A DNA stretch of 36,179 bases from a virus (IMGVR_UViG_3300021168_000064:1-36179), one strand, 5' to 3'; positions 1 through 36,179 are shown, counted from the first letter of the stretch. Translations and numbers: made by a program. Notes: generated by a model from the letters alone, not told the origin.

Positions 1-402
1 AACGGTCATCTGACTCTCGCCCCCTTCACCGACTGTCCTACCCCCGACGGTGCCATTCGCGAAGAGGTCGACACGCTCATCTCCATCGACAAGGTAGTCG
101 ACATCCTCCGGCGACAGGAAGCCGATGCCGCGCAGCGCGAGATGCGCTACGACATGGCGCTGACGAAGCAGCGCGAGCAGGAGATACGGGACAGGATCTA
201 CCAACGTATAAGTTCGAGCGCGACGACTGAGTACGAGCGGGAGTTTCTGCGACTGTATGTCCAGCTACGGGACGAACGGAAGCGGGAGCTGTACCGTCAG
301 CGATTCATGGAAGCGCAGTGGTACCTGCACGCGCGCGAGAATGACCTCGGTGACCGAGAAGCGGACAAGGAAATGGTCAACCTTGACAAGGTGAATTTCT
401 AG
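1..402 (+). CDS. Hypothetical phage protein, 5'-truncated by the window edge
   Basis: Frame 1 is open from base 1 (NGHLTLAPFTDCPTPDGAIREEVDTL...) into the tracked 142..402 ORF. Its stop abuts the portal ATG at 403. Confidence 0.75.
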   Translation, partial: NGHLTLAPFTDCPTPDGAIREEVDTLISIDKVVDILRRQEADAAQREMRYDMALTKQREQEIRDRIYQRISSSATTEYEREFLRLYVQLRDERKRELYRQRFMEAQWYLHARENDLGDREADKEMVNLDKVNF

Positions 403-2475
403 ATGGCTGAAAAGCTCTCCTTCAAGTCATGGCAACTTCCGCCGCAGGCCGTCCCTGAATCCGACCGCATCGGCTGGCTCGACGACGCCACCGGCGACGG
501 ACTCGCATGGCTCAAGTCGCAGCGCGGGTTCAAGGACTTCCGCAAGGCGCTGGACACGATATCGGGGATGGACACACAGCCGACCTACGCAGCGTCGTAC
601 CGGAGCCGCGTAAATCCCAATCGACTCAAGCGCAACATCCGCGAAGTGGTCAGCGTCATGTCGAAGCTCCGTCCGTTCTGGGGCTATCACTCCGACAATA
701 GCGCGTATGCGTCGCAAGCGCTGATGATGAACAAGGTCACGCGGGCGTGGTATCTGGAATCATTCGCGGACAGAGCGGTCAAGGAGGCATTGCAATATGC
801 AGCAGCCACAGGTCGTGGGTGGATCCATCCAGTCTACCGCCGAGACATGTACGGAACCGGCCGTGGTGACATTAAACTACTCACTTACGGTGCGCCTTCT
901 GTCCTGCCTACCCAACTCCCTTCGTCCAACAACTGGCAGGAAGCCTACGGAGTTACCATTCTGGATGAGATGCCTGTTGCTATGGCGCACGGCATGTTTC
1001 CTACTTTTCAAGACCGACTAGTCCCTTCGACCTCGAAGTATTGGTACCAGAACGACGCCGTCCACAAAGCAGCGCTTGGAAACGTCCTGCAGCGCATCTT
1101 CGGCAAGACGCCGCGCGCTGAGACTGCTGGCCTCCCTGATCTACTCGTCCCGATCCGCAAGACCTGGGTCCTCGACCTCTCCATCAACACGACCGACCGA
1201 CCGATCCCAATGGGTGAACCTGGCTCGACCTGGTCCTATACGGTCCCGCATGTCGGTCAGGAGATTCAGGTCGGTCAGGATGCAGGTGGTCGACCACTCA
1301 CACGTAAGGCAGATGAGAACGACGCCCGTCTCTACCCATACCGTCGACTCCTGATTAGCTCCGACAAGTGCATCATGTACGACGGTCCCGGCTTCGACTG
1401 GCATGGGATGTTCCCTGGTGTCTCCTTCGCGCCTGACTCGTGGCCGTGGGAGCCGCTCGGCTTCTCTCTCGTCCACGACGGCTACGACCTCAACGAGTCT
1501 ATGAAGGAAATCATGCGCGGCAATATGGACAAGATCCGGTCGCAGCTCGACCCGCCACTCAAGTTTGACACGAACGCGACCTCTATGAAGGAAATGAGGC
1601 GCTTCGACCCGATGCAACCTCGCGCGCGCATCGGACTGGACGGGAACGCGGTAGATGGACTCGGTGTCGACCTCGCGGTCCCGATGGACGTACTGAAGGT
1701 CTATCCTGAATCCATGACCATGTACGAGTCGCTGGGCGCGTCGATGGACTCGCAGATGGCGATCAACGACGTCCAAGCTCTCGCGAAGGCGCGCACTGTC
1801 GGCTCGATGGACGAACTCGAGAAGATCATGGAGACCCAAGGTCCCATCGTCGAGGACATGTCCCGCTCGATGGAGCCGCCGATGCGCGATCTGGGAGTGA
1901 TGGTCAAGTATCTCGTCCTGCAGTACTACACGACGCCGCGGGTCATGCAACTAGTAGGTATGGATGGCGTCCGTCCTGAAGTGTTCGACTTCGATCCGGC
2001 CTCGCTAGTCCCGTCGCACATGCCGGGTGAGTCGACCGCTACTTCTAGCGCAGCCGACAAGATCACCCGCGCCCGGACCTTCGCCGACAACCTGCGCTTC
2101 TTCATCCTGCCCAACTCGCTTCATGAGATGACGCAGATGGCGATGAAACTCGGGCTGGTCCAGCTCCGCAAGGCAGGTGTCAAGATCGACTCCCAGACGA
2201 TCGCCGAGAGCTGGGAATTGCCGAACTACGGTCATCTGGACGGGAACACGATCATCGAGCGCTTCCAAGCGGAGCAGGAGATGGATCTAGAGTTCGCAGC
2301 GCGGATGCAACTGATCGCGGGCGCGGAAGGTCTCACCCCACCAGGTACGCCTCCCGGCGCTGCTGCCCCTCCCGCTAAGCCCAATCCGGAAGGCCGCCCG
2401 CCGTCCGGTCAAGCCGCGCCCAAGTTAGTATCGAAGGATAACGGTGCTAGATCAACTATTACGGAGTCCAGATGA
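403..2475 (+). CDS. Portal protein (podovirus-like)
   Basis: 690 aa, located upstream of scaffold/capsid. Motifs fit podoviral portals: NRLKRNIREVV helix, 'ALQYAAATGRGWI', 'WPWEPLGFSLVHD', and a low-complexity Pro-rich C-terminus. Confidence 0.8.
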   Translation: MAEKLSFKSWQLPPQAVPESDRIGWLDDATGDGLAWLKSQRGFKDFRKALDTISGMDTQPTYAASYRSRVNPNRLKRNIREVVSVMSKLRPFWGYHSDNSAYASQALMMNKVTRAWYLESFADRAVKEALQYAAATGRGWIHPVYRRDMYGTGRGDIKLLTYGAPSVLPTQLPSSNNWQEAYGVTILDEMPVAMAHGMFPTFQDRLVPSTSKYWYQNDAVHKAALGNVLQRIFGKTPRAETAGLPDLLVPIRKTWVLDLSINTTDRPIPMGEPGSTWSYTVPHVGQEIQVGQDAGGRPLTRKADENDARLYPYRRLLISSDKCIMYDGPGFDWHGMFPGVSFAPDSWPWEPLGFSLVHDGYDLNESMKEIMRGNMDKIRSQLDPPLKFDTNATSMKEMRRFDPMQPRARIGLDGNAVDGLGVDLAVPMDVLKVYPESMTMYESLGASMDSQMAINDVQALAKARTVGSMDELEKIMETQGPIVEDMSRSMEPPMRDLGVMVKYLVLQYYTTPRVMQLVGMDGVRPEVFDFDPASLVPSHMPGESTATSSAADKITRARTFADNLRFFILPNSLHEMTQMAMKLGLVQLRKAGVKIDSQTIAESWELPNYGHLDGNTIIERFQAEQEMDLEFAARMQLIAGAEGLTPPGTPPGAAAPPAKPNPEGRPPSGQAAPKLVSKDNGARSTITESR

Positions 2476-2675
2476 CGCCCGAAGAAGCACTGGAGTATAA
2501 GAAGAAGGGCGGCAAGCTGGCCGAGCCGATCGACTTCAACTCGTCGCTAAAGTACGAAGGACCGCTGCGTGTCACCTATCTCCCTGCAATCGCTCAAGGC
2601 GGCCCCGGCGACGACTCCGCAGGTTCTGTCACTCCTTCTCGTTACTATAAGGTGAAGTACGAATGGCAGCCTTAG
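2472..2675 (+). CDS. Small hypothetical protein (67 aa)
   Basis: ATGA overlap with the portal stop; GGAG Shine-Dalgarno (SD) at about 2463. Confidence 0.6.
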   Translation: MTPEEALEYKKKGGKLAEPIDFNSSLKYEGPLRVTYLPAIAQGGPGDDSAGSVTPSRYYKVKYEWQP

Positions 2676-2908
2676 TCCGCTCAACGACCACGACGACCGA
2701 GTCCATGACCGCGACTCCTCTCCGCGACACTTACCACCTCGTCCGAGAGCGCGTCTACCAAGGCTCTCTCGACTTCGTCCTGATCCTGACCGGACTCCGC
2801 ACCGAGAAGGCCACCGGGACGCTCGAAGTGGCCCTCTCGCAGGGTGGGATATGCCGTGTCCGGTTCCGCGAGGAGCAGGATATTCGGTACGCTCCATCAC
2901 GACCCTAA
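2663..2908 (+). CDS. Small hypothetical protein, pattern reminiscent of DUF2292/YezD-like proteins
   Basis: 81 aa, in operon orientation. The C-terminal pattern TGTLEVALSQGGICRVRFREE is strand-turn-strand. The family resemblance is by eye only. Confidence 0.5.
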   Translation: MAALVRSTTTTTESMTATPLRDTYHLVRERVYQGSLDFVLILTGLRTEKATGTLEVALSQGGICRVRFREEQDIRYAPSRP

Positions 2909-2917
2909 CGATTTTCC

Positions 2918-2948
2918 TTGACAAGCTGACCTACTAGTACTGTAGACT
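2918..2948 (+). promoter_or_regulatory. Putative sigma70-type promoter for the head operon
   Basis: Perfect TTGACA at 2918-2923 and TAGACT at 2943-2948, in the only long intergenic gap. The 19-bp spacer is longer than optimal. Confidence 0.45.
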
Positions 2949-2967
2949 CCCGCACAGTGGTATTCGA

Positions 2968-3090
2968 TGTCCCCTGACTTTCCTCCCGGACTGTCAGGTA
3001 TGACACGGCCCACCGTTTACGCAACCTCCGACCTTGGATGCCTCCGAGATCCCCGTTGCATAGATGGTGGGCCTTTTCATTTTTAGGCCC
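2968..3090 (+). ncRNA. Structured leader RNA / attenuator-like element
   Basis: Hairpin 1: CCTGAC 2973-2978 with GTCAGG 2993-2998, flanked by TGTC/GACA. Hairpin 2: 3007-3025 pairs with 3055-3073 (19 positions, one C-A mismatch, two G-U pairs), followed by TTTTCATTTTT. Confidence 0.5.
3007..3084 (+). terminator. Intrinsic-terminator-like long stem plus U-tract
   Basis: GGCCCACC/GGTGGGCC closing stem followed directly by a T-rich run at 3074-3084. The loop is unusually large for a simple terminator. Confidence 0.45.
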
Positions 3091-3118
3091 AACGACGGAC
3101 GGTACGAAGGAGCCATCA

Positions 3119-3235
3119 ATGAAGCACCATGGCAAAAAGGGCAAGCACGGTAAGCACGAGAAGATGGAGAAGATGGAGAAGATGGAGCACGAGAAGAAGC
3201 ACGAGGGCAAGAAGCACGACGGTCACAAGAAGTAA
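3119..3235 (+). CDS. 38-aa His/Lys/Glu-rich peptide (MKHHGKKGKHGKHEKMEKMEKMEHEKKHEGKKHDGHKK)
   Basis: SD GAAGGAG at 3106-3112 before the ATG at 3119. The tracked start at 3038 lies inside the RNA stem. Confidence 0.75.
   Translation: MKHHGKKGKHGKHEKMEKMEKMEHEKKHEGKKHDGHKK
3158..3187 (+). repeat. Tandem 9-mer (GAGAAGATG)x3 + GAG encoding EKM repeats
   Basis: Read directly from the sequence. Confidence 0.9.
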
Positions 3236-3269
3236 GTAGTCGGTCACAAGGTGACAGGGAGACATTAGA

Positions 3270-3425
3270 ATGCGCGGACATTCCAAGTCAGGTGGCTTTA
3301 GCGGTAACTTGTCGAAGATCGGCGGCTCCGGCTCCAAACTCAAGATGAAGTCAGACATGAAAGCCGAGTCGATGACCCTTCCCAAACTCGGCAAGGGTAA
3401 GAAACAGGCGCACAAGAAAGCGTAG
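3270..3425 (+). CDS. 51-aa Lys/Gly/Ser-rich basic protein, not in the ORF track
   Basis: SD AGGGAG at 3256-3261. Translates as MRGHSKSGGFSGNLSKIGGSGSKLKMKSDMKAESMTLPKLGKGKKQAHKKA; the stop lies 2 nt before the next ATG. Confidence 0.75.
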   Translation: MRGHSKSGGFSGNLSKIGGSGSKLKMKSDMKAESMTLPKLGKGKKQAHKKA

Positions 3426-3427
3426 CG

Positions 3428-3748
3428 ATGGCAGCCGGTCCCCAACCCGGAATGACCCCTCCGCCCTCTCCTGGAGGTGGCGCTGCTGGTGGACCGCCCT
3501 CACCCGCTCAAGTCAATCCGACCTCCCCGCCTGCAGCCTCTCCCGCGCCGCCAGTTCCCTCTCCGCAGATGCAGCAAGGAACGGACCTCACGATCCGCAT
3601 TGTCCGCGACCTGATCGCACTCGCGAAGATGTTCCCGGCCGTCGCGCCCAAGGTCGCCCAGATCAACAACATCATGCGCGAGGTAGCCGGAGGGATTCAG
3701 GAATCATCACAGACCGGTGAGCCAGCAGCTCCCCCGAGTAACGCTTAA
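3428..3748 (+). CDS. Pro-rich small protein with C-terminal helical hairpin (head module)
   Basis: 106 aa, immediately upstream of the scaffold gene. Confidence 0.7.
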   Translation: MAAGPQPGMTPPPSPGGGAAGGPPSPAQVNPTSPPAASPAPPVPSPQMQQGTDLTIRIVRDLIALAKMFPAVAPKVAQINNIMREVAGGIQESSQTGEPAAPPSNA

Positions 3749-3759
3749 GGAGGCATGAA

Positions 3760-4608
3760 ATGAGCAAGTGGACTGAGTATCTGAAAGCGAATGGAGCGAC
3801 CGACGAGGAGTTGAAGGTCCTCGACAATCCCGTCGCCGCGCGCGCATTTGACAAGCAACAGGCTGATCTAGAGGCCGCCCAGGCTGAGTTTACGAAGCTG
3901 GACCAGACGATGAAAAACTACGAGACCCGCGTCCAGTCCTGGTACACCGAGAATGACAACAAGTTGAAGCAGGTGCAGAACAAGGTCATCGCGGCGGAGT
4001 CCGAAGCTGCCCGCGCGAAGGCCGCCTTACTGGAAGCGAATCGACTTGGATTGGTCGACGTTGCGAAGGATCTTGGCTATACCGTCGACCCGCCGAAGCC
4101 TCCCGTCACCCCCGGTGAGCCGGACGCCCGTTACCTGACGATGGACAAGTTCACCTCCGCGGTCGACCAGGTCGGTGCCAACCTCGCCGCTCTTGAAGAT
4201 ATGGTCATTGAGCACAAATTACTGTTCCCTGACATCCCGCTGCGCGTGAGCGACCTGCGCCGCGAGGCGATGTCGCAGAACAAGACCGTCACCCAGTTCT
4301 GGGAAGAGAAGTACAAGGTCCCGTCCGCGCGTGAACAGGCAGCGCAGAAGCAGCGCGACGCCGAGATCGCCAAATGGAAGGCCGAAGGTGCCAAGGAGAA
4401 AGAGACCGAACTCGTCTCAAAGTTCGGCAATCCCGAGACCCGCGCTCTCGTCCCCTCGCGCTCGCCGTTCACGATCCGCAAAGAGGACCCTCTACGTGCG
4501 GATAACCAGCCTTGGAACAAGTCCGAGTCGCAGCTGGCGAATGATCGCGTATCGCGCGCGGCCCAGAGATTGGTGGAGCGTCAAGCAGGTGGAGAGTTCA
4601 AGAATTAG
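3760..4608 (+). CDS. Capsid scaffolding protein (putative)
   Basis: 282 aa, charged and coiled-coil rich, strong AAGGAGG SD, directly upstream of the major capsid gene. Confidence 0.7.
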   Translation: MSKWTEYLKANGATDEELKVLDNPVAARAFDKQQADLEAAQAEFTKLDQTMKNYETRVQSWYTENDNKLKQVQNKVIAAESEAARAKAALLEANRLGLVDVAKDLGYTVDPPKPPVTPGEPDARYLTMDKFTSAVDQVGANLAALEDMVIEHKLLFPDIPLRVSDLRREAMSQNKTVTQFWEEKYKVPSAREQAAQKQRDAEIAKWKAEGAKEKETELVSKFGNPETRALVPSRSPFTIRKEDPLRADNQPWNKSESQLANDRVSRAAQRLVERQAGGEFKN

Positions 4609-4636
4609 TCGTCGATAAGTTTACAGGAGAGCAACG

Positions 4637-5779
4637 ATGGCCGACCCAACATTTGATCAGATCTCAGCAACGACCCTCGCGGACCTTCGCGACGACGTTT
4701 TGGTGGACAACTTTTTCGTGGAAACGCCGTGGATGCGCAAGATGCGCGCCATGGGCGCTCTCGAGGACTTCGCGGGCGGCACCTTCATGCAGGATCCGTT
4801 CATGTACGATCGAGTGAACGGCGGCGCGATCGCTCCCGGCTCCGATGTCACCGTCATCCAGAAGCAGATCATCGCGGCGACCGCCTTCGTCCCGAAGGAG
4901 TATGTGGAGCAGGTCCCGCTCAATCTCTGGCAGACCAACGTTATCCAAGGGTCCGGTCCCGCCGTCAAGGTCAAGCTGATCGATGCCTATATGCAGAACG
5001 CCGTCCAAGCGCTCAACACGGACATCGCGGTCGACTTCTACCGTCACGGGCAGAACATCTCAGGCAGCAACCGCCAGATCTTCATCAACGGCTTGTCGGA
5101 AGCGCTCAATGACGGCGTGAATCCAAGTTGGGACGGCAACGTCTTCACCACCTACGGCGGCCAGACCCGCAACGGTGCGGTCGGCAACGTCCTCAACTCG
5201 GTCCCGACATGGGTCGGCGACGGCGCAGGCAACACTGGCCAGATCTCCTACAAGACCCTCTTCGAGGCGTATCAGAACTGCGTCCAGCCTCCGGATATCG
5301 GTCTCTGCAACAAGGCTCTCTTCAGCTACCTCGCCGAGCGCCAGGAGCCGAAGCAACGCTTCGAGCAGATCACCGACATGTCCATCGGCGCGACCGGATT
5401 CAAGGTCCTAGACGGGACCATCTTCGTCGACAAGCTCGCTCCGTCGACCAAGTACGGGACGATCTTGCCGAGCAACCTGTCGCAGACCACGTCGATCAAG
5501 CCTTCCGCGTTCACGACACCGACCTTGAGCGCGACCCAGAACGCGATCTCGAACTACCCGTCCGCGACCCTCTGCACCCCCGGCGAGCCTTTCTTCTGGC
5601 TCCGAGTAAAGGGCTGGAAGCTGCGCCCGTCGTCCGACCCCGAGTACAACTTTAACTTCACGCCGCCCATCCGGTCCCAGAACAACCCGGACCTTGTCGT
5701 TCTATTTCTGAAAGCAGGACTCAACCTGTATACAGTGCAGCCGCGTGACAACTGGCAGCTGGTCGGCGCAGGATTCTAA
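4637..5779 (+). CDS. Major capsid protein (HK97 fold, podovirus-type)
   Basis: 380 aa with AGGAG SD and strong GC3 codon bias. The N-terminal pattern (ISATTL..LVDNFF.ETP..RKMR...GG) and the position after the scaffold fit a major capsid protein. Confidence 0.85.
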   Translation: MADPTFDQISATTLADLRDDVLVDNFFVETPWMRKMRAMGALEDFAGGTFMQDPFMYDRVNGGAIAPGSDVTVIQKQIIAATAFVPKEYVEQVPLNLWQTNVIQGSGPAVKVKLIDAYMQNAVQALNTDIAVDFYRHGQNISGSNRQIFINGLSEALNDGVNPSWDGNVFTTYGGQTRNGAVGNVLNSVPTWVGDGAGNTGQISYKTLFEAYQNCVQPPDIGLCNKALFSYLAERQEPKQRFEQITDMSIGATGFKVLDGTIFVDKLAPSTKYGTILPSNLSQTTSIKPSAFTTPTLSATQNAISNYPSATLCTPGEPFFWLRVKGWKLRPSSDPEYNFNFTPPIRSQNNPDLVVLFLKAGLNLYTVQPRDNWQLVGAGF

Positions 5780-5806
5780 GTGAGATTGGGATAAAGGAGA
5801 CACATT

Positions 5807-6487
5807 ATGAGCCGTGGTGGAATGCTAACGAAGCAAGCTGACCAACTCACAGCGAAGTTCCTGAACGACGTCAATGACTCGACATCCGGTGGCGCGCTGG
5901 TATCGGTGCCGACCGGCGTCCAGTCGCCGCAGGTCAGCGCGACGCAGCCTGGGGATGTTATCGTCCTCGACGACGCGACCGCGCTCGCGCTCTCGGATAC
6001 GACCGTCGGGACTCTATTCGGCGGATGCTACATGTACGTCGGGACTCTCGCTACCGCAACCGCCTCACCCGCGCGCGGTACGGCCGCGTTCTGGCGTCAG
6101 TCCGAGCTACCTGGAGGCGCTACCCAAGGCTACACAGTCACCTCTGACGTCCAGCCGAATACGCTCCTCCCGGCTTACATCGCTGGTGTGTTCATCAATC
6201 CGACTACCTCGTCCGGCACGGGCGTCGCCCTCGTCAAGGGCAACTTCGGCTGGATCCAAGTCGCCGGCGTCGCCTCCTGTCTCTACGATACCTCGCTGAG
6301 CGCGACCGCTCTCGCCGCGACCGTCAGCACCAAGATCTCCGCCACGACCGCCTCGACCTTTGATGCTGGTCAAGCTCTAACAACCGCGACCCTCGCCAAC
6401 GTCCTCGGCGTTGCGATCGGCACCCCGGTCATCTCGACCATCTCGTCCGTCATCATCACCCGCGGCAACTTCTGCGGCCGTATCTAA
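5807..6487 (+). CDS. Capsid decoration/cement protein (putative)
   Basis: 226 aa, Thr/Ala/Gly-rich, with a 'GNFGWIQVAG' motif, directly after the major capsid gene; AAGGAG SD. Confidence 0.65.
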   Translation: MSRGGMLTKQADQLTAKFLNDVNDSTSGGALVSVPTGVQSPQVSATQPGDVIVLDDATALALSDTTVGTLFGGCYMYVGTLATATASPARGTAAFWRQSELPGGATQGYTVTSDVQPNTLLPAYIAGVFINPTTSSGTGVALVKGNFGWIQVAGVASCLYDTSLSATALAATVSTKISATTASTFDAGQALTTATLANVLGVAIGTPVISTISSVIITRGNFCGRI

Positions 6488-6499
6488 GGGAGGGATTGA

Positions 6500-6895
6500 A
6501 TGGCATTCCCACTTGGCATCACCGTTCTCCCCGGCTACCCGAATCAGGTTGGGGTCAAGAACCAGATCGTCTTCGACCGCACCGGGCCGACCTCCTACGT
6601 CCAGTACGTCTCCGCGACCAAGGTCGGCGGCGATGTCATCAAGGCAACCGGTGGGGGACTTAATTTCGGCGGCTTCGACAACATGGACGACACCATCGAC
6701 GACACTGGTCAGATCAACGCTCTTGTGGTGATGGACCGGGCGGGATTCGGTAACGCGGTCCCGCAGGTGACCATCCGCTACATCTCACTCGTCACCGCGA
6801 CTCTAGGCGGGGTCAGCCAGACCGCCAACTCCGAGATCGCTGCCGGGACCAATCTGTCCACATTCAGCTTCCGTTACGAAACGTATATGGTCTAA
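6500..6895 (+). CDS. Small virion structural protein (putative)
   Basis: 131 aa, beta-rich, with a 'SY..GG...EIAAGTNLS' pattern; GGAGG SD. Confidence 0.6.
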   Translation: MAFPLGITVLPGYPNQVGVKNQIVFDRTGPTSYVQYVSATKVGGDVIKATGGGLNFGGFDNMDDTIDDTGQINALVVMDRAGFGNAVPQVTIRYISLVTATLGGVSQTANSEIAAGTNLSTFSFRYETYMV

Positions 6896-6916
6896 TCTGG
6901 GCGCCGGGAGGCTACC

Positions 6917-7936
6917 GTGGCGCTACAGGACATGCAGGCGGAACTAAGGGGCGCAGTCCCTAAGCTACCCTTCTCGTTCACCAAGACCCTCATTAACCGC
7001 GCCCGCAACGTCATCTACAACTCCGACCTCTGGAGCTTCAACCTCTACGAGGCTAGTTGGGTCAGCCCTGCCGTCGTCACGACAGGCACGGTGACCGTCC
7101 AGCTCGGCTCCGACACCGTCCAGTTCGACCCTGCTGCGGTCGCAGCCATCAACCAGTCCCAGCTCGATTGTCCGGTCTCGCTGATCACGCAGCGCCAGCT
7201 CCGTCCTGGTAATACCGCCGGCATCGCCCAGATCTACAACCTGATCCAGTACGATCAGATTACCGGCGCGGCGACCCTGGACCGTATCTATGCCGACACG
7301 CCCTCTACGGTCGGTGCCTCGTACCAGCTCTACCAGCTCTACTACCCTGCTCCGTTCCAAGACCACCTGACATGGGTAAGTGTCCGCAACATGCAGATGT
7401 TCCTCGACCTGCGTCTCGGGACGGAGCGGAACGAGATCGACCAGCTCGACCCGCAACGGTCGATCTACCAGTTCCCGACCGACGTTATCCCGTACATGAT
7501 CGACAACCGCGGCGCGGGGACCGATAACGCCTCCGCTACCCTTGGATTCCCTCTGTTCGAGCTATGGGGCCAGCCTGTCAACCCCTTCACCTACGCGCTC
7601 TACGGGATCCGCAAGGGGACCGACTTGGTCAACCCTACGGACACGCTCCCGGTCCAGATCGGCGAGGACTGCGTTCTCGCGCTGGCACGCTCCTACGCCT
7701 ACGAGTGGGCCGAAGCGAACAAGGATATGTCGCCCCGGTCGTCGGGGCCGGACTTCAGGTTCCTGATTGGCAAGACATTGGACGAGTACAACAAGAGGCT
7801 GATCCTGTACCGTAAAAATGATAAAGAGTTTGTAAACTCATGGTTTAGTATACGTAATTTGCAGTGGAATGCAAGTCAGGTTGGAAGTTATAATACGTTA
7901 GCTGGAGTGTCAACGGTATACGGTGGTAACTATTAG
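6917..7936 (+). CDS. Head-tail adaptor / tail ring protein (putative)
   Basis: GTG start with GGGAGG SD. Layout is N-terminal helices ending 'LINRARNVIYNSDLWSF', a beta insert 'TGTVTVQLGSDTV', and a C-terminal 'DTLPVQIGEDCVLALA' helix, typical of podoviral adaptors. Confidence 0.65.
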   Translation: MALQDMQAELRGAVPKLPFSFTKTLINRARNVIYNSDLWSFNLYEASWVSPAVVTTGTVTVQLGSDTVQFDPAAVAAINQSQLDCPVSLITQRQLRPGNTAGIAQIYNLIQYDQITGAATLDRIYADTPSTVGASYQLYQLYYPAPFQDHLTWVSVRNMQMFLDLRLGTERNEIDQLDPQRSIYQFPTDVIPYMIDNRGAGTDNASATLGFPLFELWGQPVNPFTYALYGIRKGTDLVNPTDTLPVQIGEDCVLALARSYAYEWAEANKDMSPRSSGPDFRFLIGKTLDEYNKRLILYRKNDKEFVNSWFSIRNLQWNASQVGSYNTLAGVSTVYGGNY

Positions 7937-8385
7937 CGATGACACTTCTTGCAGATTCTATCCCCTCGTGGCGTAATCCGTGTATTCTTTGGATCATATC
8001 GATGACCCTGTGGGCAGTGCGTTCTGCTTGCGTTTATTGCTGCGATAGTCTCTCCAAGTAGCATGTTCTCTCGGTGCGAAACAAGTCGTAGGTGGGCCGG
8101 ATTAACGCAGTCGCGGACGCGACAAATATGGTCAATCTCTTTGTCAGGTGGGATGTCTCCGACGAAAATCATATAACTAAATCGGTGCGCGTAGATACGA
8201 ACAGACCTGTGTGTACCCTTGATTTTGTAAAGAAACAGGACCGCATATCCAAGTCCTCCATGACTTCCTATCCAGATCCAGCATCCGGTCTTTAGATCAA
8301 CCTTCAACTTCTCCATAAAGCGGACGAAAGGAGACTTAATTTTCAACTTGCGCTTGTCCATGCTATATGGTCTAATCTTGCCCAT
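7933..8385 (-). CDS. Free-standing HNH homing endonuclease
   Basis: Motifs GCWIW.G, YAHRFSY, EIDHICRVRDCVNPAHL...EN and a C-terminal THCPQGH...RICKKC zinc ribbon. AT-rich relative to its flanks, and the only convincing minus-strand gene. Confidence 0.92.
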   Translation of the reverse strand: MGKIRPYSMDKRKLKIKSPFVRFMEKLKVDLKTGCWIWIGSHGGLGYAVLFLYKIKGTHRSVRIYAHRFSYMIFVGDIPPDKEIDHICRVRDCVNPAHLRLVSHRENMLLGETIAAINASRTHCPQGHRYDPKNTRITPRGDRICKKCHR

Positions 8386-8389
8386 TCTG

Positions 8390-8422
8390 GTGTTATACTA
8401 ACACACCGAATAGGGATATCAA
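8390..8422. promoter_or_regulatory. Putative bidirectional promoter between the HNH gene and the glycan cassette
   Basis: Inverted repeat GTGTTA-TAC-TAACAC. The plus strand reads TG-T-TATACT (8391-8399). The minus strand reads TTGATA (8422-8417), 16 bp, then TAGTAT (8400-8395) with an upstream TG. Confidence 0.55.
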
Positions 8423-9553
8423 GTGATCCTCACCCTGAACCCATTTGCACGTCCACCTGAACCTGTCGATCCGGTCGGTCCAGAGACCTACTTCCAGAAC
8501 GCCTCGTCAGACCTCTACAACCAAGGGATGTCGGAGCAGGCGCTGCCGATCGCCGAGAAGGCGCTCCAGATCGCCCGTACCATCCCGACCCTCTTGAACC
8601 TGTCGATCATCCTTGAGTCTCTCGGTCGGTTCGATGAGGCGCTCCCGTGCGCTGCCGAAGCCTTCTCGCTGAGTCCCGGTGACCGTCGCGCTGCCGGACA
8701 CTACGGTCGCGCGCTGCTGCGTCAAGGTGATCTGACGTATGGATGGCCGCTCTATCTACAGGACTGCAACCTGCGGTCCCAGCTACGAGACTTCATCCCG
8801 GAGTGGACCGGACAGGACCTGCGTGACAAGCGAGTGCTGGTCGTCGAAGGCGAAGGTTATGGTGACAATATCTACTTCATGCGCTGGCTTGACACGCTCC
8901 GGCGTGAAGGTGCTCAGGTTGACTATATCTGCCAGCCATCGCTGGCACCTCTGGTCCGTCACATGGAATTCGGTGCCATTGAGAACTGGGGCGGCAACTG
9001 TGACTTCAAGTTTACCGACTACGACTTCTACACGTCGGTCCTGACGCTGCCGCACAAGTTGGGCGTGACGTATGAGAACTATCAGTGGACCGGACCTTAC
9101 GTCGACGAAGTCATGCCATTACACTACGGGCAGCGTGTCGGCATCTGCGCCCTCGCTGGCGAAGGCATGTCCCCGACCAAATGTAGGTCGATGCACGCCT
9201 CGCAGCTCCAGCACGTCCTGAACGCGATGGACCGACGACACAAGTGGGTCAATCTGAACTATAAGCACTCGCTGCCGCCGGAGTGCGATAATCCCGTCAT
9301 CGAGGACTGGCTGGACACCGCCAAGATCATCGCTACGTGCGACCTCGTCGTCTCGGTGGACACAGGCGTCGCTCACCTCTCGGCTGCAATGGGCGTCCCT
9401 ACCTGGGTCGTCCTTCCCGGCAACTACGCATGGCAGTACCCATCTAATCGTGACGTGCACCCGTTCTACCCGACGATGCGAATGTTCCGCAACTACGGCA
9501 AGGGGCTAGATAACGCAGTGGAGGCGGTCAGTGACAATCTATCGAGGCTCTAA
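8423..9553 (+). CDS. TPR-containing glycosyltransferase (GT-B, GT9-like C-terminus)
   Basis: N-terminal TPRs (LLNLSIILESLGRFDEAL), 'WTGQDLRDKRVLVVEGEGYGDNI', and the GT9-type motif 'CDLVVSVDTGVAHLSAAMGVPTWV'. Confidence 0.85.
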   Translation: MILTLNPFARPPEPVDPVGPETYFQNASSDLYNQGMSEQALPIAEKALQIARTIPTLLNLSIILESLGRFDEALPCAAEAFSLSPGDRRAAGHYGRALLRQGDLTYGWPLYLQDCNLRSQLRDFIPEWTGQDLRDKRVLVVEGEGYGDNIYFMRWLDTLRREGAQVDYICQPSLAPLVRHMEFGAIENWGGNCDFKFTDYDFYTSVLTLPHKLGVTYENYQWTGPYVDEVMPLHYGQRVGICALAGEGMSPTKCRSMHASQLQHVLNAMDRRHKWVNLNYKHSLPPECDNPVIEDWLDTAKIIATCDLVVSVDTGVAHLSAAMGVPTWVVLPGNYAWQYPSNRDVHPFYPTMRMFRNYGKGLDNAVEAVSDNLSRL

Positions 9554-10058
9554 TCAGCGCGTCCCCGAGTACCACTCGTGGGTCAGCCTGTGCGTCGGCA
9601 TGGGCATCCGGTCCTACGTCGAACTCGGTGTCGGCTCCAGTTGGGAGCACTCCCAAGTTGGTATCAACGTCATCACCGTCGACATCCTCCCGAACGGATT
9701 CCCGTCTATCCCACATGTCCAAGGGGACTCGCATGATCTTGGGACACTACACCAAGTACTGACCATCCTTGGCGGCCCACCTGACTGCGTATTCATAGAT
9801 GCTGACCATTCCTACGATGCCTGCCGACAAGACTTCGATATGTGGTATCCAGCAGCCACTAAGTTGATCGGCTTCCACGACATCACGTTGCAGGAAGGCA
9901 GTGACAGGTTCTGGAACGAGGTCAAGCGTCAGTACCCTTCCGTGGAGATTATCGGTCGCGACCAAGCGTCGGGCGAAGCGTGGCAGAGAGGTTCGGGGAC
10001 CAACGGAGACCTACACGCAGGTGGGATTGGCGTCATCTTCAAGGGGATGGATCTGTGA
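9531..10058 (+). CDS. Class I SAM-dependent methyltransferase (Methyltransf_24-like)
   Basis: Motifs YVELGV, VITVDI, GDSH, DCVFIDADHSY and IGFHDI; GGAGG SD before the GTG. Confidence 0.85.
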   Translation: MTIYRGSNQRVPEYHSWVSLCVGMGIRSYVELGVGSSWEHSQVGINVITVDILPNGFPSIPHVQGDSHDLGTLHQVLTILGGPPDCVFIDADHSYDACRQDFDMWYPAATKLIGFHDITLQEGSDRFWNEVKRQYPSVEIIGRDQASGEAWQRGSGTNGDLHAGGIGVIFKGMDL

Positions 10059-10948
10059 ACAAAGTCGGCGTCGTCATCGCCTCGACAGGCGGCAACAAGC
10101 TCCTCCGCTGCGTCCGCTCTCTACGCCGGATGGAGCCTGACCTCGATATCTTCGTCCAAGTTGACCAATCAACCGTCACCTACCGTATGTTAGGGACTCC
10201 GTTCGACGAATTACAAAAGACTCCGGCAGTCTATACTTACTTCGTCAAGGATAACGAGGGCTACGTCAACGGTGGACTGAACAAAGCGATTGAGTTGATG
10301 CAACGGACAAGCCATGACTACGCCTGCCTCTTCCAAGACGACCTCATCTTCTCACCGCTCCCGGAGCACCGTCACTCCATCTCGCAGTGGTTCGACCACC
10401 CGCTCCTGACCCAGTCCTCCGGCCTGCGCTTCAGCCACTTCGAGGCGCTGACGCCTACGGTAGACCTGCGACGCTCTCCCTTGGAATGGGACAGAGAGGA
10501 CATGGAAGGTGAGGACCTCTGGCGCTTCCTTGCGGAGCAGTATGTGACGGTAGCGTTCGACGGCCAAGATATCAACCCTCCCGGTCGCTCCTTCTGGTTC
10601 CGCTACGAAGGTCCGCGGCGCATCGAGAAGTGGAACCGTCTCGGCCCGACCGGACAGATCATCCCGATCGCGACCTGGGAGCAGGTCGGTCGCTTCAACG
10701 AACACGACGGGATCTTCTACGACAGCGAGTACCCGACGGAGTGCTTTCTACGTCATCTCCCGCCCGTGTACGCCGTCACGAACTTCCCGTTCATCCACCT
10801 GCATAACCAATCAGTGAATCCGTGGGCTGACCCAGCGCGCGGCGTCTGGAGCGACACCGAGGGCGCGTTCAAGAAGCGCTACGGCGGGACGCGGGAGGAG
10901 ATCTGGTGGGGCGCGTGGCCGGAGAGATGGGAGGGAGTCGAGCCGTGA
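10055..10948 (+). CDS. Glycosyltransferase, GT-A fold (GT2-like)
   Basis: GTGA overlap start. Motifs 'VGVVIAS...LLRCVRSL', 'NEGYVNGGLNKAI', 'LFQDD' (DxD-like) and 'WEQVGRFNE...FYDSEY'. Confidence 0.8.
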   Translation: MNKVGVVIASTGGNKLLRCVRSLRRMEPDLDIFVQVDQSTVTYRMLGTPFDELQKTPAVYTYFVKDNEGYVNGGLNKAIELMQRTSHDYACLFQDDLIFSPLPEHRHSISQWFDHPLLTQSSGLRFSHFEALTPTVDLRRSPLEWDREDMEGEDLWRFLAEQYVTVAFDGQDINPPGRSFWFRYEGPRRIEKWNRLGPTGQIIPIATWEQVGRFNEHDGIFYDSEYPTECFLRHLPPVYAVTNFPFIHLHNQSVNPWADPARGVWSDTEGAFKKRYGGTREEIWWGAWPERWEGVEP

Positions 10949-11781
10949 AGGTCCTCTACATCTCAGGTGGGAAGGGCGCGGACTACCAATGTGACGTCGT
11001 ATTCCATGGGCTGCGCTCGCTACTGGGGCCAGACTGTGTCGACGTGGCCAAGCTCTACTTCATGTACGACACCTCACCCGACTACATGTTCCACTCGCTC
11101 TATAAGCTCCTTCCCGACATCGAGGTGGACCGTGAAGACATTGAAGGAAAGATTAGATCGAAGTATTTTGACGGTGTGGTATACGGCTCTGTTCATCGAA
11201 GTCGTGATCTTATGTCTCTTGTTGTCGATAATTATCCACCCAACAAGATAGTGTTCATCGACGGCGAGGACGGTCCAGAACTCGCCCCCGCAGTCGGTCA
11301 CGGCTGGTACTTCAAGCGCGAACTCTACGCGCCGCACCCTGACGTCCTCCCGATCCAGTTCGGCATCCCGAAGGAGAAGATCCGTCTCGGCCCGTATGCC
11401 AAGCAGCGCGTTATGTCCCCGCTCATTCCCGGTGACTATTCGACCTACACTTATTACGACAGTGAGACGCGCTACTATGACCAATACAGCGAGTCCTACT
11501 TTGGACGGACGCGAAAGAAGGGTGGATGGGACTGCATGAGGCACTACGAGATTATGGCGGCAGGTGCGCTACCTTACTTTGAAGGGCTAGAGGACTGTCC
11601 TGACATGACGATGTTTTGGCTGCCGAAGCCTGCGCTGAAGGCAGCGCGTCGGCTACACGACAAAGGTCTTGACCCCGGCAGTTCAGAATGGAGCGACATC
11701 TTCAGGCGTGTGCAGGACGTGCTTCGTCGTGACCTAACCACCGAAGCCATCGCCACCCGCATCCTGGACCGTCTCCAATGA
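10945..11781 (+). CDS. Glycosyltransferase-like protein (GT-B, exostosin/GT47-like motif)
   Basis: GTGA overlap start. C-terminal 'KKGGWDCMRHYEIMAAGALPY' and 'YFKREL' motifs; located within the GT cluster. Confidence 0.65.
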   Translation: MKVLYISGGKGADYQCDVVFHGLRSLLGPDCVDVAKLYFMYDTSPDYMFHSLYKLLPDIEVDREDIEGKIRSKYFDGVVYGSVHRSRDLMSLVVDNYPPNKIVFIDGEDGPELAPAVGHGWYFKRELYAPHPDVLPIQFGIPKEKIRLGPYAKQRVMSPLIPGDYSTYTYYDSETRYYDQYSESYFGRTRKKGGWDCMRHYEIMAAGALPYFEGLEDCPDMTMFWLPKPALKAARRLHDKGLDPGSSEWSDIFRRVQDVLRRDLTTEAIATRILDRLQ

Positions 11782-12353
11782 CCGTTCCCGGCCTGCCTCC
11801 ATGGGACGCCCATCATTCCCTCTGGGGAATGGATGAGAAATACCGTCAGGGCTACGTCTCGTCGAAGCATATGCTCGCTCAGTCCTACCACCCGCGCCGC
11901 ATCTGCGAGATCGGGGTCTACTCCGGCATCGCCGCGAAGTGCTTCCTCGCCGCGTCACCGTCCGCGACCTATCTCGGCATCGACAATCTGGAGGCGCAGT
12001 CCAATCAAGGACTCTCTCTAGTCGAACCTGCCATCCAGCAGCTCCGCGACCTCGGCTATGCTGCCTCTCTACTCGTGGTCGACTCCCAGCAGCTAACCGA
12101 CCTCCCTGACCCGCCCTACGACTTCATCCACGTCGACGGGAATCACGCTCCAGCCGCAGCCCAACACGACGTCGAGATGGCATGGCGCGCCCTGACCCCC
12201 GACGGCGTCCTCCTCGTCGACGACTGTCACAACATGCAGGTTGTCGTCGGCGTCGCCGCAGCGCTTGACCCGATCACGGACCTGCTAGACTGGATCTACA
12301 TCCCCGAAGGTGTGGGGACGATGGTTATCAAGAGAGCGCCGAGGGTGCGATGA
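11778..12353 (+). CDS. Class I SAM-dependent methyltransferase (Methyltransf_24-like)
   Basis: Motifs ICEIGVYSG, YLGID, YDFIHVDGNH and LTPDGVLLVDD; ATGA overlap. Confidence 0.88.
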   Translation: MTVPGLPPWDAHHSLWGMDEKYRQGYVSSKHMLAQSYHPRRICEIGVYSGIAAKCFLAASPSATYLGIDNLEAQSNQGLSLVEPAIQQLRDLGYAASLLVVDSQQLTDLPDPPYDFIHVDGNHAPAAAQHDVEMAWRALTPDGVLLVDDCHNMQVVVGVAAALDPITDLLDWIYIPEGVGTMVIKRAPRVR

Positions 12354-12688
12354 CGACGGTCAAGAAGCTGTGGGGAGTAGAGCAGTGGGTGGTCAACGAG
12401 CCTGAATACTGCTTCAAGGTCCTTACTCTCCAACCCGGATTCGCCTGCTCCCTCCACTATCACAAGGTCAAGAAGGAGACCTTCATCGTCCAGTCCGGCT
12501 GCTGTGACCTGCAAATCAGCGACGGCAAGACCCGCATGGTGCTGGGCGATCAGGCGACGATCGGGCCGGGGATATACCATCGCTTCAGCCTTGGGTCGTG
12601 GGAGACCGAGCCATGTGTGATCTACGAAGTCAGCACATTCCACTCGGACGACGACGTAGTGCGTCTGGAAGAAAGTAAGCGGCTATGA
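12350..12688 (+). CDS. Cupin-domain protein (sugar isomerase-like)
   Basis: Cupin motifs 'KLWGVE', 'SLHYHKVKKETF', 'IGPGIYHRF' and 'EVST...DDVVRLE'; ATGA overlap. Confidence 0.85.
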   Translation: MTTVKKLWGVEQWVVNEPEYCFKVLTLQPGFACSLHYHKVKKETFIVQSGCCDLQISDGKTRMVLGDQATIGPGIYHRFSLGSWETEPCVIYEVSTFHSDDDVVRLEESKRL

Positions 12689-13671
12689 AGTTCCTCCTGC
12701 CAACTGGAATCGGCGACTCGGTCTGGGCGCTACACAAGGTCCAGTCCGTCCGCGACAAACTGGACCCGTATGGTCCCATCGACATCTCCCTGGTCGGCTC
12801 CCGCGACAAGGTCGACTCGCGCGCCCTCGACTTCGTCCGGCGCTTCCGCTTCGTCAACTCCGTCGACATGCAACCGTTCTCCATTCAGGCGTACGGCCCG
12901 CGCGTCCATCCCGACGGCACCTACAACTACATCTTAGATGGCGACTACACCTTCAACGACGAGCATTACATTGTCCTCATCCCGAACCGGGCGCTGGAGC
13001 AGGGCCTCCGCCTCGAGGACTGGCTGCCGCACTACCAGATTCGGTGGGATATATTCAAGGACTTCCAGATCGAAGTGGTCGAGAGAATCCACGCTGCCGA
13101 CGTCCACGTCCAGATCGGCGACTACTGTGTCTTCTACCCCGGCCCACTCGCTGGTAACACGGTCGAGGGACATAATCGCGGCCCGATCTGGACGCCCCAA
13201 GAGTGGGTCGAGCTGGGCCGACGCATCCACGACGAGTTCGGCCTGCATATCCTCGTGGTCGGCGCGTCCTACGACCACCCATACTGGGAGCAGGTCCTGT
13301 CGCCGCTTGTGAAGGGGAAGGATTACTGGACAAGCGTTATCGGGATGACTAATCTCGGGGAGTTGTGGGCGCTGACCGATCTATCCAAGTTCGTCGTCTC
13401 GTATCAGGCCGGCGTCGGCATCATTAGCACGTACCGAGAGACTCCGACCGCGATCTTCTGGCGCCCACACGGCAACTCAATCAGCTCCAGCCACTACCTG
13501 ACCTTCGACGAGCGCATGGCCTCCGCGTGGGTCCCACCGAAAGTACTGGACTCCGGTACCCATCTTCCACTAATCTACGGACGCTCCAGTGTTGACAGCA
13601 TCATGTCGGAGGTCCGCCAACGTCGGTGGCATGAATCGCCCGCTCATTCTGCTGCTTCTACTGCTCGGTAG
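12685..13671 (+). CDS. Glycosyltransferase, GT9/heptosyltransferase-like
   Basis: N-terminal 'GIGDSVW', then 'WTPQEWVELG', 'ILVVGASYD' and 'IGMTNLGELWAL...FVVSYQAGVGIIS....PT', which follow the GT9 layout. Confidence 0.75.
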   Translation: MKFLLPTGIGDSVWALHKVQSVRDKLDPYGPIDISLVGSRDKVDSRALDFVRRFRFVNSVDMQPFSIQAYGPRVHPDGTYNYILDGDYTFNDEHYIVLIPNRALEQGLRLEDWLPHYQIRWDIFKDFQIEVVERIHAADVHVQIGDYCVFYPGPLAGNTVEGHNRGPIWTPQEWVELGRRIHDEFGLHILVVGASYDHPYWEQVLSPLVKGKDYWTSVIGMTNLGELWALTDLSKFVVSYQAGVGIISTYRETPTAIFWRPHGNSISSSHYLTFDERMASAWVPPKVLDSGTHLPLIYGRSSVDSIMSEVRQRRWHESPAHSAASTAR

Positions 13672-15367
13672 CGCTGGCGTCGCGTCCGCGAATGATTCCG
13701 CGCGTGGCTGGTGCGAAGAAGGCAATCGACCTGTCGTCACCTCAGGATTGAACTCGACGACTCGCGTCCAAGCATCGCATCCATCCTGCACCCTCACAAT
13801 TTACGTCCATGGCGGCGGCCTCGCGACCATCTACAGCGACAACAACCTGACCCCGCTCGCGAATCCCTTCACGTCGCAGACCGACGGGCAATGGCAGTTT
13901 TACGCCGCGAACGGGCGCTACGATGTCACGATGTCCAGCGCTGGATTCAGCCAGACCATCACCTACTCGGATATCCTGCTCTGCGACCCCTTCGCCGTCG
14001 GCTCGACCTGCAACAACGGCGGCTCCGTCCAAGCACATAATCTCCTGTCGACGACGCACCTCGACACCATCCCCGCCTCCCCGCCCGTCCGCGGCGACGT
14101 CATCACCGCCCAGAACCAGACCTCCCCGTCCGGCGTCAACCCTTCCTGGGCGCGTCTCCCGCTCGGGTCGAACAACTTCGTCCTGACCTCGAACGGCGTC
14201 GACGCGATCTGGGCACCTGTCGCGTCCGGCTCCGGCTGCACTCTCCCCGGCAACGACACCGGCATCCTGACCGAGCATCCCATCGGTACCTGCTACAACT
14301 CGATCGACGCGACCTGGAACGACGCGACTCCGTCCAGCAGCGTCAATGGGCGCATCCTGCTGATCGGCGACGGCACCAACTCCGCTACCGCACCCTCGGC
14401 GGGGAACGCGGTCAAGGAAGTCTTCCTGTTCGGCGACCATAACGCATCTACCGGAGTCGGCGTCACGTCCGAGAACTTCGCCTTCGGCAGCACCAACGCC
14501 TTCACCGGATGCTTGAGCTGCACCGCGCTCGGTGACAACAATACCCTCGGCGCGGCTGGCGGTGTCTACACGCAGGTCGCTCTCGGCTACCAGAATACGA
14601 TTGGCCTCAACACCGGCTACGTCTTCGGCGACCAGAACGTGATGAGCGGTCAGGAAGTGTTCAACATCGGCGAGAGCAACTCTCTCAATACGTCCGCCGC
14701 CTCGGTCCACTTCGCGAACTCGATCATCGCCGAGTTCGACGCGACGATCACCCTCGGCGGCATCAACGCCGATGTTCTCGACACCCAGATGCTCGGCAGC
14801 TTCGACACCATCACCGTCGGTAATCCGTCCGGCGGCCATGTCAACCAAGCTAACTGTCTCCATGGCGTCGGCAACGGGAACAGCTTCACCATCACCGGCG
14901 GTCTCGCATCTAGCACCAACATCCAGTCGGTGAGTTGGGTCGGTAAGAACAACGCTTTCACCGCCACAGGGAACTCTATCCAGTCGGTCACCGTAGCAGG
15001 TATCGGGAACACGATCACAGGTCCCATCACCAACGGCGCGATCCATGGTGACGTGAGCACTCTATCTAACTGCAGCAACTGTTATATCGTCGGCGAGAAC
15101 GTCTCGAACTCGACCAACAGCAGCCTCGCGATCGGCATGTCCGCGCTCCCTGGGCTGGTCATCACGACTGCGTCCAGCCACGACAATGTGCAGCGGTCGC
15201 CGCTTCCGTTCGCATCCCTTCCAGCCTGTGCTGCCGGCACGGAAGGCTCCTTCGCCGCAATCACCGATTCGACGACCAACGTCTGGGGTGCCACTATCAC
15301 AGGCAGCAGCACCAATCATGTTCTTGGGTATTGCGACGGGACCAACTGGACCGTCGCGGCTAAATAA
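13631..15367 (+). CDS. Fibre/spike-like protein with N-terminal signal peptide
   Basis: Signal-like MNRPLILLLLLLGSAGVASA|N. Then 'LATIYSD...PLANPFT...DGQWQFYAANGRYDV', resembling tailspike particle-binding domains; G-x-x-N beta-solenoid repeats; and a C-terminal 'LPAC...YCDGTNW' module. Confidence 0.7.
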   Translation: MNRPLILLLLLLGSAGVASANDSARGWCEEGNRPVVTSGLNSTTRVQASHPSCTLTIYVHGGGLATIYSDNNLTPLANPFTSQTDGQWQFYAANGRYDVTMSSAGFSQTITYSDILLCDPFAVGSTCNNGGSVQAHNLLSTTHLDTIPASPPVRGDVITAQNQTSPSGVNPSWARLPLGSNNFVLTSNGVDAIWAPVASGSGCTLPGNDTGILTEHPIGTCYNSIDATWNDATPSSSVNGRILLIGDGTNSATAPSAGNAVKEVFLFGDHNASTGVGVTSENFAFGSTNAFTGCLSCTALGDNNTLGAAGGVYTQVALGYQNTIGLNTGYVFGDQNVMSGQEVFNIGESNSLNTSAASVHFANSIIAEFDATITLGGINADVLDTQMLGSFDTITVGNPSGGHVNQANCLHGVGNGNSFTITGGLASSTNIQSVSWVGKNNAFTATGNSIQSVTVAGIGNTITGPITNGAIHGDVSTLSNCSNCYIVGENVSNSTNSSLAIGMSALPGLVITTASSHDNVQRSPLPFASLPACAAGTEGSFAAITDSTTNVWGATITGSSTNHVLGYCDGTNWTVAAK

Positions 15368-15378
15368 ATGGAGGAAGT

Positions 15379-15663
15379 ATGAAGCGCACTCTTATCATCC
15401 TCGCAACTCTGGTCGTCCTGCTCCTAGCGTATCCGCTCCTATCGCAGCAGCTCGGCACGCACGCTCTACTTCGCCTGATGCCGCACACCTTCGCCGACCT
15501 CGCGATGGCGGACATGACCGGACGCGATGCCATGGCTATCACCGACGGTTACATCACCTATTGCACCGATTGCGCCGTCCCCGCTCACCCCGGCGACAAG
15601 TGCGCTGTGGGTGGAAGCGGTGCAGAGGCGCACCGTATCCGTGGTGCGTGGGTGTGCTACTAG
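15379..15663 (+). CDS. Small Cys-rich protein with signal peptide or membrane anchor
   Basis: GGAGG SD; MKRTLIILATLVVLLLAYPLLS|Q; C-terminal YCTDC...C..GGSGA.A.R..GAWVC. Confidence 0.7.
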   Translation: MKRTLIILATLVVLLLAYPLLSQQLGTHALLRLMPHTFADLAMADMTGRDAMAITDGYITYCTDCAVPAHPGDKCAVGGSGAEAHRIRGAWVCY

Positions 15664-15672
15664 TGGTATAGT
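15664..15672 (+). promoter_or_regulatory. Putative extended -10 internal promoter
   Basis: TG-G-TATAGT in a 29-bp gap, 7 nt upstream of the AAGGAG SD of the 15693 gene. Confidence 0.4.
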
Positions 15673-15692
15673 TCGACACAAGGAGACTCAAT

Positions 15693-15938
15693 ATGCGCGA
15701 CAAATCCTATGCCAGCGAAGCGGCGAACGCACGCATCCTCGGCGCGACTCGTCTACATTGCGACTCGTACAAGGACGATCTCTACAGCGAGACCGACTAC
15801 TACGAGACCGGCGGCGGGCTGACCGAGCGCGTCATGGGACGCGGGCATGTCACCGACTCGCAGTCGGAGCGCTTCAACCGCTGCCTTCGCACCGGTCAGG
15901 CAGGCGAGCGTATCCGGTTCCGCGTCGAGGAGGACTGA
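15693..15938 (+). CDS. Hypothetical protein (81 aa)
   Basis: AAGGAG SD and GC3-biased codons. Confidence 0.7.
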   Translation: MRDKSYASEAANARILGATRLHCDSYKDDLYSETDYYETGGGLTERVMGRGHVTDSQSERFNRCLRTGQAGERIRFRVEED

Positions 15939-15940
15939 CG

Positions 15941-16156
15941 ATGGCAATGTTGAAGGTCTATCGCGGCCCGTCCATCGAGTCGCAATCGAAGGACTTAGAG
16001 CCGAAGTCCGACCCTGCTGTGATGGGCGGGACCGGCTCGTTCGGCTCCAACATCACCGCGTCCAAGGTCGGTGCGCCGCACAAGACGGGTGTCAAGACTC
16101 TCGGCCAGAAGGCGCTCAAGCCGAAGTCCGTGTCGTCGATGTCGAAGGGATACTGA
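15941..16156 (+). CDS. 71-aa Lys/Ser/Gly-rich basic protein
   Basis: GAGGAGG SD before the ATG at 15941. This is the 3' part of the tracked 15527 ORF. Confidence 0.7.
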   Translation: MAMLKVYRGPSIESQSKDLEPKSDPAVMGGTGSFGSNITASKVGAPHKTGVKTLGQKALKPKSVSSMSKGY

Positions 16157-16157
16157 G

Positions 16158-16340
16158 ATGGCCGACGATCCTAAGTGGATGGAGCACGCCGCTGAACGGA
16201 TGAAGGAGAAAGGTACCGTCGGCTCGTTTGGGAAGGCGACTCCGAAGAAGATCGCCGCCGCGCGCAAGAAGGGTGGTAAGGCTGCGAAGAAGGCCAACTT
16301 TGCCGCCAATGCCAAGAAGGCATCGCATGGGAAGAGGTAG
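16158..16340 (+). CDS. 60-aa Lys/Ala-rich basic protein
   Basis: MADDPKWMEHAAERMKEKGTVGSFGKATPKKIAAARKKGGKAAKKANFAANAKKASHGKR; starts 1 nt after the upstream stop. Confidence 0.75.
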   Translation: MADDPKWMEHAAERMKEKGTVGSFGKATPKKIAAARKKGGKAAKKANFAANAKKASHGKR

Positions 16341-16345
16341 CTAGG

Positions 16346-16522
16346 ATGCCTGCTGAAGAGGTGATGCACAAGTTCAAGGAGGGCGAGCTTCATAGCGGGT
16401 CGAAATCCGGTCCCAAGGTCAGCAACCGCAAACAAGCAATCGCCATCATGTTGAGCGAGAAACGTGCCGCGAAGGCTGGCAAGAGCGAGTACAAGAAGAG
16501 TGGTAAGCGGAGCGGGAAGTGA
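16346..16522 (+). CDS. DUF6496-like small basic protein (58 aa), not in the ORF track
   Basis: MPAEEVMHKFKEGELHSGSKSGPKVSNRKQAIAIMLSEKR... matches the VMHEFK.G.LHSG...V..RKQAIAI.LSE pattern. Confidence 0.8.
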   Translation: MPAEEVMHKFKEGELHSGSKSGPKVSNRKQAIAIMLSEKRAAKAGKSEYKKSGKRSGK

Positions 16523-16722
16523 GTGTTGAGCAACAGAAGATGATCTTCGGCTTCCTTGCGCTGGTCGTTCTAGCGACTCTGGCAGCGGTCATCGCGCTCG
16601 GCAAGGTCAGCCAAGATTCAAGCTACGGCCTCGACTACATCCTCGGCGGCCTGACGATGATGACCGGGGGATTCGCGAACTGGGCGTTCGGTAGCACGAC
16701 TAAGGTCGGAGAGAATAAGTGA
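16519..16722 (+). CDS. Small two-TM membrane protein, holin-like
   Basis: 67 aa with two hydrophobic segments and a charged C-terminus; GTGA overlap. Confidence 0.5.
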   Translation: MSVEQQKMIFGFLALVVLATLAAVIALGKVSQDSSYGLDYILGGLTMMTGGFANWAFGSTTKVGENK

Positions 16723-18162
16723 ATGGCCACTCAGGCGCTCCCGTATGCCTACATATCGTTCCTACAGTTCAGACAGGCGCTTTCGCGCCGCTTATACGAC
16801 CCAAGTATGGTCTTCTGGACGGATGCGGAACTCGGTATCTATGCTACAGAAGCGCTGCGGACCTGGAATGCACTCACTGGGTACTGGCGTGGCGATTTCA
16901 CTTCCCCGTCGGCGATATTGACCACTTGGTACGATATCCCGAGTCTGGCTAACACGCTCCGGCCCTACACCGTCCCCGACCAATCCCTCTACGCGACCAT
17001 CCTCTACCATCTGCTGGAGCCGCCGACAGGCGTCGTCTCCGCCCAGTTCTCGAACGACGACATCGTCCAAGCCGTCCAACGGAGACGCGATGAACTCCTC
17101 TCGATCTCGAGCTGCACGCAGACTGTCCGCACGGTTGGCGCTGTCGCCGGGAGAATTACGCTCCCTGACACGGTCATTGACGTCAGGCGGATGGCCTATC
17201 TCCCGACTCAGTCAGTGCTTACAGGCAAAGGTTATGGCACTGGCCGCTATGGATTCGGGATCTATGGGCGGTCAGCGGCTGCGCGGATCGACATCCCGAG
17301 GCCGTCCGTCCTCTGGCCCGAGGACACGTTCGCGGAACAGTCCTACGATGCGCTCTACACGCTGAATCCGGCCGGGACACCGGGACTCCCCTCAACGTAC
17401 CTATTGACGACGCAGCCTCCCTTATCGTTCGATACGAACTGCCCGCCTGCCTTTGGAGGCAGCTACGAACTCCTGACCGTCGAGGCGGGCGTACCGCTTT
17501 CCTTCGCAGGTACAGCGACTCCATTCCTTATCCCCGATGACTGGACCCCTGCTCTCAAGTGGGGCGCGCTGGCTGACCTGTTCGCACGAGAGTCGAACGC
17601 GCAGGATCCTTTACGCGCTGCCTACTGTGAGCAACGCTACCGACAGCTCGCTGCAATCCTGCGCGACTCCGCGCCTGCGTTGCTGGCGATGCGCGTGAAC
17701 AATGTCCCAGCGCAGGTCAGCAGTGTCCGTGGGACCGACCTCTACAACACCTCATGGCAAGGCGCGGACCCAGGAGTCCCTCAGTCGGTCAGCTACGCCG
17801 GGATGAACCTATTCGCACTCAATCCGCCTGCGGATAGCGGCGTGAACGGCGTCCCTTACGACCTAACCGTGACGGTGGTGGAAAATGCGCCTGTACCTAC
17901 TTTGGATGCTGACCTCGTTCAGGTTTCTCGCGAGGACCTTGACGCGCTCCTAGACTACTGCGTCCACATCGCGATGCTGAAGGCAGGCGGCGCGGACTTC
18001 ATGGCGACGATGCCGCTCTACAAGCGGTTCATGTCGCAGGCGACTCTCTACAATCGCAAGTTGAGCGAGGCGGGCGAGTACACCGACACACTCATGGGCA
18101 TGGCCGTCCGTGAGCGCAACCTGAATCCGGTCCAGCAACCCGTCCCGGTCGAGGAACAGTAG
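16723..18162 (+). CDS. Tail adaptor/ring protein (putative, two adaptor-like units)
   Basis: 'RRLYDPSMVFWTDAELGIYATEALR' N-terminus and 'IPDDWTPALKWGALADLF' helix; directly upstream of the nozzle-like gene. Confidence 0.65.
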   Translation: MATQALPYAYISFLQFRQALSRRLYDPSMVFWTDAELGIYATEALRTWNALTGYWRGDFTSPSAILTTWYDIPSLANTLRPYTVPDQSLYATILYHLLEPPTGVVSAQFSNDDIVQAVQRRRDELLSISSCTQTVRTVGAVAGRITLPDTVIDVRRMAYLPTQSVLTGKGYGTGRYGFGIYGRSAAARIDIPRPSVLWPEDTFAEQSYDALYTLNPAGTPGLPSTYLLTTQPPLSFDTNCPPAFGGSYELLTVEAGVPLSFAGTATPFLIPDDWTPALKWGALADLFARESNAQDPLRAAYCEQRYRQLAAILRDSAPALLAMRVNNVPAQVSSVRGTDLYNTSWQGADPGVPQSVSYAGMNLFALNPPADSGVNGVPYDLTVTVVENAPVPTLDADLVQVSREDLDALLDYCVHIAMLKAGGADFMATMPLYKRFMSQATLYNRKLSEAGEYTDTLMGMAVRERNLNPVQQPVPVEEQ

Positions 18163-18163
18163 G

Positions 18164-21100
18164 ATGCCGAACGAGACCTTTACACGCGACCGACAAGGCC
18201 ACCGTGCAGCCTTCAAGGGCTGGTCACCGAACAATCCACCCGATTCGCTGGCACCGGACCAGTACCCATACGCGCAGAATGTAAGGGTCATCAATGACCT
18301 GTCGATCGAGACCCGCGCGGGGCAGGTCCTCTCGTTCGCGACAGGAACCGCTCCCGTCACAGACATGCGCTCCTATGTCGAACTCGAAACGGATGGCGTC
18401 CCGCGCACTCTCGCCCGCGACTCGACCGACGCGATCTGGCTCGACAACGGGACTCAGGTCGGGACACTTACTCCCGGCAGCCTCGGTGCTGTGTTCGTCC
18501 CGTTCCGCCCCAACCAGTCCCCGAACCCGTACATGTATATCGCTAATGGGGACGACTACCAGAAGTTCAGTGCGCCTAACCCGACCGTCGTCGCGTCCAA
18601 GGTCGGTATAGCAGAGCCGCAACCAGCCTGCGAAGCCGCGCAGGTCGCGCAGTCCTTTTTCGAGATCCTCTCGCCGGGCGGCACATGGAACACAGGCGGG
18701 ACGGCCTCGGCGTGGACCTCCGGTTCACGTTCCAGCGATATCATCGTCGCCTCCTTTGGAGACCCGGTATTCCCGACGCCCGAAGGCCATCTCCATCCTG
18801 TGACGCCGCCGCGGATCAGCATCCAGGTCTCGCCGACCGTCCAGTACCAGCGTGGCGAGATCCTCTACTTCAACGGAGCCTCACCCTTCATCGCCATCGT
18901 CGAAGAGGTCATCGCGCCCTTGTCGATCAGCATGACCGTCCAGGCAATCTACACGAAGCCTGACGGGCTGACCGTTGTCGCTCTGCAAGGGATCACCGCT
19001 CCGTCGAAGGCCAAGCTCCAGCAGACACAGTCCGGCGTGATCCTCGACAACTCCGAGGTGATCGCCCAGCTCGTCCGCGGCGCGATCATCCAGATCGGCT
19101 CCGAGTCCGCCTTCGTCAGGTCGGTCACGTCCGGCCCCGACAACCAGATATGCATCGAACTATTCCTGAACAATCCACACTCGGCGGGCGAGAACGTCGT
19201 CGGGCTGCCAACCATTATTGTGAATGGCGTCCCGCAGGGCGCGACGGTCACCGCCGGGACTCCCATCATCGGCGACATGGGCAACGTCGAGACCTTTTCT
19301 GTCGGGACCGGACTTGGGACCCTTACAACCGGACCTCCAGGCGGTGGACCGACTGGGACGATCATTGTCCGCGCGACCTCGACCCTGAATGGCTGGGGAC
19401 CTAACGGTCATGTCGGCGCTTACGAGATGGGCGTCAATCAGGGATTCGGTTGGGGGCTGGATCCGTCCACTACGTCCGGATACAACAATCCAGGGAATGT
19501 CAGCGACGGCAGTACGACCACTTTCGCCGACGCGACCGGCCAGCACACCCACACTTACTACGGCTCCATCTGGGCGTTCTTCGGCGGCGTCCCGCAATCC
19601 AGTATGGCTCTGAATATCAACTCCCGTGTCCTCGCGAATGGAGATGACGGACTGTCGGTTAATAGACGCTCTGCGGGAATCTGGTACTCGCTCGACAATG
19701 GCCTCACCTGGAACCAGATCTACAACATGGGGCCGCTACTCCCATCGGTCCAGCCGCTCTCACGCCCGCAGCAATGGGACTCCATCCCTCTCCCTGCAAA
19801 CCAGGACCTTACCCAGGTCCAGGTAATGGCCTTCACAGACTCGCACGACGACATGGTCCACCGAGTATATGAGATCAATATCTCGGCAGGAGCGGCCTCG
19901 ATCGGCGTCGGGACCGGAGCGTTCCAGGAATCGGACTACCTGCACTTCTCGGTACTGGTCGACAATCCAGCCAATCTCGCCGAGATGCGCCTGCAGTTCG
20001 ACGTCAGTGACGGGACCTTCCTGTCGAACTGGTTCATGACCGGAGTGCGACCGTCGGACCTTGTCAGCGCTACGACGGCGACGACGCCAATCACGCTCCT
20101 CGCAGCGACCCAAGCCATCGTGTCCGAAACGAACACGTACCAGGGCGCCGGTCAGCTCAACCTGACGACGTCGACGCCCTCAGTCGCCGGCGAAGGCCAA
20201 TGGACCGAGGTCTGGATCCCGATCAGCGCCCTCACGCGAATCGGCGGCGACCAGACCAAGACACTCGCCAACATAAACGCAGTGCAGGTCTATGTAAACG
20301 CGGTTGCGACTGTCCGGATCAGCATCTCCTCTATCGCGTTCGTCGGCGGCGGCCAGCCTGACGTCGGCGACATCGGCGAGCCTTATCGCTACCGGGTCCG
20401 GCCGCGCTCAAGCCTAACCGGCGCGATCGGGAATCCATCCCCGGATATGCGCTACGGCATCCCCGCGCGGCGCCAGCCTGTCCAGGTCGATCTCCCGTCA
20501 GCGGCCTACGACGCCCAAATAGATCGCTGGGACGTCTTCCGCTTCGGTGGCTCGGTCACCAGTTGGCGCTTCATCGGCTCCATCGTCTCCAGCGCGACCT
20601 CCTTCCAAGACAATTACCCTGACGAAGCCGCTCAGGCAGGCGAGGCGCTGGACTTCGATAACTTCGAGCCGTGGCCCTCTATCGACTTCCCGCTCAACGC
20701 GACGGCGTCGATCATCGTCGGTACGGAGGCGGTCGTCTCTATCCCGTCCCCGACCAATGCGCTCCGGTTCCTTCCCGGTAACCTTGTCAACCTTGGGGGC
20801 CAGTCCGTCTACACGCTCCGGAAGCGACCAGTCCTACTCAGTGGGACTAGCTACCTGTTCGAGTTCGTCGAATGCACTGCTGGATTCAACCAAGGTGCCA
20901 TCTCGGATAACGGTCAGGTCACGATCTACGAGCCTGCTCTCGCGCGACAGTTCCTTCCCTACATGTGGGGACCAGACGTGAACGGGACCGTATTCGCGGT
21001 CGGGGACCTACTCCGTCCAGGGACGCTCTACTTCGCCAAGGGGAATAATCCGGACAGTGCGCCGGACGCGTTCAACCAGGAGCTAGTCGCGCCGACAGAG

Positions 21101-22375
21101 CCGCTGATGGGTGGCCTAGTCCTCGATGGACTCTCGTTCGTCGCCTCCACCGAGCGCTGGTGGGCACTCTATCCTCAACCAACCAACCCGTTGCAGCGCT
21201 ATAATCCAGTCCAGCAGCCTCTCCCGCGCGGACTCGCCGCACCCTACGCTTGCACCACCGACGGCTCGCAGATCTTCTTCTGGGCGAAGGACGGGATCTG
21301 GTCATCCGGCAAAGGATCGCTGACCGACGCTGATCTCTATAACCTATTCCCGCATGACGGCGTCCCTGGAGAGGCGCAGACCTACGGGCCTCCAGGACTG
21401 GCGCACACGGTCCTTCCACCCGACTACGCTCAGGCTGGCACGTTCCGCTTAACCTACTGTAACTACTACCTCTACGCCACGTATCAGGACAACCTCGGTA
21501 ATTACAACACTCTCGTCTACGACACGCGACGCAACGCATGGGAGGTCGATCTCTACGCGTCGCAGGTCACGCGGTTCTATCATCCAGAGCAGCAGGCGGG
21601 GACGGTTCTATCGAGAGCGACCCGCTATCCAGAGCTACTGATGGCCGACATCAAGGGACGCGTCTCTATCCAAGCGCCCTTCAATAACGACTTGGACGGA
21701 CCTATCCCGGTCCTGCTCGCCACGTTCGAGGACCCAGGCGGGGACTTGCGCGCACTGAAGCAGTGGGGCGACACGTTCGTCGACGCCATCTGCCCGTCTG
21801 GCATGACCATCAACATGATGTCACAGGCGGTGCAGGTCGGAGCGCCGCTCGCGGTCGCTGCCTCCGCCACCCGCGCCCGTCAACCAGTCAGTGTCGGCAA
21901 CGCTCTCGTCGTCAGCGCCTTCATGGGACTCTATTTCAGTTGGACCGACGACTTCACCACGCAGACCGAGCCAACCACTCTGTTCCTGTGGCAGACCTCC
22001 TATGTAATTCAGCCAGCACAGACCATCCAGTGGCGGACGCTCGGGACCAGTTTTGGGATGCAAGGGTACGGGCATCTTCCACAAGTGTCCATCGCCTACA
22101 TCTCGGCAGCCGACGTGACGCTGCAAATCACTTCCTACGACGGTCAGTCTCCACTGCCTATCACGCTTCCATCGTCGGCGGGCACGTATGTCAAGAAGCT
22201 GTTTAGGGTCAGCGCGAATAAGGGACAGTTGTATGCGTTCGCCGCGACTTCATCAGCGCCTTTTCAGATATTTCTTGATGATAGCGAGGTTCTAGTCGGG
22301 GCTTGGTCTCGTCAGGATCCCTACGCCGTCATCAAGTCCTTCCTGTCCGGACCCGTAGATGGAGCACCTTTATGA
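18164..22375 (+). CDS. Tail nozzle / stabilisation protein (P22 gp10-like position) with inserted beta domains
   Basis: 1403 aa. N-terminal 'FKGW...PPDSL....Y.YAQNV' and propeller-like segments ('GTLYFAK..NPD', 'IFFWAKDGIW', 'TLVYDTRRNAW'). Confidence 0.65.
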   Translation: MPNETFTRDRQGHRAAFKGWSPNNPPDSLAPDQYPYAQNVRVINDLSIETRAGQVLSFATGTAPVTDMRSYVELETDGVPRTLARDSTDAIWLDNGTQVGTLTPGSLGAVFVPFRPNQSPNPYMYIANGDDYQKFSAPNPTVVASKVGIAEPQPACEAAQVAQSFFEILSPGGTWNTGGTASAWTSGSRSSDIIVASFGDPVFPTPEGHLHPVTPPRISIQVSPTVQYQRGEILYFNGASPFIAIVEEVIAPLSISMTVQAIYTKPDGLTVVALQGITAPSKAKLQQTQSGVILDNSEVIAQLVRGAIIQIGSESAFVRSVTSGPDNQICIELFLNNPHSAGENVVGLPTIIVNGVPQGATVTAGTPIIGDMGNVETFSVGTGLGTLTTGPPGGGPTGTIIVRATSTLNGWGPNGHVGAYEMGVNQGFGWGLDPSTTSGYNNPGNVSDGSTTTFADATGQHTHTYYGSIWAFFGGVPQSSMALNINSRVLANGDDGLSVNRRSAGIWYSLDNGLTWNQIYNMGPLLPSVQPLSRPQQWDSIPLPANQDLTQVQVMAFTDSHDDMVHRVYEINISAGAASIGVGTGAFQESDYLHFSVLVDNPANLAEMRLQFDVSDGTFLSNWFMTGVRPSDLVSATTATTPITLLAATQAIVSETNTYQGAGQLNLTTSTPSVAGEGQWTEVWIPISALTRIGGDQTKTLANINAVQVYVNAVATVRISISSIAFVGGGQPDVGDIGEPYRYRVRPRSSLTGAIGNPSPDMRYGIPARRQPVQVDLPSAAYDAQIDRWDVFRFGGSVTSWRFIGSIVSSATSFQDNYPDEAAQAGEALDFDNFEPWPSIDFPLNATASIIVGTEAVVSIPSPTNALRFLPGNLVNLGGQSVYTLRKRPVLLSGTSYLFEFVECTAGFNQGAISDNGQVTIYEPALARQFLPYMWGPDVNGTVFAVGDLLRPGTLYFAKGNNPDSAPDAFNQELVAPTEPLMGGLVLDGLSFVASTERWWALYPQPTNPLQRYNPVQQPLPRGLAAPYACTTDGSQIFFWAKDGIWSSGKGSLTDADLYNLFPHDGVPGEAQTYGPPGLAHTVLPPDYAQAGTFRLTYCNYYLYATYQDNLGNYNTLVYDTRRNAWEVDLYASQVTRFYHPEQQAGTVLSRATRYPELLMADIKGRVSIQAPFNNDLDGPIPVLLATFEDPGGDLRALKQWGDTFVDAICPSGMTINMMSQAVQVGAPLAVAASATRARQPVSVGNALVVSAFMGLYFSWTDDFTTQTEPTTLFLWQTSYVIQPAQTIQWRTLGTSFGMQGYGHLPQVSIAYISAADVTLQITSYDGQSPLPITLPSSAGTYVKKLFRVSANKGQLYAFAATSSAPFQIFLDDSEVLVGAWSRQDPYAVIKSFLSGPVDGAPL

Positions 22376-22665
22376 CCACCCGCTGGTACCCAAGCCATGA
22401 GCAGTTGAAGGACCCGCAGTCCACCGAACGGTCCTTTCGAGAGACCCTCCGCATCCTATATGACCTACAGGACTCGCACGCTGCGTTACAGGCTCAGGTC
22501 AAGTCCTCTCAAGCGGCTTCGCCGCAGTCGTCGGCGTCGTCGACCAGCACTGCCTCCGTGTCGCGCCTCCTTGGTCTCCCGGTCGAACCGTCCGACACGA
22601 CCCAGCTCGCCGACGGGACCACTCTTACGTATGACAAAAATAACCGCAGGTTCGTGTTCAAATGA
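22372..22665 (+). CDS. Small tail-associated protein (97 aa)
   Basis: ATGA overlap with the nozzle stop, GGAG SD; short coiled coil followed by a beta C-terminus. Confidence 0.65.
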   Translation: MTTRWYPSHEQLKDPQSTERSFRETLRILYDLQDSHAALQAQVKSSQAASPQSSASSTSTASVSRLLGLPVEPSDTTQLADGTTLTYDKNNRRFVFK

Positions 22666-22678
22666 TAAGATGCCCAGC

Positions 22679-25600
22679 ATGAAGCGACACCTGGCCCTGC
22701 TGCCTCTGCTACTGCTGCTCTCTATCGCGACGCGCGCACAGGTCGTCGCCTTCCCTGGCGCTCAGGGTGGCGGAGCGGCCAGCGTTGGCGGGCGCGGCGG
22801 CGTCGTCTTTGAGGTCACTAACCTGAACGATAGCGGGGCTGGCTCCCTACGTGCCTGCGTCATCGCGTCAGGACCACGGACCTGCGTGTTCCGCACGGGC
22901 GGCACGATCACGCTGCTGTCAGCGCTGATCGTCACCAATCCCTTCCTCACCATCGCCGGACAGACCGCGCCGGGCGGAGGAATCCAAGTCATCGGGACTG
23001 GAATCACCATCTCCCCGACGCATACCTTACAGATCAATACGCACGACGTTATCGTCCGCTATATGAAGTTCCGGCCGGGATTCAACTCCCTAGATGGGGC
23101 TGGTTCTGGTGACGGCAGCGCGGTCCTCGTCGGTAACTTCGGAGACGGCTACAACATCATGATCGACCATTGCTCGCTGGAACTCGCTCACGGCGAGTCC
23201 TATGTGACCTTCAGCAACGATCAATCAGGCAAGCATAACCAGACACTGTCATGGAGCATCGCTGGACTAATGCTGGGCGACCATCCGACCGCTATCCTAT
23301 CCGGAGCGAATGACCTGACCGGTACGGCGTCCATGATCGATATCGACTTCCACCATAATCTGATCGGCGTCGCCACGCACCGCAACCCTCTACTGAAGGG
23401 TCAGAACTCGCGCTTCGTAAACAACCTAGTCTACGATTGGTTCTACTACTCGTCCCTCGGTGGCGGTGGCATCGCGCTCGACTACATCAACAACATTTAC
23501 AAGGCTGGGCCGATGTTCACTGGAACGGGATCAGCTAGCGGATGGGAGATCACCTCATACTGGAACCAGACCTGCAACTCCGACTGCGGGCCGAACTCGC
23601 AGCCTTCTGTCTACATGAGCGGCAACATAGGTCCGAACGATCCGACTGCAGCCAACAACGCCGCCAACATGTACCGCCAAGACAGCGCTGAAGGACCAGG
23701 AACGATAAGCCCCGCTCCGAGTGCGTGGGTGCGCGGGACTCCACAGTCCGCTCCTGCGACCGGGACTGCGATCACCGCAGGTCCAACCGCTACTCTGGCC
23801 AGCAGCGTAACGGGCGGCGTAGGCGCGTCGCAGAAGTTGAGTGATACGGCCTGCGATGGAACCTTCGTGAGTAACCGTGACTCGCTCGACACGCTTATGG
23901 TCGGGTACTTTAACAACGCGACAGGACCGACAACCGGAACCGCTTATGGAGGCGGGCACGTTCCCACGACACAGGCTGACGTAGGAGGATTCCCGACACT
24001 AGTCGCAGGGACGGCTTGCGCCAGCACCTTGCACGACGGCATCGCCGACGCATGGAAGACCAAGTACGGGCTGAGCACGTCGGACCCGAATCTCTACAAG
24101 ACAACCGCCCCGAACGGCTACACTTACCTAGAGAGCTATCTCGGCGGGCTGTCCCCGACCGGTTCGAATGTCTACTACGCGCAGACCGCAGCAGGCGCGG
24201 GTAATGGCGCGGACTGTGCTGATGCTAAGGCTCTCCCGATCCTGATCGGCGACCAGATACCAGGCATCACCATCCATCTGTGCGGGACGATCACAGGCGC
24301 TCTTAGCGCTACCGGAATCACCGTCGGGGCCAGCGGCACGACAGGGAATCCGATCACGTTTCTATTTGAGCCGGGGGCGGTGATGACTTCCGCTGCCTGG
24401 GGCGCAGCCTTCACGATGAGCAACAAGAGCAACATCGTCATCGACGGAGGAACGAACGGCGTCATCCAAAACACAGCCAACGGCTCTCTACTGGCGAACC
24501 AGCTCGGCACAGGCGGAGTCTCGGTAACTTGTGGCAGCAATATCGAAATCAAGAATCTCAGCTTCATCAACATGTACGTCCACGTTCCGTCTGGAGAGGA
24601 CGGCGGCAGTTCAGGGGCGATCTCCGTAAATTCGTGTGCATCGCCGCAGTCAGGGCTGCACTTCCACAACCTCACCATTCACGACGCGCACAGCGGTATC
24701 TTCGTGCAGTACGGGCCGGGATTCTCTAATTCCGAGTTCGACCACAACACCATCTCCAACATTGTATGGGGCATCGCGCTGCTAGATAACAACAACGGAT
24801 CGACCGCGACCGGAGTCCTAGTCCATGACAACGACATCCACGACTTCGCAAACTGGTTCGACGGGGCGTTCAACTTCCACTTCGACGGGATCTTTTTCTC
24901 AGCGTTCGCGCCGAGTACGACCTTCACCAGCTCCAGCATCTGGAACAATCACGTCTGGGGTTCGACGAACGTAAACGGGACCGGGTATATCTTCCTCTCA
25001 GGCAGCGGCGGCGGCATGTTCGGTATCAACGTATTCAACAATCTACTTGGCGCTCCGGTAAGCATCCTTAGCCCGCCAACCCCTGCCGGTTCTCCTGAAG
25101 CCCATATCGTCATGGGATTCGGGCCGCACAACGTCAACTTCCTGAACAATACGATGGTCGGTATCGCGCAAGGAGCGCCGCAGAACTGTATCCGCATTAG
25201 AGACAGCGGCGCGTCTGGTATCGTCCTGCAGAACAACATTTGCAGCAACGCCGTCTCGGCCATCGACCTTTACGCAGGGAACACGGTCAGCGCAGCGAAC
25301 TATAACCTCTACGATCTACCGTCCGCGTTCAAGAACCTGCAGTATTTCGTGCATCCTGACGGGACATTCCAGGCGACCTTCGCGGCATGGATCTCCGCTA
25401 CCGGACTCGACACGCCGAACTCAGTCAGCGCCGCGCCTCTACTTAACTCCAGCACCTTCGTCCCACAATCCGGATCGCCTGCGCTCAACATGGGTTCCGG
25501 GACGAATTTGAGTAGCCAGTGTACCGGACAGCTCGTTCCACTCTGCTTCGATAAGCCGCAAGTAGTAGGTGCGGGAGCATCAGGCACGGGCAACGCGCGG

Positions 25601-26854
25601 CCTGCGACTGGACAATGGACTGTTGGGGCATATCAAGTTGTCTCCGGTTCCGTGGCTCCCGCAGCACCGACCGGACTCACGGGAACGGTCTCAGGGTCGA
25701 CAGTATCGCTATTGTGGACGGCATCGGCAGGCACACCCGCACCGACCGCTTACACTGAATATAGAGGGACGGTGCATGGCGGGCCTTATGTCGCCGTCAA
25801 GTCTGGGATCACATCTACTAGCGTGACCGACACTCCCGTCAATGGGACCTACTTCTACGTCGTCACGGCCTTTGTTGGCGGCGTCGTCTCTAGTATCAAT
25901 GGGAACGGATCGACGGCGACCGTGACCTGCGCCGCGGCGTGTACCTTCCCGAGCGGGACCGCCTTCACTATCGCGGGAGACTCGACCGTTGCGTTCAACG
26001 GGACCTTCACCTCGACAGGGCAGCCGACCTCTACTACCTTCACCTTCGCCTCATCGACAAGCGGATCCGGTACCGGCGGCGGCGCATGGCAGTCCGGTGC
26101 CGAGAGTGCGAAGTCGAACGAGATCACGGTGACGACGCCGGCGACTCTGACCGTCTCACTGCTACCCGCGAGTCGCGTCTTCGCATCCACTATAGTCGGG
26201 TCACCATCTGCGTCTCAGTCCGTCACCCTCACCAACACGAGCGGCTCAGGCGGGACCGTCACCATCAGCAGCAAGTCCATCACAGGTCCGAACGCGGGAG
26301 ACTTCAGCTTCACCGACAACTGTCCCTCTCTGCTGCTATCGACGGTTAGCTGCACCTTCAACATTACCTTCCTGCCAACCGCGCCGGGAGCGCGCTCCGC
26401 GAACCTGACCGTTGTAGATAACGCGACCGGGTCGCCGCAGACGGTAGCGCTCTCAGGTACCGGAGTCGCGCAGACACCTGTCGTCACGCTGAGTCCGACC
26501 TCACTGAACTTCGGTGACCAGTCCGTCTCAACGACGTCGACTGTCCGGTCGATCATCCTGACCAACACAGGCTCGGGGACGCTGACCGTCTCGTCCGTCG
26601 CCGCCTCGGGAGACTTCGCTGTCACGACGGTCCCATCTACTAATTGTGGCGGGACGCTGGCACCGTTAGCGACCTGCTCCCTGAACGTCACCTTCACGCC
26701 GACAGCGACTGGAGGCAGGACAGGCGCGGTAACCGTCACAGATAACGCCGCTGGCTCTCCACACGTCGCTACCCTGACCGGCAACGGCATAACTATTAAG
26801 TGCGCGATGACCGGAAACGTGACATTATCCGGAGCGGGGAGTGTGTGCCAATGA
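22679..26854 (+). CDS. Signal-peptide-bearing multidomain protein: PL1-type pectate lyase + second beta-helix + FN3 + two ASH/choice-of-anchor-D-like Ig domains
   Basis: MKRHLALLPLLLLLSIATRA|Q, then AFPGAQG.G....GGRGG.V.EVTNLNDSGAGSLR, TIAGQTAPGGGI, IDHCS, HRNP and DGIADAW. C-terminal repeats 'SVTLTNT...CTFNITFLPTAPGARSANLTVVDNATGSPQTVALSGTG'. Alternative start at 22670. Confidence 0.85.
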   Translation: MKRHLALLPLLLLLSIATRAQVVAFPGAQGGGAASVGGRGGVVFEVTNLNDSGAGSLRACVIASGPRTCVFRTGGTITLLSALIVTNPFLTIAGQTAPGGGIQVIGTGITISPTHTLQINTHDVIVRYMKFRPGFNSLDGAGSGDGSAVLVGNFGDGYNIMIDHCSLELAHGESYVTFSNDQSGKHNQTLSWSIAGLMLGDHPTAILSGANDLTGTASMIDIDFHHNLIGVATHRNPLLKGQNSRFVNNLVYDWFYYSSLGGGGIALDYINNIYKAGPMFTGTGSASGWEITSYWNQTCNSDCGPNSQPSVYMSGNIGPNDPTAANNAANMYRQDSAEGPGTISPAPSAWVRGTPQSAPATGTAITAGPTATLASSVTGGVGASQKLSDTACDGTFVSNRDSLDTLMVGYFNNATGPTTGTAYGGGHVPTTQADVGGFPTLVAGTACASTLHDGIADAWKTKYGLSTSDPNLYKTTAPNGYTYLESYLGGLSPTGSNVYYAQTAAGAGNGADCADAKALPILIGDQIPGITIHLCGTITGALSATGITVGASGTTGNPITFLFEPGAVMTSAAWGAAFTMSNKSNIVIDGGTNGVIQNTANGSLLANQLGTGGVSVTCGSNIEIKNLSFINMYVHVPSGEDGGSSGAISVNSCASPQSGLHFHNLTIHDAHSGIFVQYGPGFSNSEFDHNTISNIVWGIALLDNNNGSTATGVLVHDNDIHDFANWFDGAFNFHFDGIFFSAFAPSTTFTSSSIWNNHVWGSTNVNGTGYIFLSGSGGGMFGINVFNNLLGAPVSILSPPTPAGSPEAHIVMGFGPHNVNFLNNTMVGIAQGAPQNCIRIRDSGASGIVLQNNICSNAVSAIDLYAGNTVSAANYNLYDLPSAFKNLQYFVHPDGTFQATFAAWISATGLDTPNSVSAAPLLNSSTFVPQSGSPALNMGSGTNLSSQCTGQLVPLCFDKPQVVGAGASGTGNARPATGQWTVGAYQVVSGSVAPAAPTGLTGTVSGSTVSLLWTASAGTPAPTAYTEYRGTVHGGPYVAVKSGITSTSVTDTPVNGTYFYVVTAFVGGVVSSINGNGSTATVTCAAACTFPSGTAFTIAGDSTVAFNGTFTSTGQPTSTTFTFASSTSGSGTGGGAWQSGAESAKSNEITVTTPATLTVSLLPASRVFASTIVGSPSASQSVTLTNTSGSGGTVTISSKSITGPNAGDFSFTDNCPSLLLSTVSCTFNITFLPTAPGARSANLTVVDNATGSPQTVALSGTGVAQTPVVTLSPTSLNFGDQSVSTTSTVRSIILTNTGSGTLTVSSVAASGDFAVTTVPSTNCGGTLAPLATCSLNVTFTPTATGGRTGAVTVTDNAAGSPHVATLTGNGITIKCAMTGNVTLSGAGSVCQ

Positions 26855-27255
26855 CGACGACACTGAATCTAGTGCTGCCAACGGTTGGTGGATCGGCGAA
26901 TCAATGGGGGACGATTCTGAACACGGCGTTCGGCATCGTCAACACTTTGGGCGGTGTCCAGGTCGTCAACGTCAACTCCGCCTACCTCGCGACCTTCACA
27001 CCCTATCCGGAGATGGTCATCCGCGTCACGACGTCCGGACTCAATATCCCGATCACCCTCCCCAACTCAGGCTCCGTCTCAGGGAAGATTTATCTGGTCA
27101 AGAAACTGGATGCAGGCGCGGGTGCGGCGCAGATTCTCACGCAGGGGACCGACACGATCGACAACCAGACCGAGTGGGATCTAACCAACCAGTATCAATA
27201 TGTCCGTTTGTACGCCAACGGGACAAGTGGGTATGACGTGATCGGGAGTTCATGA
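26851..27255 (+). CDS. Short tail-fibre anchor/adaptor-like protein (134 aa, no signal peptide)
   Basis: ATGA overlap. '[22 protein letters not shown]' is a fibre-type N-terminus, followed by an 'ITLP...GKIYLVKK.D...DTID...Y.YV.L' beta-sandwich. Confidence 0.65.
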
Positions 27256-29657
27256 TGAGACGACTCTACCTAGCCCTGCCATTCTTCGTACTCGTACTCT
27301 CCGGCTGTCCGCAAACGCAAGCTCAGGGTGGATCTGGTAAGTCCACCCTGGTCCAGTCCTCACCGGAGCCGCTCCCAGCCTGCACTCCAGCAACCGTCGG
27401 TCGCCAAGAGCCAATCATCTGGGACCTAACGACAGGCCAGCTTATGGCTTGTGGACCATCAGCGAATCAATGGTCGCAGGCGAACAGCGGCGGCGGTGGT
27501 GGCGGAGTCTCCAGTTTCAGCGCAGCCGGTACCCTCGGGCCATTCGCGACCTTCGCGGTCACGACATCTACCACGACTCCCTTACTAACCTTCACGGTTA
27601 CCAGTCAGGCAGCGAATACCGTCCTCGCAGGACCGACCACTGGTGGTTCGGTGGCGCCGACCTTTCGCACGCTGGTCGCGGCCGACATCCCGCTCATCTC
27701 TCTCGCGACCGGGATCACCGGGAACCTGTCTACTAGTCACCTTAACAGTGGGACCAGCGCTGGAGCGACCACCTTCTGGCGCGGCGACGGTACGTGGGCG
27801 GTGCCTTCAGGTTCAGGTAGCGTCAGTCTTATCTCGACCACGGGTCCTATCAGCGGCGGACCGATCGCGACTACTGGGACGATCTCGTGTGCGACCTGCG
27901 TGACCAGTGCGGCGTCGCTCACCCTCAACCAGCTTGTGATCGGTGGTGGCGGGCAGGCGACTTCGACTCTCGGGTCGCTCGGGTCGACCGTGACGGTCCT
28001 ACATGGCAATGTCGGCGGCGCACCCTCGTTCGGTCCTGTAGCGCTCTCGACCGACATCACAGGGAACCTGCCCGTGACGAACCTGAACGGCGGCACGTCG
28101 GCATCCTCGACTACTTTCTGGCGCGGAGATGGCACATGGGCAGCCCCACCCGGCACCGGCACCGTCACCAGCATAACCTTCAGCAGCCCGCTCACCGGTG
28201 GCACTGTCACTACGACGGGAACGGTCGGATGCGCTACTTGTGTAACCTCCGCAGCCTCCTTGACTAGTAATTCTTTGATGGTAGGCAGCGGCAGCCAGGG
28301 GTCTCAGACCCTAGCATCTACTGGCACAACTACGACCGTTCTCCACGGGAACGCTGCTGGCCTACCATCCTTTGGTGCCGTCAGCCTCACGACCGACGTG
28401 ACAGGTAACCTTCCGGTAGCCAACCTGAACTCAGGTACCTTGGCATCCAGCACGACCTTTTGGAGAGGTGACGGAACATGGGCGACGCCAGCAGGCAGCG
28501 GGAACGTAACAGCAGGCGGGACCTTGACTATAAATCAACTGGTGATCGGCGGAAACACGACCGCTGTCTCGACCCTCGGTTCCCTTGGGACGACTACTAC
28601 CGTCTTGCACGGCAATGCTGGTGGAGCGCCATCGTTCGCTGCGGTCAGCCTGACGACCGACGTAAGCGGGAATCTGCCCGTCACAAATCTGAATAGCGGG
28701 ACCAGCGCGTCCAGCTCGACGTTCTGGAGAGGGGATGGGACATGGAGCGCACCACCGGCGACGGGAATCACCTCTTTAAACGGACTTACTGGGACGACTC
28801 AGACCTTCGCAACCGGGACGGCTGGGACAGATTTCGGAATCAGCTCGTCCGGAACAACTCACACGTTCAACATCCCATCGGCGTCGGCGGTCAATCGGGG
28901 GTTGGTCACTACTGGAGCGCAGACCATTGGCGGTCAGAAGACACTAGCCGCAGGGACCATCACCGCTAACCAGATTCTCGACATCACCGGGACTTACAAC
29001 TCAGGCGGGACGACCTTCGACGGCATTCTACTCGACGTGACGGATACCGCGTCAGCTGGCGGGAGCTTCCTTGAGCGTCTCCGCGTCGGCGGGACGGCGC
29101 AGTGGAGCGTTACCAAAGCTGGCGTCGGGACGCTCCTAGGTGCGTTCACGGCGCTGAGTCTGACCAGTAATGGCGCTGGATCCGGAAAGCTCTCACTGAC
29201 AGCCAGCGGCGGCGGAACCTTCGGCATCGTCGCGCCCGCATCCGTGTCCAGCTTCAACTGGACGGTACCCTCGGCGGATGCTGCTGGACTTGTTCAGGAC
29301 GACGGCTCCGGCAACCTGACCTTCAACACCGCAGTCCGTCAGGGCGCGCCGACAGTCAGTAGCGGCTTCGGCACCGGACCTTCGATAGCAGCCAACAATG
29401 GTCCCTTGGCCTTCACCGTCAACGTCGGTACTGGCGCATCTGCCTCCAGCGGCGTCATCGGCCTCCCGACCGCGCCGACCGGCTGGAACTGCTGGGTCAA
29501 CGATATTACCGCCGCCGCGGCCAACGTAGCGTACAATACGCGCCAGACCGCCTCTACCGTGTCGACGGCGACCGTTCAGAACCAGACTACGAGTACGGGC
29601 GCGGCGATCGCATGGGGCGTGTCGGACATTCTTAGAGTAAGTTGTGTGGCGTACTAA
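27252..29657 (+). CDS. Repeat-rich fibre-like protein with signal peptide/lipobox
   Basis: [18 protein letters not shown]|C (lipobox LSGC). Very Thr/Ser/Gly-rich, with four FWRGDGTW repeats. Confidence 0.75.
27720..28750 (+). repeat. Four intragenic repeats GNL...[14 protein letters not shown]
   Basis: Phe codons of FWRGDGTW at 27774, 28116, 28458 and 28722 (spacing 342, 342, 264 nt). Confidence 0.9.
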
Positions 29658-29658
29658 T

Positions 29659-31650
29659 ATGAGACGATATCTACTACTAACGATATTGATGCTGGCGGGA
29701 CTCGCTCCTGTGTTCGCACAGTCCAACGTAAGCGGCGGTACCGCAGGCGGCAGCCCGACCGGACCCGCTGTCGGCTGCACCAGCGATGGTGTCAATCCGA
29801 CGCGCTGCCCGAACGGAATCAACACCGCCGTTAATGGTGACTACGAGGAGTACACGGTTGACACGGGAGGCGTCACTGCAGGTCTAGCGCTTTGCGCGAC
29901 CTCAAACGTGGATGCGGCTGGACGGCCCAAGGTCCTGCCCTGTTCACACGTCGCGGCGAATCCCGGCGCCGGATTCGTAGGTATAGCCAAAGCCAGCGTG
30001 GCTGCAGCAGGCACGGTAGTCGTATGTTGGACGGTAAACTGTTCTGCTACCTTCGACAATGGATCAACCGCGCTTAATGAAGCGATTATGTCGGTTACTA
30101 CCGACGGCCAGCTTCACGACACGGGAGCACAGACGGCTACGGCGGGCCAGCCCAACTTCTCCATTCTCAACGCCAATGGTGGATCAGGAAACTCGCTTAT
30201 CAGCCTGACAGGTATGCTGGCGCAGAATCCGAAGGGCGGAGGCAACAACGGTAAGGGTGGCGGCATCAACAGCGTCAACTCCGCCACGGGGCCAGCGGTG
30301 ACGATTCAAGGCGTGGGTTCGACTGGGGTATCTACCTCTGGAAATACCATCAGCATTTCAGGCAGCACGACCGGAACCATTGCAGGCACTTGGAGCAATT
30401 TCAGCGGCAATTATACCGTGGTAGATACCGACAACGGGAATAGGCTGCGCTTTACCACCAGCGCTGCGGCTGTCACCCTGCCACAACCGGGCACGATCTC
30501 GTCAGATCCATTTGTGGCCATGCGGGCACAAGTGAATATGGGTGGAAGCCCACCATTTACATCTTCTTCATTCGCTACCACCGCCGGACATCAGATGTGG
30601 ATCAGCATCAACGCCAACGGAACCTCTACGGTCAGTTCTCTAAGCCTGTCTACTGGAGATAGTTGTCCCCAGCAGAGCGCGACCACGGGCGCTAACGCGT
30701 CTTATGTCTACTTTTGCCCATCCTTGGTCGGCGGCGGATCGGTCACAATCACCGTCAACTATACGCTTGGATCAGCGAGTCAAATAGGCTTATTCGCAAT
30801 GGAGCTGGTAGGAACAACCTTCGACAATGCGCAGACTGGGATTTCGCCAAGCGGGTTTAGCAACATCAGCTTGACTAATCCTATTCACTTTACCAACGCG
30901 GTTGCTATCATCAATCAACAGAATGGCACCAACCTGCCTCCCTCGGGATTCGTAGAAAAGGATTCGTTACTTAATGGCAATACCGGATCGGCTTCTAATC
31001 GGTTCTTGAGCAATTCCAACTCGATTTCTACAACCAGTTTAGGTGCAATATCTTTTTCGCAAACAATCGCCTCCATCTCGAACCATCCAACCTTTGTCGC
31101 GGGCTGGCAGGTGGTGGTGGAGAACGCGTCGACTGGAACTCAGACGGTAACTTCGACCTCTTCGACAATCAACGGACAGACGACTCTGGTGTTAGCTCCT
31201 AACGAAATTTGCAACTTGCAAAGCAATGGCGCGAATTGGGATGCCGTTTGCGGATTCGCTCCCAACATCACCTTTAACGGAGCGGTCGGCAGCGCGATAC
31301 AGATCGGCTACGCACAAAACCTCGCCCGCAACTCCACTTTAGGCACAACTACCATAGTTACGACGGGGGCCAGCGATGCGTTCTATACAGTAGATGCTGA
31401 TATCAACTGTACCGGGACGACTTCTACTGGCGTAGGCACGCTGACGATAACTTTTACCGATACAAGTAACACAGTGCAGACTGCCACTGCAAATGCCGCC
31501 TGCACAACTCTAGGTTCGGCCAGTCTTGGTTCTATTCGGCAAGCCTTTCGAGCTAAGGCTAGCACCAATATTCAGTACGGGATTTCATTTACTGGAACGC
31601 AGTCTACGGTAGATGTCAGCGTGGCAGTAAATCAGTTAAGTACTAGGTGA
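29659..31650 (+). CDS. Fibre/decoration-like protein with signal peptide
   Basis: MRRYLLLTILMLAGLAPVFA|Q. Thr/Ser/Gly/Asn-rich beta domains; the 3' two-thirds is visibly lower in GC. Confidence 0.75.
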   Translation: MRRYLLLTILMLAGLAPVFAQSNVSGGTAGGSPTGPAVGCTSDGVNPTRCPNGINTAVNGDYEEYTVDTGGVTAGLALCATSNVDAAGRPKVLPCSHVAANPGAGFVGIAKASVAAAGTVVVCWTVNCSATFDNGSTALNEAIMSVTTDGQLHDTGAQTATAGQPNFSILNANGGSGNSLISLTGMLAQNPKGGGNNGKGGGINSVNSATGPAVTIQGVGSTGVSTSGNTISISGSTTGTIAGTWSNFSGNYTVVDTDNGNRLRFTTSAAAVTLPQPGTISSDPFVAMRAQVNMGGSPPFTSSSFATTAGHQMWISINANGTSTVSSLSLSTGDSCPQQSATTGANASYVYFCPSLVGGGSVTITVNYTLGSASQIGLFAMELVGTTFDNAQTGISPSGFSNISLTNPIHFTNAVAIINQQNGTNLPPSGFVEKDSLLNGNTGSASNRFLSNSNSISTTSLGAISFSQTIASISNHPTFVAGWQVVVENASTGTQTVTSTSSTINGQTTLVLAPNEICNLQSNGANWDAVCGFAPNITFNGAVGSAIQIGYAQNLARNSTLGTTTIVTTGASDAFYTVDADINCTGTTSTGVGTLTITFTDTSNTVQTATANAACTTLGSASLGSIRQAFRAKASTNIQYGISFTGTQSTVDVSVAVNQLSTR

Positions 31651-31660
31651 GGAGACATAG

Positions 31661-32095
31661 ATGGCAAACTCAGTATTACAAAGTAGGCAAGGTCCTCTTT
31701 GGCCACTGGGTTCACTCGCACCCACGCCGGGGACTCCGGTCAATATGATGTCGCTAGTCGACCCGACTCTTGTGAACGCGCCGGATAAAGTGACGCCGGG
31801 GACCGTCGGTGCGAACGAGTACACGGTGCGGGCGCAGCAAATAATCATCCAAGGGATGAAGTCCAATGGCGGCAACGGACTCACCAACAACACCGGGAAT
31901 GTCTATGTCATCCTCAAGGGGAAGGGGTCGAATAACAGGACCGACACGGGATGTATTGTCCTGACGGTACCTGCTGGACAGACAGGAGTGATTGCGTCGG
32001 CGCCGATGGTCATGAACGTATTCAACCCGTACCTGCTCTGGATCGACTGTGACACAGTAGGCGACGCAGCACAGGTCACGCTGATCATCCAATGA
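31661..32095 (+). CDS. Hypothetical beta-rich virion protein (144 aa)
   Basis: GAGGAG SD; 'NTGNVYV'-containing beta-sandwich pattern; tail module context. Confidence 0.65.
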   Translation: MANSVLQSRQGPLWPLGSLAPTPGTPVNMMSLVDPTLVNAPDKVTPGTVGANEYTVRAQQIIIQGMKSNGGNGLTNNTGNVYVILKGKGSNNRTDTGCIVLTVPAGQTGVIASAPMVMNVFNPYLLWIDCDTVGDAAQVTLIIQ

Positions 32096-32511
32096 GCGCT
32101 CAGGTCACCTGCCGCTGGCTAGACGGTCCCTTCTGTAGCGATCAGGACTGGGCGCGCCTCGACAACCTGCTGGAGAAGCGAGGATGGTCACCTCTCAACC
32201 GGTCGATGTCGCGTGTCTATTTAGCGGAGCAGGGCGACGAGATAGTTGGGTTCAGCGTCTTGCAGATGCTTCCGTTCGCGGGACCGCTACACGTCAAGCG
32301 CGAGCTGCGCGGGTCAGGACTCGCAGATAAGCTCGCGACCGACACCGTCAACTATCTGGTCGAGTGCGAGGCCCGAGGATGGTTTGTCGTCGCTGACAGC
32401 CCACATGTCCCGAGGCTGTGCGAGCGACTCGGGATGCATAAGGTCGAGAGTCCTGTGTACATCACGCTGAGCGTCGGTGTCCCGACCGTGTCGAAGAAGG
32501 AGGTCGCCTGA
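32092..32511 (+). CDS. GNAT-fold acetyltransferase-like protein
   Basis: 'VYLAEQGDEIVGF', 'LHVKRELRGSGLADKL' (acetyl-CoA-binding motif A) and 'LCERLGM'. Precedes the ejection genes, as in many podoviruses. Confidence 0.7.
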   Translation: MSAQVTCRWLDGPFCSDQDWARLDNLLEKRGWSPLNRSMSRVYLAEQGDEIVGFSVLQMLPFAGPLHVKRELRGSGLADKLATDTVNYLVECEARGWFVVADSPHVPRLCERLGMHKVESPVYITLSVGVPTVSKKEVA

Positions 32512-33158
32512 TGGGTGGATTACTATCCTCACTGGTCTCAACTGGTTCCATCGGCGGCAGTAGTGCGAAGACCGACCGTTCCAACTTCCTGACAGGCATT
32601 GGTGACCAGTCCAACGTCTTCAACTGGGCGCTACCGTTCGGCAAGTCGCAAGCCGCGACCGGTCAGGCGACGACCGCCGCCGGCGTCGGCGACCTCGGCA
32701 CCGCCGGTGGGTACTTCAAGAAGCTCGCCACTGGTAACCGTGCAGACTTACTGTCAGCGACCGCTCCGGCGACCAACGCAGCGATCGCGCAGAACGACGC
32801 TGAGAAGCGGCAACTGTCATCTCTCGGGACCGCGCGTGGTGGCGGTACTGCAGGAATCAACCAGCAGCGCGAGTCGGACCTGACGGCGAAGATCGACAAT
32901 ATGCTATTCGGTGCGCGGACAGCCGGCGCGTCCGGACTAGCAGGCGTCGGTGGGACCGAAGCGGGGGTTGGTCTAGGTGAGACTGGTCAAGGGATTCAGG
33001 CAGGAGGTCTGGCATCTGCCACCGCCAACAATATCACGCGGGACTCTCTCGCCTCTCGTGGACAGTCCTACGATATCCACAAGGCTACGAGCGGTGCGAT
33101 CGCGTCTGGACTTGAGGACTCACTCACAGGGATATTCAAGACATTGGGGATTGGATAG
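32511..33158 (+). CDS. DNA ejection / internal virion protein (small, putative)
   Basis: 215 aa, Gly/Ala-rich with a MGGLLSSL N-terminus; AAGGAGG SD; syntenic position. Confidence 0.6.
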   Translation: MGGLLSSLVSTGSIGGSSAKTDRSNFLTGIGDQSNVFNWALPFGKSQAATGQATTAAGVGDLGTAGGYFKKLATGNRADLLSATAPATNAAIAQNDAEKRQLSSLGTARGGGTAGINQQRESDLTAKIDNMLFGARTAGASGLAGVGGTEAGVGLGETGQGIQAGGLASATANNITRDSLASRGQSYDIHKATSGAIASGLEDSLTGIFKTLGIG

Positions 33159-33161
33159 ACG

Positions 33162-35273
33162 ATGCCGCCACAGAATCCAGCCGTACCCGGCGCAGCAGGA
33201 CCGGACGAAGCCGTACCGGGCGGGAATCCAGTCAGCAATATCCCTGCAGATCGCGCCGAGGGTGTCTTCTCGCTGCTAAAGCTGACCCCGCATGACCAGC
33301 CGTCGTCGATGTCCGACCTGATCACGCAGCATCACCAGACGCGACTTGCGAACGCGCAGATGTACTCGAACGCGGCGAAGACGGCGCTGCACGCGCAGTT
33401 AATGATTCAACACGGCGTCGACCCTGATTCAGGAATGCGGTTTGACGACAAGGACTATCAGGGTCCTTCATTGGAAGACCAGAAGGCTCGCTACGCCGCC
33501 AACTATAACGAAGCCTGGACCAACTATAAGAAGCTCGCAGGTGTCGACCAGAACACGAAGGGCGCGCTGGCGAAGGCCGAGCAGATACTGAATCATGTCC
33601 TGGGCGGCGGGGCGATGCAGTCCGCACCAGGAGCGCCTTCTGATCAGGGTCGACCGGGCGGGATGACGCCACCTCCGTCTGCTGGTGGAGCAGGTGGGCC
33701 GTATGCAGGCGGCGATGCGGGAGTGGTCTCGAAGGGATCACCGCTAGGTGGTGGTGGTGGACAATCTACCACGCAAGGGATGACTCCTCCACCTTCCCCG
33801 TCCGCTCAAGCAGATCCGAACTTCGCCCTCTCCGCACCGATGGTCGAAGCGAATACGGACTTCCAGCAGAACTTGAATCGTGGCCTCGAAGGTAACAAGC
33901 GTCAGTATCAGCAAGGTATCGAACTCCGCACGGACCAAGTCAAGCGAATGGGCATGGATCCGCAGTCCCCGACCGCGATGCGCTATATCGCGACCGGACA
34001 GTTCCCGCCAGTGGCGCGGCTGCAGAAGATGCTCTATAAGGATCCCAAGACGGGCGAGGTCAAGGAAGGCAGCTACGACCCCATCCAGGGGACGATACTC
34101 GACCAGCAGCAGCAGGTCGTCGAAGGCGCAGAGCCTGCCACGTCAGGCATGATCACCCCGAAGCCATTCAAGTACATGTCACCGGACGGGAAGTCCGAAC
34201 TCCCTGGATTCCAGGTCGGTCAGCAATACATGGACATGGAAGGGAAGCCTCTCCCTGAAGGGACCACCTTGTACGCCCGCGGACTAGTCCCCTCGGAGAC
34301 ATTGCACCAGCAGATCACCTACGGTCCTGATGGAAGGTCGCAGATCAACACGCTCGAGACTATCCATCGACCGTTAGGGATGCCGACTCAGGGAGCCAAG
34401 TCAGCCGGACCCGCGCCAAAGACAGGTGGAGGGGCTGCAGCATCGGCTCCTTCTGCGGGGACTGGAGGAGGCGGTCGCATGACTCCTCCACCTGTCCCTA
34501 GACCAGCAGCTCCCGGTCCAGCTGCCGCCGCTCAAGGCGCACAAGCAGTCGATGCATTGGGGAAGCCTCTAGGCACCTCGTCTGGTGCATGGCAGAACGC
34601 ACGCAAAGCCATTGTCCCGGTGCGCGGCGCTGCGACCCAGCTATTCGGCGACCCGACTCAGCCTGAGCTTAAGGGATACCAGGACTACGCTAGCCTGTCC
34701 GACAATACGCCTGAGCGTAAGGATCTAGCCAATGCGCTCCAGCTCGCGTTCAATAGTCTGGAGCAGCAGGAGAAAGCATCAGGTGGTCTACGCGCTCTAC
34801 TAGGTAACTACGCTGGAGAGCCTCAAGCATTGGTAGACAGTCAGACCAGCGTGATGCAGGACGTGATCGGGAAGCTCTCGCCGCAGAATCAGGAAGCCTT
34901 CAACGCGGCAATGGCGGTCTACGGGACTGTCATGGGGCTGAGGTCGCTGACCGGCGCTGGAGCGTATCAGTTCAGCGTGAAGGCGATGGAGCGTGAAGTC
35001 CCGCTCCCCGGACTGAACACGTTCTCCCGTCCGCAGTTCTACGACAAGATGTCGCGGCTTGCGGAGGAGGTCTATAACGGCAGCAAGAACCTCCCGATGC
35101 CACAATCGGAGCGCGACTACTACGCCGGGAAGGTCAAGGAGTACCGACAGTTGGCGACGGGTCGAAAGGGCGGGACGACTGCTGCGCCGACTGTTGAAGG
35201 TAGCGCGGTCGCTCCGAAGACCGCCTCCGAGTATCTATCCAAGTTTGGAATCAAACCAGCCGGACAGCCCTGA
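33162..35273 (+). CDS. DNA ejection / internal virion protein (putative)
   Basis: 703 aa with helical blocks separated by Pro/Gly low-complexity linkers; follows the small ejection-like gene. Confidence 0.6.
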   Translation: MPPQNPAVPGAAGPDEAVPGGNPVSNIPADRAEGVFSLLKLTPHDQPSSMSDLITQHHQTRLANAQMYSNAAKTALHAQLMIQHGVDPDSGMRFDDKDYQGPSLEDQKARYAANYNEAWTNYKKLAGVDQNTKGALAKAEQILNHVLGGGAMQSAPGAPSDQGRPGGMTPPPSAGGAGGPYAGGDAGVVSKGSPLGGGGGQSTTQGMTPPPSPSAQADPNFALSAPMVEANTDFQQNLNRGLEGNKRQYQQGIELRTDQVKRMGMDPQSPTAMRYIATGQFPPVARLQKMLYKDPKTGEVKEGSYDPIQGTILDQQQQVVEGAEPATSGMITPKPFKYMSPDGKSELPGFQVGQQYMDMEGKPLPEGTTLYARGLVPSETLHQQITYGPDGRSQINTLETIHRPLGMPTQGAKSAGPAPKTGGGAAASAPSAGTGGGGRMTPPPVPRPAAPGPAAAAQGAQAVDALGKPLGTSSGAWQNARKAIVPVRGAATQLFGDPTQPELKGYQDYASLSDNTPERKDLANALQLAFNSLEQQEKASGGLRALLGNYAGEPQALVDSQTSVMQDVIGKLSPQNQEAFNAAMAVYGTVMGLRSLTGAGAYQFSVKAMEREVPLPGLNTFSRPQFYDKMSRLAEEVYNGSKNLPMPQSERDYYAGKVKEYRQLATGRKGGTTAAPTVEGSAVAPKTASEYLSKFGIKPAGQP

Positions 35274-36179
35274 TGCCCGACGGTAACGACAACACGACCT
35301 CGACCTCGACCTCGACGCCATCAATAAACTGGCAGACCGACCCGGACTTCCACGCCCTCCCGCTCGCTGAGAAGCATAAGGTCCTGCTACAAGTCGACCC
35401 CGACTATAAGGGATTGCCGCCGAAGGAGCAGGCGAAGGCACTCGACACGATCCACTACGGGACCCTTGGACAGAGCGAGCAGACCGGCGTGACCGGAGCG
35501 TTGAAGGGGATGATACCCCCGCCTCCAGGTGGCGGTGCGCCGTTCCTTAGTAAGGAGTTCTGGCTGGGGAAGGAAGCGCCGAGTATAGATCCAACAAGAC
35601 CGGGAACTATTTACAGTGACCTTACCAGACCGCTTCCCGCTAACCTACCCACAGCAGCGCTGACCAATGCCCCCAACCCGTCAGGTCCGGTCCAGACACC
35701 AGTCGGCAACGCCATCTACCGCGTGGCGTCCATCTTCTCTCCAATGGGTGCTGAGTCGGCTGAGGAGGCATCAGCGCGCGGCGATACGTCCAACGTGGCC
35801 ACTCAAGCAGCGGTGCCGGCTGCGCTGACCCTAGCGGGACCGATACTCGGTAAAGCGATTCCTGGTAAGGGTGCTCCAGCCGCCGCCGAAGCCGGAGGAC
35901 TCAGCTCCAAGACTACCGGTGCCATCGGCAGAACTATCGGCCACGCCACGCGCATACCTGGAGGCGGCGCCATTGGCGAGTTCCTGGGTAAGAAGTTCGG
36001 CACGGAGGCTCCGCCTCCAGTCGCTGCACCTGAGGCTGAGTCCCCCGCCAGTATCCTAGCGGAGCGCCAGAAACGAATGGCCGCCTACGCCGAGATGCAG
36101 GAGGACTTCGCTAACCGGGCGAGGCAGCAGCAGAAGGATCTCGCGAATCGCGTAGCCGAGGCTGAGAAGGCCCGCCAGA
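35273..36179 (+). CDS. Large internal virion/ejection protein, 3'-truncated, not in the ORF track
   Basis: TGATG overlap; MPDGNDNTTSTSTSTPSINWQTDPDFHALPLAEKHKVLL... stays open to the window end. Confidence 0.7.
   Translation, partial: MPDGNDNTTSTSTSTPSINWQTDPDFHALPLAEKHKVLLQVDPDYKGLPPKEQAKALDTIHYGTLGQSEQTGVTGALKGMIPPPPGGGAPFLSKEFWLGKEAPSIDPTRPGTIYSDLTRPLPANLPTAALTNAPNPSGPVQTPVGNAIYRVASIFSPMGAESAEEASARGDTSNVATQAAVPAALTLAGPILGKAIPGKGAPAAAEAGGLSSKTTGAIGRTIGHATRIPGGGAIGEFLGKKFGTEAPPPVAAPEAESPASILAERQKRMAAYAEMQEDFANRARQQQKDLANRVAEAEKARQ

Follow-up and report, generated by a model that had tools for sequence, protein, structure and literature searches.

Particles of tailed phages are held to be finished in the reducing cytoplasm. 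The DNA analysed here (36,179 nucleotides, IMGVR_UViG_3300021168_000064:1-36179, plus strand; hereafter the window) raises the question of whether some phages make their spikes and fibres on the other side of the inner membrane. A reading made from the sequence alone had proposed that five fibre- or spike-like genes in its tail module carry export signals, and that their products are folded oxidatively and then either attached to particles at or after lysis or displayed on the infected cell. In the literature searched (most subscription journals and the Tunturi supplements lay outside its scope) we found no description of exported virion fibres in tailed phages.

The window belongs to a short-tailed phage from soil. 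The viral record is linear and 58% complete, with a portal, a capsid, two adaptors, a gene in the nozzle position and genes in the ejection position; all of the genes discussed are on the plus strand. Neither the portal protein (403..2475; Pfam P22_portal, 2.2e-7; PHROG 156) nor the major capsid protein (4637..5779) has a leader. Compared with 50,697 annotated phages the capsid protein matched only the major head proteins of Tunturi_1 and Tunturi_2, with 31.6% identity. These are described as cultured 63-kb podoviruses of Tunturiibacter, a member of the Acidobacteriota (PMC11924767). From the capsid match and from binned contigs we infer that Acidobacteriota is also the host phylum of the window phage. 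The terminase, portal, capsid, adaptor and nozzle proteins are homologous to those of the Tunturi phages, the gene order is the same and the genome size is ~63 kb, but the core is only about 30-38% identical and Tunturi_1 lacks a glycosyltransferase block. A complete twin genome (G007) has portal, capsid and nozzle proteins that are 100% identical to those of the window. A Pfam scan of its 24 non-window proteins found a DNA polymerase A, and no match to integrase, Dsb, secretion-system or assembly ATPase/secretin families. The lack of integrase, Dsb and secretion-system matches fits a lytic phage that relies on host machinery.

The remaining core proteins of the window are also leaderless. The capsid gene is followed by that of a conserved S/T/G-rich protein of 226 aa (5807..6487), found in 21/21 records with 0 leaders. 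Adaptor 1 (6917..7936) is of the podovirus SU10/GP4 type (AF2 pLDDT 75.5; Foldseek matches to 7z47, E 3.5e-4, and 8jov, E 5.5e-4), and adaptor 2 (16723..18162) matches SU10_adaptor (Pfam PF24175, 2.4e-6). Between adaptor 1 and the gene at 13631 lies an optional glycosyltransferase/methyltransferase/cupin block (8423..13671; Pfam Glyco_transf_9+TPR, Methyltransf_24 twice, Cupin_2) with two glycosyltransferase families, each present in 9/21 records. The nozzle-position protein (18164..22375) is named by its position and size, with no family hit; its homologue in Tunturi_1 (gp31) is annotated 'virion structural protein'. It contains a hypervariable insert at approximately aa 400-600, with a median identity of 0-7% at aa 401-600. 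A conserved 97-aa gene (22372..22665), leaderless and of a family present in 20/21 records, comes next.

Five genes begin with a leader, at 13631, 15379, 22679, 27252 and 29659. Translation reproduces exactly the N-termini quoted in the sequence-only reading, and each has a basic n-region, a hydrophobic core and a small-residue cut site at its start, as judged from the sequence and from a heuristic scorer with controls. The description as fibre- or spike-like holds for four of these, which are large spike-, fibre- or lyase-like genes; it fails for 15379 (15379..15663), a 94-aa protein of a leader and 72 aa with four cysteines, found in only 3/21 records (the window phage, its twin and G006). 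The starts were compared with those of a gene caller that is blind to leaders. These were the same for 13631 and 15379 and differed by 1-3 codons for 22679 and 27252; for 29659 the caller placed the start 10 codons inside the leader. We note that a long frame from 22460 was rejected as the start of 22679, the conserved 97-aa gene occupying 22372-22665.

The leaders are a property of the family. A total of 49 capsid loci were found, of which 29 were examined; 20 of these with a nozzle gene were taken whole, and the other nine are short fragments. In the 20 related ~63-kb genomes, leaders were found on 57/77 variable tail-module proteins of at least 400 aa, on 0/81 core proteins and on 2/83 others, using our own heuristic rather than SignalP and with alternative starts permitted equally in all protein classes. 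At the caller's own start there were leaders on 48 of the 77. With a threshold of at least 200 aa the corresponding numbers are 68/139, 0/165 for the core and 7/196 elsewhere, which places the leaders of the tail module above chance. Every one of the 20 genomes has at least two leader-bearing fibre-like genes, although the set includes close kin (G019 and G024, G020 and G021), so that these counts overstate independence. The sequence [AGS]Q occurs at residues 15-34 in 60/83 leader-bearing proteins, compared with 110/676 others. It is very probable from these features that the five leaders of the window direct export and cleavage.

Could the leaders nevertheless be inert or bypassed, through poor export or a second start at the mature end, so that a cytoplasmic form assembles normally? 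We find no match to a Shine-Dalgarno sequence at three of the five leader-gene starts, and a methionine is present at the mature start in 9/131 leader-bearing domains of the 13631 type; the leader calls are moreover those of our heuristic. Against this, the other 122/131 have no such methionine, and in 13631 no further in-frame start follows codon 1 before codon 40, which leaves no leaderless form with a whole N-terminal domain. The cysteine content, too, fits an oxidizing compartment. The number of mature cysteines is even in 55/62 leader-bearing proteins, compared with 66/118 core proteins, 79/138 others and 31/59 leaderless tail-module proteins, and the first cysteine is lost in leaderless forms (see below). 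In the window 13631 (13 cysteines) and 22679 (23 cysteines) have odd numbers; those of the remaining three are even once C19 of 27252 is left out of the count. We therefore consider inert leaders very unlikely. The proposal of export and oxidative folding is well supported by the family-wide leaders, the parity of the cysteines and the covariation of leader and cysteine. Oxidation would be performed by Dsb-type enzymes of the host, since the complete twin genome has no Dsb match in Pfam.

What, then, is exported? The gene at 13631 (13631..15367) encodes a leader (residues 1-20), a domain of approximately residues 21-120 with Cys28 and Cys53, and a variable S/T/G-rich body that found no match in Pfam and PHROG searches. 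Residues 21-120 are represented in 20/20 genomes, in a constant slot that follows either adaptor 1 or the optional glycosyltransferase block, and have a leader in 17 of them (those of G006 and G015 were read by eye). The domain was modelled with a pLDDT of 77. The top three Foldseek PDB matches are tail chains of the cyanopodophages Pan3 and Pam1 (E 0.044-0.049, probability 1.00, TM 0.44-0.49), with no PDB match at E<=0.001. A profile search found the Pan3 'Tail spike protein' with an E value of 0.38. Sixteen viral models in BFVD match at E<=0.001, those with names being spikes, depolymerases and pectate-lyase-superfamily proteins, and tblastn found 12 annotated phage records that include a 'head-binding domain-containing protein' and a 'tail spike protein'. 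We read these concordant but individually weak matches of sequence and predicted fold as pointing to a domain of the tailspike head-binding type.

The comparison with known podovirus tailspikes (P22 gp9; Pam1, 7EEQ; Pan3, 9VYG; A4 gp24) extends to the position of the domain fold and motif at the mature N-terminus, the variable body behind it, and a gene lying in a podovirus tail module near SU10-type adaptors and a nozzle-position gene. The Sec-type leader, an inserted hairpin with a cysteine pair and the cysteine-paired body are different. Known tailspikes are synthesized and attached in the cytoplasm, whereas the 13631 type departs from this leaderless cytoplasmic synthesis. In phage A4 the head-binding domains of gp24 are reported to contact both adaptor and nozzle (PMC12002296), and adaptor 1 is a candidate dock for the corresponding domain of 13631.

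The domain occurs both with and without a leader. The family is large, with 2970 clusters (50% identity) matching its profile at E<=1e-10; leaders were counted in the best 150 only. There 135 are leader-bearing, all with both conserved cysteines, 11 start at the domain and 4 are truncated. Six of the 11 lack the first cysteine, and the other five are possible mis-called starts. In three of the related genomes (G018, G020, G021) a leaderless form occupies the slot, in which WC is replaced by FA and just 1-3 cysteines remain in 439 aa; the second slot of these genomes still holds leader-bearing genes. At the 53 of 88 further loci that were read, the domain of distant phages is of the plain, leaderless form, and that of same-family phages may be of either. 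The leaderless domains occur in the same modules as the leader-bearing ones and are scattered in the tree; one tree needs 4 changes of leader and another 7, though well-supported branches force only one.

A leaderless, non-core, fibre-like protein of at least 200 aa is absent from 14 of 18 near-complete genomes, including the twin, and present in four. The inclusion of three of the 14 depends on leaders recognized by eye, and a leaderless protein of 253 aa in G006 falls under the composition cut. In the window the leaderless candidates for another fibre are the 226-aa protein at 5807, the small proteins encoded at 26851 and 31661, and the hypervariable insert of the nozzle. Taken together, the head-binding-type domain, the interchange of leader-bearing and leaderless forms in one slot and the lack of other large fibres favour attachment to the virion.

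The other leader-bearing genes differ in character. The gene at 22679 (22679..26854) encodes a leader, a pectate-lyase-like domain, a Gly/Asn-rich repeat region and two ASH/HYDIN Ig domains. It is closest to bacterial secreted proteins, with about 40-45% identity to many, some named from Acidobacteria, and was likely captured from a host. The gene at 27252 (27252..29657) encodes a leader, a conserved two-cysteine N-domain and fibre units with a repeated ten-residue sequence. The leader could be cut at a lipobox (LSG|C19), present in the window and its twin and kept in G006. This is absent from G002, G003, G004 and G013, and these four orthologues have an A|Q site for signal peptidase I, so that A24|Q25 is a rival cut. 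Directly upstream is a gene for a leaderless short fibre-like protein of 134 aa (26851..27255). In 21 records searched, all seven that hold 26851 (six without the twin) have the 27252-type gene after it, and there is one weaker 27252-type copy without 26851. The earlier suggestion of 26851 as a dock gains this genomic coupling, and we regard the protein as a candidate cytoplasmic anchor. The gene at 29659 (29659..31650) encodes a leader, the mature start QSNVSGG and a fibre-like body with 12 cysteines, for which no match was found among annotated phages. Its start motif (defined after looking) occurs in 12/21 records, and in 11 of these within two genes of 31661. The latter (31661..32095) encodes a conserved, virus-only, leaderless protein of 144 aa in 21/21 records; its homologue in Tunturi_1 carries the annotation 'tail fiber protein', and it is a candidate second anchor.

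Among what would refute it, the sequence-only reading had named proteins that are absent from virions and closest to ordinary host surface proteins. This is borne out in part, for 22679 has its closest relatives among bacterial secreted proteins, and an exported fibre with a head domain is also encoded by hosts themselves. A chromosomal gene with leader and head domain is present in 226/401 sampled genomes of one order of Acidobacteriota (that of G030; 218 without eight matches flagged unpublished, which enter no other result), while an even sample of the phylum has a related domain in 3/401 genomes. Of 20 regions read, 19 have a gene that comprises a leader, a head-like domain and a long cysteine-paired fibre, mostly of 1400-1550 aa when mature, with a Pect-lyase_RHGA_epim body domain. 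The surroundings are conserved and non-phage, and syntenic in most of the 19. Adaptor 1 was found in 0/151 genomes of the order, by a search that did match 3/4 genomes of another set. One host copy (L276) lies inside a GT4 cluster. Another locus (L145) is a phage-type head-domain copy, alone beside glycosyltransferases in an Acidobacteriota chromosome of the order that was sampled.

There are precedents in other bacteria. WceF of Pantoea stewartii is described as a chromosomal, Tat-exported enzyme with a P22-like head domain (PMC7949094). Like 13631 it has an export signal, then such a domain, then a tailspike-like body, and with the host relatives of 13631 it shares a glycosyltransferase-cluster setting. 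It differs from the window genes in being chromosomal and Tat-exported, while these are Sec-type, lie in a phage tail module and can change places with leaderless forms in phages; only the host copies L145 and L276 are in glycosyltransferase clusters. The MAT fibres of Bdellovibrio are exported fibres of mosaic make-up that are kin to phage spikes, and have a domain of ~130 aa, conserved and rich in beta structure, right behind the signal peptide (PMC10769870). They resemble the window proteins by description rather than by sequence comparison of the domains, and are bacterial surface adhesins. Together, the host fibres and WceF show that such a domain, placed behind an export signal, can work where there is no virion.

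This leads to the possibility that export takes place but the products have no part in the particle. They would be WceF-like, tailspike-derived glycan-binding or -cutting proteins at the infected cell surface or in the lysate, freeing progeny from capsule or biofilm or blocking re-adsorption, and the virion would bind its host through the nozzle insert and the small leaderless proteins. Besides the host fibres, the cluster copies, the WceF precedent and the host-like 22679, this would suit the overlap of 13631 with the end of the phage's own glycosyltransferase block, and the hypervariable nozzle insert could be a receptor-binding part made in the cytoplasm. However, the host family branches off as a clade of its own (SH-aLRT 99), in which the cysteine pair differs and the N-terminal hairpin is absent, and the phage leader-bearing domains group with the leaderless phage ones. 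The head-domain gene is present in 20/20 genomes, compared with 9/21 records for the glycosyltransferase families, and the complete twin gave no integrase match, so that nothing points to long-term display by lysogens. Overall we regard the possibility as rather unlikely, though a substantial one. A mixture is plausible, in which the particle carries 13631 and 27252 and 22679 stays free.

Cultured phages provide some further evidence. In Tunturi_1 leaders were read by eye on gp12, gp13, gp14, gp16 and gp17, gp12 having the head domain (E 3.3e-26), and the myovirus Tunturi_5 has leaders on 6/11 genes read. Tunturi_3 and Tunturi_4 have hosts of the same genus, and of their structural-region genes read (17 and 13, respectively) none has a leader; the host, then, does not impose the trait. 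The main text of the Tunturi paper contains 0 occurrences of 'signal peptide' or 'mass spectrom' (PMC11924767). The Cellulophaga phage phi18:3 (GenBank KC821620) has leaders on three, gp085-gp087, of the 12 proteins read among those that the record marks as structural by MS/MS. Of the observations made, this one comes closest to evidence that a tailed virion can receive exported proteins, and it runs counter to a purely off-particle role, though co-purification is possible. Like most of the window proteins these have a predicted mature Gln; they differ in having 0, 1 and 3 cysteines, thus no disulfide signature, and a host in the Bacteroidota.

If exported parts do join the particle, where would they meet it? 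Particles might get past the inner membrane, by crossing it or by budding, and undergo maturation in the periplasm before release, assembly being completed in the intact cell. This would explain the meeting, and 27252 is possibly a lipoprotein tether. But the module of relatives includes genes for endolysin and for small lipoproteins (gp21 of Tunturi_1 is an endolysin), the 24 non-window proteins of the twin lack a Pfam match to a secretion system or assembly ATPase/secretin, and Tunturi_1 and Tunturi_2 are presented as ordinary podoviruses (PMC11924767). We consider such maturation very improbable.

We think it reasonably likely, on the genomic evidence, that the proteins are exported, oxidized in the periplasm and docked at lysis. 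Leader-bearing products would be exported by the host Sec system, and likely clipped and disulfide-bonded in the periplasm. Spikes and fibres would dock on finished tails once the inner membrane fails, the cytoplasmic and periplasmic pools meeting through the lesions made by holins or as the cell bursts. Such lesions let large proteins through, and the tailspikes of P22 bind in vitro to heads that have no tail. The product of 13631 would dock through its head domain at the junction of adaptor and nozzle, as ordinary tailspikes do. The remaining exported fibres would be captured by small leaderless proteins that are built into the particle, 27252 by 26851 and the 29659-type proteins perhaps by 31661 or 22372; 22679 and 15379 are possibly free, or attached secondarily.

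Several observations were counted against this explanation: the head domain behind a leader in WceF and in the host order, the lone L145 copy, the host-like 22679, the leaderless fibres in 4/18 genomes and the lack of leaders in Tunturi_3 and Tunturi_4. To these come the low scores of the fold match, the hypervariable insert of the nozzle, the weak support for repeated leader switches, the two odd cysteine counts of the window and the kinship of the genomes.

The evidence leans, by a little, to a general picture of a widespread lineage of Acidobacteriota podoviruses in which the head and tail core would be made in the cytoplasm and the entire adsorption apparatus, locked by disulfides, in the periplasm, the two being joined at lysis by the head-binding domain and small anchors. 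A leader could be gained or lost on the same tailspike, and a large host order would independently have domesticated a fibre with leader and head domain as a conserved chromosomal gene. Tunturi_1 is in culture on a harmless bacterium from soil, so the claim of two compartments is directly testable. Export of spikes and their attachment at lysis would make infectivity dependent on host Sec, on Dsb and on the timing of lysis, and phages could then recruit any secreted, disulfide-bonded, carbohydrate-binding protein of the host as a receptor-binding part. Even if the proteins act off the particle, the literature searched has no account of lytic phages that give over about 9 kb of their late genes to exported proteins acting on glycans, with a counterpart in a conserved gene of the host.

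A chromosomal fibre gene is conserved in the Acidobacteriota order to which G030 belongs, being present in 226 of the 401 genomes sampled and mostly as a single copy. In regions from this order (L260-L279) it encodes a leader (i.e. a predicted export signal peptide), a QGSR start, a domain related to the head-binding-type domain of the tailspike encoded at 13631 in the window, and Pect-lyase_RHGA_epim. Its product is predicted from sequence to be an exported, Cys-paired, tailspike-like fibre. The gene for a secreted ASH/Ig protein usually lies close by in these regions, on the opposite strand. No description of this host gene family was found in the literature searched.

Within the structural module of the phage, adaptor 1 (6917..7936) is followed by ~490 nt with no called gene (7937-8422), and then by a glycosyltransferase/methyltransferase/cupin block (8423-13671) that varies among the phage relatives. 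This block could glycosylate virion proteins or exported S/T-rich proteins; alternatively it could modify the host surface. The nozzle-position protein (18164-22375) contains a hypervariable insert at amino acids ~400-600, a candidate for a cytoplasmic host-range domain, for which an Atlas search gave weak leads only.

Several tiny Lys/His-rich genes lie in the head and tail modules (3119-3425 and 15941-16522), including a 38-aa K/H/E-rich ORF and a DUF6496 gene at 16346; the proteins are possibly DNA-binding or DNA-condensing. Deazapurine modification of DNA is suggested by a DpdA match (E 8.7e-37; L064:10123-10728) in the complete twin genome G007, the polymerase gene of which encodes an N-terminal UDG-superfamily domain.

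The virus-only 144-aa protein encoded at 31661-32095 was found in 21 of 21 records. Its gene is duplicated in the related phages G002, G006 and G008, and in the first two the additional copy lies ahead of another block of tail-module genes.

Many relatives encode small leader-bearing proteins (120-200 aa) and lipoproteins in or near the tail module, some of which may be spanin components. In the phage Tunturi_5 six leader-bearing genes (gp337-342; L144:9115-23449) form an unbroken row, three of them annotated as tail fibre. As a cultured myovirus, Tunturi_5 provides a second test system for leader-bearing tail genes.
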